64,000 nt of DNA from Syntrophales bacterium (GCA_963662405.2 CAXXKT010000002.1:288001-352000); one strand, 5' to 3'. Numbered from the stretch's first letter, positions 1 to 64,000 are shown. The notes: generated by a model from the sequence alone, not told the origin. Numbers and translations: made by a program.

Positions 1-84
1 CAGCTACGTAATACATATTTTAATTACGGAGAAAATCATTACAAGTTGCTGTAATACAAAGATTATTATGAAAATCTTCGTTTA

Positions 85-385
85 TTGAGGTGTGTTATAC
101 AGAAACTATGTAATACTCTTTTCCGCGTTCACGTAACCCCGATATTTTCTAAGTTGCCCAAAAAAACAAAAAAGCCCCATCTCTCTTTTTGAGAAACAGG
201 GCTTTGATGATCAGACCATAATCCCCTCCGGTTACAGCCAGCCAAAAGCAGAGAAAAAATAAAGATCAAATCCGGTATTTAGGTAACTCTATGATGCTTT
301 ATTGTCAAGAAATTTTACGTCGAGACCTTCAACCGGTAATAATCGATTTTCTCCCAAGATTATTTTGAGTGTTAGTAGGTGAATC
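85..385 (-). repeat. Dispersed non-coding module, copy M1 (complete): palindrome, terminator, SD-AUG-GUC-UGA core, TTGACA block
   Basis: Terminator hairpin 171-205, TCAGACCAT 211-219, GTTACAGC 231-238, TAACTCTA 284-291, TGTCAA 303-308, GTAGGTG 375-381; aligns by eye with copies at 35.3, 37.5, 44.1, 47.7 and 55.2 kb. Confidence 0.85.
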
Positions 386-608
386 CAATAAATGATGACG
401 TCGAGAATGAGTTCGTCTTAAGCTCGCCGGAGGCGGCACCTACCCTTCTTATAAAAGATCAATCAATCTTTTTAAAACTACTCCATATATTTTAAAGGTT
501 AATTAAATATTGGCTTTTTATTTAATAAAACACTTTATTTTTATTTAATGATGATATATAATATAAATCAAAATAAATGGTATTCATTAAATATAGGAGG
601 GTTTGATT

Positions 609-1256
609 ATGGAAAGGAAAAAGAGAGTAAAAGCGGCCCCGGTAAAGACTATTGCCTATCTGCGGGTCAGCACCGATGCTCAGGATGTCGAAAAGAACAA
701 AGCTGATATTCTTTCCTTTGCCAATAGTAGAGCTTTTGTCCCGGTTGAATTTGTCACAGAAAAGATATCTGGTTCGAAGAATTGGAAGGAACGAAAAATC
801 AAAGGGATCATAGACCGGTTTAATAAAGGTGACCGATTGATCGTCCCTGAGTTGTCACGGCTGGGCAGGTCAATGTTGGAGATAATGGAGATACTGGCCA
901 TTGCGAAGGAAAAAGAGATTGCAATTTACGATCTGAAAAACGGCTGGACGTTAAACGGCACCATTGAAAGCAAGATCCTTGCGATGGTGTTTTCTATTGC
1001 CAGTGAGATCGAGCGTGACCTGATTCGGAAAAGAACAGGTGAGGGACTCAAGGCGGCAAAGGCTCGGGGGGTTGTTCTGGGACGGCCTAAAGGCCCCGGC
1101 AAGTCAAAGCTGGATCCCCACAAAGAAGAGATCGTTGCCCTCCTGAAGACCGGAAGCAAGAAGAATTACATTGCAAAGAAGTATTCCTGCACCCCGGCCA
1201 ATCTTTGGAACTGGTTGAAAAGAAATAACATTCAGGATATCAAACCTGAATTTTAA
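609..1256 (+). CDS. Small serine resolvase/invertase with C-terminal HTH
   Basis: YLRVST catalytic motif, ELSRLGRS, GRPKG, C-terminal HTH; AGGAGG before ATG 609. Confidence 0.93.
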   Translation: MERKKRVKAAPVKTIAYLRVSTDAQDVEKNKADILSFANSRAFVPVEFVTEKISGSKNWKERKIKGIIDRFNKGDRLIVPELSRLGRSMLEIMEILAIAKEKEIAIYDLKNGWTLNGTIESKILAMVFSIASEIERDLIRKRTGEGLKAAKARGVVLGRPKGPGKSKLDPHKEEIVALLKTGSKKNYIAKKYSCTPANLWNWLKRNNIQDIKPEF

Positions 1257-1362
1257 AAACTCAAGCAAGTTTTATATATTTTACCTAAATTTTACTTTAT
1301 TTATCAAACGGAACACTTTATAATCAAGGCAAATAAAAAAACCGTTAGCGGAGCCATGTCTT

Positions 1363-1542
1363 ATGAAAGGTGAAAGAATTACAATCAAAAAAGGGCTGGG
1401 CGAATTAAAGACCTGCACATTTTATCTGCCGGAAAAGGTGCACATGAGTGTGAAGGTTGCGGCTGCTCGTCGGGGGATTCCAATGTCACAGATTATGATC
1501 GACGCCCTCCTCTTGTACTTCGAGCAGAAAAGGCCAGAGTGA
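1363..1542 (+). CDS. Ribbon-helix-helix (CopG/ParG-like) protein, 59 aa, absent from the ORF track
   Basis: Manual translation MKGERITIKKGLGELKTCTFYLPEKVHMSVKVAAARRGIPMSQIMIDALLLYFEQKRPE; beta-strand then two helices pattern. Confidence 0.7.
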   Translation: MKGERITIKKGLGELKTCTFYLPEKVHMSVKVAAARRGIPMSQIMIDALLLYFEQKRPE

Positions 1543-1562
1543 ATAAGGGAGGATTTTTACGC

Positions 1563-3197
1563 ATGCGGTTTGCACCAATCATCAGAGTCAGCACTGAGGG
1601 TCAGGAAAGAAAAGGCGAGTCCCTCCGAACACAAACCACGCAGATTATGCAGTACGTCCAAAATCTAAAGGGAACTGTCCCGGAGCATTGCTTGCGGTAT
1701 GTTGGGCAGGAGCACGCGACCCCGAATCAAGAGCGGAGGAAGCTGGACAGCTTGCTTGAAGATTCTAGCAAGAATTTGTTTGATGCCGTTATCGTCTGTG
1801 ATGCTTCCAGATGGAGTCGGGATAATTTGAAAAGTAAGAAGGGATTGGAGATTCTGCGCAATAACAATATTCGGTTCTTTGTCGGAATGATGGAATATGA
1901 TCTTTTCAATCCGGAGCACAGCTTTTACCTGGGTATGTCTGCGGAGATAGGTGAATTGCAGGCACGGCAACAAAAACAAAAATCAATGATCAATAGGATC
2001 GAAAGGGCCAAACGTGGACTTCCCAGCGTCGGCAAGTTGCCTTACGGGCGCACATATGATTGCGACAAGGGATGGGGAATTGACTCGGACAAGCAAAAGA
2101 AGATCCAACAGGCGGCGGAACGCTACTTGCAAGGAGAGGGTATTGTGCAAATCTCTTCTTCCCTAGATATGAACGTTTCAAATCTCTGGAAAATCCTCAA
2201 CCACCGTTCTGGAGATAAATGGCAGCAGACATTCCGGGCACCGGATTTGAACATTGACGAGACGGTTGAAATATCAATCCCTCCCCTCCTTGATGAACAA
2301 ACGATTAATGCAATTTATGAACGTGCCAGAGCGAACAAAACCTATACCCACGGGGAAATCAAAAACCGCTACTTGCTGAGAAGAATGATCTTTTGCGCAA
2401 AGTGTGGGGGTGCTCTTTTTGGACAGACCAACCATCAAACAAAGAGGTATTACAGGCACACCCGCCACAAAAAGAACTGCACTTGTCATTTCCAGAGTTG
2501 GCTTCCGGCTGATTTGATTGAAAATTCAGTTTTGATTCACCTTATCGGTGCCTTTGGAGATGTGGAGAGGTTAAAGAAAGCGGTGGATCGGGCGACCCCT
2601 GACCTTGACAAACTGGACCGTCTAGCAGAGGAACAGGAAACCCTTGCAGGGGAATTGAAAAAGATTCTCTCCCGGAAAGAGCATGTCATTGATATGATCG
2701 AAGACGGGCTTCTCTCAAAAGAGGAAGTTAAACTACGTATGGAGAAACTACGGGAACGGGAAGCAAACATCCAAACTCGTTTGATGACTATCGAAGATCA
2801 GTTGGAGAGTGTCCCGGATCCTGCTAGAGTGAAGAGGCTATCCGAATTCGGTTTGGCGGTTCTTGTCAATGCGACAAAGAACAGCCCGCAGCTCATCTTC
2901 TCCAAGTCCTACGAATGGAAACGAAATCTGGTTGAGCATGCTTTCGGTGGCAAGGATACCAACGGCCAACGGCTCGGCGTGTACATTGAAGAAACCGGAG
3001 ATAGGAAACAGCCTTGGCGGTTTGAGATTCGGGGGTTACTCGAAAATACCCTAATTGGGTTGCCTCTCCCTGACGAATATTTGGAAGATGCTTTCCATTT
3101 GGACCCTGAATTTCAAGATATTCAGGAAGAGTTACAAAAGATTAGAAAAGCTATAACTAGTTTTACTTCGTATTACACAAAAGAAGCCCTTCCCTGA
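1563..3197 (+). CDS. Large serine recombinase (integrase)
   Basis: IRVST catalytic Ser, DASRWSR, PYG recombinase domain, CAKCG zinc ribbon, coiled coil; SD GGAGGA before ATG 1563. Confidence 0.93.
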
Positions 3198-3297
3198 TCC
3201 CGCTCTCCCGCAGGCACTCTTCCACCTGCAGCGTGATATTGACAAAACCCCTTCTCGAGGGGATGTTGAACCATAGTTCTTTCCTGTAACTTTTCAC
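3163..3297 (-). pseudogene. yjbQ: 5' fragment of yjbQ (UPF0047) truncated by the serine-recombinase element
   Basis: GTG-start translation [41 protein letters not shown] then TK-stop where YjbQ normally continues with a MHITA-type motif; SD AGGAG present. Confidence 0.8.
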
Positions 3298-3842
3298 TTG
3301 ATTCTCCTTTCGTGCGGCGGTGGAATACAATGAAGTTATCCTCTCCTACGCTTCTGCACGGGATCACACCGATTCGAACAGGATATAAAGAAATACGCGT
3401 TCTGGGGTCCCTGCTCAAGTCACGGCCTGTGCCTATAGTGGATGCTATAAAATAAACCACAGCCGGAACCGTTCTGTCAAAGATATTATGCCGGTGTGTT
3501 TCTCAGCCACATGCTGCATGATCGGTAGAACTCCTCTGAAACCTGTAACTGGTCCTCATACCTTCAAACTGATGTGACGCTCGTGCGCGGCATAGAAACG
3601 TATAACCTGTCCGGTCTTCCCGGATCGGAACCCGTAACGCTCACCCATAAAGCTTACACATCTCTGCTCCTATCGCTATCCGTCCCGGAGATCATTCCCC
3701 TGTGATTCATTTCCCCCGAAGAGACCCTGCGTTATCCATAGGTATTTTCGTATGATAATGATATTAAGATATTGTATTTTTTTATAACCTAAGTGTTGAG
3801 TCCCTCTGGTTTATCGCTATAAACGGATCAGTCGGAACAATA

Positions 3843-3871
3843 TTGACTTTCACAGCCCGGCTGGGTATAAG
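3843..3871 (+). promoter_or_regulatory. Sigma70-type promoter for the minD-like operon
   Basis: TTGACT-N17-TATAAG. Confidence 0.55.
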
Positions 3872-3885
3872 TTACTGAAAAGCTT

Positions 3886-4016
3886 GGCAGAGAAAGGGAC
3901 TCAGGCACCTTCGCTTCTGGAGTGTCTGTATTCGCCGTTGAGCGTACGCATCGATGGAGTAATCGCATTCCCTCTTTGGGAAAGGAGGTATTTTCCTACA
4001 TGCTCGATTCTCAGCA
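3886..4016 (+). promoter_or_regulatory. Candidate structured 5' leader, resembling a variant glycine-riboswitch aptamer
   Basis: GCAGAGAA/TTCTCAGC closing stem, CAGGCAC/GTGTCTG hairpin, CGCCG junction, GAGCGT/ATGCTC stem. Confidence 0.35.
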
Positions 4017-4083
4017 TCTTTTTGTGATATGATTCAGTAACTTTTGCCAATAGCTACAGATCTACGATCCGGGGTGTATCTCA

Positions 4084-4830
4084 ATGTCGAAAATTGTCTC
4101 TGTTCATTCCTTTCGCGGTGGAACCGGCAAGTCCAATACCACCGCCAACCTGGCCGTGTCTCTGGCCCACACGGGACTCCGGGTCTGCGTCGTCGATACG
4201 GACATACAGTCCCCCGGTATCCATGTCCTCTTCCAGATCGACCCCACGAATATCCCCTTCGCGTTGAATGATTTTCTCTGGGGGAAGTGCGAGATCGAGC
4301 AGACCGCGCAAGAGGTCTTTACCGGCGATCAGGGGGGACAGGTATTCCTGGTCCCCTCAAGCATGCGAACCGGCGACATTGCCCGCGTCTTGAAGTTCGG
4401 ATACGATATTCAACTCCTGCGCGATGGATTCATGCATCTCATCTCCGCCCTTGCCATCGATGTCCTCCTGATCGACACCCATCCGGGGTTGAATGAAGAG
4501 ACGCTGATGTCGATCGCCCTCTCTGACACACTGCTGATCATCCTCCGCCCTGATTCCCAGGACTACCAGGGAACGGCCGTGACCATCGAGGTGGCCCGTC
4601 AGATCGAGGTGCCCCGGATGTATCTCCTGATGAACAAGGTCCCTCCCCTCTTCGACCGGGCTTCGATTGTCGAAAAGGCCGAGGCGGCCTTCACCTGTCC
4701 CGTCGTCGGTGTGCTGCCCCATTCCGATGAGATGATGACGTTGGCCAGCGACGGGATATTCGTCACCCGGTATCCGCAGCACCGTCTCACACGCGAGGTC
4801 GGGATGGTCGCCCGGAAGCTCATGGAGTAA
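4084..4830 (+). CDS. MinD/ParA family ATPase
   Basis: SFRGGTGKS deviant Walker A, VVDTD, IDTHPG. Confidence 0.9.
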   Translation: MSKIVSVHSFRGGTGKSNTTANLAVSLAHTGLRVCVVDTDIQSPGIHVLFQIDPTNIPFALNDFLWGKCEIEQTAQEVFTGDQGGQVFLVPSSMRTGDIARVLKFGYDIQLLRDGFMHLISALAIDVLLIDTHPGLNEETLMSIALSDTLLIILRPDSQDYQGTAVTIEVARQIEVPRMYLLMNKVPPLFDRASIVEKAEAAFTCPVVGVLPHSDEMMTLASDGIFVTRYPQHRLTREVGMVARKLME

Positions 4831-4843
4831 GGAAAGACACGGC

Positions 4844-5914
4844 ATGAAGCTATCGAAGATCTCTCTTCCCCCGGGGATACGATTACCGGCCCTGGTCATT
4901 GCGGCCGCCGTGGTCTACGGGCTCCTCAACGTATATTCCAACCGGCTTCTCCTCCCGTCGGCGCCTGCTATCTCCCTCCGCCCCCAGGTCGCCCTCCCCT
5001 TCTGCCTGGGCTTTCTCTTCGGCCCGTGGGTGGGATTCCTTACCGGCGTTCTGGGGAATGTGCTCGGGGACGCTCTGTGCGGATACGGGCCTGTGTATTT
5101 CTGGAACTGGTCCCTGGCAAACGGTATCTACGGCCTCATACCGGGTCTCGCCCGCTCTCTCGGGCTCAAAGAGGTCCGCACGCTTTCGGGATTCGTCATC
5201 TTGGAGGCCGTTGTGGTCGTCTCGAATATCGCGGCCGTCGGGTCGGCTGTCCTGATCGATCTCTTCTGGCTGAAGATCATGCAATTCCCCGAATCGTTGC
5301 ATTCCTGGATACTACCGGCAGTAATTATCAATACGGTCCTCACCTTCGTCCTCGTGCCACTCCTGCTCACACTGGCCAGATTCATCGTGATGACCGTCGA
5401 GACACGTATCACGCAGGTCGTGTCATGGGTGGTGGTATCGATCGTCGTGATCGCCGCCTCGTCCGTGACGTGGGCCGTGTGGGGTGATCTCTCTTCACCT
5501 GCCGCAGCGGTCCGGGCGTTCTATTCGGCCGGTGTGGTCACGCTCCTGGTCGTAATCGCCGGATTTCTCGTCTCCGTTTTCCTGGCGCGCCGCATCACTG
5601 ATCCCCTGGCAACCCTGAGCCAGGCCGCCCGCCGGATCGAAAATGGCGAATACCATCTCCCCGCACTCGACACGCTGAAAGAGCGAAAAGACGAATTCGG
5701 GCAGCTATCCGTACTGATGCAACGCATGGCGCAACAGATCAAGGAGCGGGAAACCGGCCTGAGGAATCAGGTAGCCGAACTGAAGATCGAAATCGACCGG
5801 GTAAAACAGGACGAGGATGTGAGGGAGATCGTGGAGAGCGATTACTTCAAGACACTCAGGCAGAAGGCGCGCGAATTCCGTGCCGTGCCCGAGACGAAAG
5901 GGAGAAAGAAATAG
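4844..5914 (+). CDS. Membrane protein: ECF S-component-like domain + HAMP + coiled-coil tail
   Basis: LRP..FGPWVGFLTG..GN.LGD S-component pattern; ITDPL..L...A..I..G...DEFGQL HAMP; tail IEIDRVKQDEDVREIVESDYF. Confidence 0.75.
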   Translation: MKLSKISLPPGIRLPALVIAAAVVYGLLNVYSNRLLLPSAPAISLRPQVALPFCLGFLFGPWVGFLTGVLGNVLGDALCGYGPVYFWNWSLANGIYGLIPGLARSLGLKEVRTLSGFVILEAVVVVSNIAAVGSAVLIDLFWLKIMQFPESLHSWILPAVIINTVLTFVLVPLLLTLARFIVMTVETRITQVVSWVVVSIVVIAASSVTWAVWGDLSSPAAAVRAFYSAGVVTLLVVIAGFLVSVFLARRITDPLATLSQAARRIENGEYHLPALDTLKERKDEFGQLSVLMQRMAQQIKERETGLRNQVAELKIEIDRVKQDEDVREIVESDYFKTLRQKAREFRAVPETKGRKK

Positions 5915-6892
5915 ATGACAGCGAACAGCACAGAGACCATGAGGGCCGTCGTATTCGACGGCACCCTGTCATTCAGGACTGATTATCCCGTCCCCGACTG
6001 TCCCTCCGGATGGGCGCGGATACGGGTCACGCAGGCGGGGATTTGCCAGACCGACCTCGAGATCATAAAGGGGTATATGGGATTTCAGGGCGTCCTGGGA
6101 CACGAATTCGTGGGGACCGTTGAGACATGCGACGATCCAACCTGGATCGGGAAGCGGGTCGTGGGGGATATTAACGCCGCATGCGGCGCATGCGCGTGGT
6201 GCGCGAGAGACCTGGGACGTCACTGCCCGTCCCGAAAAACCCTGGGTATTGACCGGCTGGACGGATGCATGGCCGACTTTTGCATCCTGCCGGTTCGGAA
6301 TCTCTTGGAAGTGCCGGCCGCCATTTCGGACAATCGCGCCGTCCTGACCGAGCCCCTCGCGGCGGCCTGCGAAATCCTGGAACAGCTGCCGGTTGATTCC
6401 TCCCATGACGTGGTCGTCCTGGGTGACGGTCGCCTGGGGATACTCTGCGCGTGGGTCCTGACCACCACCGGGGCGAAGGTGACCCTGGTGGGGCACCATC
6501 CCCGCAAACTCGAAACCGCCGCGTGGCGCCACCTCACATGTATATCACGGCTGGATGACATTCAGGATCGCGTGGATATCGTGGTGGATGCCACCGGATC
6601 GGTCCGGGGTCTGAATGATGCCGTGGGTATCTGCAAGCCGCGGGGGACCATCGTCCTGAAGTCGACCGTCGCATCAAGCGGCTCGATCAATCTTACCCCG
6701 CTGGTGGTCGAAGAAATCACGCTGGTAGGCTCACGCTGCGGCCGCTTTTCCGACGCCCTTGCAATCATGGAGCGATTCCCCGACATGCCCCTTGAACGAC
6801 TGATATCGGCCTGTTACCCCATAGAGGAAGCGGCGGCGGCATTCGACGAGGTCATGCATAACAAACCACTGAAGGTGCTGCTGACCCTGTGA
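5915..6892 (+). CDS. Zn-dependent alcohol dehydrogenase (MDR family)
   Basis: GICQTD, GHEFVG, CGACAWC..C structural Zn, GDGRLG. Confidence 0.9.
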   Translation: MTANSTETMRAVVFDGTLSFRTDYPVPDCPSGWARIRVTQAGICQTDLEIIKGYMGFQGVLGHEFVGTVETCDDPTWIGKRVVGDINAACGACAWCARDLGRHCPSRKTLGIDRLDGCMADFCILPVRNLLEVPAAISDNRAVLTEPLAAACEILEQLPVDSSHDVVVLGDGRLGILCAWVLTTTGAKVTLVGHHPRKLETAAWRHLTCISRLDDIQDRVDIVVDATGSVRGLNDAVGICKPRGTIVLKSTVASSGSINLTPLVVEEITLVGSRCGRFSDALAIMERFPDMPLERLISACYPIEEAAAAFDEVMHNKPLKVLLTL

Positions 6893-9462
6893 AGAGCCAT
6901 GCTACACACCTCTCAATGAAGGATCCGGGAATGAAGAACAGTAACGACATCTTACAAAAACTCATGGCTCAGGAGACGGGGGCTGAGAAAAGTGATGGCC
7001 TCTCCAAGGCGAGGCATCATCTGACAAGTCTTGGGGTACCGCTGCACCAGTCCAACGAGAATTCATTCACCATCGACATGACGGACGTCGGTGTCTTTGC
7101 AGGCATATCCACCATCGCACGAATGCTTGCAAACGATGTGATCGACCAGTGCGGTCGGGGCATCTCGGACATTATGATCCAGCACAAGCTCCTGCCGCAG
7201 TTAACTCCCGAGCTGTGTGCCGCGGGCGTCGAGTGGATCATGGTCTACGCGAGGCTCGAGGCAGTCGAAGATCTGCCCGTTCATCACCGGGAATTCAACG
7301 ACGCCATTGAACGTATCTTCCATTCGATTCAGTCTCCCCGCTGGCGGGACGTGCTTTTTTCCATCCCTGGAAAGAAAGAGAGGTCGCAACAGAAGATCGC
7401 CCTCCTCTTCCCCTTTTACCAGTCCGGCGATCGTGACTATTTCATGCTGGTCGAATATGAACGTGCGGGGAGGTTCCTGCGCATCACCTTTGAAAACGCC
7501 AATCTATCCCGAATTTTCCTCAAGCACATCCCCCATCGTGTCGTGGACAATCTTGATCGCTACTACCTCATACCGGAGCTGAGGCAGACCGCTCACCACA
7601 TCTATCAGGGGATCATCAAAGAGGCATCCCAGGGGAAACTGGAGTTCAAGGAGACCTTCGAGCATCAGCCGATCCTCTTCAATGCCATCCGCGAGGGAGG
7701 ACTCGAACGGCTCGATACGATGATCTTTCACTGGCCCTTTTCCGAGCTGGCGACCCTCGTCGGTGAAACGAGAAACGATCACGCGGTCCACACGAAATTC
7801 TTCGGACTCATCAACAAGGATCTGTTGATCCTCCAGGATCATGACGTGATCCACCACCTGGATCATGGCGCCACGGTCGAACTGACGGACGGAGAGTGGC
7901 GCGTTTTCTTCGAGTTGTCGCGGCGGAAGAGTTGTCTCCGCATCTCCTGGCAGGAGGCCTGTTCCTACGCCGCCCTCGGTGACTATCTCGACCGTATGCC
8001 CACACTGAAGGAGACCACGGCTGCGGTGCGCGAGCCCCTGTCGCCGGTGGAGCTCATGCTGGTCCATCACATCACGGCCGAAACCCTGGGATTCATCGGT
8101 GCCTGCCGGGATGTGGGCTTCAAAGGGATCGACACCTTCTTCGTGACGTACAGCGGCGTCGTCCCCGACGACTACATGGAGACCATCCTCTCCCAGCCGG
8201 AAGAAGATTATCGATTCCATTCCCTCCAGAGGATCGAAACGGCAGGCTCGGTCCGGGGGGCATACCGACTGTCCCGTCAATACTCGTCCATCGATAACCT
8301 GCAGGCCTTGGACACGGTTCTCGCCGGCAGCGATTACTCTTTCTTCGAAGCGGCCCGGATGGCGGCGGGACATCTCTTTATGAGAAAGGCCGCCCGGCTA
8401 TACCGGCGGGGCGGGAAAATGCTCCTCGTCGAGGACGGGGGGTACGTGAGTCCCCTCATCAACCGGTTCTGCCTGGAGGGGAAGACCCTGGGAGAGGCCC
8501 TCGATTGGTTCCATGTCGATCCCTCAGGGGTCGAACTGCCGACCGAACTGCTGGAGGGGAACCTTTCCGACTGGCTGGCACCTGTGCTGGTGGGTGCCGT
8601 GGAGCATACGCGAAACGGTTACGACGCCAATCTCGACGTGGAGAATCGTTTCGACCGGTTGCAGTTTCCGGTGTGCAGTATCGCCATCTCCGATCTGAAA
8701 CGGGGGCCGGAGGCGCAGGAGTGCGCCATCACCATACTGAACGCCACAGAGAATATCATGCACCGCCTGGGTCTGCTCCTCTCCCGGAGACAGGCGGTGG
8801 TCCTCGGCAGTCGCGGCGCCATTGGCAGGTGCGCGCTGGCGGAGCTGGCACACCGTCTCGGCCCGCAGCGAGTCGCCGGCGTGGACAGAGCCGCGTGCCC
8901 GAACACGGAGGCAACTCCCATCGAGGCGCCAACCGTAGAAGGGATCCCCCGGGATCATTTATACAACACCGATCTCTTCCTGGGGATTATCGGAAAATCT
9001 ATTATCACCCGTCATATCCTGGAGGACCTGATGATCCGATCCCGGCGGGATCGGATCTATTTTGCCAGCGGCTCCACGAAGACCACGGAGTTTACGGACC
9101 TGGAAGACTGGCTCGTCGGTCTCCAGAGGAAAGACAATCCGGACATTGCCGGTCATGAAGTCAGCATCGAACATGCTCCCCTCCGGGATCTGCAGACGAG
9201 AATCACCCAGGGACAGATCGTCCGCATCCGTTTTCGCGAGGAGGGCATACCGGACAAGACCCTCTACCTGCTGGGCAATCTGACGCCCATCAATTTCCTC
9301 TATTACGGCATACCCAGCGAGATCGTCGACGAGGTCCTCAGCCAGCTCCTGAGGGTATCCGTCGGTCTTACGCAAAACACGTTGCGGGAATGCCCCCTCC
9401 CCGGGAAACTCCTGGCCGTCGATCATGAAATCGACGCCGACGCTGTATTATTGGGAAACTGA
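6889..9462 (+). CDS. Large protein with unknown N-terminal half and an S-adenosylhomocysteine hydrolase-like C-terminal half
   Basis: HHITAET, VEDGG, GAVEHTRNG, FPVCSIAISDLK and VVLGSRGAIG parallel AhcY motifs in the same order. Confidence 0.6.
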   Translation: MKSHATHLSMKDPGMKNSNDILQKLMAQETGAEKSDGLSKARHHLTSLGVPLHQSNENSFTIDMTDVGVFAGISTIARMLANDVIDQCGRGISDIMIQHKLLPQLTPELCAAGVEWIMVYARLEAVEDLPVHHREFNDAIERIFHSIQSPRWRDVLFSIPGKKERSQQKIALLFPFYQSGDRDYFMLVEYERAGRFLRITFENANLSRIFLKHIPHRVVDNLDRYYLIPELRQTAHHIYQGIIKEASQGKLEFKETFEHQPILFNAIREGGLERLDTMIFHWPFSELATLVGETRNDHAVHTKFFGLINKDLLILQDHDVIHHLDHGATVELTDGEWRVFFELSRRKSCLRISWQEACSYAALGDYLDRMPTLKETTAAVREPLSPVELMLVHHITAETLGFIGACRDVGFKGIDTFFVTYSGVVPDDYMETILSQPEEDYRFHSLQRIETAGSVRGAYRLSRQYSSIDNLQALDTVLAGSDYSFFEAARMAAGHLFMRKAARLYRRGGKMLLVEDGGYVSPLINRFCLEGKTLGEALDWFHVDPSGVELPTELLEGNLSDWLAPVLVGAVEHTRNGYDANLDVENRFDRLQFPVCSIAISDLKRGPEAQECAITILNATENIMHRLGLLLSRRQAVVLGSRGAIGRCALAELAHRLGPQRVAGVDRAACPNTEATPIEAPTVEGIPRDHLYNTDLFLGIIGKSIITRHILEDLMIRSRRDRIYFASGSTKTTEFTDLEDWLVGLQRKDNPDIAGHEVSIEHAPLRDLQTRITQGQIVRIRFREEGIPDKTLYLLGNLTPINFLYYGIPSEIVDEVLSQLLRVSVGLTQNTLRECPLPGKLLAVDHEIDADAVLLGN

Positions 9463-9490
9463 GAAAAAGTCTCTCTCCGTCAAAAAAACA

Positions 9491-9528
9491 GCCCTTACAC
9501 TTCAAAACAATTATTGAAGTGTAAGGGC
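9491..9528 (-). terminator. Hairpin after the duplicated tRNA 3' end
   Basis: GCCCTTACACTTCAA...TTGAAGTGTAAGGGC with a T-tract on the minus strand. Confidence 0.7.
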
Positions 9529-9534
9529 TCAAAT

Positions 9535-9580
9535 TGGTAGCGGGGGCCGGATTCGAACCGAGGACCTTTGGGTTATGAGC
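9535..9580 (-). repeat. Duplicated 3' 46 bp of tRNA-fMet (att-like)
   Basis: Matches 11868-11913 with one mismatch. Confidence 0.92.
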
Positions 9581-9677
9581 AAAAAAAGAAAGGGAGAGGA
9601 AACTGAAAGTTTCCTCTCCCGGTTGTGTCTGAAAGCCCATACTGCCCATCAAGAACCGGGCATCGGGCTCTCATATG

Positions 9678-11300
9678 TTACCGCGGCGGCCAATCGTGGG
9701 CTGCCTGTTTTGTCGTCAGTGTCGAGAATCCCGCTTTTGTTATCGGAAGATACCCGATGTCGAGATAGAAGTCCCTCTCATCATAGGGCGGCCACCAGGC
9801 GGTAAGGTTCCCCGGGATATTCGGGTCCCCGGTTGCGGCAAACTGTGCCTCCATGCTCATCATATACTCGGCTACCCAGTCGTCCTTCGGGCCGAGCTCC
9901 GGATCTATGATCTGGAAGGTTGTGAAATCAAACGCTTGGGCAGGATCAACAATCCCGAACACAAAGCGGCTGACAGACTGAAAATCACCGAACCCGGCGG
10001 AAACATCGATGCCATGCCATGCCTTTATCCCCCGTTTTTTCCAGCCGTCAGGCACATGGGTGAATACATAGGTGTAAATGGGAGATTCCATATACCCGCT
10101 CATGGTCTGAAGGACGCCACCCAACCAGGCCATGGGAAACTCCACATGGAAGAAGGCACTGGCTCCCGCCTCCAGCACTTCCTCACCAGCTATGCTGACC
10201 ATGTAGGGAACGTCGTGAACGCCGCCGGTCAAAAAGATGGTCTCCATCGAATCCGTCAGGAAATAGTCGTCCTCCGTGTAGGTAGAGCTAAACCCGCTAC
10301 TCCCGTCTGCAAAGAGGCCGGCAGCTGCAGCATCGGCAACCTCCTGCCAGGTCTTCCCACGCATCTCGGCAAGGTTTGCGCACCCGAGGTTGGTCTGCAT
10401 GTTCAGGCCCATCTGTTCCCCTGTTGCGAGAGTCACGGAGCTAAAGAAGAACCCGCTCTGACAGATGGCCCGGTGGAAGAGTCCTTCGGCCAGGGGCGAG
10501 GCCATCAGCCCGTTTACCTTCATGCCGCCCCCGGACTGGCCGATGATCGTGACGCAATCCGGGTCACCGCCGAAGGCCGCGATATTTCTCTGCACCCACT
10601 CAAGGGCGGCGACCAGGTCCAGCATCCCGTAATTGCCGGATGCGCTGTTCGCCGATTCCGCTGTCAGTTCGGGGTGCGCCATAAATCCGAACACCCCCAG
10701 GCGGTGCTGGACGCTGACCCAGACGACACCGTGCTGGGGCATGGCCGGGGCATTATAGTTGTCATAACTGGTGGTACCGTTGACGATACCTCCGCCGTGG
10801 AAGAAGACGATGACCGGATACTTGTCCTCGGTATCCCGGGCGGGCGTGACGACGTTGAGATACAGGACGTCCTCACTCATCCCGGATTCGGGGATCGAAT
10901 TATAAAAGAAGCTCTGCGGGTAGGGTGTCTGCGCGCACATGTCACTGAACGTAGTGCATTCGCGGACGTTTTCCCAGGGTTCGACCGGTTGCGGGGGCTT
11001 CCACCGTAAATCACCCACGGGAGGCTTGGCATAGGGAATCCCCCTGTAGAGGTGAACCTGCTGTCCAAGGGTGCCAGTAAATTCGTCACCGGTACACCAT
11101 ACACCCTTCGCCTGAATAGGGTCATATATTTGCCACGCGGGCTTGACGGCATCCAGAATCACCCCGGAAATGAGACCGGAGTCTATCTGGATGGGATCAG
11201 CGATTGGGGCGGCGGCCACGTAGCCCGACGGGATCATCATACATGCCACAAACAGGGCCACACCTATAACGGTGACCCGTATCTTGCCTTTCAAGTTCAT
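9678..11300 (-). CDS. Secreted type-B carboxylesterase
   Basis: Signal peptide, GIPYAKPP, SEDVLYLNV, HGGG, GQSGG nucleophile. Confidence 0.92.
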   Translation of the reverse strand: MNLKGKIRVTVIGVALFVACMMIPSGYVAAAPIADPIQIDSGLISGVILDAVKPAWQIYDPIQAKGVWCTGDEFTGTLGQQVHLYRGIPYAKPPVGDLRWKPPQPVEPWENVRECTTFSDMCAQTPYPQSFFYNSIPESGMSEDVLYLNVVTPARDTEDKYPVIVFFHGGGIVNGTTSYDNYNAPAMPQHGVVWVSVQHRLGVFGFMAHPELTAESANSASGNYGMLDLVAALEWVQRNIAAFGGDPDCVTIIGQSGGGMKVNGLMASPLAEGLFHRAICQSGFFFSSVTLATGEQMGLNMQTNLGCANLAEMRGKTWQEVADAAAAGLFADGSSGFSSTYTEDDYFLTDSMETIFLTGGVHDVPYMVSIAGEEVLEAGASAFFHVEFPMAWLGGVLQTMSGYMESPIYTYVFTHVPDGWKKRGIKAWHGIDVSAGFGDFQSVSRFVFGIVDPAQAFDFTTFQIIDPELGPKDDWVAEYMMSMEAQFAATGDPNIPGNLTAWWPPYDERDFYLDIGYLPITKAGFSTLTTKQAAHDWPPR

Positions 11301-11867
11301 AATTTTCCCCCATTTTTCTTAGATAGATTGAATAGAAAGTCGACTACCCCCACTCCATGAAAGATGTTTCGTTGGAGCTCAGTAATAAGCCCCGTTTCTC
11401 CAACCGACAGCATATCTCCCGGGCATATCTCCCGGCATCCTGAGATCCCGACTAGACTAAGGATATTAAAAGACTACGGTCGCGTTGAAAGCGCTCTTTC
11501 TTCGACACCTCCTTTCCCGTCTTTTCGATACGACACTCTTGATGAGTGCAAAAACCATGAAGTGCTGAGAATAATATTAGAAAAAGGGCCTTAATGAGAC
11601 CAGCAGCCCAAAAAGAAAATGCAATCCCCATACGAACGCATTTTAACAGAAAAATTAACTTTATTGAGGTTGTCATGTCAAGAAATATTATCTCCCCAGA
11701 GCGGGAAGAATCCATGCGGGAATGCTGGAGCAAGAAGGTGCCTGTTTCCCAATTTCAAATGTTCAATCAGGTGAATCCTGGCGCGGACAGCCAGAATCTC
11801 GGGCACAACCTACCATAGTCTTATAAAAAAAGAGGCTAGCCGATAGTAGCTAACCTCTTTATCGTAT

Positions 11868-11944
<77 letters not shown>

Positions 11945-11969
11945 TCATTTCCGCTTTAAGGTCCTTCTG

Positions 11970-13034
11970 TCATCGTCCTCCTGTTATGTCGAACGTGGAG
12001 CTGTTTCTAAGACAATACGGGGAAAATGTCAAGGAGTATTCTCCTTTTAATCCGCGGATATTGTATACGTCTATCATTTTTTCGATTCCTTTCAGTGATA
12101 TCGGTCCTATACGTTCGGATTCCATATGCCTTTCCACCTCATGGTAGGTATCACCACAGACCAGTATCTGACCGGCTTGTGCTAAATTCACCAGTCTCGC
12201 TGCCACATTGACGGTTTTCCCCATCACGGTGTACTCTTTTTTCCGGGAGGAGCCGAATATACCCGCCATGATTTCTCCGGTACTGATCCCGATACCGATG
12301 GATATTTCCCGATCCGTTTCTGAAAGACCGCTGTTTACCTTGTTGATTTCGTCCATCATCGCTACGGCACACGTAACCGCTCGCAGGGTCTCATCCTCGA
12401 AGGCTACCGGAGCTCCGAACACCCCCATGATGCTGTCCCCAACATGCTTGTCCAGGGTTCCGTTATAGCGGCATATAATTGCATCCAGGGGGGTAAAATA
12501 CCGCACGTTGAGAACCTCGCACAACGCTTCAACACTTAACGCTTCCGATAATGCGGTAAAGCCCCTGATATCACTGAAGAGGACCGTGGCCTTCTGCTTC
12601 CGCAGGCCCAGAGATCCCCCCTCCTTCCACATTTCAGAGAAGACCTGCTCTGAAACGAATTGTTTCAGCCTCTTTCTGAGGATGCACTCTCTGATCTTCG
12701 CCTTCAGCTCAATATTAGAAAAGGGCTTTGTGATAAAACCGTCGATTCCCACGTTAACCGATTCGATTGCACTCTCCATCGTGGCGTAACCCGTCAGCAT
12801 GATCCTCGTCATTTCCGGGTTGATTTTTCCGATCTCAATCAGGGTTTCCAAGCCGTCGATCCCCGGCATCTTGTAATCCGACATAACCGTCTCAATCCCG
12901 TTCGTATTTTCACCAACGATATCGATGGCATGATTGCCGTTCTCTGCAAGAAATACGCAATATCCGTCCCGTTCAAGGACCTTCTTCAACGACCGGCGCA
13001 CCCCTTCTTCGTCATCAACCACTAACAGGTTCAT
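11970..13034 (-). CDS. Response regulator with class III adenylate/guanylate cyclase domain
   Basis: Receiver (VVDD, SDYKMP, KP) + FSDIRGFT, DKHVGD, TVNVAARL. Confidence 0.92.
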   Translation of the reverse strand: MNLLVVDDEEGVRRSLKKVLERDGYCVFLAENGNHAIDIVGENTNGIETVMSDYKMPGIDGLETLIEIGKINPEMTRIMLTGYATMESAIESVNVGIDGFITKPFSNIELKAKIRECILRKRLKQFVSEQVFSEMWKEGGSLGLRKQKATVLFSDIRGFTALSEALSVEALCEVLNVRYFTPLDAIICRYNGTLDKHVGDSIMGVFGAPVAFEDETLRAVTCAVAMMDEINKVNSGLSETDREISIGIGISTGEIMAGIFGSSRKKEYTVMGKTVNVAARLVNLAQAGQILVCGDTYHEVERHMESERIGPISLKGIEKMIDVYNIRGLKGEYSLTFSPYCLRNSSTFDITGGR

Positions 13035-15298
13035 TGTTCTTTCCTCCTCCGGCAGGGAAGAGAAACAGACACGGTGGTCCCCCTCTTTATCTCACTCTCA
13101 ATAGTGATTCTTCCATCATGTCTCCGGACGATTTCATGAGCGATATACAGACCGAGCCCCGTCCCCTCCCCCGGTTTTTTCGTTGTAAAGAACGGCTTGA
13201 ACGCATCCCGTACCTCTTCGGCCGCCATGCCCTTCCCGGTATCGCGGCACTCTATGCGGACCATGTCCTCATCTTCCATATAGCGTGTCGCCAGCGTAAC
13301 CGTCCCGCTGCCGTCCGTTTGTGCCTGAATTGCATTGTTCATAATGTTGAGGATCACCTGTCCCAAATTAGCGAAGTTTCCTTCAATATCCGGCAGATTT
13401 TCCTCGAGATTTTTATCGATGGCTATATCGGATTTTTTATACCGGTTGTGAATGACTCTCAATGCATCGTTGATTAAGGCATTAACATTCACCTGCTCGA
13501 CATAGTCTTGCGTCTGCCGGGAAAGCCCGAGGAGACTCCTGACTATACCCGCTGCCCGGTCGAGCTCCTTGAGGGAAAATTTCAGATCCCCTATCAGTTC
13601 CTCTCTCTCCTGATCCTCGGCATCATTCCACTCGCTGATCGTCTCAAGAGAGGTCTGAATGAGGCTCGATGAACTGGCAAGGGGATTGTTCAGTTCGTGT
13701 GCCGCTCCGGCCACGAGTTGCCCGATGGAGGCGAGGCTCTCCGACCGGATCAGTTGCTGCTGTGTCCGTTCCTTCTCGTCAAGCGCCGCCGTCAGTGCCT
13801 GCGTTCGCTGCCTGACCTTCTCCTCAAGCCTGAGGTTCATCTCCTCCAATTGTTCGTAGTTTTTTGCATTCTCTATGGCGATCGCCCCCTGGCTGGCAAT
13901 TGTTTCCAACAGTTCGATATCCTCGTATACGAAAAGTTCTCCTGACCGTTTTTCCCCCAGCGCCATAATCCCCGTCAGCCGATCCTGCGATATCATCGGT
14001 ATCAGGACAGCGGCACTGGTTGCATCAAACAGGTCCGATAGGCTCTTCTCCTCATCAACGGGGATCGCGATCCTGCCGAGAGCGGAATGGACCAGTGTGT
14101 CCCGATAGGTCTCAAAGAAAATCTCTATGGGCCGGGCGGGTCGTATCACCTCCTTTCCCTTTTTTGCACCTCTCCTCTTTCGCCGTGCATACATATCAAG
14201 TGACCCATTCCCCTGACGGTAGATTCCCACCCACATACCGCTCGTTTTCAGGGCTGATGGTATGGAGTTCAGCAGAAAATCGATGATCTCCTCTATCCGG
14301 AGAAAGGATGCCATGGCACCGCTCATCTGCCTGAGGGTCTCCTGATAATCGTATTTTCCCCGAAAAAAAACCTGATCGACAAGGGCCTGGACCTTGATCC
14401 GAAGCGGGTTGAAGAGGACAACGATCACCACGGCGGAGATGAAAGAGATAACAAAGGGGTGAGAATTCCCGTATCCGATGGATATGATATTGGAGAGATA
14501 GATGGCCAGGGCGTACACAAAGGTCAGGATCCCCGTCAGGAAGAAGTAGGCACTGCCTTTCCTGAGGAGAACACCGATGTCGAGGAGATCATATTTCAGA
14601 ACGGCAAAGGCGAGAATGATAGCCGGGACAAAATTGAAATTCCCCATGGGGTACACATCGTATCCGCTGATGGGTAAGATGTTCAAGAGAATGAGAAGTC
14701 CGCTGAGGCCGAATCCGATCAGGACGTACTGTATCCGGTTTCTTGCACGATTTCCTTTCGCGCCCCTCATCCCCAGGACAAGCGTCACAATGCAATACAG
14801 CACCGCGACCCCTCCCACCGCCGAGAACAGGTGGTACACCGGCCCCGCCCCGGCAATCTTCCCGAAGGAGAAGCTCCTCAGGCCGGTGATAAAGTATTCG
14901 GTCTGGGTAAAAGGAAGAAGGGTAATGCTGAAGAGGTAAGCGCCCCGTTCAATCCATCGCCTCTCCGTGATACCGAGGAACGAATGGACAAAACGGATAT
15001 ACACCGGTATGGCAAAGACAAAGAAGAGGTAGGAAAACCGATCGAGCCGGAGGGCAAGGTTCTCATCCTTGATGAAGGATACCAATGCGATATCCAAGTC
15101 GATCAAGGCGCCAAGGAAACACATCAAGGCAAAGAAAAGCGTCGTCGTATTTTTCTTTCCCTGGACGATGGAGAAAAATGACAGGAAAAAGAAAATCAGA
15201 AACCCCATCACAGGGAGCAAAAGGTAGGAATAGGATCCCCACAGAAGCCCCAGAGACACAGGCGTTGCCTCCTTTCCCGGCTCTTGGCAATCAACCAC
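13031..15298 (-). CDS. Multi-TM sensor histidine kinase with GAF domain
   Basis: N-terminal TM bundle, GAF, AHELNNPL H-box, NAIQA, DTGKG, GTGLGL. Confidence 0.92.
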   Translation of the reverse strand: MVDCQEPGKEATPVSLGLLWGSYSYLLLPVMGFLIFFFLSFFSIVQGKKNTTTLFFALMCFLGALIDLDIALVSFIKDENLALRLDRFSYLFFVFAIPVYIRFVHSFLGITERRWIERGAYLFSITLLPFTQTEYFITGLRSFSFGKIAGAGPVYHLFSAVGGVAVLYCIVTLVLGMRGAKGNRARNRIQYVLIGFGLSGLLILLNILPISGYDVYPMGNFNFVPAIILAFAVLKYDLLDIGVLLRKGSAYFFLTGILTFVYALAIYLSNIISIGYGNSHPFVISFISAVVIVVLFNPLRIKVQALVDQVFFRGKYDYQETLRQMSGAMASFLRIEEIIDFLLNSIPSALKTSGMWVGIYRQGNGSLDMYARRKRRGAKKGKEVIRPARPIEIFFETYRDTLVHSALGRIAIPVDEEKSLSDLFDATSAAVLIPMISQDRLTGIMALGEKRSGELFVYEDIELLETIASQGAIAIENAKNYEQLEEMNLRLEEKVRQRTQALTAALDEKERTQQQLIRSESLASIGQLVAGAAHELNNPLASSSSLIQTSLETISEWNDAEDQEREELIGDLKFSLKELDRAAGIVRSLLGLSRQTQDYVEQVNVNALINDALRVIHNRYKKSDIAIDKNLEENLPDIEGNFANLGQVILNIMNNAIQAQTDGSGTVTLATRYMEDEDMVRIECRDTGKGMAAEEVRDAFKPFFTTKKPGEGTGLGLYIAHEIVRRHDGRITIESEIKRGTTVSVSLPCRRRKEQ

Positions 15299-15426
15299 TC
15301 ACACATCCAGAAATCTGGTGAAGTGAATCAGCGTCTCCCCTCGGTCAGCGCTCCTGAATCCGCCTCACATCCGTTCCGAACGATGGATCCTTTTCGAATC
15401 CCGTGTCCCGCCTCTGCGTGAATTCC

Positions 15427-15999
15427 TTAAAAAACAAATACGGCCGCCGTGACAACCGATGTATAACCTCGGTTTTTCACGATCGCCGATTGCGTCACGT
15501 TTCGTGTTCGCACGATCTTTCCGCTGATCTTGAAGATCTCCTCTTTTTCATCCCAGCTTGCGTCCACATCAAAATCGATGCCGAGCGTCGAGGCAAGCAT
15601 GGCCGCTGCGAGGTCTTCCGCATAGTCACCCGCCTCCACCGATGTCTGCCCGAACGCGTGGTGTTCGCTTATATAACCGTAGGCATTTTTATCCGCCGGA
15701 ATGGCACACCCCACAGATGCGGCGATCAGCCTTCTTGGTTCGTTGCTGCAGTTACGGCTCATGACGCAGTAGGTTATCTCGCCCGGTTTCAGTTCATTCA
15801 ACCCCTTAGCACGCGAAATCAATTTACATCCGGGAGGGAAAATACTCGAAACCATGACCAAGTTACATTTCTCTATCCCGGCATCGCGCAGGGCCAGCTC
15901 GAAGGAGTGAAGTTCCTCTTTATGAGAACCGACTCCCTTGGTAAAAAAGATCTTTCTCGGTACCTGATTACTCAATAACGTATCTCCTTCTATCAACAA
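15427..15999 (-). CDS. pdaD: Pyruvoyl-dependent arginine decarboxylase
   Basis: [19 protein letters not shown] cleavage site; adjacent to agmatinase. Confidence 0.88.
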
Positions 16000-16010
16000 T
16001 GATGCCGTGT

Positions 16011-16895
16011 CTATACACCCGCCCGATTGATATACCCCATGGTCCGGTATGCAAGCTTCGCCGCCGTAAAATCAGGGGCAATCATGCCGGGGATCGGACA
16101 CAACTCAACGATATCAAAACCACGAATCTTACAATGCTCCGAGATTCCCCTGATCAAACGGATCAGGTCATCCCATAGGATGCCGCCGGGCTCCGGCGTC
16201 CCGGTGGCCGGCATAACCGACGGGTCCAACACATCAATATCAAGGGTGACGTATATATCCTTCGAAAGATTCCCGCAAATCTTTTTTATCAGATCCGGAT
16301 CATTTTTTACACGATCCGGAGGGAACGTGCACACCTTCTCATCTCTGATAAAGTGGGCCTCTTCCACACTCATGCTTCTGACCCCGACTTGCACCAGGGG
16401 GCAGAGTTCATGGATTCTCCTGCCGACGGATGCGTGGCTGTACGCCGAGCCCTGATACGAATCCCTCAGATCGGCGTGTGCATCGAATTGGAGCACCGAC
16501 AAGGAAGGACAGCTGTCTTTCACAGCCTGCACCGCCCCGATGGTGACACTGTGTTCCCCCCCCAATACAACGGGAATTTTGCCTGAGGAAGCAACCGGGG
16601 CCACCGCTCTGCGAACTGTCTGAACCATGATTTCCGGGCCGCGTGCGTCAATGTCGAGGGGTGCCATGGTGTAGATCCCTCCTACCCGGTATGTTTCCAC
16701 GCCCAATTCCTCATCATACAGTTCCATGTTGGCTGATGCATCCAGAATGGCTGCGGGGCCTTTTCTCGATCCGGCCTGGTACGTTGACGTCAAGTCGTAA
16801 GGAACTGGAATCACAACGAATCTCGCGCCTTCAAGCCCCCGGCCTTCTAAGTCCACTCCACCAAAATTCATACTCTTTTCCATCCTAGATATCAA
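16011..16895 (-). CDS. speB: Agmatinase
   Basis: GGEHS, DAHAD, DIDVLDP, GTPEPGG. Confidence 0.92.
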
Positions 16896-17617
16896 TCGGA
16901 GGGTACACCACTCTGCATAGTGAATGTGCCGTCTTCATACAACAGATACGAGTGATGATGTATCCAGTCACCGAGGACAACGAAGGTTTTTACCTTATCA
17001 TCAATAACGTACCGCTCAAACCGAGGGGAATGATAGTGCCCCAGGATGACCGCGTCTATTCCTTCCGCAAAGTTTTTCATCGCAAACATCTTGATCATCC
17101 CGTTTAGCTCATCAGAGCTTGGCTCCTCACGACTTCTGCTCATCTTTGAAATCGCTCGCGATATACTCCACAGGATCGGAGAAGGTAAACCCTTCTGAAA
17201 CCGGTATATCAGATTACTCCTGAGCAATCTCCTCAGGAAAAGATACCCTCCTTTGGAGGTATCGATCGTATCACCGTGAGACATGAAGACTCTTTTCCCG
17301 TTCAAATTGATCACGGCCCCACCCGGGATAACGCGAATACCATACGGCCCGAAATAGTCGCTCAGAAAAAAGTCGTGGTTTCCTTCGAAGATCGTAATGT
17401 CTGTCCCGGCCCTCCGCATCTTCAGCAAATGACCGACAATATCTGAAAACCCGGGGTACACACCGTTCTGACCGGCGAACCAGAAGTCAAAGAAATCACC
17501 GAGGATGAAAAGCTCATCGATATTGCCGTGGATCGAATGGAGGAGGCGCAACAGATACCGGCGCCCTTCGGAGTCGCTCCCATCCAAATGCGCATCGGCG
17601 ACAAAGACCGCTTTCAT
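16892..17617 (-). CDS. lpxH: UDP-2,3-diacylglucosamine hydrolase
   Basis: DAHL, GDFFD, GNHD, HGD, GHYH, LGDW metallophosphoesterase motifs. Confidence 0.8.
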   Translation of the reverse strand: MKAVFVADAHLDGSDSEGRRYLLRLLHSIHGNIDELFILGDFFDFWFAGQNGVYPGFSDIVGHLLKMRRAGTDITIFEGNHDFFLSDYFGPYGIRVIPGGAVINLNGKRVFMSHGDTIDTSKGGYLFLRRLLRSNLIYRFQKGLPSPILWSISRAISKMSRSREEPSSDELNGMIKMFAMKNFAEGIDAVILGHYHSPRFERYVIDDKVKTFVVLGDWIHHHSYLLYEDGTFTMQSGVPSD

Positions 17618-17634
17618 ACTTCCCGCCTCTCGAT

Positions 17635-18288
17635 TTATCTTTCCATAGCTTTTCTGACAAGGAACTCTGAATTGCCGAACATCTCTTCAATTTCACTCTC
17701 GTCCATCCCGGCCCCTTGTGCGACCGCAATCGCCATGTTCCGGTCTATCAAATCGTGAGGGGCATGAGCATCGGTATCAAGAACCAGTTTCGCGCCCCAT
17801 CTGCGGGCGAGGGAGACGACACGACCATTGGTCAGGCTGTGTCCCTGACGGGCGGATACCTCCAGGAAAATCGATCTCGCGGCAGCCAGCGCCGCATCTT
17901 CCTCTGTGAGCAGCCCCGGGTGGGCGAGGATATCGACCGGAGCCTCCAGGGCAGCCCGATTCGTCCCCGGAACCACCGGTTCTACGATGGTTTCCCCGTG
18001 AACAACGATGATTCGCGCCCCCAGTGCCCGCGCCTCACCTGCAAGAGATGCAATCTGGTCTGGATGCACATGGGTCAGCTCGATACCCGGGATGACCTGC
18101 AGCGGGGATACCTCTGATATCTTCTCGCAAACCGCTACCATACGGGGAATGATAAAATCCAGATTTGAGTGATCTGCGTGATCCGTGATCGCGATCGCCC
18201 GGTATCCCTTCGCGGCTGCCCTTCGAGCAAGCTCCGAAGGGATCAGCTCGCCATCGCTGAAAATGGAATGGGTGTGAAGATCGATCAT
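17635..18288 (-). CDS. PHP-domain phosphoesterase
   Basis: DLHTHSIFSDG, ITDH, HPG, DTDAH. Confidence 0.88.
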   Translation of the reverse strand: MIDLHTHSIFSDGELIPSELARRAAAKGYRAIAITDHADHSNLDFIIPRMVAVCEKISEVSPLQVIPGIELTHVHPDQIASLAGEARALGARIIVVHGETIVEPVVPGTNRAALEAPVDILAHPGLLTEEDAALAAARSIFLEVSARQGHSLTNGRVVSLARRWGAKLVLDTDAHAPHDLIDRNMAIAVAQGAGMDESEIEEMFGNSEFLVRKAMER

Positions 18289-18458
18289 AGCAATCCCTTC
18301 AAGTGAGATATATGGTAAGGCGCCACAATATCGTATCGCCAAGGACCTTTCTCCGTTTAGCAGATTTAAAAATCGAGGTCAATCCAAGAAACATTGAAGC
18401 AAAAATGATTTGCTGTTATACAATTCCGAATATAGTGGCAGGTATGGAACGAAAATCG

Positions 18459-19613
18459 ATGAGCCGGATAATTAACCGATACATCTTGCGAGAGATCCTT
18501 ACGCCCTTTTTCATGATCCTCTTTATATTGACTTTCGTTCTGTTGATGGGGCGAATCCTGCAATTGATGGATCTCATGATAAACAAGGGAATCAGTGCGA
18601 CTGATATTACAAAACTGATCCTGTATCTGATGCCTTTTTTCCTCACGCTCACGGTACCCATGTCGCTCCTTATCTCCCTACTGATCGCACTGGGGCGACT
18701 GTCGCGTGACAATGAGATTATTGTGCTCAAATCATCGGGGTTGAGCCTTTACCAATTGATGCCTGCCGTGGCCGGTGTAGCGCTGTGTGCCTTTGTGATA
18801 ACCTTGCTGACCAGCTTTTTTCTCGTTCCCTACAGCAACTTTGCAACGAAGAATCTCCTCTTTGATATGGCACGTCAGAAGGCAAGTGTCGGCATCAAGG
18901 AACGGATCTTCAACGATGACTTCTCCGGCCTGGTGCTCTATGCAGAGGAATTGCCTCCCCAGGAAGATTTCATGCGCGGTGTCTTCATATCCGATAATCG
19001 CACGCTGAAGGAACCGGCCACCATCATCGCAGAGCGGGGATACCTCGTCTCCGATCCCGAGTCCATGCGGGTAACGTTGAGGTTGCAGGACGGGAGTATC
19101 CACACGGTAGACACACGATCGGCAACGTATAAAAAAATTGACTTCAGCTCCTATGACATCAATCTCGACCTCTCGGTATCTATCGGCGGGAAAGGAAGCC
19201 CAAGGAAGGGAAGCAGGGAGATGTCATTCACCGAACTGATCACAATGGCCCGAACCCCCGGCCTGAAAGAACGGAGGATAAAAGAGGCCATTATTGAAAT
19301 CCACAAGAAGTTTACCCTCCCCTTTGCCTGTATCGTCTTCGGCATTATCGGGGTGCCTTTGGGAATCTCAAAACACCGGAGCGGAAAATCATGGGGTTTT
19401 GTAATCGGCGTGCTCGTAATCATCATCTATTACGTCCTTCAGACCGGTGGCGAGGCACTGGGTGAAACCGGGATACTGCACCCGGCGATAGGCACGTGGA
19501 TATCAAACATATTGCTGGGGATCATGGGGGCATATTTGTTCATAACCACGGCACAGGAAAAACCCCTTATTCCGAAATTCGTGCGGAACATCGGTGCGAG
19601 GAAACGCGCATGA
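18459..19613 (+). CDS. lptF: LPS export permease LptF
   Basis: IINRYILRE start, LSRDNEIIVLKSSG, paired with lptG. Confidence 0.88.
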   Translation: MSRIINRYILREILTPFFMILFILTFVLLMGRILQLMDLMINKGISATDITKLILYLMPFFLTLTVPMSLLISLLIALGRLSRDNEIIVLKSSGLSLYQLMPAVAGVALCAFVITLLTSFFLVPYSNFATKNLLFDMARQKASVGIKERIFNDDFSGLVLYAEELPPQEDFMRGVFISDNRTLKEPATIIAERGYLVSDPESMRVTLRLQDGSIHTVDTRSATYKKIDFSSYDINLDLSVSIGGKGSPRKGSREMSFTELITMARTPGLKERRIKEAIIEIHKKFTLPFACIVFGIIGVPLGISKHRSGKSWGFVIGVLVIIIYYVLQTGGEALGETGILHPAIGTWISNILLGIMGAYLFITTAQEKPLIPKFVRNIGARKRA

Positions 19614-20701
19614 CGATCCTCGACAGATACGTTCTCAAGGAATTCACAAAGATGTTTTTTTTGATCCTCGCATCCCTGCTGGCACTGTATCTGATCGTGG
19701 ATTTCTTCGAGCGGATACGGATGTTCCTGAGCAAAGGCGCCTCAATGCGCCAGATGGCATCTTACTTCGTACTGACCGTTCCGATGATCCTGTCACAGAT
19801 GATACCGGTCGCCGTCCTCCTGGGTTCTCTTCTTTCCTTCGGAATCCTTTCCAAGCACAGCGAGATAACGGCCATGAAAGCGAACGGGCTGAGTCTTTAC
19901 CGACTATCCCTGCCCGTTATTGCCGCTTCTTTCGCTATCTGTATCGTGGCCTTCCTGCTGAGCGAATTTATCACCCCCTCCACAAATCAAAAGGCCAAAT
20001 ATGTCAAACTAATCGAAATCCAGAAGAAAGAAAAACTGGGGAGCTTCAAGCAGAACGAAATCTGGTACCGGGGAGAACAGGGGATTTACAATTTTTCCGT
20101 ATTCGATCCCCATACGAGCACACTCAAGGGAATCCGGATTCACTTCTTTGGAGACAACAGCCCCGGCTCCATGAGTTTGTCGCAGAGAATCGATGCGAAA
20201 GAAGCCGTCTGGATAGAGGGCAAATGGAAATTCAGGGATCTTATCATCACGACCTTCAAACGGGACGGGGTTCCCTCAATCGAGCGGGTGGCATCGCGGG
20301 TAATCCCCCTTTCGGAAGAACCGTCCGATTTTATGGTGGTCCAGAAGGACACCGAAGAAATGGGCCTCGTGGAACTGAGCAGGTTTGAAAAGAAAATGCG
20401 TTCTGAAGGGTATGATACCATCCGCTATCAGACGGATATGAACGGGAAGATCGCTTTCCCGCTGGTCAGTGTCATCCTTGCGATACTGGGCATCTCTTTT
20501 TCACTCAAATCAGAGCGGAACGGAGGAGTTCCACAGAGCATCGGACTGGGGATCGTCATCGGCTTTTCGTACTGGATCGTCTTCGCCTTTGCCGTATCCC
20601 TGGGGCGCGCCGGAACGCTGCCCCCCGTAATCGCGGGATGGGCTGCAAACCTCATCGTCGGCATTGCAGCCACAATCATGTTCATCCGCGTAAAGACGTA
20701 A
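19610..20701 (+). CDS. lptG: LPS export permease LptG
   Basis: MTILDRY, SEITAMKANG; ATGA overlap with lptF. Confidence 0.88.
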   Translation: MTILDRYVLKEFTKMFFLILASLLALYLIVDFFERIRMFLSKGASMRQMASYFVLTVPMILSQMIPVAVLLGSLLSFGILSKHSEITAMKANGLSLYRLSLPVIAASFAICIVAFLLSEFITPSTNQKAKYVKLIEIQKKEKLGSFKQNEIWYRGEQGIYNFSVFDPHTSTLKGIRIHFFGDNSPGSMSLSQRIDAKEAVWIEGKWKFRDLIITTFKRDGVPSIERVASRVIPLSEEPSDFMVVQKDTEEMGLVELSRFEKKMRSEGYDTIRYQTDMNGKIAFPLVSVILAILGISFSLKSERNGGVPQSIGLGIVIGFSYWIVFAFAVSLGRAGTLPPVIAGWAANLIVGIAATIMFIRVKT

Positions 20702-20706
20702 CGGTA

Positions 20707-21981
<1,275 letters not shown>

Positions 21982-22072
21982 TCACCCGTATCTGAACGTG
22001 CATGGCACAACCTCCATACAGACGAAGGAATCCTTTGTATTGATTTCGGTACCCGCTCTCCGGGTTTATGGC

Positions 22073-23251
22073 TTATGCTTTATTCTCCGCTTCTTTTTTC
22101 AGTTTATCAGTCATATTCGTCTTCTCCCATGGATAATCATCCATGAACAGGGTCCTCGATATCTTTCGATAAATATCACCGTTGAGCAGGTCAAATTGCT
22201 CGATCATCGTCTTGGGGGTCAGATCAAAAATCTTCTCGACGATGGCCGACAACTGCTCATCCGGCATTTTCCCCGTATTGAATGAGTTGACATAGACGGA
22301 CATCGGTCTCGCGAGACCGATGGCGTATGCCAACTGTACCGAGCAATGAGTGGCCAGACCGGCGGCAACAATATTTTTGGCCGCATAACGCGCTCCAAAA
22401 ACGGCAGAGCAATCAACCTTTTCAGGCGATTTATTCACCACAGCTCCTCCGCCAAGCTGGGCGCCCGGGTATCCACCATAGAGTTGACAGACCAGCTTGC
22501 GCCCCGTCACGCCGGAGTCGGCCGCGCTACAGGAATGAACCGCCTGCCACTCGCCGGTGGGGTTGAAGAGAAACTCGGTCTTGTCATTCACCCACTCTCC
22601 CAGACACTCAAAGGCAATCTTTTTTGCCGTTTCCTCGATCTCCTCGTTCTCCGCTACATGACGATAATCGATGGCATTCGACATGAGGACCTTTGTAACA
22701 TGTGTCGGCCTGCCGCTTTGATCGTAGTTAATCGTCACCTGTCCCTTGCCGTCAGGGGCGAATATGGGATTCCCGCAGTCCTCGAAGGCCCGCATCATAC
22801 GGTTCACCAGGACATAGGTAAGGGGAAGAAGTTCGGGCGTTTCGTCGCAGGCATATCCATACATGATCCCCTGATCACCGGCACCGATCTCCTTGTGTTT
22901 GCCTAGATCCGCGCGCGTCCCGATATTGATGTTGGGTGATTGGGGGATAATTGCGTTGAAAACACCCATCGAATGGCCGTTGAGCCCCACTGCCGCGTCA
23001 TTGTATCCCAGGGACAATACCGTCTGGCGCAGGCTCTTTTCGATATCGACGTATATACGTGTCGCGACCTCTCCGCCGACAATGCAGAAGCCCTTACCGA
23101 GAAAGACCTCCAAACCACAGTGAGGCATCGTATTGATGTCCATTCCTGCTTTTTTCTCTTCGTCCAGTATCCGTGCTATAATATCCGCGGCAATGGTATC
23201 AGCCACGATGTCAGGATGTCCCACCTTGACCCCTTCAGCTGTTATCTGCAT
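22073..23251 (-). CDS. metK: S-adenosylmethionine synthetase (divergent)
   Basis: GHPD, GAGDQG, PDGKGQV, TGRK, GGGA..K...KVD. Confidence 0.85.
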   Translation of the reverse strand: MQITAEGVKVGHPDIVADTIAADIIARILDEEKKAGMDINTMPHCGLEVFLGKGFCIVGGEVATRIYVDIEKSLRQTVLSLGYNDAAVGLNGHSMGVFNAIIPQSPNINIGTRADLGKHKEIGAGDQGIMYGYACDETPELLPLTYVLVNRMMRAFEDCGNPIFAPDGKGQVTINYDQSGRPTHVTKVLMSNAIDYRHVAENEEIEETAKKIAFECLGEWVNDKTEFLFNPTGEWQAVHSCSAADSGVTGRKLVCQLYGGYPGAQLGGGAVVNKSPEKVDCSAVFGARYAAKNIVAAGLATHCSVQLAYAIGLARPMSVYVNSFNTGKMPDEQLSAIVEKIFDLTPKTMIEQFDLLNGDIYRKISRTLFMDDYPWEKTNMTDKLKKEAENKA

Positions 23252-23894
23252 ACATTTCTCCCTTCTCAGATATTCGTTGGACATCTCCCGGCGAGACGAT
23301 GCCTCCCGATATAATGAGGGTGAAGGCCTCTTCAACCGTCATATCAAGGGGTATCATGTCCCCTTCCGGTACCATTATGTAAAATCCCGACGTCGGGTTG
23401 GGGGTCGTGGGTACAAAAACATTCACACACCGTTGTGCCGTTTTTACCTGGACTTCTCCCCGGCTCACGCCGGTAACAAATGCAATCGAATATAACCCTT
23501 TCCGTGGATATTCGATGAGAACCGCCCGCTTGAAGCTCTCTCCCTTGTCACTGAGCACGGCATCGACGAGCTGCTTGAGTGCGTTATAGATGCCACTCAC
23601 CAAAGGAATCTTGCTGACCATCCTTTCGCCGAGTGAAACGAGCTTCGTCCCCAAATAACTCCTCGTCACCAGCCCCACGGTAAAGACAAGGATCAGGGTA
23701 ATGATAATACCGAGGCCCGGCAGATGGAAGGGGAGAAAATGATCGGGATGGAACCGCGCAGGAATAAACCGTACCAGTTTATTCATCATCCCGATGATAA
23801 GGTAGAGGATATAAAGCGTCACTCCCACAGGGATGATAGCGGCTATCCCCGTCAGAAGAACACCTTTAATGCTCTTTCGCATCTTCTTTATCAT
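23235..23894 (-). CDS. DUF502 family membrane protein
   Basis: IPLVSGIY, EYPRKG, VFVPTTPNPTSG, IISGG. Confidence 0.88.
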   Translation of the reverse strand: MIKKMRKSIKGVLLTGIAAIIPVGVTLYILYLIIGMMNKLVRFIPARFHPDHFLPFHLPGLGIIITLILVFTVGLVTRSYLGTKLVSLGERMVSKIPLVSGIYNALKQLVDAVLSDKGESFKRAVLIEYPRKGLYSIAFVTGVSRGEVQVKTAQRCVNVFVPTTPNPTSGFYIMVPEGDMIPLDMTVEEAFTLIISGGIVSPGDVQRISEKGEMYADNS

Positions 23895-24057
23895 TCCACC
23901 CAACAGCTACGCCTCGGAAGTAGATGGGTTTATATCAGAAAGCCCCCCCGACTGCAATAACGAAGGCGGGGCACTCGGCCCCGCCCATCTCGAAAAGGTA
24001 TCCCTTCGTGAATCCCCCGCCCCCAGGGCAGAGATCCTGCGGATATTACATAACCAT

Positions 24058-24423
24058 TTATATTAGTGGGGGTTTTTTCTTGATCTTGTTTTGATCTCCC
24101 AGCAATACACACTTCGGCTTCCACCCCGGTACCGCGCCCTCATCAACCTGCACGTAGCTTGCAATGATAATGAGATCGTCTCTCGATGCCTTCCGTGCCG
24201 CGGCCCCGTTGAGACATATGACACCAGAACCCCGGGAACCCTTGAGTACGTAGGTGGAAAATCGCTCACCGTTCGACACATTGTATATGTCAACCTGTTC
24301 ATATGCAACGAGATCGGCCGCATCCATGAGGTCTTGATCAATGGTTATACTTCCCTCATAGTGAAGATCAGCATCGGTGACAGTGGCCCTGTGAAGCTTC
24401 GATTTCAACATTGTTCTTTGCAT
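24058..24423 (-). CDS. panD: Aspartate 1-decarboxylase
   Basis: [33 protein letters not shown]. Confidence 0.96.
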
Positions 24424-24435
24424 CGTTTCACCTGC

Positions 24436-25290
24436 CTAAATAGTTTCTCCAAACAGATAATTATCTATAAGCCGTGGCGTACCTATCCAGACGGCCAAGG
24501 CCAGCACAGATCGTTTTTCTTCGACGAATTCTACATCCGCCATGGTATCAACATCACATATCTTGACATAATCTATTGTGGCTCCCGGATGTCTTTTAAT
24601 AAAGCCCTCTACTTCGTGTATGATCGTTCCGGCATTTCGTTCCCCGCGATGATACAGGTCCGAGGCGAGCTTGAGTGAGCGGTTCAGACTCAACGCAGAT
24701 TCCCTTTCACCATCCTTCAAGTACGCATTCCGGGAGCTCATGGCAAGACCATCCACCTCTCTGACCGTCGGAATCCCTATCACCTCAAGATCCATATTGA
24801 GGTCTGTTACCATCCGCCGTATCACGACCAGCTGTTGAAAATCCTTTCTTCCAAAAATGGCGACATGAGGTTTTATAACATTGAACAGCTTTGCGCAGAT
24901 GGTCGCCACCCCCCTGAAATGCATTGGGCGTGACAAGCCACAAAGATTACTGGTGATATCTTCAACCGAGACATAGGTGTGATACGGCGCGGGATACATT
25001 TCTTCATTTGAAGGATAGAATATGACGTCCACACCCACATTACGGGCAAGTTGTTCGTCACGTACGAAGTCCCGGGGATATTTGTCAAGATCCTCGTTCG
25101 GGCTGAATTGGGTGGGATTGACATATATGCTGATGACCAGGCAATCTCCGAGCTTCCTGCCTTCTTCCATCAGCTTCAGATGCCCGTCATGGAGGTAACC
25201 CATGGTGGGAACAAAAGAGATCCGTTTACCTTGGAGCCTGAGGGCCTCAGAAAAGCCCTGCATCTCGCGCACTGTCGTAATTGTTTTCAT
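24436..25290 (-). CDS. panC: Pantoate-beta-alanine ligase
   Basis: PTMGYLHDGH, VNPTQF, GRKDFQQ, GLAMSSRN, RLIDN. Confidence 0.96.
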   Translation of the reverse strand: MKTITTVREMQGFSEALRLQGKRISFVPTMGYLHDGHLKLMEEGRKLGDCLVISIYVNPTQFSPNEDLDKYPRDFVRDEQLARNVGVDVIFYPSNEEMYPAPYHTYVSVEDITSNLCGLSRPMHFRGVATICAKLFNVIKPHVAIFGRKDFQQLVVIRRMVTDLNMDLEVIGIPTVREVDGLAMSSRNAYLKDGERESALSLNRSLKLASDLYHRGERNAGTIIHEVEGFIKRHPGATIDYVKICDVDTMADVEFVEEKRSVLALAVWIGTPRLIDNYLFGETI

Positions 25291-25310
25291 ACGTCCAGCA
25301 CTTCCCCCAC

Positions 25311-25430
25311 AAAAAAAGCCTCTCCGCTTTGAAACGGGAGGCCTGGCATGGGTCGTTCTTTACCGCCTTGCTCTCTGCCGTCCCAGTCCATAACCATGGA
25401 TCCAAGCGGACAAAAGCCTCCTACCAGACC
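25311..25430 (-). promoter_or_regulatory. panC leader: pan-type RNA motif plus intrinsic terminator
   Basis: CCGCUUGGAUCC...GGACUGGGACGG bulged stem (25378-25409) then GCCUCCCGUUU/AAGCGGAGAGGC-U7 terminator directly upstream of panC; family name from recall. Confidence 0.65.
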
Positions 25431-25701
25431 CCTGTCACCCTGTCAAGCACTTTGTGAATAAAAATGAAAACGGTCATTGCCGGGGAGTTATCCGTATTCA
25501 GGCAAGCACGGTCTTCCGTGCTGTGAAACCGGACTCTCCCATATGGTATTTCCGATCACGGATATGATATTTTCCTCATAATCATCCGAGACCGTATTGA
25601 CAAAACGATATAAAGGATTATTATAAAAGATTATCTGAGATTGAGGATCGCGTCATCTACTCGACTCTCTGAAAGAAAATGACAGCTGAGAGGAGAAACA
25701 C

Positions 25702-25977
25702 ATGTCAGCATTATATATATGCAAGAATACCGGAGAGTTCATAACAGAGCCCTGTCAGGATACGGTCTGTGAGTGGTGGTTAAAAAACGAGACTTTCTGT
25801 AACTGCACGTGGGTCGCCTGCAACTATGGCCCCTTCACCCTCGAGGAAGTCGGCGAGATGATGGGTGTCACCCGGGAACGGATACGGCAGATAGAGGCAA
25901 AAGCCCTCAAAAAGCTACAACACAAGAAGAGAAAAGATCAATTGATCGATTTCGCTGCAATGAAGGGCTTCGACTAG
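25702..25977 (+). CDS. Small protein: Cys-rich N-terminus + sigma70 region 4 HTH
   Basis: Six Cys, then [41 protein letters not shown]16-TATTAT at 25597-25624. Confidence 0.85.
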
Positions 25978-25981
25978 GGTT

Positions 25982-26749
25982 CTACCCCCTTTTTTTCGAT
26001 TTGAGATTATCAAGAAATTGTTTCATATGATTTCTAATCTCCGCTTGTGAAAAGAGGAGTGAGGAAATCTCGAATTCATATTGCAAAGCAGAATCCTTAT
26101 CCAAGCGAGGGACTATATTCGATATTCTCTTTACCGCCTCCACGGCTCGGGCAGGTCGCCGGGAAATCTCGTTTGCGATGGTCCGCGCATCCGCCATGAA
26201 GGCGTCCGGGGGGGATATTTTATTCACCAGACCAATTCGGAGTCCTTCTTGCGCTCCGATCGGCTCACCCAGCATAGTGATCTCTTTTGCCTTAGCGATT
26301 CCGACCATCTGCATGAGGGGGTAAAACAGGGGGTTGAGGCCAAACTTCAGTTCAGGATGGCCGAATATCGCCGTTTCCGAAGCAACGACAATGTCACATA
26401 CCGTGACCAGATTAAATCCACCACCGAGGGCTATTCCGCTGACGGCCGCAATGACGGGTTTTCTGAACCCGTAGATCCGTTGCAGACTCTCGATCATCAC
26501 TTTCGAATAGTTTTCGAACCTACTATTTTCCAAGGTTGCCAGCTCTTCCAGATCAATCCCGGCGGAAAAGATGGTGTCACCTCCGGTGAGTATCACAGCC
26601 CTGACGGAGTCGTCTTGTTCCAGTTGACCGAAAGAGTGCAGCAGTTCGCGCCTCATCTCTATGGAGAGCGCATTCATCTCATCCGGTCGGTTCAAAGCCA
26701 AGATGGCGTACCCATCTTCTTTTGTGAGAGATATCGTCTTGTATTTCAT
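25982..26749 (-). CDS. Enoyl-CoA hydratase/isomerase
   Basis: LNRPDEMNAL, FSAGIDL, ALGGG, FGHPE. Confidence 0.9.
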   Translation of the reverse strand: MKYKTISLTKEDGYAILALNRPDEMNALSIEMRRELLHSFGQLEQDDSVRAVILTGGDTIFSAGIDLEELATLENSRFENYSKVMIESLQRIYGFRKPVIAAVSGIALGGGFNLVTVCDIVVASETAIFGHPELKFGLNPLFYPLMQMVGIAKAKEITMLGEPIGAQEGLRIGLVNKISPPDAFMADARTIANEISRRPARAVEAVKRISNIVPRLDKDSALQYEFEISSLLFSQAEIRNHMKQFLDNLKSKKRG

Positions 26750-26786
26750 GCGTACTCTGCTTACAATTCAAAATGGTAGATAGATT

Positions 26787-27680
26787 TCACATCCCATACC
26801 CCTGCCTATACCGGTAGCTGATTCCGGAATCGATCCCTCTGATTTCCTCCGAAAGAAAAGTGATCGTCTCACTGAGGATATAGCGAAGCAGGCTTTTTCG
26901 CTTCTTTTCGGGGTAGACAACCGCAGGTTCTCCTTGAATGCCCGCAAGCCCGGCTGCCGCAACGATCGCAACATCCAAATTGCCCAGTGCGTCAACGAGC
27001 CCCGCATCGAGTGCCTGCCTGCCGGTGAATATCCGCGCATCGGCAATACGCTCAATCTCTTCTCTGGCAATATCTCTGTTTAAGACGACCGTCTCAATGA
27101 ACTGATTGTGGATATCATCCACTACGCCTTGGATGAGTGCTTTATCGGCAGGTGTCATTTGACGGACCGGAGACCCGACATCTTTATATCTTCCGGCTTT
27201 GATGACGGTAGCCTTCAGACCGATCTTATCCAGCAGTTCTTCTATCTGAGAGAATTGCACGATAACCCCGATACTCCCGGTTATCGTGCCCGCATTGGCA
27301 ATGATTCGATCAGCGGCACAGGCGATGTAATAGCCCCCCGATGCCGCAACCGAACCCATCGAAACAACAACCTTTTTACATTCCTTAACGGTCAGGACTT
27401 TGTCATATATCTCTTGCGAAGGGACAACCGCGCCGCCGGGGGAATCGATACGCAGGACAACCGCCTTGATATCATCATCCTTTTGGAATGTATCCAGTTG
27501 CCGGATCGTCTCTTCCGCATCGCTCAGAACGCCCTCTATCCTCACGACGCCGATCTTGTCCTCGAAAGAGAAACCTTTGACCTCACCGCCGAAGGGCACA
27601 AACAGACGAAGCAGCACGAAAACGAACAAACCGATAACCGCCAGGAGAAAAAACCCGAAGATGACTGGATGTCTGTTCAT
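26787..27680 (-). CDS. sppA: Signal peptide peptidase SppA (short form)
   Basis: RIDSPGG, AASGGYY, TGSIGV, YKD. Confidence 0.92.
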   Translation of the reverse strand: MNRHPVIFGFFLLAVIGLFVFVLLRLFVPFGGEVKGFSFEDKIGVVRIEGVLSDAEETIRQLDTFQKDDDIKAVVLRIDSPGGAVVPSQEIYDKVLTVKECKKVVVSMGSVAASGGYYIACAADRIIANAGTITGSIGVIVQFSQIEELLDKIGLKATVIKAGRYKDVGSPVRQMTPADKALIQGVVDDIHNQFIETVVLNRDIAREEIERIADARIFTGRQALDAGLVDALGNLDVAIVAAAGLAGIQGEPAVVYPEKKRKSLLRYILSETITFLSEEIRGIDSGISYRYRQGYGM

Positions 27681-27731
27681 GAGCCCTCTAGCACATCTAG
27701 CATAGGGAACCGTTCTCCACGGCAATGCTTA

Positions 27732-29465
27732 TCAGAGCTTTATCCCCGCCAGCATATCACCGAGGTTGGAGACAACCTTCTCCCTGTTGTTCAGGTACTG
27801 CTTCTGTGACGTCTTGTCGGAGGATCTCTCCGAATCCTTGATACTCAGCCCAATCTTATGATTGGCTACATCAACGTTTTTAACCGACGCCGAAACGACA
27901 TCACCGACGGAGTATAGGTCTCTGGCGGAATTCACCCTCTCATGACTGATCTCAGAGATATGAACCAAGCCTTCCACCCCTTCCTCAACCTCCACGAATA
28001 TACCGAAATCGGTGATATTCGTTACCTTTCCGGTAATAATAGAGCCGGGGGCATACCGAGATGCCAGCGCCTCCCATGGATTTTCCTCAAGCTGTTTGAT
28101 CCCCAGGGAAAACTTCTCCGCTTCGATATCAATCCCCAAAACCATGGCCTCGATCTCCTGACCTTTCTTATAGAGATCCGATGGGTGTTTGATTCGTTTT
28201 TTCCAAGAGATATCAGACACGTGCAAGAGACCATCAATATCATCCTCGATCCCCACAAAGATACCGAAATCCGTGATGTTTCGTATCTCGCCTTTGATGA
28301 CGGTCCCCTCGGGATACTTCTCGCTCAGCTCCACCCACGGATTGGGCATGGTCTGTTTGAGGCCGAGAGATATCCTCCTGTTTCCAGGGTTCACATCAAG
28401 TACCATCACCTTCACCGTGTCACCCACAGAGAGAATCTTGGAGGGATGTCGTACCTTCTTGGTCCAAAACATCTCCGAGACATGCACGAGCCCTTCTACT
28501 CCCGGTTCAAGTTCGACGAATGCCCCATAGTCCATGAGACTCACAACGGCACCTTCAACAATTGATTCAACGGGATACTTCTCAGTAATGGTGTCCCACG
28601 GGTTTTCCGTCAGTTGTTTAATGCCCAGCGACACCCGCTCCTTTTCCCTGTCAAAGCTGAGGACCTTCACGGCAATTGTGTCGTCTCTGGAAAAAATCTC
28701 GGAAGGATGTCGTATTCTTCCCCAGGACATATCGGTGATATGCAGCAATCCGTCGATACCTCCGAGATCGATAAACAGGCCATAATCCGTTATGTTCTTT
28801 ACCGTACCCTCGACCACCATCCCCTCTTCCAAGATCTCGAGGGTCTTTTTCTTCTGCTCTTCCCGTTCCACTTCCAGGATAGCCTTTCGGGACAAAACAA
28901 CGTTGTTCCGTTTTCTATCGTATTTCAAGATCTGGAAATCCGTGGTCTGCCCGACATACCGGTCAAGATCCTTAACGGGGTGTGTGCTGACCTGAGAACC
29001 GGGGAGAAAAGCGGGGAATCCGATGTCAACGGAAAGCCCACCCTTTACCTTCTGGACAATCGTCCCCGGGATGGAGCCCTTCTCCTCGTATGCCCGAATG
29101 ACATCGTCCCATATTTTAAGCCGGGAAGCCTTCTCTTTCGATAGTATCAACTCGGCGTCTTTCTTTCGGTCAACGAGGACTTCGACCTCATCGCCAACAG
29201 AAATCGTGAGATTCCCCTCACTGTCCGTGACCTCGTTAAGGTAAAGGCGTCCTTCCGTCTTGTACCCAACGTCAACCATGGCCGCATCATCATTGATTTG
29301 GACAATCTTTCCCATGACGACTTTGCCGATCGCGACATCCTGTAAGCTCTGCTCATAGAGCTCAACAAAGCTCATCCCGTCCTCTTCTTTCTGTGTATCC
29401 ACCTCCTTCAGGTTCTCTACTTCTTTCTTTTCTGGTTCGGTTGTTAAGTTACCTTCGTTACCCAT
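27732..29465 (-). CDS. rpsA: 30S ribosomal protein S1
   Basis: Six S1 repeats (GLLHITDMSW, GLVHVSE). Confidence 0.96.
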   Translation of the reverse strand: MGNEGNLTTEPEKKEVENLKEVDTQKEEDGMSFVELYEQSLQDVAIGKVVMGKIVQINDDAAMVDVGYKTEGRLYLNEVTDSEGNLTISVGDEVEVLVDRKKDAELILSKEKASRLKIWDDVIRAYEEKGSIPGTIVQKVKGGLSVDIGFPAFLPGSQVSTHPVKDLDRYVGQTTDFQILKYDRKRNNVVLSRKAILEVEREEQKKKTLEILEEGMVVEGTVKNITDYGLFIDLGGIDGLLHITDMSWGRIRHPSEIFSRDDTIAVKVLSFDREKERVSLGIKQLTENPWDTITEKYPVESIVEGAVVSLMDYGAFVELEPGVEGLVHVSEMFWTKKVRHPSKILSVGDTVKVMVLDVNPGNRRISLGLKQTMPNPWVELSEKYPEGTVIKGEIRNITDFGIFVGIEDDIDGLLHVSDISWKKRIKHPSDLYKKGQEIEAMVLGIDIEAEKFSLGIKQLEENPWEALASRYAPGSIITGKVTNITDFGIFVEVEEGVEGLVHISEISHERVNSARDLYSVGDVVSASVKNVDVANHKIGLSIKDSERSSDKTSQKQYLNNREKVVSNLGDMLAGIKL

Positions 29466-29821
29466 TGATTAAATACCCCCTGGCGTTATTCTGGTACCAC
29501 AATAATCTTAGCTCTCTAACATACCGAAAATAAAATAGCAAGCCCAAGAATCGACAGAGCAAACCTGTCTCCCTCTCGAGAAGAGGCTCACATGATGAAT
29601 AATTTCAGATGCATTCATTCGATTGCCGTAATGCTGCGAAGCGAAGCTCGCGTACCTCGTGACAAAACAGTATCGAAACACCGTGGTTCTATCACACATA
29701 CAACCGCTCGTTGACTTATGGTGAAGATTCCCCTATCATGACTTGGTCTATAATTACCGAGGGTTGTCACTCTGCCAGTCTTCGTGATATCAAGCAGTTG
29801 GGAAAGGTGTTGCCGTTTCTT

Positions 29822-31279
29822 ATGATTACCCATCTTCAGAAGAACATCCTCAAGGTAGTTGCTGTCTGCACTGTTCTTATCTATCTCCACGGGTCCGCAG
29901 GGGTCTCCCTCGCCTCTTTTACGATACAGGATGAGAAAAAGCTCGGGAAAGAGTTCTACGAGAAGCTACGAGACAAGGATGTACTCATAACAGATCCCAA
30001 GGTAACCGATTACATCGATCGCATAGGGAAACTGTTGCTCGCGCACATTGATCAATCATTCTTCGATTACACCTTTTCTATTATCGACAGCCCGGCAATC
30101 AACGCCTTCGCGACCCCAGGTGGTTACATCTACGTCTATCGGGGACTCATCGGACTGACCGAAGAAGAATCTCAGCTAGCCGGTGTATTGGCGCATGAAA
30201 TAGGACACATCAAGGCCCGACACATAGCGCAGATGATCGAAAACTCGCAGAAAATGGGTTTGGCAACACTCGCGGCGGTTCTCGCGAGCGCGTTTCTGGG
30301 CGGTGGAGATCTCACCGCCGCAGTCGTCGGCTTTTCCTCGGCAACGGCAACAACCCTGAGTCTGAAATACAGTAGAGAGCATGAAGAAGAGGCGGACCGC
30401 CTTGGTATGCTCTATATGACCAAAAGCGGATATGACGGAGAGGGTATGTTGGATTTTCTGAAAATGATGCGACAGTATGAGTTCTATTCAAACTCCGTTC
30501 CATCATATTTTCTGACCCACCCGGGAACAACAGATCGGATCCGGTATCTGGATGGCCTGCTCCAGACAAAATACAGAGACAGGGGTTCAAAGAACATCAT
30601 AGGAAAACTCGAACGTATCAAGACCTCCTTGATCATCAATTACGATGATCCCGATTCAAGTCTCAAGTATTTCCAAAATCTCCTGCGAAAAGATCCCAAC
30701 AATCCCCATGCGCTGTACGGCATGGCTGTCGTCCAGGAACGACTCGGGATGATCTCGGATTCGTTCTCAAATTTCCAGAAGGCCTTGTCGCTCTCTCCCG
30801 ATGATCCCGACATTCTCCGCGATCTGGGTATTGCCTACTTCCATCTCGGCAAGATGGTGGATGCGGCGGATTCCCTGCGAAAAGCCCACGCCGCGGACAG
30901 GGACGACATCGATGCCGCCCTGTACCTGGGAAAGGCATACGTCAATACAGGAGAGTCTGGTTCCGCCCTTGAAATCTACAAAGAATGCCTGGAGAAAAAT
31001 CAGGACGACATCCCGATCCACCACCCCCTGGCAATGCTCTACGGAAAACTCGGCATGAAAGGGGAATCCCACTATCACTTCGGGATCTATTTCAAGAAGG
31101 AGGGCAAGTTCAAAAGCGCGCTCTTCCATTTCAAGGCAGCGTCTCCCTTCTTCCCGCTCGGCAGCGAAATGAGCGATAAGATAAGGGAAGAAATACGGTC
31201 CATAGAAGAAAAGGACTTCTCGAAGAAACAGCATTCTCCTGACGGCAAAACCACGCAACAAAAAAACGGCTTACCGTAA
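29822..31279 (+). CDS. M48 metalloprotease with TPR repeats (BepA-like)
   Basis: INAFATPGG, AHEIGH, EEEAD, THP, TPRs. Confidence 0.9.
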   Translation: MITHLQKNILKVVAVCTVLIYLHGSAGVSLASFTIQDEKKLGKEFYEKLRDKDVLITDPKVTDYIDRIGKLLLAHIDQSFFDYTFSIIDSPAINAFATPGGYIYVYRGLIGLTEEESQLAGVLAHEIGHIKARHIAQMIENSQKMGLATLAAVLASAFLGGGDLTAAVVGFSSATATTLSLKYSREHEEEADRLGMLYMTKSGYDGEGMLDFLKMMRQYEFYSNSVPSYFLTHPGTTDRIRYLDGLLQTKYRDRGSKNIIGKLERIKTSLIINYDDPDSSLKYFQNLLRKDPNNPHALYGMAVVQERLGMISDSFSNFQKALSLSPDDPDILRDLGIAYFHLGKMVDAADSLRKAHAADRDDIDAALYLGKAYVNTGESGSALEIYKECLEKNQDDIPIHHPLAMLYGKLGMKGESHYHFGIYFKKEGKFKSALFHFKAASPFFPLGSEMSDKIREEIRSIEEKDFSKKQHSPDGKTTQQKNGLP

Positions 31280-31371
31280 GCAAAGGCATGTACCGGTAAT
31301 ATCGTATGCATTGACATTTCCCCGGTATGTGCTATCTTCCCCGGACATCTCAGACTTCAAAGGGGACAATA

Positions 31372-32892
31372 ATGAATATCACAATAAGCACAGATCGTCT
31401 CGCAGAACTCGACTGTGAAGCATTGGTCGTAGGACATTACGAAGGGGAACAAATGCCGGCGGGGGGAGCCCGCGCCCTCGACGAATCGTGCAATGGCATC
31501 ATGAGCGAACTGATCGGCACGGGGGATTTCGAGGGAAAGCTGTACACCTCTTCGGTCATCTATCCCAGGGGGATCATCCCCGCTAAGAGAATCGTGCTTG
31601 CGGGACTCGGAAAGCGGGAAGAATGTAATCTAGAGAGGGTACGCGGGACATTCTCAAAGGCGGTTCAGACGATGCGGGATATGGGGGTCACACAGATCGC
31701 CACGTCTCTCGATTTCGGCGAAAGGGATTGTGCCGCCGGAGATATCGCACGGGCGGTCATCGAGGGTATTCTCCTCGGCCTGTACCGTTTTACGTCGTAC
31801 AAGACCCGCGAAGAGGGCTCAAAGGGGGAAATAACCGAGATCATTATTGCCGAAGAACGAGCGGATCTGCTGGAAGAGATACGGAAGGGGGCACAAACGG
31901 CTGAGATCATCTCACGAGCGGTCTACCATGCGCGTGATTTGGTCACCACACCATCCAACGACATGACACCCGCCATCCTGGCGAACAGGGCCGAGGTGAT
32001 CGCCGCCGAGGCACAGCTCAAATACGACGTGCTTGATGAGGCTGCGATGGATGAACTGAGGATGCATGCACTTCTCGGGGTGGCACGGGGGAGCGCCGAA
32101 GAGGCGCGCCTGATCATTCTCGAATACAACGGCGGGAATGCAGGGACCGCACCTGTCGTTTTGGTCGGCAAGGGAATCACCTTTGACAGCGGAGGGATAT
32201 CCATCAAGCCCTCCGACAAGATGGACGAGATGAAATCGGACATGGCCGGGGGAGCCGCCGTAATCGGCACGATCAAGGCAGCAGCGGATCTGAAGCTCCC
32301 CCTGAATGTGGTGGCCATTATCCCGGCGACGGAAAACCTCCCTGGCGGACAGGCCTATAAACCGGGGGATATCCTCAAGACCATGTCGGGGCTAACGGTA
32401 GAGGTCAAAAACACCGATGCAGAGGGACGGCTTATCCTCGCCGATGCCCTCACCTTTGCGAAGCGTTACCACCCGGCGGCGATTATCGATGTCGCCACAT
32501 TGACCGGGGCCTGCGTTGTCGCCCTCGGGGATTATCTCATCGGTATGATGGGAACGGATGAAAAGCTGAAAAAACACATGTCCGAGGCCTCGGATGCCAC
32601 GGGTGAAATGGTGTGGGAGCTTCCCTTGTGGCACGAGTACGATGAATTGATAAAGAGTGATGTAGCGGACATCAAGAATGTCGGGACACGGGCCGGGGGG
32701 ACCATAACGGCGGCCCTCTTTCTCAAGAGATTCGTGGATGATTGTCCCTGGGTGCATCTCGACATCGCCGGACCGGCACTCATTGCAAAGGATAAGCCCT
32801 ATATCCCCAAGGGGGCGTCCGGAATCGGCGTTCGGCTTCTCACACAGTTTCTGATGGACCGGAGCCAGGGTTTCCATGTCTCACATCCTTGA
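31372..32892 (+). CDS. pepA: Leucyl aminopeptidase
   Basis: GKGITFDSGG, MKSDMAG, NTDAEGRL, TLTGA. Confidence 0.96.
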   Translation: MNITISTDRLAELDCEALVVGHYEGEQMPAGGARALDESCNGIMSELIGTGDFEGKLYTSSVIYPRGIIPAKRIVLAGLGKREECNLERVRGTFSKAVQTMRDMGVTQIATSLDFGERDCAAGDIARAVIEGILLGLYRFTSYKTREEGSKGEITEIIIAEERADLLEEIRKGAQTAEIISRAVYHARDLVTTPSNDMTPAILANRAEVIAAEAQLKYDVLDEAAMDELRMHALLGVARGSAEEARLIILEYNGGNAGTAPVVLVGKGITFDSGGISIKPSDKMDEMKSDMAGGAAVIGTIKAAADLKLPLNVVAIIPATENLPGGQAYKPGDILKTMSGLTVEVKNTDAEGRLILADALTFAKRYHPAAIIDVATLTGACVVALGDYLIGMMGTDEKLKKHMSEASDATGEMVWELPLWHEYDELIKSDVADIKNVGTRAGGTITAALFLKRFVDDCPWVHLDIAGPALIAKDKPYIPKGASGIGVRLLTQFLMDRSQGFHVSHP

Positions 32893-33844
32893 CATACAGG
32901 GCCTGAAGACATTTTTTTCGACACGAAATGGAACGGTCAGGGCTGTAGACGGCGTGGATCTCGCCGTAGACAGGGGAGACACCCTCGGGATCGTCGGGGA
33001 ATCGGGGTGTGGAAAGACCGTCCTCGCCCTCTCGGTCATGCGGCTGATACCGCAGCCCCCCGGGCGTATTGTCGGAGGGCGAATCCTCTTTAAAGGAACC
33101 GACCTCCTTGCCCTCGACGACAATCAAATGCGCCGGCTTCGGGGAAACGACATATCCATGATATTCCAGGAACCGATGAACTCCCTCAACCCCGTCCTGA
33201 AGGTGGGAGATCAGATCTCCGAGGTAATCAAACTCCACATGCGCGTTACGGAGGAAGAGGCCCGGGACCGCGCCCTCGATATGCTCCGGCTCGTCGGCCT
33301 GTCACCCACTCGTGAGACCATGAGGAGTTATCCCCATCAGATGAGCGGTGGGATGCGCCAGCGGATCATGATCGCCATGGCACTCGCCTGCAGCCCCGAA
33401 CTGATGCTCGCCGACGAACCGACGACGGCCCTCGATGTTACCATCCAGGCACAGATTACCGACCTGATCAACAATCTGAAGGAGGAGGTGGGAACCTCGG
33501 TCATCCTGATAACCCATGACCTGGGGATCGTCGCGGAGATGACCCAGCATGTCGCCGTGATGTACACGGGAAAAGTGGTTGAGACATGCGGCACGGACGA
33601 TCTCTTCTCTACGCCGCTCCACCCTTATACCAGAGGGCTGATGGAATCCACACCGAAGAAGGCCACGGGAGAAGAGGGATATCTCAGGGCAATCCCCGGC
33701 AACGTCCCGAATCTCTACGAGATCCCCTCGGGATGCAGTTTCAGGAATCGATGCCCCGATGTTATGGATATCTGTGCAAACGAGGAACCGCACCTGCTGG
33801 AGCATTCCCCCGGTCACGAGGTACGCTGCTGGAGGTACCAGTGA
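32876..33844 (+). CDS. Peptide ABC transporter ATPase (DppD/OppD)
   Basis: GESGCGKT, MSGGMRQR, HPYT, C-terminal Cys cluster. Confidence 0.92.
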   Translation: MSHILDIQGLKTFFSTRNGTVRAVDGVDLAVDRGDTLGIVGESGCGKTVLALSVMRLIPQPPGRIVGGRILFKGTDLLALDDNQMRRLRGNDISMIFQEPMNSLNPVLKVGDQISEVIKLHMRVTEEEARDRALDMLRLVGLSPTRETMRSYPHQMSGGMRQRIMIAMALACSPELMLADEPTTALDVTIQAQITDLINNLKEEVGTSVILITHDLGIVAEMTQHVAVMYTGKVVETCGTDDLFSTPLHPYTRGLMESTPKKATGEEGYLRAIPGNVPNLYEIPSGCSFRNRCPDVMDICANEEPHLLEHSPGHEVRCWRYQ

Positions 33845-33860
33845 ACAAGGATCGAGAAGG

Positions 33861-34835
33861 ATGAACGAGGTCTTACTCCGCACCGAAGGACTGAAAAAGT
33901 ACTTCCCCGTCCGGGGTGGCTTTCTTTCGGGTAAACTGAAGACGGCACGGGCCGTCGACGGCATCGATCTGCAGATCTTCAGGGGAGAAACCCTCGGCCT
34001 GGTAGGGGAATCCGGATGCGGGAAGACCACCCTCGGACGCCTCATCTCCCGCCTTGAAGAGCCAACCGCCGGAAGGATCACCTTTCAGGGTGAAGACATC
34101 CTCGCCTACTCCCGCAAAGAGATAAAAGCGCTTCGCAGAAGAATTCAACTCATATTTCAGGACCCGTATGCCTCGCTGAATCCGAGAATGAGCGCGGGTG
34201 CCATCGTGGGAGAGGCCATCTCGATCCACAGGATCCTGAAAAGACAGGGAAAAGAGGAAAGAATTGCCGATCTGATGGAAACTGTTGGGCTCAGTAAAGA
34301 ACAGATGGGGCGCTATCCTCACGAGTTCAGCGGCGGCCAGAGGCAGCGCATCGGGATAGCACGGGCGCTGGCCCTCAACCCCGAACTGGTCATCGCAGAC
34401 GAGCCCGTATCGGCGCTGGATGTCTCTATACAGGCACAGATACTCAATCTTCTGAAAGACTTACAGGAAAGATTTCATCTCACTTATCTCTTCATCAGTC
34501 ATGACCTGAGTGTCGTCGAGCATATCAGCGACCGGGTCGCCGTCATGTACCTGGGAAAAATCGTGGAACTCGCGGGCAAAAAGACCCTCTACGACACCCC
34601 CCTTCACCCCTATACACAGGCCCTTCTGTCCGCAGTCCCTATTCCCGACCCCGCACATGCCAGGGACAGGATACTGCTTGGCGGTGGCATTCCCAACCCC
34701 ACCGCCCCCCCCTCCGGGTGTTCGTTCCACCCCCGGTGCCGGTATCGTATGGACATATGTGACACAACGATACCGCCACTTGAAGATCGGGGAGATGGGC
34801 ATTACGTGGCATGTCACCTGAAAACCGCATGTTGA
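33861..34835 (+). CDS. Peptide ABC transporter ATPase (DppF/OppF)
   Basis: GESGCGKT, FSGGQRQR, DEPVSALD. Confidence 0.92.
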   Translation: MNEVLLRTEGLKKYFPVRGGFLSGKLKTARAVDGIDLQIFRGETLGLVGESGCGKTTLGRLISRLEEPTAGRITFQGEDILAYSRKEIKALRRRIQLIFQDPYASLNPRMSAGAIVGEAISIHRILKRQGKEERIADLMETVGLSKEQMGRYPHEFSGGQRQRIGIARALALNPELVIADEPVSALDVSIQAQILNLLKDLQERFHLTYLFISHDLSVVEHISDRVAVMYLGKIVELAGKKTLYDTPLHPYTQALLSAVPIPDPAHARDRILLGGGIPNPTAPPSGCSFHPRCRYRMDICDTTIPPLEDRGDGHYVACHLKTAC

Positions 34836-34959
34836 TCCGGTTCCCGAAAAAAAATCTGAAATAATACTTGACGAACAGATCTCAAAAGCATAGATAGGGA
34901 AGTCAATTTTCTTGGGACGACTCTCATGCCCCGGCAGGGGTTGTTCGAGCAAGGAAAAA

Positions 34960-35036
34960 GCGCCCGTAGCTCAGCTGGATAGAGTCGCAGACTTCGAATC
35001 TGTTGGTCGAAGGTTCGAATCCTTCCGGGCGCGCCA
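34960..35036 (+). tRNA. tRNA-Arg (TCG)
   Basis: Cloverleaf, anticodon loop CTTCGAA, TTCGAAT, CCA end. Confidence 0.93.
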
Positions 35037-35059
35037 TACATTCGACCACATGACACAAC

Positions 35060-35136
35060 GGGCCCTTAGCTCAGCTGGTAGCAGCAACTGACTCTTAATC
35101 AGTAGGTCGTCGGTTCGAACCCGACAGGGCCCACCA
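35060..35136 (+). tRNA. tRNA-Lys (CTT) with an extra base in the D arm
   Basis: Cloverleaf, loop CTCTTAA, CCA end; GGTAGCAGC instead of GGTAGAGC. Confidence 0.9.
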
Positions 35137-35321
35137 AAAATAACAAGGGGTTACGAGAAATCGTAGCCCCTTTCTTTTTGTAGATTTTGCAATATGTAGC
35201 CACAGTGTAGCCACTTTCGGGACATTTAAAAGGCCCCCGGTTTCTCTGTCGGACCACTCCGCCCTTCTTGAATATATTGTATTGTTATGACGATATTATT
35301 AATTTTCTGTGATAGGAAAGC

Positions 35322-35430
35322 TTGACAATCCGTCATGATAGAGTTAACGGGGTAATAGCTTTGATCTTGGCGTTTTTTTCTACTTATGAGCGGCTGTAAC
35401 CAATGGAGGGGATTATGGTCTGATCGTCAA
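35322..35430 (+). repeat. Non-coding module copy M2 (opposite orientation, no terminator)
   Basis: TTGACA-N11-TAGAGTTA ... GCTGTAACC ... GGAGGGGATTATGGTCTGATC. Confidence 0.85.
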
Positions 35431-35518
35431 GAACTTTTTCCCCTCCTTCGTCTATTCGTTCCCGACCATCCGGCTCGCACTGATAAAGCGGTACAGATCG
35501 ACTATTGATTCAGGCAGT

Positions 35519-35780
35519 TTGAGGAGTCGCCATAAATCGGCATATCTATTTGAAAGAGGGGACGGTAAGCCCTACACAAGCAAAGATATAAACTGCATCT
35601 GTGGAATGGCATGCGCACAAACGAGGATACTGATCAAGCCCAATAATGCCATCAAGCACTCTCTTGAATACCAACTTTTAGATGAAGGGCACAGTCTTGG
35701 CGAAGTCGCGGAAATTTTGGAACATGAAACCCGCAAATGACAAGACGGTATGCCAAGAGAACGTCCAAGAGAAAAAGCGA
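35519..35780 (+). pseudogene. Tyrosine integrase C-terminal remnant
   Basis: KHSL..QLLDEGHSLGEVAEILEH then a frameshifted MTRRYA; degenerate H/R/H/Y boxes. Confidence 0.7.
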
Positions 35781-35927
35781 CGGGCTCCGCGATGCATCTG
35801 CGAAGCCCGTGTTGATTAATCGTTACGATTGTTATCTTGAAAGATTATTACTACTTATTTCTCTCGCTTTCTCAACTCGGCAGGCATAACGTAGTTCTGC
35901 GGAGAACCGACGCCCTTGTACACCGCC

Positions 35928-37223
35928 TCATTCTCCCTGGCGCACCCCCCCCAGATACGCGATCTTCCCGTCGTTCTGGAACTGTACTATCGGGATAATC
36001 AGAGCGCCGGGGAGATTTTTATTTAAGGGATCAGAAAGATCCGCTCTGACCTTGGAGTGGAAGTAAGGTTTCACCCGCTCTTGCACGTAGGCCATCTTGC
36101 CGATCGAAAAGGTGGTCTGTGTCGTCTCCATCGCCTTGATCAGCTTGTCGATATCATCGACACCCCCCGCGGTCTCGATCACTTTCTTGATGAAATAGAT
36201 ATCCGCGTATGCAAGGTGAACGTGAATCTGGGCCGGGATACCATGTTTGGCGGCCAGCTCCACAAAGGGGATGGTCTTGTCCGTCAGCGGGATCCGGCAC
36301 TCGGTAAAGAGGGCAGAAACACCCAAACATTTCCCGCCGGTCAATTTCCAGAAATCGGCAGTCTGCGAGACACCGCCGGTGAAATCAATGGGGATATCGC
36401 GCGCGGCCGAATCGGCCCACTGCTTGACGAAGGATTCCGTGTCGGTAAACCAGGAACTTGTGTAAAGGATATTCTGAGCCCCCGAGCTGGCGATCTGCTG
36501 GAGGAGGGGCAGGTACATCGTCCCCCTCGGTTTGACTGTCTTGCTGTAGACGACCTTGATATCGAATTCTTTCTCAAGCATATCCTCGAAGGAAGGCGCG
36601 CCCAATTCGGGAATACCCTCTCGATACGCCTTGGTCCACTCAAGATCCTCATAGAGAATAGCGATTTTTTTTAAGCCGTTGGGAAATCGCTGTGGCCATG
36701 TTGTTCCCCAGAAATATCTCATCATGGGGTAATATGTCGAATCCGTAATCCAGTCACGAAAACAGAACTTGTATCTCTCGTAGTCGTCGGCGATCCGGTT
36801 GGTCAGCTCCATCCCCTGAGCACCGTTAAAGATCAGAATGTGCGGGTAGTCCTTGAACATAGCCGCTCCGTTCTCCTGAGCGGCGAGACAGATCTCCGTT
36901 CTTCCCTCAACGAAGATGAACTTCGCCTTCTCTTCCATCAGTAGGCGGCGTGTCCCCTCAACTGTCAGAGAGGTCGCGCCTTTATTGTCAGCTATGGCAT
37001 ACTTCAAGGGTCTTCCGAGAACCCCGCCGGCCTCGTTGATCTCTTGGACTGCGAGCTTCTGGATGGCCATGCAGGGCCTCGTACCCGGCGAGAGCACCAT
37101 TCCCGCGTACCCGATCACGATCGGTTCTCCCGACGGTGCGGCACCCATGCCAGTCAACGGAAAGCAGAACGTCAGTGCAAGCGCAGCCACAACAAACAAC
37201 TTCAATTCAGATCTTCTGGTCAT
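35928..37223 (-). CDS. Orphan ABC substrate-binding protein (branched-chain/LivJ-like), probably frameshifted near the C-terminus
   Basis: Signal peptide, AVQEINEAGGVLGRP; G8 tract at 35945-35952 with an alternative frame running to 35855. Confidence 0.85.
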   Translation of the reverse strand: MTRRSELKLFVVAALALTFCFPLTGMGAAPSGEPIVIGYAGMVLSPGTRPCMAIQKLAVQEINEAGGVLGRPLKYAIADNKGATSLTVEGTRRLLMEEKAKFIFVEGRTEICLAAQENGAAMFKDYPHILIFNGAQGMELTNRIADDYERYKFCFRDWITDSTYYPMMRYFWGTTWPQRFPNGLKKIAILYEDLEWTKAYREGIPELGAPSFEDMLEKEFDIKVVYSKTVKPRGTMYLPLLQQIASSGAQNILYTSSWFTDTESFVKQWADSAARDIPIDFTGGVSQTADFWKLTGGKCLGVSALFTECRIPLTDKTIPFVELAAKHGIPAQIHVHLAYADIYFIKKVIETAGGVDDIDKLIKAMETTQTTFSIGKMAYVQERVKPYFHSKVRADLSDPLNKNLPGALIIPIVQFQNDGKIAYLGGVRQGE

Positions 37224-37418
37224 CGTCTTTTCCTCCTTTTGTTGTGTGGTGTGTATTACTTTGCAAACAACCTCACGCTATTGCTCCGGTGGTTAAAAGC
37301 ATCAATCACCTTACCAAGCGTGGCACGGTATCCACGCCAGCCTTGGCCTCACGTTGTGCGAGACAAACTTGATAGATGTAATTATTCGCTGGAGCAATAT
37401 TGTATTGATCAGTATACC

Positions 37419-37661
37419 GGGATGTCATACAAATCCGCATGGCACTCATTTGTTTGCTTTGGCGACTGCAAGTATTAAGATGTTCACGAAAAATCGAAAG
37501 CCCCATCTCTCATTTTTGAGAAACAGGGCTTTGGATGATCAGGCCATAATCCCCCCAAGTTACAGATGTTCACAAGTAAACAATAACGTGAAAATCAAAA
37601 CCGCTAAACGCTTAACTCTATGACAAGACTTTGTCAAGCAATTTTCAGCGAGACTTTCAAG
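37419..37661 (-). repeat. Non-coding module copy M3
   Basis: Terminator 37497-37532, TCAGGCCAT 37539-37547, TGTCAA 37632-37637, GAGACTTTCAA 37650-37660. Confidence 0.88.
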
Positions 37662-37772
37662 GAAAAACCAAGTTAACGTATCAGAAACACTTTAAAATAC
37701 TACTTTGGTAGTATTTACAATGTTCCGGTGATTAGAGAAAATGGCCCTCAAGGAAACAATAATGAGAGGACC

Positions 37773-38381
37773 ATGGACATGAAGAAGATATTACGCATGA
37801 TTTGTCTGCTACTTCTTGCGGTTTTGGTGTCAGGGAAAGCTCATGCAACAATGTACAGCTGGGGTCTGGGCGACATTTATTCGCTTGATAAAAACTACTA
37901 TTACACGTGGGGTCTGGACGATTTTTCCCTGTCAGAGAATGAGATCATATCGTCCGCTTCGGTAACTTTCTACGATATTAGCTCGTATTGGAAATCTGGA
38001 GTGTTGTATCTGAGTCTGTTGGACACCGCCCGAGAAGGGCTCAGTTACGGAAGTGATTTGTTCACCAAAAACAATTATTTCGAAAGTGAGGCCTATTTAG
38101 GTGAACAAACTACACTAGAGTACTGGAAAAAGATTTCGAATGTTTCTCAAACCATAACTTACTACTTTGACAAATCGGAAATAGCAACGCTTATTGCATA
38201 TCTTGCGAATGATTCGGTGGTGGGACTCGGTATAGATCCGGATCAGTATTTTTACAACAAGGGCATATCCTTCAACATCGAAACATCTAGTGGCGCACCC
38301 GTACCGGAACCAACGACCATGTTGCTCCTGGGATTCGGGCTTGCCGGAATGGCTCTCGTGAAGAGAAAAGGGAAAGTGTAG
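37773..38381 (+). CDS. PEP-CTERM sorting domain protein
   Basis: Signal peptide; VPEPTTMLLLGFGLAGMALVKRK C-terminus. Confidence 0.92.
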   Translation: MDMKKILRMICLLLLAVLVSGKAHATMYSWGLGDIYSLDKNYYYTWGLDDFSLSENEIISSASVTFYDISSYWKSGVLYLSLLDTAREGLSYGSDLFTKNNYFESEAYLGEQTTLEYWKKISNVSQTITYYFDKSEIATLIAYLANDSVVGLGIDPDQYFYNKGISFNIETSSGAPVPEPTTMLLLGFGLAGMALVKRKGKV

Positions 38382-38620
38382 TGGGTAGTACCCTTCAAGG
38401 ACGGAGCAGAGAACCTATCTGTTTTCTTTAGATAGACTTTCAGATAAGGGTTTTATTGCTATAGGACATGTGTATGTCGATCAATGCGTGCTTCCTGAAC
38501 TCGATAAAATAGACATGGTTAGATATGTTGTAAATTACTTTTGGGGAACTGATGGTATCGAAGCTCACAATGGCAAGAGGAAACGGGCGAAACCCGCTTT
38601 AACGTGTCCGCAGATATTGC

Positions 38621-39052
38621 TTAAGTGTTCTCGCTAGTCGACGCAGGTTTAGGTTTGTATTTGATGGCGATCCTGACACCGAAATAGTTAGTGCACCTGC
38701 GATATCTACCAATTCCACTCCTAGAGCTTTCATAGCCTGAGCATGGTATATAATCTTTCTGAAGGTATGTCTGATTGGATGCAACCATTTTTTCAATCAG
38801 ATTGCTCACGGAGAGGCCGCCTTTGCAACACATCGGGTTTGTACAATCGATATACTCCACAACATCCTTTCCATAGCGTTCGTAATGTTTTTCCGTAGTT
38901 AAATTGGTGACTTTGTGATTGACGCTACGTTTGACAAGGACTTCAATATCTTCAATACTTGGAAAAGCTTCAGCAAATGATCCTTCCCCCGAAAACGTGG
39001 AGCCTGTATTGGGAGAGATGCCGGATGCCTCTTCTATGTCTAGACTGCTCAT
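38621..39052 (-). CDS. Hypothetical Cys-containing protein
   Basis: SD AGGAG; CTNPMCC..., CSGYE, RRC motifs. Confidence 0.6.
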   Translation of the reverse strand: MSSLDIEEASGISPNTGSTFSGEGSFAEAFPSIEDIEVLVKRSVNHKVTNLTTEKHYERYGKDVVEYIDCTNPMCCKGGLSVSNLIEKMVASNQTYLQKDYIPCSGYESSRSGIGRYRRCTNYFGVRIAIKYKPKPASTSENT

Positions 39053-39097
39053 GTGGTTCTCCTGTGGCACAAATCAACCAGTGTTACGGATATTGAC

Positions 39098-39633
39098 TCA
39101 ACTACCCTCGACTATAAGTCGAGGGGTTATGACGGGTCGATTGAAAATCGACTGTCGTCAACTATCGGCTCCCCTTCTTGCTCTTGAATATATTGCGCTA
39201 TCATCTCGTCAGTTATATTACCGGAACTGACAGCAAGGTATCCTCGCGCCCAAAGATGCCTGCCCCAAAATTGCTTCTTTAAATGAGGAAATTCGGATAA
39301 TAGCACCCGCGAGCTTATCCCCTTCAACCATTGAACAATCTTGCTGATATCCAGATTAGGCCGATATAAAATGAACATGTGCACATGGTCGCTCGCTACT
39401 TTTCCGGTAATGATGTCAAGCTCATGCTCAAAAGCAATTTGGCGCAGAACATCTCGCGCGCGATTTGCTACTGGACCCGTTAATACTTGCTTTCGGTATT
39501 TCGGTATCCAAACAAGATGTACCTTTAAATCCGTTTTTGTATGAGCCCCAATTTGATAACGTCGCATAGCGACAGATATAAACTTTTCTTCGCCTAAAGG
39601 CGAGGGATTTCAACCATCCCCGAGGGAGACATT
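39098..39633 (-). mobile_element. IS200-type element
   Basis: tnpA flanked by hairpins CCCTCGACTATAAGTCGAGGG and TCGCCTAAAGGCGA; left boundary approximate. Confidence 0.8.
39127..39567 (-). CDS. tnpA: IS200/IS605 Y1 transposase
   Basis: HLVWIPKYR, DHVH HUH motif, LKGISSR, LWARGY, YIQEQ. Confidence 0.95.
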   Translation of the reverse strand: MRRYQIGAHTKTDLKVHLVWIPKYRKQVLTGPVANRARDVLRQIAFEHELDIITGKVASDHVHMFILYRPNLDISKIVQWLKGISSRVLLSEFPHLKKQFWGRHLWARGYLAVSSGNITDEMIAQYIQEQEGEPIVDDSRFSIDPS

Positions 39634-39640
39634 AAAAAAA

Positions 39641-40376
39641 GGGTCTTGACTAGAACAGCGGTTTATTTTTGAAGTTCTTTAACAACAATTTATAGATATC
39701 GGTGTTACGGTTGTTGAACCGGAACTCACATTCCTTGAGATGCAGGTAAAAGGTTGATTGTGGAATACCATGGAACTTCATCAGCCTCCGTTTTGCGAAT
39801 GACCAGAAGGATTCAATGCCATTGATGTGGCTTTTCCCCCTGGCAAATTCATTGGCTCCGTGATGAACACGGTAATGCTTTTTGTATCCCAAGTCAACCA
39901 AACCATCATAGCCTCTCCAACTATCTGAATGTATGACACTATTCGGTTCAACTTTGCCCCTGATAATGGCCTGGAGAGTCTTCCTGGCGCAATCGGGAAC
40001 GATTTCGGTATAGACACTGCCTTTTCGTTGCAGGATACCGAATACAGGGGTTTTTCTCCCGGCCCCACGGCCTCGTTTCCCTTTGATACGTTTTGCACCG
40101 AAATATGATTCGTCAACCTCGATTTCACCCTGAAATGGTGATTCTTCTTCGCACAGATCAGCTATACGTTGACGAATCAAAGACAGATATCGATTCACCG
40201 TATTTCTATTGAGTTTTGTTAAAAGAGCGATGGTTTGAGCATCCAAATCGAAGGCAAAATACTTCACGATCTCTCTAAATTTTGCCTCTGAAATTTTGGA
40301 ATTTTTTACATACTTGTTACTTATTGACATGACTAGACTCTTAACATATTTCCGTGTGCTGTTCTAGTCAAGACCC
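39641..40376 (-). mobile_element. IS1595 family element (IS1016-like size)
   Basis: Perfect 19-bp terminal IRs GGGTCTTGACTAGAACAGC; 736 bp; no matching TSD. Confidence 0.92.
39650..40330 (-). CDS. IS1595 family transposase
   Basis: EVDESYFG, HSDSWRGY, INGIESFW, ECEFRFN. Confidence 0.95.
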   Translation of the reverse strand: MSISNKYVKNSKISEAKFREIVKYFAFDLDAQTIALLTKLNRNTVNRYLSLIRQRIADLCEEESPFQGEIEVDESYFGAKRIKGKRGRGAGRKTPVFGILQRKGSVYTEIVPDCARKTLQAIIRGKVEPNSVIHSDSWRGYDGLVDLGYKKHYRVHHGANEFARGKSHINGIESFWSFAKRRLMKFHGIPQSTFYLHLKECEFRFNNRNTDIYKLLLKNFKNKPLF

Positions 40377-40389
40377 TTGTTTTATTAAA

Positions 40390-40460
40390 GCAGCCGTTTA
40401 TTGGTCGAATTCATTCGACGCGGCTGCTGAACCCCTCGACTTATAGTCGAGGGTAGTTCA
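40390..40460 (+). mobile_element. Orphan IS200/IS605 right end with an upstream hairpin
   Basis: 40430-40460 is the inverse of 39098-39128 (30/31); GCAGCCG/CGGCTGC hairpin upstream. Confidence 0.75.
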
Positions 40461-40922
40461 ATTCATCTTGAGGGCCACCTGAAAGAGCTGACTACTATGA
40501 TGGTCGAGTTCTGCCGCTCTGATATGGGGGATGACATTGATATCATGACCTCTCTACGGGGGATTGGTGAGAAAACGGCGGCAAACTTTCTTATCGAGAT
40601 GGGAGGTGATATCCAGAGATTTGAAGATCACAAAAAACTTATCGCCATGGCGGGTATTGATCCTGCCATATATCAGTCTGGAAAGCATGAAGGGCACGGC
40701 AGGATCACCAAGCGCGGGAATCGTCATCTCAGACGAGTAATCTGGCTTATGACTATCCGGGTTATTCAATTCAATCAGTGTTTCCAAAACTACTATAAAA
40801 AGAGGATCCGGGATGGACTTCCCTTCAAAAAAGCGGTCCTTGCTACAGCCCATAAACTCCTGAGGGTCATTTTCGCCATGCTTACTCAAAGAACACTTTT
40901 TAACGACATGACGGAGTCATGA
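40461..40922 (+). pseudogene. IS110 transposase C-terminal fragment
   Basis: GIGEKTA, AGIDP..YQSG, KRGNRHLR, AHKLLRVIF; N-terminal DEDD domain missing. Confidence 0.88.
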
Positions 40923-41206
40923 TAGTTGACTAAAGTGTTGTTTTTTCGAATTCATTCACCCATGCCACATTACAATCGGAAATCATCAAGGTGTTAGCTC
41001 TAGAATCTGCGTGTTTTTCCTTTTCAGCTCTGTCAACCTATAATTTCTCATTCCATTAACGCACACTGCTCATTCCTCTTTAAAGTTTCTGGAGAGAGTG
41101 ATATAATTATGAAGTCTTAGTGTTTAAGCGATCGATACGTCTTATACTTCTATACAACCATCCTTTCTTTTCGGTTAGTACTCTATGTCATTACAAGGGG
41201 AATCAG

Positions 41207-42655
41207 ATGAAAGATCCATCTGGGACAAATCAAGAATTGATCGAAGAAATATCCTCCTTAAAGAGGAGAATCAAGGACTTGGAACAACCGAAATTACAGC
41301 GCAGGCAGTCGGATGGTGTGCTCCAGACCCCAGATGCGACACTCTTGAAAGTTTTAAACAGCCTTGACTCCCTTGTCTATGTGGCTGACATGAAGAGCTA
41401 TGAGGTTATTTTTATTAACACATACGGGAAAAATATATGGGGGGACGCAGAGGGTAAAATCTGTTGGCAGGCCCTCCAGGAAGGCCAGACAGGTCCCTGT
41501 GAATTTTGCACAAATAGTCAGCTCACTGGGCCGGATAGGACCCCAACAGAGGGCGTCGCCTGGGAATTCCAGAACACTGTTACTAAACGGTGGTACGATT
41601 GTCGGGACAAAGCCATTTATTGGCCCGATGGTCGTATTGTTCGGGTTGAAATTGCCACTGATGTCACCGACCATAAGCAGGCGGAGACACAACTCCGACA
41701 ACAAACCGATGCCATGGACGCGGCGATCGATGGGATAGCCATCCTCAATGAAGAAGAGAAATACGTCTATTTAAACAAAGCTCACGCCACGGTTTATGGT
41801 TATGAGAATACCGAGGAACTTATCGGAAAGTCATGGAGGGTTCTCTATGATTCTGATGCCCTTCAGCGCTTTGACCAAGAAATCATGCCTGAGTTTAGCC
41901 GGGAAGGAAGCTGGCATGGCGAAGCCATAGGTATGAAAAAAAATGGGGACAAGTTTTCGCAGGAGATCTCCTTAACGGCCATGGCTAATGGCGGGTTGAT
42001 TTGTGTCGTTCGCGACATCACCGACCGCAAGCAGGTGGAGAAAAACCTCAAAGATACTCTTGAAAATCTCAGGAAATCGTTTGGTGTTACCATTCAAGTG
42101 ATGGTGTCCGCCACAGAGGCGAGAGACCCCTATACGGCCGGTCATCAGCTCCGGGTTGCTGACCTTGCCCGTGCCATCGCCACGGAAATGAGACTTTCCA
42201 AGGATAGAATCGAGGGCATTCGTATGGCGGGTTCCATCCATGACATCGGAAAATTATCCATCCCAGTGGAGATATTATCCAAACCCACCAAGCTGTCAAA
42301 CATTGAGTTTTCTCTGATAAAAGAGCACTCCCAGAAAGGGTACGAGATGCTGAAGGATGTGGAATCCCCCTGGCCGCTGGCGGAGATTGTCTACCAGCAC
42401 CATGAACGGATGAATGGTTCAGGCTATCCAAGAAATCTGAAGGGGGATGAGATTCTTATGGAGGCCCGTATTATGGCTGTCGCGGATGTTGTCGAGTCCA
42501 TGGCCTCCCACCGGCCCTACCGTGCCAGCTTGGGGATTAGTGAGGCTCTGAAAGAAATCGAGAAGAATAAAGGAACCCTTTACGATACAAATGTGGTGGA
42601 TGCCTGCCTGAGATTATTTCGGGAAAAAGGTTTTAAGTTTTCGGAAGAACGCTGA
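41207..42655 (+). CDS. PAS + HD-GYP c-di-GMP phosphodiesterase
   Basis: PAS domains, HDIGK, HHERMNGSGYP, RPYR. Confidence 0.93.
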   Translation: MKDPSGTNQELIEEISSLKRRIKDLEQPKLQRRQSDGVLQTPDATLLKVLNSLDSLVYVADMKSYEVIFINTYGKNIWGDAEGKICWQALQEGQTGPCEFCTNSQLTGPDRTPTEGVAWEFQNTVTKRWYDCRDKAIYWPDGRIVRVEIATDVTDHKQAETQLRQQTDAMDAAIDGIAILNEEEKYVYLNKAHATVYGYENTEELIGKSWRVLYDSDALQRFDQEIMPEFSREGSWHGEAIGMKKNGDKFSQEISLTAMANGGLICVVRDITDRKQVEKNLKDTLENLRKSFGVTIQVMVSATEARDPYTAGHQLRVADLARAIATEMRLSKDRIEGIRMAGSIHDIGKLSIPVEILSKPTKLSNIEFSLIKEHSQKGYEMLKDVESPWPLAEIVYQHHERMNGSGYPRNLKGDEILMEARIMAVADVVESMASHRPYRASLGISEALKEIEKNKGTLYDTNVVDACLRLFREKGFKFSEER

Positions 42656-42701
42656 TTGCTAATCAAAATTTTCATGAAATCGGAGCAAAAAGGAATCCCC
42701 G

Positions 42702-44009
42702 ATGTCGGAATTTGTTCCCCGAAAGGAACTCATTAAAATGATTCTCCCACCTGTCTTGGCGGTGGCCCTTTTTATTGCAACCGTCTTTGGAATTCTCCTG
42801 CCCAATTACAGGACAAGTCTTATGGATCAGCAGAAAAGGATGCTCATATCACTGAGCCATGTTGCTTGGAATATGGTAGTCGTTATTGAAGAACAGGAGC
42901 GGGCAGGAAGATTCTCTCGCATGGAAGCTCAACAAATTGCGATTCGCCATCTTCGGGGAATGCGTTACGGTTCGGATAATTTGGATTATTTTTGGATCAA
43001 TGACCTGCGTCCCTATATGATAATGAATCCATACAGAACGGATTTAGAAGGAAAAGACGTTGCGACGATATCCGACCCAAAAGGAAAGTTTTTATTTCAA
43101 GAATTTGTAAATGTAGCGCAAAATCATGGAGAGGGATTTGTCTCCTATGTCTGGCAATGGAAGAATAATTCGTCACGTATTGAACCCAAACTTTCATTTG
43201 TAAAGTATTTCGCTCCTTGGGGGTGGGTTCTTGGAACGGGTATCTATCTTAATGACGTTAATTATGAGATCGCCGCCCTGAGCCGAAATTTGATCATAAG
43301 CTCTGGCCTGATTATATTCATCGTATCATTACTTACTTTCTATATGACTATGAGAGCATTTCAAACTGCCAAACGTCGAATGCGTGCAGAAGTTGAACTC
43401 AAAGAACATGAGATCCACCTTGAAGAGCTTGTTAAAGAGCGCACCTACGAGTTAGCTGAGACCAATCTACAATTGTCTCAAGAGGTTATACAGCGGAAAA
43501 AGCTTGCGGAAGATCTTCTCCATATATCAATCACCGATATGCTTACAGGCCTTTACAATCGCCGGGGGTTCATAGAGCTGTCCAAAAAACAGCTTCAAGG
43601 GGCCGCTCGGCGCAATGATACGATATTTCTCCTGTATATGGATCTTGATGGTATGAAGTTTATCAATGATCACTTTGGCCATGAAATGGGTGATCAAGCG
43701 CTCGTAGAGACTGCCTGCATATTTAAAGAGACCTTCAGAGAATCAGATATTGTTGGTCGTCTTGGGGGTGACGAATTTGCAGTCCTGATGGTTGTTGAAA
43801 AACAGCAAGCAGATGAACAGGCCATCACACACAGAATTGGTCAGCAATTTCGGGTAAACAATTCACAATCAGACAGTCCTTACAACTTATCAATCAGCAT
43901 TGGTGTTGCCAAATACGATAATGATTCTCCTTGCTCACTGGAGGATCTCATGTCAAAGGCCGACACGTTGATGTATGAGCAAAAAAAGTTAAAAAGATTT
44001 AAACAATGA
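42702..44009 (+). CDS. Cache-domain diguanylate cyclase
   Basis: TM-Cache(YFWIND)-TM, DMLTGLYNRR, GGDEF. Confidence 0.93.
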   Translation: MSEFVPRKELIKMILPPVLAVALFIATVFGILLPNYRTSLMDQQKRMLISLSHVAWNMVVVIEEQERAGRFSRMEAQQIAIRHLRGMRYGSDNLDYFWINDLRPYMIMNPYRTDLEGKDVATISDPKGKFLFQEFVNVAQNHGEGFVSYVWQWKNNSSRIEPKLSFVKYFAPWGWVLGTGIYLNDVNYEIAALSRNLIISSGLIIFIVSLLTFYMTMRAFQTAKRRMRAEVELKEHEIHLEELVKERTYELAETNLQLSQEVIQRKKLAEDLLHISITDMLTGLYNRRGFIELSKKQLQGAARRNDTIFLLYMDLDGMKFINDHFGHEMGDQALVETACIFKETFRESDIVGRLGGDEFAVLMVVEKQQADEQAITHRIGQQFRVNNSQSDSPYNLSISIGVAKYDNDSPCSLEDLMSKADTLMYEQKKLKRFKQ

Positions 44010-44044
44010 ATCAAAAGTAAGTCAATAAAACATGGTTAAGTTCT

Positions 44045-44142
44045 CAATTCTATTACGGGATTTTGTCAAGAACTATTACGGTGAGACTTTAAAGCGGCAA
44101 TCATCGATTTTCTTTTGGAATCATCCTCAGCGGTAGTAGGTG
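44045..44142 (-). repeat. Non-coding module copy M4 (upstream block only)
   Basis: TGTCAAG 44064, GAGACTTT 44083, ATCGATTTTC, GTAGGTG 44136-44142. Confidence 0.75.
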
Positions 44143-44238
44143 CAACGTGTGAGATTTGGTGCAGCAGGAGCAGAGCTCGTATGTTGCTACGTTCTTCTTC
44201 CTGTACTCCTTGGAACTCGCATAATCGAAGGTATGAAA

Positions 44239-44358
44239 GACTTCAAATACAAGTAATCGCCACAATTCGTCAGCCAACCTTATCGAATGCGGGTTGAAAG
44301 ATGCACAACTCGGGCTGCACATTCTAGGTTCATGTAGATTATCTGCTTCTTCCTGAAA
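44239..44358. repeat. 120-bp direct repeat, copy 1
   Basis: Four mismatches versus 49259-49378. Confidence 0.93.
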
Positions 44359-44511
44359 CAAAGCATCCGGCGATTTTAATGGACATCCACCATTCCAACT
44401 TGTATTCTTCATTAATAAAATCGGAGGATGATCAAGTGCTTTGGACGATTGCTGTGATGCATGGGAGGATCTCAAAGTAAGGGTATGAAACGATAAGGGA
44501 GAAAATGACCA

Positions 44512-44817
44512 ATGAAGATTTCAGACTGGTTGGATGAAAAGGAAGCAGAAGGTGTCGATGTGTCTCAAATCGTTTTGCCTGATGATCTGCTGTATGATGA
44601 AGACCCCGACGAAACCATTTTTTTCAAGGAAATTAATCCTGACGGAATCCTATCTATCGCCAAACATCCGTTTTCTACTGTCGAGCGCTTTGGAGATTGG
44701 TATTACTGCAGGGGTCGTGACAAGGCAACCAGTACTCATATGCCAGGAAAGGAGTGGATATTGTTTACAAAAGATAAAGATCTAGCTCTCGATACAGCTA
44801 AATCACACATAAAATAA
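44512..44817 (+). CDS. Hypothetical protein (101 aa)
   Basis: SD GGGAG, plausible composition. Confidence 0.65.
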   Translation: MKISDWLDEKEAEGVDVSQIVLPDDLLYDEDPDETIFFKEINPDGILSIAKHPFSTVERFGDWYYCRGRDKATSTHMPGKEWILFTKDKDLALDTAKSHIK

Positions 44818-44910
44818 GGTATTGAGTATGGCCAATTGAAGACGCCATGCTTCTTCCTGAAGTTGAGAAAAGCAGCAATAACGGATTAATCGAATATTTC
44901 TTTTGATAAT

Positions 44911-44967
44911 CATTAGCATACCGATTACTGGCGGATGTAAGTCGTCCGGTGTATCCTTTGGTTAGGC
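44911..44967 (-). other. Degenerate integron attC site
   Basis: GCCTAAC-CAAAG-GATACAC...GTAATC-GGTAT-GCTAATG; the gene's stop lies within R''; R' is GCT instead of GTT. Confidence 0.65.
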
Positions 44968-45732
44968 TTTTCTATCTACCTTACCATTATTCACTTCAGA
45001 TAGCGGTAAAGTCGATGCAATGTGCAGTTCAGTTACTCTAGGTAAATGTGGGTCGAGCCACAAGACCCGATCAAAAGCGTGCCGGTATATTGCTGATTTT
45101 GCCTCAGCAGAGAGTTCGCAAGGAGCACCTCGAAGCAGATTATGGACAATGACCAGCCACAGCGCATCACATTTGGCACGTGCAATACCGCTCATATGCT
45201 GTTTTTTATCCACCTCTCGTTGTAAGTCAATTGATCCAACAGTCATGACCCAACCACCTGCGTCAGCTTGCCATAGTTTGTCTTGGCCGTTGACACTTCC
45301 TGATAAGTGAACATGAGCGATTTCACGAGGTAATCTATCACGTTCAATTTTCACGCTTGGGTCGTATGGTGATTTCGGTGCAGGCTCAGATAAAACTGCT
45401 TCCGCAAGAGCTTTGGCGATGGGCCTGACCGTCTTCTTTGACAAACAACCATGTGGTCCGAAGATCACGCTAAGGTATAAGGCTGGCCCGCCAGCCTCTG
45501 TATGCATTTGCTCAGCGATTTCTACAACTCGGTTTTTGAGACTTTGGACCTCTTGATAGACACGCTTTCCGGGAGGTGGTGGATGATGGTATTCTGTCAG
45601 TTCAATCCCGATTCTATTGGGGTGGTAGCCAAGCAGAAAATCCGGCTGCTCAGTTTCCTCTTGCGAATCAGGGAGTTCAATGCACTGCTTGAGTTTCTGC
45701 AAATAGTATCGTTCACGTTTTTTGTCTGGCAT
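44962..45732 (-). CDS. Cassette-borne hypothetical protein, possible PD-(D/E)xK nuclease
   Basis: EQPDFLL...IGIELTE motif; bounded by GTTAGGC and GCCTAAC. Confidence 0.7.
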   Translation of the reverse strand: MPDKKRERYYLQKLKQCIELPDSQEETEQPDFLLGYHPNRIGIELTEYHHPPPPGKRVYQEVQSLKNRVVEIAEQMHTEAGGPALYLSVIFGPHGCLSKKTVRPIAKALAEAVLSEPAPKSPYDPSVKIERDRLPREIAHVHLSGSVNGQDKLWQADAGGWVMTVGSIDLQREVDKKQHMSGIARAKCDALWLVIVHNLLRGAPCELSAEAKSAIYRHAFDRVLWLDPHLPRVTELHIASTLPLSEVNNGKVDRKA

Positions 45733-45746
45733 ATCTATGATTTTCA

Positions 45747-45804
45747 GCCTAACGCTTGAGCCAACCAGTACCGTTAGGTGTCCGTGTTAAGCAACCTGTT
45801 ATCT
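45747..45804 (-). other. Integron attC site (58 bp)
   Basis: AGATAAC-AGGTT-GCTTAAC...GTTGGC-TCAAGC-GTTAGGC with R/L boxes, 5- and 6-nt spacers and an extra base in L''. Confidence 0.78.
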
Positions 45805-45832
45805 TTAAAGATCAGAAAAGAATCCCTTAATA

Positions 45833-47247
45833 TTAATTCCAGTTCGGTGAAGCATCATCACAGAACGGCGATTGGCCCCATTCCGGAGCGATCCCCGGAA
45901 AGCCTGTGGGGGGATTCTGGCCGTCGTAGCGCCATTGGTTGGGTGGTTCATCATTTGCTCCTATCGCGAAATGATGCCCCCCCACCGTGCGCCTCCATGC
46001 GTACCACTTGGTTCCGTCATCAGCCACTCTCATAACTATCCCTGATGGAACTGGAAGACCCTGCCTTGTGAAATCGTCACTGAACCTGTCAATAAGTTCG
46101 TGCTTGTAACCAATGGGGTCGTGGCGGAACCAACCCATTTGGCACGTACTAAGCCAATCCAGTGCGTCCCTTGTCTCTCGAAACTCGCGCTTGTCGACGG
46201 GCCGTCCATGTTCGTCTATACTTGTGTTGCCTGCAAACCGCATAAGATTCTTTTGATAGGCCTGTTCAGCCTTCTTCTCGGCCAGCCGTTCGTGTTTGAA
46301 CTCCCTCGATGCCTGCCAGGCAGTCCGCACAGATTGGGCATTCGCAATATGGTATGTCCCACCCTTGGCAGCACTGTGAATCCACTCGAGATTAAGCCCC
46401 AACCCTAAGACTAGACCGACCTTGGCTTGGGGACCAGGCCGTGCCCATTTTATACGCAAGAAAGCCTGCTCGTAGCTTGATACCAAACTCCAAACGAAGA
46501 CCAGAAGGAGAACCCAAAGGCCAAGACCGACCGGCCATGCTGCGCGCAGGCCAAATAATCGCCAGTCAATCGAATCCCAACCAGATGACAGTGATATCAC
46601 CGTATTCCCAACAATGGTTACGGTCAGAATAAGGAAAAACCGACTGTTCCAGCCTTGCCATTTCTGCTGCCATTCGGGTGCTTTGACGAGTAGGGGCGCT
46701 GTTGCGAGTACCAAGATCAAGGGTTGCAACAGAATCTCGACGATCAACGGAAATGTGCTGAGACTCACAAGATACTCCATGAAGGCCGCGATTCCTGCGG
46801 TCTTCCATATGGCGCGCAAAAAAACCCCTGTTTGTGGGCATCCGTGAAACCCGCAAGCAACACCACACCCGCCGTTGCCACCCACACAACCGTGTCCTTA
46901 GTTAGTCGCAGGTCCCAAAGGCGTTGCCATTGTGCGATAAGCACAATTATTGCGATCCACATGATAAAGGAAACCCATATTATGAGCAGCTTCGACGACA
47001 GGGTCGACCGAATCACGATCTCAAGACAATGCCTCACCTGTGCCCGTGAAAGGAGCCACACTGCTAGGATTCCAAGCCAGATCAAACTAGCCCACTCTCT
47101 GTTATTCAACTCGAATCCATGTTCAATCAGCCAAGCGCTTGCCGCCTCAAAAGTGTAGTTACCAGAATCGATTTGGTTCACCATACGCAGTGCACCCACC
47201 GTGTCTTCAATAATGACGGTTTGGGTAACAGGCCAGCTCTGGATCAA
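45833..47247 (-). pseudogene. Multi-TM hypothetical protein split by a frameshift
   Basis: ORFs 46765-47247 and 45833-46885 overlap at the T7 tract 46818-46824. Confidence 0.7.
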
Positions 47248-47315
47248 GGAAGGAAATTTGGTCCTTGTCGACCCAGCGGTTGCCCAGGATTTATCGAAAT
47301 GGCACTTTCTGAAAA

Positions 47316-47528
47316 CTATCTTTCTACAATAGGCTCCTCAGGAGCATGAGTAGCTGCCAGTCTTGCTGACTTGATTGCCTTTAGTGCAGCATTTGTCGAT
47401 AGGTAACCCCTGCCACTTTTAGCAACTGGTATAGGAGACGGTGAATTGGAAACTATGAGATGCCAATGCCAAAGGCCTCCATCTTTGAAAACAACGAACC
47501 GATGACCTTTTCCTTTCATGCCTTTCAT
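47316..47528 (-). CDS. YegP/DUF1508-like small protein
   Basis: F.VFKD..G.WHWHL...VAKSG.GY...AALKAI pattern; SD GGAGAGG. Confidence 0.65.
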   Translation of the reverse strand: MKGMKGKGHRFVVFKDGGLWHWHLIVSNSPSPIPVAKSGRGYLSTNAALKAIKSARLAATHAPEEPIVER

Positions 47529-47556
47529 TTTTGCCTCTCCTTCAGCAGAGAATAAG

Positions 47557-47575
47557 TGCTAACAATAAATAAGCA
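47557..47575 (-). other. Candidate attI-like simple site
   Basis: TGCTTAT-TTATT-GTTAGCA: degenerate L box, 5-bp spacer and R box directly before the first cassette gene. Confidence 0.4.
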
Positions 47576-47593
47576 GTTTTCTGTTATTTATAA

Positions 47594-47851
47594 GAGGATG
47601 TTATACGGAAACCATATAACATCATTTTCTCCGATTTACTGATTGCAATATTGTTCTAATCTTTCCACAAAAAACAAAAGCCCCATCTCTCATTTTGAGA
47701 AACAGGGCTTTAGATGATCAGACCATAATCCCCTCCCGTGGTTACAGCTGTTCACAAGCGCATTCAATACAAGCAATTTCAATGAAACATATTGACTCAC
47801 TAACTCCATGATCTTGTTATGTCAAGAAATTTTACCGTGAGAATTTCAAAT
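47594..47851 (-). repeat. Non-coding module copy M5 (continues at 49117-49166 after IS3)
   Basis: GATGTTATA/TATAACATC palindrome, terminator 47677-47711, TCAGACCAT 47718-47726, TGTCAA 47820-47825. Confidence 0.88.
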
Positions 47852-47881
47852 TGATCTTGCCCCGAAAAAGTGGACACCCCA

Positions 47882-48730
47882 CTAAGTTACACACGCTTTT
47901 CGTTCAAACTCAGCGGGAGAGCAATAATTCAATGATGAATGTCTTCTAACGCAATTATAGAAAACTTCGATATATTCGAATATGCTCCCGCGAGCTTCCT
48001 GTCTTGTCTGATACTTCTCAAAATAAACAAGCTCCGTCTTTAAGGTATGGAAAAACGATTCCATAAGAGCATTGTCGTAACAATTCCCCGAAGAGTTCAT
48101 GCTCTGAATAAAACCATATTTCTCCATCAGCCCCTGAAAAGCATAGCTGGTATATTGAGTTCCACGATCTGAATGAAACATAACACCAGCTTTGGGTCGC
48201 CGCTGCCTGATCGCCTTGTGCAAGGCATCTGCAAGAATCTTATGACTCAATCTGTTATCCATCGACCATCCAATAATCTTACGATTGAAAACATCCAGGA
48301 TCGCTGCCAGATAAAGCCAACCCTCTCTCGTCCAAATAAGGGTAATATCAGAAACCCACACCTTGTTGGCCACATCTGTCGAAAATCTCCGATTTAAAAG
48401 ATTATCCGCCACTAAAAACTCATGCTTGGATTTTTTGGTGGCCTTGAACCTGCGTTTCGTCTTTGCCTTAATCCCATGACTCTTCATCAGGTGAGCCACT
48501 CGTTTCCTGCTACACTTAATCCCGTGGGCCTGAAGTTCCGCTGTCACCCTCGGGCTACCATATGTGCCGCGACCCTTTATGAAAGCGTCCCGAATATACA
48601 TCAGCAACCGCTCATTCTCTCTCTGGCGGTCACTCTTGCTGTGTTTCCCCCATATGTAATAACCGCTCCTGGATACCCCCAGCACTCGGCACATCTTCTT
48701 CACCGAAAATTCGGAACGGTGATTTTCCAT
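47882..48730 (-). CDS. IS3 OrfB (DDE transposase)
   Basis: WVSDIT, HSDRGTQY, DNALMESF. Confidence 0.95.
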   Translation of the reverse strand: MENHRSEFSVKKMCRVLGVSRSGYYIWGKHSKSDRQRENERLLMYIRDAFIKGRGTYGSPRVTAELQAHGIKCSRKRVAHLMKSHGIKAKTKRRFKATKKSKHEFLVADNLLNRRFSTDVANKVWVSDITLIWTREGWLYLAAILDVFNRKIIGWSMDNRLSHKILADALHKAIRQRRPKAGVMFHSDRGTQYTSYAFQGLMEKYGFIQSMNSSGNCYDNALMESFFHTLKTELVYFEKYQTRQEARGSIFEYIEVFYNCVRRHSSLNYCSPAEFERKACVT

Positions 48731-48741
48731 GAACTCATACT

Positions 48742-49044
48742 TTACTTTGGGTGTTTCGAGAAGATGGCCAACGCTTTTTTTAAGATTTCCCTCTCCTCCC
48801 TTAAGCTCTCATTCTCCCGCCGCAACCGACGAAGTTCCTCCTCAGGTGCCTTCAAATGACCTTTCCCGGGAAAAGCTTGCTCCATGTCCGCCCGATATTT
48901 ACGCCTCCACTGATGAAGCAGGTTTTTATGAACATTCAAATCCTTAGCTAGATCACTTACAGAACGTTTACCTTCATCCATTAACCGAATCGCCTCATAC
49001 TTAAACTCCCGATCAAAATACCGCTTATCCTTCCCATTAACCAT
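48742..49044 (-). CDS. IS3 OrfA
   Basis: FDREFK.EA HTH, leucine zipper, ILKKA. Confidence 0.9.
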   Translation of the reverse strand: MVNGKDKRYFDREFKYEAIRLMDEGKRSVSDLAKDLNVHKNLLHQWRRKYRADMEQAFPGKGHLKAPEEELRRLRRENESLREEREILKKALAIFSKHPK

Positions 49045-49258
49045 GACATGCCTCCTCGTTACTCTATGTCTATAAGAGAAACTCTTCGGTATGTCCACTA
49101 AATCGGGGGAAGACCAAATGGTAATGAATGATTTTTCTCTGCGATTGTTTTGAGTGTTTGTAGGTGGCGTCAATAACCGACACTCTGGCATTTTCCTTTA
49201 TCCTGCCTGAACAGTACGGATTGAAAGCCAAGCCGCGAATCCATTTCCCACATTTATT

Positions 49259-49378
49259 GACTACAAATACAAGTCATCACCACAATTCGTCAGCCAACCT
49301 TATCGAATGCGGGTTGAAAGATGCACAACTCGGGCTGCACATTCTAGGTTCATGTAGATTATCTGCTCCTTCCTGAAA
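49259..49378. repeat. 120-bp direct repeat, copy 2
   Basis: Four mismatches versus 44239-44358. Confidence 0.93.
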
Positions 49379-49428
49379 GTGAGCGTTTGATATTTTTTCA
49401 ATGTGTGCATTACTTCAAAGGATAATTA

Positions 49429-50070
49429 ATGCTTGATAAACGAACAGTATCGATCATCCAAGGGTACCCGATTTCGCCGGGGCTTGCTGAGGGAATTATC
49501 CATGTCCATCGCAACATACTTGGTCCAATAGATGCCCCAGTGGACATAGCGCAACACAACGTCGGGAGAAAGTTTTCACGGTTTGATGTTGCTACAGCTA
49601 AGATTTCGGATGAACTTGCCACCTTGGCAACCCGAGTCGAAAAGGAAGTTGATTCGAGACTTGCCCGCGTTTTTGGGGCTCATCAACTCATAGCAGAAGA
49701 TTCCTCATTGAGAGAAGAATTAAGACGAGAGATCCTAGACAACCTGGTAACTGTGAGCAACGCCGTGAAGACGGTATTTTTTGCGCTGGGAGAAACGATT
49801 CCTATCGATGAAATCGAAGATATCCAGAGACAAAGGCGACGACATGCGGGATGTTTCAATCCGCCTGTCCAATGCTCTTACGGGGATCACGGTTCACCCA
49901 TTGGACAAGATCCCCCTTGGCGGTGTGCTCGCTTCCTCGCGTTTACTGCCGTCTGATACCGTTTTTCTCGCTGGCCGCTCCACCTCGGCAGTTCTTCTGG
50001 AATACGGGAGTCACGGCTCTCATGCAGCTCTGTTTGTCCGCGAAATAGGTCTACCGTGCATCTCAACTTT
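49429..50070 (+). pseudogene. PTS enzyme I (PtsI/PtsP) N-terminal fragment, frameshifted
   Basis: GYPISPGLAEG, FGAHQLI.ED, LLPSD, GSHGSHAA phospho-His region; truncated. Confidence 0.75.
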
Positions 50071-50217
50071 CCAAATAATCTTATCGTCAATTTCCACCGT
50101 TGAGACCAATAATCCTTCTCCCAGTATCCCTCGCTCATCCCAATATATCTTACTTAAAAAAACCCAATTTTCGCCTTTAACGTTCCGCTCGTGTTTGTCT
50201 TGATAAGATTCACTGCT

Positions 50218-50520
50218 TCACTTAACGAATATCTCGGCGGTATCACCATTAGGTATGTGAACATTGTCAACATCGATCCCTATCGCTTTGTACTCCCACT
50301 CAGGATAATACTTTCGTACCTCGCAAAATTTGGTTTCCAAATACTGGCGATCTCCCTTGATAAAGATTTCTCGCCTAAACCTCGTGGTCCACGCTATACG
50401 GTATTGTGTCCGGTAAACTGTATGTGCTGACTTCCTCAGCCTCATACAGTCTCTATATCAAAGTGCCCAGAAGATACAGGATACGGCTCTCACCCCCGCC
50501 CTCACGGACGGGGAAGTCCT
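50218..50520 (-). pseudogene. IS200 tnpA remnant with end hairpin
   Basis: AHTVYRTQYRIAWTTRFRR, DNVH; hairpin CCCCG..CGGGG near 50492-50514. Confidence 0.75.
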
Positions 50521-50619
50521 GCTAAATTAGATTTCTACGAACTTCCCTCTCTTTCATGGGAGAGGTCCCCCTCCTCATGTTAATCAGAAACAGTCACGTA
50601 CCGCCTCAGGAGTTCAGCA

Positions 50620-51855
50620 TTACTCCTCAGCAGGCTGAGCAATAGCTTTCAGCAACATGGAAGCCGCCGCGTCGATAACGTAGGCCATGCCATAGTATCG
50701 GCCGGGACGAGAATGAAACCACCGAAGCATCATGTGACTGAAACCTCCGAAAAAGAGGTTCTTGAAAACACGATTACTGATATCGGGTCGAAAATTACCA
50801 TCTTTTTTCCCTTCCTCCAGGATACGATCTATGATTTCAAGGTAGCGTAGAAAATCATCGTAGGCACGGGACTGATAGAAACGTTCATTGTAGACCCCTG
50901 CAGATATAAAGGTCTTCAGAAAAGCAGGGTGTTTCAGATAGAAGAAGAAGTGCTCCCGCACAAACCGTTCGAGCTTCTCCGCAGGGGTTCGCATTATAAA
51001 AAATTCATCCATGGATTGCAGGTGCTCGTTGAACCGGTGCCGGAGCGTGGAAAAAAGGATGTCTTCTTTATTTTTAAAATATTCGTAGAGCGTTGCCTCG
51101 GCAACCTCAGCAGAACGTGCAATTTCCATGGTTGTCGTTTTCAAATACCCCCCTTCAGCAAAGTGCTTCTCGGCGGCATCTAGAATACTCGCTTCTTTCC
51201 CTCGCTTTTTCCGGTTCCCTTTTTCGTCGGGTACCATCATGGGCAGCACCAGGTCCAGAATATCATCAAAATCAGTCTGGAAGCATCCTTCTCTCCGACC
51301 TGAAAAAACCTGGATGTTTTCCATATCGAGGAGCCCCAGTATAATCGCATTCGCCACTGGGATGGAAATCTCTTTTGAAAAGGTCCCCTCCGACACCCCA
51401 TCCTCGATAATTGAATTTAGAATTCTGAGCCACTGGATGAACGGGGCCGATGCCTCATGTTGAAAAAAGGCGGAATCAGCACGGCACTCGAAGATAGTAA
51501 ATCTAGCATACTGTGGGTGATCTTCATGGTAAAAGAGTTGAAACCAGATTAGTTTGCTCAAGCGACTAACGGGTTCGCGAATACCCTGGAGCTGGTATTC
51601 AAGGTCCGCCATCATTTTTTTCAACAATTCTCCAACGGCATAAAATAGAAGATCCCTTTTGTTTTTAAAATAATGATAGATGATTGAATCCTTCACCCCT
51701 GCAGAAGCGGCGATTTCCGAAATGGTCGTTTCGGTCCCTTTCTGAGCCAACAAAATGACAGCGGCGTCTAGTATCTGCTTCTTTGTTCCAGTAATCACCC
51801 TTGTTCCTTCCGTATCCATATTGATAATCTCGTACTGAATGGTTTCTATTATCAA
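50620..51855 (-). CDS. Tandem double-TetR transcriptional regulator
   Basis: Two TetR HTH domains (ILDAA...YHYFKNK and ILDAA...YEYFKNK). Confidence 0.9.
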   Translation of the reverse strand: MIIETIQYEIINMDTEGTRVITGTKKQILDAAVILLAQKGTETTISEIAASAGVKDSIIYHYFKNKRDLLFYAVGELLKKMMADLEYQLQGIREPVSRLSKLIWFQLFYHEDHPQYARFTIFECRADSAFFQHEASAPFIQWLRILNSIIEDGVSEGTFSKEISIPVANAIILGLLDMENIQVFSGRREGCFQTDFDDILDLVLPMMVPDEKGNRKKRGKEASILDAAEKHFAEGGYLKTTTMEIARSAEVAEATLYEYFKNKEDILFSTLRHRFNEHLQSMDEFFIMRTPAEKLERFVREHFFFYLKHPAFLKTFISAGVYNERFYQSRAYDDFLRYLEIIDRILEEGKKDGNFRPDISNRVFKNLFFGGFSHMMLRWFHSRPGRYYGMAYVIDAAASMLLKAIAQPAEE

Positions 51856-51949
51856 ATTTAGTTACATTCAGTAATTCCCGGTTAAGTCTTTGCATATAAG
51901 TTTTGAGTATTTGGTTCTTTTACGTTTTTTACAGTATCGGGGTCTGCAG

Positions 51950-51983
51950 GCATTCATCCACGGGTAAACCCGTGGTATTCTGT
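51950..51983 (+). mobile_element. Solo IS200/IS605-type end hairpin
   Basis: GCATTCATCCACGGGTAAACCCGTGGTATTCTG; pattern recognition only. Confidence 0.45.
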
Positions 51984-52482
51984 TTACGACCGCATAAAAT
52001 AACCGATCATTTTTAAACATTATTTGCCAATTCAATACGCAATTTCCAAACCGTAAATTACTATGATTCACTATTATTATTCAAATAAAGAAGCAAGATT
52101 AAATTTTACCAAACCCTCCTTTCTGTTCGTAATTATATGTACAACTAATAATATTAAATAGATAAGAGGATATAATGATATCTTGACTACCACAAGCAAA
52201 TTATGATAGTTGAATCTTATTCTGTTTTATAATAAATAAGAGTTGTATTAATATTGATATTGGCAAAAAATCTCTCGCCAATGCATTACTTCATTAGATC
52301 GTCGTTTGAAGAAGCACAATAATTTGATGCAATATTATAATGTTAGATATATTATCGATACAATAACAAATTATAAATAATCGGCATCATGTTTCAACGG
52401 AGAATTAGTCTTCTTGATATTTCCTTATTTAATAGGTCTATAACTGTAAAAATCAAACCACAAAAAGGAGGATTAAATACAA

Positions 52483-54453
52483 ATGAAGAAAATGTGGAAG
52501 GTATTGCATCGGGGGATCGGGTACGTCGGGTTTCTGATCGTCCTGGTATGGGGGCTTGCACTCTTTACCGGTTGCGGGAGCGGGAGCAGTGCCGGGAAAG
52601 CGCCGTCAACGGGTACGTTCACGGACAGCCCGGTCTCGGGGCTCGACTATCAAACCACCTACTGCTCGGGGACGACCGATGAGAGTGGGACGTTTAACTA
52701 TTACCACGGTGAAACGATCGCCTTTTCCGTGGGGGGCGTTTCTCTCGGCTCAGCAGCGGCCCAAGAAACGGTCACACCCTTTGATCTCGTTCCTGGAGCG
52801 GGGAACACGGCGAATGTGGCAGTGGTCAATATCTGCCGTTTCCTGCAGACGCTTGATGCCGACGGCAATCTTATCAATGGGATTCAGATCACCGCGGCGA
52901 TTATTGCGGTTATCGAGGACTACGTAGCGGCGAATCCCGGGCTTGCTCTTGATTTCAGTGATACGGCCGGTTTTGAGACTGAGATGACAGGACCTGGGGG
53001 GATCCTCGCGCAGTTGAACGCGGCGAATGTCTTTACGGAGAACAGCGCCGGCGTCGATCGTGTAATCCGAAGTTCTTATCAAGCCTGGCTGCACTTCGAG
53101 GATTCAAGGAACTGGTACACTGACGGATCGATCGATTATTCCTTCAGACCCGTTGTGTTCGTTCACGGAGGTTCCGGCTCGGCATCCCAGTTTGAGTCCC
53201 AGGCTCAGCGGTTCATAGCCAACGGCTATCCCCGAGCCTATCTTGCCGCCTACGACCACGATACCGGGGGAGCGGGTCCGGAAGAGAATGCGCCCATAAC
53301 CAATGCTGCTCTGAATGAGATCATCGACGGTCTCCTGAAGATGTCAGGCGCCGATAAGGTTGACCTTATCGCGCATTCTCGGGGCGCCGGGGTATCTTTT
53401 TATTACCTGGAAGACTCACCCGAGAATGCCGCAAAGGTTGCTCACTATGTGGCCGTGGACAGTCAAACAGGATTGGATTTGACCACAGGGATGACTCGTA
53501 CACCGGGCAATGTCGATATGCTTGCCCTATGGGGAGAAGGAGACCCCACGCGTGAGGTGGCTGCGGCTACGAACGTCTATATCCCTACCCAGGCGCACAT
53601 CGAGATGTGTACAGCTGCCGCATCCTTCGACGAAATGTATCGATTTTTCAACGGCGAAGATCCCGCAACTAATCAAATCGTGCCCGAGACGGGGGATCAG
53701 GTATGGATTGCCGGGGAAGTCAATTATTTTCCCGAAAACGTTGGAGCAGTCGGAACTCTGGAGATATACGAGGTTGACAGTGAAACCGGTTTCCGGGTCG
53801 CCGATGAACCAGTGAGTACATGGACCATCGGCGAGGACGGGGCATGGGGACCGGTACGGGTGAACAAAACCGCTACGTACGAGTTCGCCTTCGCGCATGC
53901 TGCGGGAGGGAACCACTACTTCTATCGTGAGGCATTTTCCGCAAGTAACTATTTTATTCGTCTCAATACATCTCCTCCCGGGGGGGGCATCGGTCTCTTG
54001 TTGACTCAAAGCCCAAACCACACCAATATCCTGGTCTCACGGGACAGGGAGATGTGGGGTGATCAGGGGGGCAACAGCGACATTCTGATGGTAGACGGAA
54101 ACAGCGTGGCCACCCCAGAAGCGGCTCCGCGAGCGAAACGGTTGTCCGCCCTGTTTCTATTGGATTGGGGGTATGGCGGTCACGCACACCTAGGCAATCC
54201 TTACCCAGCGGTATTTTACGGTACCCATGTGCTTGGTCAGAGTGATCTGTCAGCCCCCATTCCGATCTTTCACAGCCTAGGATTCATGTCCGGCCTTGAC
54301 CTCTATATGCCAGGGGCCACTCCTCCGAACCGGACGATACCAGTTGTGCTTACGCCCCGGGGCGGTGGTGGCGCAACGCAAACAATTAATATTCCTAACT
54401 GGGCTTCAAGTAATGTCAGAATAACGGCTGTTTTCAGAGATTTCGTTCCATAA
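52483..54453 (+). CDS. Lipoprotein alpha/beta-hydrolase (lipase-like) with extra N- and C-terminal domains
   Basis: LFTGC lipobox, RPVVFVHG, AHSRG nucleophile; recalls the Archaeoglobus-type lipase architecture. Confidence 0.8.
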   Translation: MKKMWKVLHRGIGYVGFLIVLVWGLALFTGCGSGSSAGKAPSTGTFTDSPVSGLDYQTTYCSGTTDESGTFNYYHGETIAFSVGGVSLGSAAAQETVTPFDLVPGAGNTANVAVVNICRFLQTLDADGNLINGIQITAAIIAVIEDYVAANPGLALDFSDTAGFETEMTGPGGILAQLNAANVFTENSAGVDRVIRSSYQAWLHFEDSRNWYTDGSIDYSFRPVVFVHGGSGSASQFESQAQRFIANGYPRAYLAAYDHDTGGAGPEENAPITNAALNEIIDGLLKMSGADKVDLIAHSRGAGVSFYYLEDSPENAAKVAHYVAVDSQTGLDLTTGMTRTPGNVDMLALWGEGDPTREVAAATNVYIPTQAHIEMCTAAASFDEMYRFFNGEDPATNQIVPETGDQVWIAGEVNYFPENVGAVGTLEIYEVDSETGFRVADEPVSTWTIGEDGAWGPVRVNKTATYEFAFAHAAGGNHYFYREAFSASNYFIRLNTSPPGGGIGLLLTQSPNHTNILVSRDREMWGDQGGNSDILMVDGNSVATPEAAPRAKRLSALFLLDWGYGGHAHLGNPYPAVFYGTHVLGQSDLSAPIPIFHSLGFMSGLDLYMPGATPPNRTIPVVLTPRGGGGATQTINIPNWASSNVRITAVFRDFVP

Positions 54454-54488
54454 AGAGATGTGAAACACACCAGTTTAATCTCCTCGCC

Positions 54489-54520
54489 AAAGGGGTTGCT
54501 CGAAAGGGCAGCCCCTTTTT
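54489..54520 (+). terminator. Intrinsic terminator
   Basis: AAAGGGGTTGCTC-GAAA-GGGCAGCCCCTTTTT. Confidence 0.85.
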
Positions 54521-54940
54521 AATAACAAATAATCACAGGACATGAAAACAGGGAAAATATTTCGGGCAACAAGACAAACAAGACACCTCATTACCGATTG
54601 TATACCATGCCACGCCACTACCTTCTCTTTGACTGAACAACGGCACGCACCAGCAGGGAGACCGTCGCATCGATCTCCTCGATGAGACTCTGCTGCGCAC
54701 AGTCTTTCAGATACAGCATATGGATCGTGGAGACGCTAGAAGGCACCAAGGAGAAGATTCCTTATAACATGGGGCTCTATGCAGGTCAAAAGATCCAGTT
54801 TTTACCCTCTGCAAAGGTCAGATCAATTTCCTGCAGAGATTTTCGAAAATTCTCATAGGCGGCAGTTTCATAAAACTGGATATTATTGCTTGCGTGATTC
54901 AATACTTCTAATTTAGGGTATTGTGTGTCATGTTCTTTGT

Positions 54941-55181
54941 ATGGAAAAGACAGATGCACGTAAAATCAGTAAAAAACATACAGTATACCCTGCGCAAGCA
55001 GAGAGTTCGGCTTCGTAAGCAAGAGAAGTCTAATCAAGAAATTGTCCGGATTGTTGGTGCCACAGAGCGCTATGCCATCAAGATTTGGCAGCAGTATGTA
55101 CGGGAAAGTAGCGAGTCTCTCAAGTTTGGACAAGGAGGTCACCGTAACAGTGTTTATCGCAAGCTGGTGAAGGGCTTTTAG
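54941..55181 (+). pseudogene. IS630-like transposase N-terminal remnant
   Basis: MEKTDARKI... then frameshifted QYTLRKQ.VRLR HTH. Confidence 0.5.
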
Positions 55182-55277
55182 CTAACTCTAAAAAGGCGCT
55201 TTGTCAAGAGATAGTGCAATGAGACTTTCAAATGGTAATGAGTTATTTTCCCATGAGATTGTTTTAAGGAGTAGTAG
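55181..55277 (-). repeat. Non-coding module copy M6 (upstream block, cut by IS110)
   Basis: TAACTCTA 55183, TGTCAAG 55202, GAGACTTTCAAATGGTAATGA, GTAG. Confidence 0.8.
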
Positions 55278-55289
55278 ATACCGTTCTTG

Positions 55290-56258
55290 TCAAGCGAAAG
55301 CTGGTTTATAATTTGGGTCATACTTTTTGCCGGATTTCAGGATTCCAAAGATAATGTGCACCAGCTTCCTCATTATCGCACAGACAATCACTTTCCCGTT
55401 TTTTCCTTTCTCTTTAAGGCGATTATAAAAAGCAATCATAACGGGATTACATTGGATCGATACCAGTGCCGGCATATACAGAGCTTTTCTGAGCCGCGCA
55501 TGTCCGATTTTGCATAACCTGGGTTTGCCTTTAATAGATGATCCTGAAAGTGTTTCCCGTGGCGCAAGCCCGATGAACGCCACCAGTTCCCGCACATGAC
55601 TGAATTTGTCCAGATCATCCAATTCTGCCAGGATGTGAGGAATGGTTGCCGTGCCGATACCTGGAATGGAAGCCAAGAGCCCTTTCTTGTTTTTCAGGTT
55701 CGGATCCCGATCAATTAGATCAGCAATCTGTTCCCTGATTTTCTCTATTTCCTTATCAAGATAGTTAATGTGTTCTCTGATCAATGGAATAACTGATTCA
55801 TGAGCTGCACTTATTCGATTCTTCTCCTGACTTCGCATGTTGATCAGACTGTCAACTCGCCTGACCAACGCCCTCAGGGCTCTGATCTCCGGTGAGGGTG
55901 GACTCCAGGGATCTGGTCTCATAGCCAGACAGAATCTGGCAATCAAGGCTGCATCAACCTTATCCGTCTTGGTGCGAATCAACTCGCTCTGGCCAAACCC
56001 TTTGATGCGAGCGGGATTGACAACACTGACCACATGGCCGGTTTCATGGAGATAGATCGCCAATTCCTCTCCATAGTTGCCGGTCGCCTCAAGGCAGGCA
56101 TGTACCTTATGAACTCCCTGTCTCTCCAGCCAGATCGTCAGTGTCTCAAAACCTTCCACCGTATTTTTGCAGGTTTTGTGTTTTGTCTTCCCCTCTACAA
56201 GAAGTGCAACGTCGAATTTCTGTTTTGCGATATCTATCCCAAGAACCGATACTGACAT
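55290..56258 (-). CDS. IS110 family recombinase
   Basis: GIDIAK, LEATG, KTDKVDA (DEDD), SIPGIG, SGSS. Confidence 0.95.
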   Translation of the reverse strand: MSVSVLGIDIAKQKFDVALLVEGKTKHKTCKNTVEGFETLTIWLERQGVHKVHACLEATGNYGEELAIYLHETGHVVSVVNPARIKGFGQSELIRTKTDKVDAALIARFCLAMRPDPWSPPSPEIRALRALVRRVDSLINMRSQEKNRISAAHESVIPLIREHINYLDKEIEKIREQIADLIDRDPNLKNKKGLLASIPGIGTATIPHILAELDDLDKFSHVRELVAFIGLAPRETLSGSSIKGKPRLCKIGHARLRKALYMPALVSIQCNPVMIAFYNRLKEKGKNGKVIVCAIMRKLVHIIFGILKSGKKYDPNYKPAFA

Positions 56259-56309
56259 ACTACAATACTCCCTCGTACATTAATCTAATCTCCAGTAAAA
56301 TAGCTTCGT

Positions 56310-56460
56310 TCGAATCAACCTTGTAAGTGCAAACTCATTCCCATCTGAGAAGGTTTATGATACCGTACGAGTTATTGAACAAAGCTGTGGGAAGAGGATC
56401 TACTCTACAAATCATGCTCTCTGGCATCAGGTGAAACACAGATTCACTCTCCCCATTTTA
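56310..56460 (-). ncRNA. Putative IS110 bridge RNA
   Basis: ACGGUAUCA and UUACAAG in a stem-loop correspond to the element's end sequences (ACGGTATCT|TG); position upstream of the recombinase. Confidence 0.65.
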
Positions 56461-56625
56461 CCCCAGTGTCTCAAGATCTCTTATATCTCCTAATCCCCTT
56501 CTAGAACACAAGGTGAAGACAATTTTCATTCCTGTGCCTTGACCTCATCCCTTGATTAGGTACGTATAAATCACCGGCACGGATGAGTGCCCCGGTGCAG
56601 GACTTGTAATCGACAGCCTGTATAG

Positions 56626-56838
56626 ATGGAATCGTTTTTCCATACCTTAAAGACGGAGCTTGTTTATTTTGAGAAGTATCAGACAAGACAGGGGGCTCGC
56701 GGAAGCATATTTGAATATATTGAAGTTTTCTATAATTGAGTTAGAAGACATTCGTCATTGAATTATTGCTCTCCCGCTGAAATTACAAGAAAAGCGTGTG
56801 TAACTTCGTGGGGTGCCCACTTTTCCGGGGCAAGATCA
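56626..56838 (+). mobile_element. Inverted remnant of the same IS3 (orfB 3' end + IR)
   Basis: Diverged reverse complement of about 47852-48064. Confidence 0.88.
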
Positions 56839-57136
56839 AATGGGAATATATGCCGTGTTGACTATCGCGAACAATCCTTCCCGATCATTAATGGCAATCT
56901 AAGCACTCGGAAATCCATCATACTTTTTACCTTACCTTGAAACAGAATCTATCTGCATTTATCATGTGCCATCATTTACCAGAAACTACTTGACCTGTAA
57001 CGCTCTTCTTTGTAAATCAAAAGTTAATCAATCATTCAATTCGGGCGCTTGCTGAATATAGAAGTGGTGGATGGTGAAGTTCTTTTAGTTATTGGGCTGT
57101 TTGTCTCGAACAACTCAGGTGTATAGGAGGTACTCA

Positions 57137-59641
57137 ATGAAAGCTAAACCTCGATCATCGAAAAGTAAAAGCAAAGATATCAGTCCCGAGAAGAAGACAT
57201 TCCCTTATATTCCCGAAGCAATCATATCCCATGTAGGGGTTGGGATATATATCGTACAAAACGGTACTTTCGTCTACATAAGTCCGTTTCATCAAAAACT
57301 CACGGGCTATTCTGAGGCCGAGCTTATTGGCCACAATTCCCTTGCACATGTCTATCCCGACGACAAGGCAATCGTCAGAGAAAAAGCGATTCGAGCCCTG
57401 AAGAGGGAAGGTACAGAACCATATGAGTATCGGTTCATCAGGAAAAACGGAGAGGTTATGTGGACCTTGGAAATGGTCACCTCCATAATGTACGAGGGCA
57501 AACGGTCGACACTCGGAAGTTTTATGGATATTACCGACCGGAAAGCCATGGAAGAGCAGACCCGCCAATCGGAAGAGAAGTATCGTAGTATTATAGAGCA
57601 GATGGAGGAAGGATACTATGAAACTGATTTCTCAGGTCGTTTCCTCTTTGTGAATAACGCACAGTGCAAGATTCTCGGATACTCCCGTGAAGAGTTACTC
57701 ACTATGGATGGCATCCTGTACCTTGATGAAGGGACAAACGAAGAGCTAGCCCGTATCGCCGAGGAGATTTTCAGGACAAACGTATCTGTCCGGGCGTACG
57801 ATGTACACGCAATAAAAAAAGACGGATCAAAAGCGATTCATGAAATATCCCTTTCCCCCATACGGGACGCGGAAGGGAATCCGACGGGGTTACGCGGCAT
57901 TTCCCGGGACGTTACGAACCAGAAAGCCATGGAGGAGAAAATCAGAGAATCGGAGGAGCGATATCGAACCATCATTGAAGAGATGGAGGAATGGTATTTT
58001 GAGACCGACCTGACCGGCAACCTGCTATTCTGCAACAATCTCCTTGCCAAGAATTTGGGACGTCCCCCGGAAGAACTAGCCGGGGAAAATTTCCAAACCT
58101 TTGTCAAAGCAGAAGACGTAGGAAATGTATACCAGACATTTCACGAAGTCTACAAGACGGGGGAGCCAATTAGAGATTTCCCGTATGAGATTCTTCAACC
58201 AGATGGCAGTAGCGCGTTCACCGAGTTTTCCATTTTCCCCAAATGGGACCATGAGGGAAAGATGGTGGGGTTTCGTGGGGTCGGCCATGACATCACAGAG
58301 CGGAAACGCACGGAAGAGAAAATTCAGTACCTCGCCACCCACGATACCCTGACGGGGTTACCCAACCGATTGATGTTCAATCAGCTGTTGAGCCACGCAA
58401 TCGAGGCGGCACGTCGGCATAAACGGCAACTCGCTGTCCTGTTCTTCGATCTGGACCGCTTCAAGATCATCAACGACACGCTGGGGCATGAAGCGGGTGA
58501 CCTTCTGCTACAGGAAGTGGCTGCTCGTTTGAGAAAGAAGTTACGGGCGGTTGACGTCATTGCCCGTCTCGGAGGCGACGAGTTTGTCATACTCATCGAA
58601 GAAATTCATAATATTGAGCAAGCAAAGGCCGTAGCCAAGACCGTACTCTCTACCGTCATAAAACCGATTACCGTTATGTCGCAGGAATGCAGGGTCACCG
58701 CGAGTGTCGGTATCAGTTTTTACCCCAAGGACGGCGAGGATGAACAGACATTGATGAAAAACGCCGATATCGCCATGTACTTTGCCAAGGAAGAAGGCAG
58801 GAATAATTATCAGATGTACTCCAAAAACATAAAAAACCTGTCCATCGAGCGGCTTTCAATTGAACAAAACCTTCGCCAAGCGCTCAAGCGAAACGAATTG
58901 TCACTGCATTACCAAGCCAAGCTGGATTTTAAGACCTCAGCCATCACCGGGGTCGAAGCTTTGCTCCGCTGGGATAATCCGACCCTTGGTCCTGTGCCCC
59001 CTCTGCAATTTATCCCGGTGGCGGAAGAGACCGGCTTGATCGTGCCGATCGGGCGATGGGTTTTGAAAACAGCCTGTGCCCAGAATGTCGCCTGGCAGCG
59101 CCAAGGGCTTCCTCCTGTTTGCATAGCAGTGAACCTGTCATTGCGTCAACTCACCAACGAAGGTCTGTTGAGGGACATACAAGCAGCGTTAGATGATTCA
59201 GGGATGGCGCCACACCTTTTAGAGCTTGAAATTACCGAAAGTATGGTGATGCGTAATCCTGAGAATATTCTCAAGATCCTTTCCAGGATCAAAGCTATGG
59301 GGATACGACTCGCCATTGATGATTTCGGGACAGGCTATTCTTCACTCTCTCAACTCAAGAACTTTCCCGTCGACACGCTGAAAATTGATCGCTCATTCGT
59401 TAGAAACATCCCGGACAACTCAGATGACAAGGCCATAACCGAGGCGATCATCGCCATGGGGAAAACTCTCAGTCTGACAGTTGTCGCGGAAGGAGTAGAG
59501 ACAAAGGATCAGATGGAATTTCTCCAAGAGCATGCCTGTGATGAGATACAGGGCTTCTATTTCAGCAAGCCCATTTTGCCTGACCAGTTCGCCGACCTTC
59601 TAAGTTCACATGCTGCCAAGAAAGAATCTGCGGGAAAGTAA
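57137..59641 (+). CDS. PAS x3-GGDEF-EAL protein
   Basis: Three PAS/PAC, GGDEF, EALLRW, DDFGTGYSS; SD AGGAGG. Confidence 0.95.
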   Translation: MKAKPRSSKSKSKDISPEKKTFPYIPEAIISHVGVGIYIVQNGTFVYISPFHQKLTGYSEAELIGHNSLAHVYPDDKAIVREKAIRALKREGTEPYEYRFIRKNGEVMWTLEMVTSIMYEGKRSTLGSFMDITDRKAMEEQTRQSEEKYRSIIEQMEEGYYETDFSGRFLFVNNAQCKILGYSREELLTMDGILYLDEGTNEELARIAEEIFRTNVSVRAYDVHAIKKDGSKAIHEISLSPIRDAEGNPTGLRGISRDVTNQKAMEEKIRESEERYRTIIEEMEEWYFETDLTGNLLFCNNLLAKNLGRPPEELAGENFQTFVKAEDVGNVYQTFHEVYKTGEPIRDFPYEILQPDGSSAFTEFSIFPKWDHEGKMVGFRGVGHDITERKRTEEKIQYLATHDTLTGLPNRLMFNQLLSHAIEAARRHKRQLAVLFFDLDRFKIINDTLGHEAGDLLLQEVAARLRKKLRAVDVIARLGGDEFVILIEEIHNIEQAKAVAKTVLSTVIKPITVMSQECRVTASVGISFYPKDGEDEQTLMKNADIAMYFAKEEGRNNYQMYSKNIKNLSIERLSIEQNLRQALKRNELSLHYQAKLDFKTSAITGVEALLRWDNPTLGPVPPLQFIPVAEETGLIVPIGRWVLKTACAQNVAWQRQGLPPVCIAVNLSLRQLTNEGLLRDIQAALDDSGMAPHLLELEITESMVMRNPENILKILSRIKAMGIRLAIDDFGTGYSSLSQLKNFPVDTLKIDRSFVRNIPDNSDDKAITEAIIAMGKTLSLTVVAEGVETKDQMEFLQEHACDEIQGFYFSKPILPDQFADLLSSHAAKKESAGK

Positions 59642-59645
59642 AGAC

Positions 59646-60170
59646 TCAAGAAGAGCTGGTCGGTGGAAAGGATAAAAACAAATGCATATGTTCTATAGAT
59701 ATTTCCATCTCGGTTACGTCAAATTCATAATCCTCGCTGATCTCTCGGATGAGCTGTCCCGCTCGTTCCCGAATATCCGCCCGCTCAAAAACCTTTTTAC
59801 GGTATTTCCGACACCACACAAGATGATAACCGGCCACCGCCAGTGTGTTGGCAAAGGTCGGAGCGCTCCCCAGGTATTTTTCGGACAGGACCGCGAGGTG
59901 CTGTTCCAGGGCGGACTCCGCCTTCTGCCAGTCGTTGAGGCGGGCGGAGGTGGATTCCGACTGGTAGTCCCGGATGCATTTTACGACGGCGTTGTGCAGG
60001 ACCTTGAGTGAGATCTGGTCCTGTTCGCCGGCAACCTCCAGCAGTCTCTTTACCTTTTCCTGATCCATCATTCCGTCCGGGATCGCCTGGCAGATCATCC
60101 GGGCGCGCTGTGCGTTGCCCGCGCGGCTCCAGTCGTCAGCGACGATCCGATTCTCTTTTCCCTTTACCAT
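59646..60170 (-). pseudogene. Chimera of a phage-like protein N-terminus and an IS200 tnpA fragment
   Basis: Switch at about 59829 to YHLVWCRKYRKKVF...EHMH. Confidence 0.65.
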
Positions 60171-60510
60171 TTACATGAGGCCCCTTTCGTGGTATCGGCA
60201 CTCACGTGGATGGTAGCGCTTCGGCGCCCTGTGCGTGGCCACACAGGTTTACGGGAGTTGCAGCTCCCGGAATACCGTCCACCCTGCTTTTTTCCGTCAA
60301 TACAAACCGTCAATATCTCTCCCGGATCTCACCTCCGCCTGATCAGTCTTCCCTTTTGCTGTTTACATGATGCCTTTTTCGTGGTACCGGCACTCACGTG
60401 GACGGTAGCCCCCTTGGCATCCTGTGCGCTCTCTCTCACAGGTTTTCAGAACACCCCTTTTTCCTGAATACCGTCCACTCCCCTCTCATACCGTCAACGA
60501 AAACCGTCGG
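60170..60510 (+). repeat. Tandem repeat of about 192 bp, each unit containing a four-way-junction fold
   Basis: Units start at 60170 and 60362; cores 60206-60282 and 60398-60478. Confidence 0.85.
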
Positions 60511-61013
60511 TTCATACGGTCTTCCAGACCTCTTACCAGCTCTGCCTTTTCCCCGGTGAACCGTTCCCACCGCTTCACGATCACGTCGCAGTAGACGGGG
60601 GTCTTCTCCATCGTGTTGCAGACCCGTCCCATCTGCTCGCATGCCATCAGGGTCGTTCCGGATCCTCCGAACCCGTCCAGGACGAGTATGTCAGGGCTGT
60701 TCGGCGTGCTGTTCCGGATCATCCTGCCCACCAGGGGGATGGGTTTCTGCGTGGGATGGAGGGGGTTCCGGGACTGGCGGTCCTCTCGCAGAACGGTGGC
60801 GGCCTCGCATCGCCGCATCTCCTTCACCAGTTCCACGAGCTCCGCGCGTTTCATCCGGGAGATGTCCGCCTCCTCGTCGATCACGGTCGTCAGTGAGTAG
60901 TCCATGCAGAAGTAATGGGCCCGCCCAGGCTTCCATCCGTACAGGATGGGCTCGTGCTTCCAGTTGTAGTCCGTCGCGGTCAGATCGCTCAGTTTCATGG
61001 TGGTGAATCTCAT
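60486..61013 (-). pseudogene. Phage ParB-DNA methyltransferase with internal deletion
   Basis: MKLSDL...YN joined directly to WKHEPILYGW; HPTQKP and VLDGFGGSGTT present, DPPY region absent. Confidence 0.75.
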
Positions 61014-61051
61014 GGCGCTTTTCTGTTTCTCCTTCATCTCATGGCGCCTCC

Positions 61052-61489
61052 CTATTCCCCATCTTTGGGTATCGCCCTCATCTTGTCCAGGGCGCGGAAC
61101 TTGATATCCCACAGTCTCACCGTCTCGGGACTGATCTTCAAAATACCGGCAATCTCCCGGGGTGAAATCCCGAAATGCAAAAAGACGGCAAGAAGGAGGA
61201 CCTCGCCGTAGGTCATGTGACACCCGGCCAGGAAGGAACCCGTGAGGGCCGTGAAGAACTTCCCGCACCGCCGGCAGCAGACCCGCTTTCCCTCCCAGAA
61301 TCTCTGCAACGCCTTTCCCTCCATCTCACCCCGGCACTCCGGGCAACGGACGGGTCCTCTCCCGTGGATCGTCCCGAGGATCCATGCCCTGCAGGCGTCC
61401 TCATCCAAAAACCCCGCACGGAAGGATGCAGCAACGTCATGAGGTACAAACACGTTGCGTCCGATGTTGTCTTCTTTTCTTGCCTTCAT
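61052..61489 (-). CDS. Zinc-ribbon + HTH protein (IS1595 N-terminus-like, no DDE)
   Basis: DEDAC..., CPEC, CRRC, FTALTG, HTH. Confidence 0.65.
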   Translation of the reverse strand: MKARKEDNIGRNVFVPHDVAASFRAGFLDEDACRAWILGTIHGRGPVRCPECRGEMEGKALQRFWEGKRVCCRRCGKFFTALTGSFLAGCHMTYGEVLLLAVFLHFGISPREIAGILKISPETVRLWDIKFRALDKMRAIPKDGE

Positions 61490-61575
61490 TTTGATGAGTT
61501 CCGTTTTTCCATGCGGTTTTTATTCGACAAGGAGCGAAAAGCCGGGCTGCTCCGTCTCCGTATCCGAAAAATCCC

Positions 61576-61983
61576 TCAGGAAGGACCCGCACGAGCTTCC
61601 ACTGTTTTGATGAACGGAAGAACATCGCCGCGGGAGATGAGTTCGTTCAGATCGTAACAAGCTTCCTCCAGGAGGTCGCACAGATTCTGCGCCACGGTCC
61701 ACCGCGTGGTGCCGACGTCGTCCCCGGTCAGGGCCGGTTCGAAGTGGAGGCGGAATCCGTCCTTCTCCTGGTAGATGGAGAATCCTACCTCCCGGTTCAT
61801 CTTCAGGTACTCAGCCAGTCTCATCACCGCCGGCCGGTGCATCCAGGGTGATGGATATGGGTTTGTTCTGTTCGTCGGGTTTGTCTTGTTTGTTTTGTTT
61901 GTCCGGGATCCCCTCGTCATGTCTGTCTGTGATCCTTCTTTTTCCTTCTGTGACTGGTACTTTTTGAAGTCGATTGTGGGCAT
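61576..61983 (-). CDS. Phage hypothetical protein
   Basis: SD GGAG before MPTIDFKK; the longer ORF-track N-terminus overlaps the iterons. Confidence 0.55.
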   Translation of the reverse strand: MPTIDFKKYQSQKEKEGSQTDMTRGSRTNKTNKTNPTNRTNPYPSPWMHRPAVMRLAEYLKMNREVGFSIYQEKDGFRLHFEPALTGDDVGTTRWTVAQNLCDLLEEACYDLNELISRGDVLPFIKTVEARAGPS

Positions 61984-62049
61984 AATTTTCTCCAGAAACC
62001 GGAAAATCCGGGCTGCAGTCGTTAAAACGCTTTGATATTGCTTTATTAT

Positions 62050-62365
62050 TCGGGTGGTCCAAGCTGGAATTGGTGAAACGAGTTGATATTGTTTGATTAT
62101 TCGGAAGTGGTCCAAAAGTGGTCCCAAAATGGTCCAACTTAACCTTTTGATTTTATTGCATGGTCCAAGTGGTCCAAGTACTTTTCTATAAAATAGATTT
62201 ATAAAATTGTAAGAAGTGTTCTCAACGCGCGCGCGCGCGTGCGCGCGCATGTGCAATATGTCAAAAAAGCTTGGACCACTTGGACCACTTGGACCGGGCC
62301 TCGAAATCATTACGGTTTTTTTGGGGGTCAGGTTGGACCAGCTTGGACCACCTGGACCACCTTGG
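62050..62365. repeat. Iteron array, candidate replication origin
   Basis: About 12 TGGTCC/GGACC(A) units, converging, around an AT-rich and an alternating GC tract, downstream of the primase. Confidence 0.75.
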
Positions 62366-62468
62366 AGCATTTTCGCCGGTATTTTGACATACGGCCGCGT
62401 AAAATACTCAGGGGAGGAGGGGGAAAGGGCCGTTTTATCAAAAAAATGTCTCGATCTGTTACGTTTTC

Positions 62469-63812
62469 TCATGTCTTCACCTTCAGTCCCACGCCGCGTA
62501 TCATGCGCTTCCGTTCCGCTGATTTCCGGGGACGGTAGATCCGGATGTTGTTCACGGCGTTCTCGAGCTCGCGGAAGAAGTTGTTGTTCGATGTCGGCAT
62601 GTACCCGTTCATCCCGCAGTACTGCCGGTACTGGCTATCGATCTCGTCCTTGGCCACTTCCTCTTCACTGCCGGTGACGCACTCGTCCTCGACGAAGGAG
62701 AGGATCGGGCTGTTCGATCTTCGGTATGACATGATAAGGGCGCGGGTCTCCTCGCAGTCGGTGAACCGGCCCTTCTCCATCAGTCTCCTGAGACCGCAGA
62801 GCGCCCAGTAGAAGATCTCCGACAGCTCTTCTTTGAGCTTGTCGAAGAGGTAGGGATCCCGTTCGGGATCCCCATCGAGGAACTGCCGCTTGAATCTGAC
62901 CGGCAGGAATCGTTCGTACAGCGCATCGGAGGTGTCCTTGATGCGGGGCAGGATGTTCCCGGCGAATATCAGCTTGCAGTACGGGGCGAACTCGAAGTTG
63001 TCCCGGTCTCTGAAGGCGTCCAGCTGGTCGTCGGGAAACGTCTTGAGCTTTGTTGTCTGGGTGATTGCATTAAAACCGTGAGACAGGGCGCAGATCGTGT
63101 CGCTTTCGCCCTCGCACAGAATGACCGTGTCATCGGGGTGCAGGGGGCGTGCCGGGAAGAGGCGCGAACGGCCGGTGGAGCGGGCGAAGGAGATGATCTA
63201 GTAGCGCTTCGCCCCCGGGCGGTAGAGCCTGATGTTGACCAGATTCCCGTCAGTGTCCCGTACGAGGACGGCCAGCCGGTCCGGGACCTTGATGGCCACC
63301 AGGGCGCCCTTCTTCGACAGGTAGTGCGTCTGGAGGCGGAGGTCGAGGATCTCCATCCACTTCCGGGACCATCCCCGCTCCTTCTCCATGCGGGCCAGGA
63401 GATTATCCGGAAGGGCCGTGAAGAGCTCCAGGGCGCGCTCCATCTGCTCATTGACTACTGCAGGATCGAGGGGAGGTGTCTCTTTCTCCGATCGATCCCG
63501 GGTGGTGTTCTTTGCTCTTCCTGACAGATCGATCGGGATGTCGTAGGCCTCGCAGAAGGCCCTGAATCCCTCCTTCCGGCCGTAACCCTTCACCTCGAAC
63601 CACAGCCTGATCAGATCGCCGTCGGCGTTGCAGGAAAGGCATTTATAGACGTCTTTCTTGAAGTTGTACGAAAAGGAGGGATTCTTCTCACCGTGGAGGG
63701 GACAGAGGCCGTGCAGTTCGCCCTTTGCCTCGTCGACGCTCGTGACGGTGAACAGCGTCCTTGCAATCTCCGCCCGGCGGGCTTCTCCCAGGTATTTTGC
63801 GGCAAGACCCAC
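62469..63812 (-). pseudogene. CHC2 zinc finger-Toprim-D5/P4-type primase-helicase, disrupted
   Basis: CPLHGEKNPSF..CLSC, in-frame TAG at 63198-63200, CEGESD Toprim joined to KLIFAGN..P helicase C-terminus; no Walker A. Confidence 0.82.
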
Positions 63813-64000
63813 TATAAAACCCCTTTTCCTTCTCCTGGAACGGCCCGAGTTCCCGCAGTCTTACCTTTACCCTCAGAATCGGGGAAAATCGAAAATTGAC
63901 GCTGAAACTGCCCCCCAACAACCACTTTCAAGGGTTTCCTCGCAAGGGACGCCCCCCTTACTTGTCCCACAAGGGAGGGATTCTTTCCCATACGGTATGA

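Follow-up and report, generated by a model that had tools for sequence, protein, structure and literature searches.

A multicopy 5′ leader that places a translation start ahead of an intrinsic terminator: a candidate attenuator of accessory genes in a Syntrophales bacterium

INTRODUCTION

The attenuator of the Escherichia coli ampC gene was reportedly described by Jaurin et al. in 1981. It is a short leader with a minimal open reading frame (ORF) directly ahead of an intrinsic terminator, reading ATG TAA a few bases before the stem in the K-12 sequence, and ribosome binding at this start-stop relieves termination. A promoter of low strength and an attenuator that acts strongly are described as keeping ampC expression low and growth-rate dependent (PMC3033074, PMC3660660). 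In pyrBI, the ribosome directly blocks the terminator hairpin and the peptide sequence is unimportant; the account in PMC4824070 gives the pyrL leader a length of 135 bp and UTP-sensing, U-rich pause sites. The PeSL cassettes of T4-type phages are reported as repeated sigma-70 promoters with a stem-loop before ORFans in variable regions, where recombination between copies shuffles genes, and the stem-loops described, located within or ahead of the promoter, stop transcription arriving from upstream (PMC2839356). Putative mobile promoters (PMC3575422) and "mobile attenuators" (PMC2965389) are homologous noncoding regulators before nonhomologous genes; the families presented there are mostly pairs of ~92% identity or exapted insertion sequence (IS) terminators. 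In the integron Pc-attI platform as described in PMC8876359, a promoter drives the cassettes at attI, ORF-11 and ORF-17 near attI1 affect expression, the former by enhancing translation, and no Pc-attI terminator figures.

Here, we analyzed a leader repeat found in a 64,000-nucleotide window of a Syntrophales genome (GCA_963662405.2, CAXXKT010000002.1:288001-352000). We claim no sequence homology with ampC, which is single copy and has a leader of ~40 nt without a Shine-Dalgarno sequence (SD) or sequestering hairpin, whereas the leader unit has an SD hidden by a hairpin (P1), one sense codon, and a 15-bp terminator stem and stands dozens of times ahead of unrelated accessory genes. Its start codon lies ~18 nt before the stem and, as a further likeness to pyrBI, 8 of 29 ORFs of distant copies enter the terminator; the pause sites and metabolite link are described for pyrL. 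Unlike the stem-loops of PeSL, the terminator lies ~75 nt downstream, where it is predicted to stop the unit's own transcript, and the leader is chromosomal. In contrast to the mobile promoters and attenuators, the family is large and old, with its own promoter and an SD/start/P1 module, and it is not the end of any IS seen; rather, IS elements insert into it. It also differs from Pc-attI in placing a terminator between promoter and attI, and 45 of 52 copies have no attI. The repeat is a cis-acting 5′ leader, and on balance it probably works as a portable transcription attenuator gated by translation initiation, similar in principle to those of ampC and pyrBI.

RESULTS

Leader copies in the window, the genome, and related genomes

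The earlier note on this window had described a six-copy repeat. Every segment was found where it had been placed and in the same orientation, but a profile search of the whole genome (E<1e-3) yielded 67 segments rather than six. Those in the window scored 59 to 224 bits, far beyond chance, except for the fragment at 49117-49166 (20 bits, E 3.5e-4). Of the six window copies, only those at 85-385, 37419-37661, and 47594-47851 are complete; one (35322) ends before the terminator hairpin, and two (44045 and 55181) end just past the promoter (Table 1). The segments 47594-47851 and 49117-49166 form a single copy interrupted by an IS3 element.

The genomic settings of the copies vary. The attI crossover of copy 1 lies ~45 bp before the start of the window and is followed by an HNH-nuclease gene. 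Copy 2 stands after tRNA-Arg and tRNA-Lys genes and before a probable integrase remnant, copy 3 stands upstream of a periplasmic binding protein gene (35928-37223), and a CAGGAAG...CACCTAC spacer (44136-44203) stands ahead of copy 4. After copy 5 come cassette-like genes in the same orientation, extending to 44962 and accompanied by attC-like remnants; a strict attC scan of two regions gave no site.

TABLE 1 Positions of leader features in the window
Feature	Position	Strand	Details
Copy 1, 5′ boundary motif CACCTAC	375..381	-	Insertion hot spot
Copy 1, conserved upstream block and sigma-70-type promoter	280..332	-	Upstream block 322-332
Copy 1, promoter elements	-35 303-308; -10 280-285	-	17-nt spacer; -10 without final T
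Copy 1, weak hairpin P1	201..249	-	Hides SD and AUG; 4-bp base overlaps terminator 5′ arm
Copy 1, SD and mini-ORF	211..229	-	SD GGAGG 225-229; mini-ORF ATG GTC TGA 211-219; read from sequence
Copy 1, intrinsic terminator	157..205	-	Stem of 15 bp (171-205) containing G-U pairs, plus U-tract
attI-proximal segment after copy 1	1..116	-	Includes palindrome 93-116
Copy 2, truncated	35322..35430	+	Promoter, P1, mini-ORF (35415-35423); lacks terminator
Copy 3, complete	37490..37661	-	-35 37632-37637; mini-ORF ATG GCC TGA 37539-37547; terminator 37497-37532
Copy 4, truncated past promoter	44030..44203	-	-35 44064-44069
Copy 5	47670..47851	-	-35 47820-47825; P1 47707-47759; mini-ORF 47718-47726; terminator 47677-47711
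Short attI-like segment after copy 5	47561..47621	-	Palindrome 47599-47621; probable crossover GTT 47561-47563
IS3-family element in copy 5	~47852..49116	-	Between 5′ segment and promoter; 3-bp ATT duplication
Displaced 5′ segment of copy 5	49117..49166	-	CACCTAC 49160-49166
Copy 6, truncated past promoter	55181..55277	-	-35 55202-55207
IS110-family element	55276..56515	-	Inserted at CT of copy 6 CACCTAC motif

The repeat is not specific to the window: matches were present in 18 of 24 genomes of the same family, and weaker relatives occur across the Desulfobacterota, providing homologues outside the source genome, as the reading in the earlier note required. Its remark that no known family was recognized also held. 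Rfam searches at gathering and E-value thresholds returned tRNAs only, the best subthreshold match being NsiR1 (28 bits versus 39); the weak matches to NsiR1 and Yfr10 were rejected because they reflect the terminator. Phage and plasmid collections contained no match, and two matches, identical in the sequence shown, came from viral contigs. The literature searched, mostly open journals without supplements such as motif tables, gave no description of the element. Confinement to accessory DNA proved broadly but not strictly correct, as the 2 kb downstream fell below the lower GC quartile of the genome for 41 of the 67 segments.

Promoter, terminator, and hidden translation start

Each full leader consists of a sigma-70-type promoter, ~75 nt that include P1, a Met-X-stop mini-ORF, and an intrinsic terminator 5 to 6 nt past the stop. 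The promoter had been read as CTTGACA-N11; it is TTGACA-N17-TA, since TA occupies spacer positions 18 to 19 in 90 to 91 of 93 copies. At intergenic TTGACA sites outside the module (n=686), spacers peaked at 16 to 18 nt (38, 70, and 31 sites) versus 12 sites at N11. The terminator is the best-conserved part of the unit, with 97.9% of cells paired in 42 copies, and its 15-bp hairpin pairs fully only on the leader strand, as first noticed (-36.2 versus -22.2 and -40.1 versus -23.2 kcal/mol). Promoter, short leader, and intrinsic terminator are followed by a co-oriented gene, the layout of a ribosome-coupled attenuator. A trpL-type leader-peptide attenuator, which would have a run of control codons and 1:2/2:3/3:4 alternative hairpins, was rejected, given the single, variable sense codon and the ability of P1 and the terminator to coexist.

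P1, a weak, G-U-rich hairpin missed in the earlier note, pairs both the SD and the AUG. It was paired in 92.2% of 1,510 cells (84 copies) versus 31 to 43% in slid controls, and transitions giving G-U outnumbered those giving A-C (65 versus 21) at equal numbers of sites. Double changes were found in 7 cells, a number reached by 4 of 500 shuffles; just 3 of the 18 pairs contained them, which 218 of 500 shuffles matched, with one clear compensated pair. Truncated leaders gave P1 folding no better than that of shuffles (z +0.1 to +1.3), and P1 was absent from the RNAalifold prediction. Together, the G-U pairs of the terminator and the G-U-biased and compensatory changes of P1 bear out the claim of selection on an RNA of the leader strand. 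As regards boxA/Nus antitermination, two leader blocks resemble what we take to be the rrn boxA of this genome but differ from it at core positions, the second being explained by P1. An SOS (LexA) promoter was rejected, because no LexA scored above the cutoff and P1 pairing accounts for the leader's near-palindrome.

To assess the mini-ORF, we used 96 unique copies chosen by terminator, promoter, and upstream block, the mini-ORF not being a criterion. ATG was kept in 93 and the stop in 85. Positions 1 and 2 of the second codon were the least conserved of the 19-nt block (0.90, 0.83), and the stop codon of the main family (0.93, 0.95, 0.98) was no better conserved than its flanks (0.93 to 0.99). 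Among the 11 copies without stop, the commonest change was CGA (5) and TAA occurred only once; all five CGA changes are compensated in P1, so structure prevails over the stop there. Met-X-stop precedes 33 of 60 module terminators versus 14 of 939 others (shuffles, 11.9 ± 3.3). A selenocysteine reading of TGA was rejected, since no frame is conserved beyond it and relatives have TAA or TAG, as was, given the frame-breaking indels between blocks, a lipoprotein-like or toxin ORF encoding a small conserved protein on either strand.

The translation start in distant relatives

Distant relatives have lost the long P1 and keep the distance between SD-start and terminator. Measured from the start to the first C of the stem, an SD and start stood 12 to 26 nt ahead in 29 of 46 distant matches, and exactly 18 nt ahead in 11. 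Start and stop codons vary (stops TGA 11, TAA 8, TAG 2), and the sequence past the start codon is free. SD pairing was 0.76 versus 0.61 in shuffles (23 of 29), compared with 0.42 versus 0.43 in real genes. In the first distant set, the promoter, which lies outside the search model, was found in 11 of 25, and all 11 also had an SD and start, a combination present in 3 of 436 background cases; the second set, of 21, was weaker, with an SD and start in 11, the promoter in 5, and both in 1. The search model favors purine-rich-plus-ATG and paired matches and the relatives are not independent, making these counts partly circular. As judged from these alignments, the conserved element appears to be a translation start ahead of a terminator, with no seed sequence, sited for a ribosome to cover the stem by the geometry given in PMC4824070.

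Downstream genes and attI sites

The next gene was co-oriented in 44 of 52 terminator-bearing copies versus 222 of 400 controls, counted on plain ORFs since crude gene calling misses AT-rich genes. Many downstream genes begin 30 to 130 nt past the U-tract, and no conserved partner gene was found on either side of the copies. The cargo is nonhomologous: 23 of 40 downstream ORFs scanned (of 48) had Pfam families of many kinds, including 5 GGDEF/HD-GYP, and 10 of 24 selected ORFs had PADLOC matches, among them ThsB, GajA, PD-Lambda-5A, PDC-S31, and HNH nuclease, one of the 10 being a spurious HD-domain match. The leader thus precedes defense, signaling, and surface genes as well as integrase-less attI arrays. 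The gene of a NusG paralogue has no such leader upstream.

By pattern, attI was absent after 45 of 52 copies; attI-like sites are separate from the leader unit and downstream of it. The palindrome once read as the end of the module does follow two of six window copies; it is absent from the others and belongs to an attI-proximal segment also found directly 3′ of the broken intI of this genome and of the intI genes of relatives. Both intI genes of the genome carry a distant version of the leader. A general intI leader was rejected, as the module profile matched none of 29 intI loci from other Syntrophales, and so was an attC cassette repeat (RYYYAAC...GTTRRRY, an imperfect palindrome after each gene), because the unit lies ahead of genes and its fold is that of P1 and the terminator. 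At one examined locus, another stretch contained an attI-like 67-bp repeat.

DISCUSSION

In the attenuator that we propose, P1 would by default keep ribosomes off, the terminator would fold, and an RNA of 110 to 120 nt would be released, so that cargo expression would be low only. A ribosome loading on the mini-ORF before the polymerase leaves the U-tract would cover the base of the terminator stem and allow read-through into the cargo. The peptide would be irrelevant and the position of the start codon the conserved feature. In E. coli, a stop codon 5 bp ahead of a terminator is reported to cut termination from ~90% to <10%; the same source describes terminators in the first 100 bp of coding regions as usually escaping repression by the ribosome except where a pause couples the two machines, which argues against the proposal (PMC4824070). 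Loading might be favored by growth rate or the availability of ribosomes, by their stalling, by temperature, or by an RNA-binding protein. Islands would carry copies along, and recombination between co-oriented copies would add to their spread.

A weak stem-loop overlapping the 5′ arm of a terminator is also the geometry of RAT elements. A BglG/SacY-type antiterminator might bind the internal loops of P1 and stabilize its 4-bp base, which would remove the bottom of the terminator stem, the AUG being incidental. P1 fits in being weak, with conserved unpaired A residues, in its overlap, and in compensating stop-breaking changes, and the genome has a csrA-like gene (signature match) and one NusG paralogue. 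Still, we consider this unlikely: no CAT_RBD protein was found in the genome (control positive in 4 of 14), conservation within P1 is lowest in the overlapping base helix (89.9% paired, with 15 breaks at one pair), and relatives without the long P1 keep the SD and start at an unchanged distance. An ANTAR search of the genome gave no match and carries no weight, as its control matched nowhere either.

If termination occurs, the predicted product comes close to the small RNA (sRNA) of ~120 to 140 nt first suggested. A multicopy sRNA acting in trans, for example as antitoxin, CsrA sponge, or antisense RNA, would explain the structured transcript with its own promoter and terminator and a 3′ half conserved in sequence across families. 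A free-standing sRNA is improbable as the main function given the strong co-orientation with genes that often start shortly past the U-tract, the missing partner gene, and relatives that conserve a translation start and no seed, with free sequence after the start. We give similarly little credence to an unregulated damper and insulator, in which a leaky terminator would fix cargo expression at a low level and block upstream read-through while mini-ORF and P1 merely tuned the leak. It would suit the functionally mixed cargo, which implies no single ligand, the high conservation of the terminator, and the kinetics against tight coupling given in PMC4824070, but a sequestered SD and start kept at a fixed 15 to 21 nt across families exceeds what a fixed leak needs.

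Very unlikely, finally, is that promoter and terminator are passengers on an undescribed mobile element (MITE-like or a recombination platform) of which the unit forms the end or attachment site. Part of that early suggestion stands: the leader often heads attI sites, its 5′ part is an insertion hot spot of IS110, IS3, and a dual-tyrosine-recombinase element, copies cluster with a shared orientation in 25 of 31 neighbor pairs within 15 kb, and 14 of 22 own-genome copies form one clade (support 99/99). Two copies are mosaics, the one clear pair of this kind, and shared upstream DNA with different cargo was also observed; PeSL-like exchange of cargo between copies may have occurred. However, no terminal inverted repeats or target duplications were seen around the unit, its ends vary (the profile starts at position 2 to 186), pairwise identity in 24 long copies has a median of 65% and a maximum of 85%, constraint lies on the RNA strand, and no recombinase is dedicated to the unit, since both the resolvase and the large serine recombinase of the window are single copy. 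A MITE or IS end was rejected on the lack of such repeats and duplications, of sharp ends, and of near-identical copies. In the contigs of one sample (three runs), the joints at repeats were all short-sided and were not counted, and no minicircles were seen.

Should the attenuator reading be right, the family would comprise hundreds of natural variants of start-proximal, ribosome-controlled termination, mainly known from the single case of ampC, from uncultured syntrophs, in which little of gene regulation has been described. A further reading, tentative and somewhat doubtful, is that Desulfobacterota carry a widespread, undescribed family of "translation-state valves" that keep acquired genes or integrase-less arrays silent and switch them on together by a global cue, e.g., ribosome stalling or surplus in phage attack or a growth shift. 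If true, this would be an RNA-only regulon for foreign DNA, spread by recombination between copies and serving as a landing pad for IS110 and dual-recombinase elements. The leader stands before genes resembling those of Thoeris, Gabija, PD-Lambda-5, and nucleases, as well as before c-di-GMP enzyme genes and attI arrays. How acquired, often toxic defense genes are kept quiet yet usable is usually explained by silencers that bind DNA or by repressors specific to one system; an RNA switch this small, with ~50 copies in one genome, would be a different solution to the silencing of foreign genes.

Distribution of the module

An earlier reading of the window described a non-coding repeat in six places. 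All the segments that it named were confirmed in the sequence, but only three of the copies proved complete (Table). A profile made from the genome's own copies detected 77 module segments at E<=0.01, and 67 were counted at E<1e-3 after antisense self-hits of the hairpin had been taken out. With a covariance model built for the RNA portion, 49 of the 65 listed matches reached E<1e-3. GC content in the 2 kb downstream fell below the genome's lower quartile for 41 of the 67 segments, and neighbouring copies at most 15 kb apart had the same orientation in 25 of 31 pairs. A tRNA was located within 25 kb of 33 of the 67, barely above the random value of 0.39.

In BLAST searches, copy 1 matched 18 of 24 same-family genomes and 1 of 16 from the order's other families. 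Of 21 exact matches to the core among GTDB genomes, 19 were titled Syntrophales, Syntrophaceae or Deltaproteobacteria. With the covariance model, 45 of 101 order-level and 19 of 151 phylum-level genomes gave matches; the source genome is included in both counts, and many of the matches are weak. No match was obtained in phage and plasmid collections, and an Rfam search returned no family, in agreement with the earlier note. A tree was made of 42 copies, 22 of them from this genome; 14 of these 22 formed one clade (99/99), and the other 8 were interspersed with relatives' copies. The module is an old family that underwent a lineage-specific expansion.

Features of the window and of contigs C1 and C2 of the source genome
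Feature	Position	Remark
Copy 1	window 85-385(-)	complete
Copies 3 and 5	window 37419-37661(-), 47594-47851(-)	complete
Module copy	window 35322	terminator missing
Module copies	window 44045, 55181	end after promoter
Module fragment	window 49117-49166	5' part of the 47594 copy, split off by an IS3 element
Partner of copy 1	C1:2673144	
Three copies with different cargo	C1:121805, 299486, 1938503	78-aa ORF and upstream nuclease-like gene before each; HU/IHF-like gene at two
Both rRNA promoters	C1:1300300-1300630	
intI loci (L001, L002)	C1:2211990-2212934, C1:30608-31553	one intact, one frameshifted
Serine-recombinase genes	window 603-3197 and C2:283000-288000	small serine resolvase, 59-aa ORF, large serine recombinase; single-copy in genome
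IS110 family, 5 full-length copies	window 55276-56515; C1:158542, 164030, 305113, 1415774	
Non-coding unit, CAGGAAG to CACCTAC	window 49161-49378, 44239-44358	about 215 bp
Duplicated tRNA-Met 3' end	window 9533-9580, 11866-11913	48 bp
Segment bounded by a perfect 29-bp inverted repeat	window 39100-40458	contains an IS1595-family element (39633-40384) and an IS200-like transposase
TTGGACCAC repeats	window 62148-62360	short, in tandem and inverted arrangement; a CHC2 zinc-finger gene and a methylase lie close by

Promoter, terminator and hairpin P1

The CTTGACA motif was unchanged in 42 copies. The 11-nt promoter spacer proposed earlier did not hold: 90-91 of 93 copies have TA after a spacer of 17 nt, which matches the genome's spacing. 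The final T of the -10 element is missing, and the same holds for both rRNA promoters of the genome. CarD, which in other bacteria activates promoters whose -10 lacks the final T, is encoded in the source genome. Among loci of order-level relatives (L434-L439), in one family the leader follows not TTGAC-N17-TA but a different conserved motif that looks like a promoter, GTAGATTTC...GTGAT. The 15-bp terminator hairpin was indeed strand specific, being 97.9% paired with G-U pairs only on the module strand.

Folding of the transcript as it is before the terminator 3' arm exists revealed a recurrent imperfect hairpin, P1, which pairs a GCUU..UGA.CAGCUGUAACC block with a GG.A.UUAUGG.U.CUG.A.UCA block and has a purine-rich Shine-Dalgarno sequence (SD) in and beside its loop. 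In 84 copies picked on the strength of their terminator, promoter and upstream block, pairing held in 92.2% of P1 cells, compared with 31-43% in slid controls. Both sides had changed in 7 cells, a number as high in 4 of 500 shuffles; only 3 of 18 pairs showed a double change, as high in 218 of 500. One pair, in the 92 of 96 copies that could be parsed, was A-U in 76, G-U in 9, G-C in 5 and never A-C, and 65 transitions in P1 give G-U versus 21 that give A-C. The hairpin is weak, with z about 0 to +1.3, and was not recovered by RNAalifold. It is compatible with the terminator except at its own 4-bp base.

The mini-ORF

The mini-ORF starts with ATG in 93 of 96 copies and stops at codon 3 in 85 of 96, codon 2 being the most variable. 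Its stop is no better conserved than the flanks, and five TGA-to-CGA changes track P1 pairing. Met-X-stop precedes 33 of 60 module terminators versus 14 of the genome's 939 others; within the genome, this arrangement is specific to the module family. A second subfamily has only the ATG-through-hairpin stretch in common with the first.

Distant matches were more informative. Of 25 phylum-level matches, 17 had an SD and start and 11 an upstream promoter, all 11 within the 17, compared with 53 and 20 (both, 3) for 436 other terminators of the genome. The order-level set was weaker (21 matches: SD and start 11, promoter 5, both 1). When the 46 distant matches were pooled, 29 had an SD and start 12-26 nt before the stem (mode, 18 nt). 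These starts were ATG (22), TTG (5, three of them a later codon taken by the script) and GTG (2), and the stops TGA (11), TAA (8) and TAG (2), with 8 ORFs extending into the stem. The peptides included M, MD, MV, MEE, MKR and MVGDF. Pairing of the distant SD with upstream sequence was 0.76 versus 0.61 after shuffling (higher in 23 of 29), in contrast to real genes, with 0.42 versus 0.43 (73 of 150). Because the covariance model favours matches of this type, the promoter count alone is fully independent of it.

Downstream genes and attI sites

The first long ORF past the terminator was on the module strand in 44 of 52 copies versus 222 of 400 control points; among the 8 exceptions, several are followed by an IS or by a short gene on the same strand. 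The module is a 5' leader, and the cargo genes are mutually unrelated. Pfam families were assigned to 23 of 40 scanned downstream ORFs (48 in all), including 5 GGDEF or HD-GYP proteins, surface proteins, transporters and nucleases. Twenty-four of the 40, picked mainly for having no obvious metabolic role, were scanned with PADLOC; 10 matched, including ThsB (2e-111), GajA (1e-224), PD-Lambda-5A (6e-133), PDC-S31, PDC-M14A, Ppl-like, Mrr-like, a kinase and an HNH nuclease. One of the 10, a match to HD, was spurious. Three cassette proteins of the window gave no PADLOC match.

By pattern search, an attI-like site was present within 400 nt of 7 of 52 copies, and 5 of 7 strict sites had a copy at most 200 nt upstream. 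We read these sites as attI because the same segment is found 3' of the genome's intI genes and because two near-identical copies part exactly after its GTT. Each of the two intI genes is followed, past its 3' end, by an attI-like site of like orientation, and in front of each gene stands a distant variant of the leader, with promoter, SD, ATG AAC TAA or ATG ATC TGA, and terminator. The serine-recombinase genes lie on the margin of a low-GC island, and an HNH nuclease gene is carried by the island's module-attI platform. Genes resembling umuD adjoin several copies; no LexA over the family cut-off was found in the source genome, rated 100% complete.

Mosaics and insertion hot-spot

The median identity of module copies was 65%. 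Across the 5' part, copy 1 and its partner agree at 27-33 of 40 bases; between the ATG and the attI site, agreement rises to 36-40 of 40, and the two split just past the GTT of that site. The pair is a mosaic, as expected of recombination between copies. Three module copies have 1.0-1.2 kb of upstream DNA in common and differ downstream. The genes upstream of the three copies with different cargo (Table) form a shared island backbone.

The 5' CACCTAC of the module is an insertion hot-spot. All five full-length IS110 copies start in CACCT and end TATCT|AC, and a recognised module 5' segment follows four of them; this family is a candidate bridge-RNA IS110 targeting the conserved module. A dual-tyrosine-recombinase element also ends at CACCTAC, as does the about-215-bp unit, which occurs in four places at 99% identity, with additional partial copies, and is probably a young non-autonomous element.

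Elsewhere in the window, the tRNA-Met duplication flanks an insert of 2.3 kb that carries a carboxylesterase gene and forms a small tRNA islet lacking an integrase. The TTGGACCAC repeats are possibly iterons or the origin of a phage-like element.

Possible mode of action

Comparison of the copies shows the parts of the module, their order, the strand-specific constraint on its RNA and its co-orientation with unrelated cargo. We lean towards a ribosome-gated attenuator. Transcription would end at the module terminator by default, and a ribosome loading at the sequestered start would cover the stem base and relieve termination. In E. coli, according to excerpts of one study, relocating a stop codon so that it lay 5 bp ahead of a terminator reduced termination from about 90% to <10% and required translation, and terminators <100 bp from a start usually still function unless pausing couples the machines (PMC4824070). 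Such behaviour of start-proximal terminators fits a default-off valve, and it is also the main objection to ribosome gating.

In its proposed working the module most resembles the ampC attenuator of E. coli; we confirmed in the K-12 sequence that a start-stop lies ahead of the ampC stem. In the original study, ribosome binding at the start-stop reportedly relieves termination. Expression of ampC is described as low and growth-rate dependent in excerpts of three papers (PMC3660660, PMC3033074, PMC9241650). As far as excerpts of the sources go, the module is alike in portability to the PeSL (promoter and stem-loop) cassettes of T4-type phages (PMC2839356), from which it differs in layout, and to putative mobile promoters (PMC3575422) and mobile attenuators (PMC2965389), neither matching its layout. 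For integrons, no terminator between promoter and attI is described in excerpts of a review (PMC8876359). Literature searches returned no description of the module, which supplements might carry as an unnamed motif.

A RAT-like protein switch acting on the leader seems unlikely, as no CAT-RBD protein was found in the source genome. We give a little less credence, in equal measure, to a trans-acting RNA released from the module and to a fixed damper. That the module is the end of an element is very improbable; neither terminal repeats nor fixed ends were seen. The module family is real, selected and apparently undescribed, its members being cis-regulatory cassettes.
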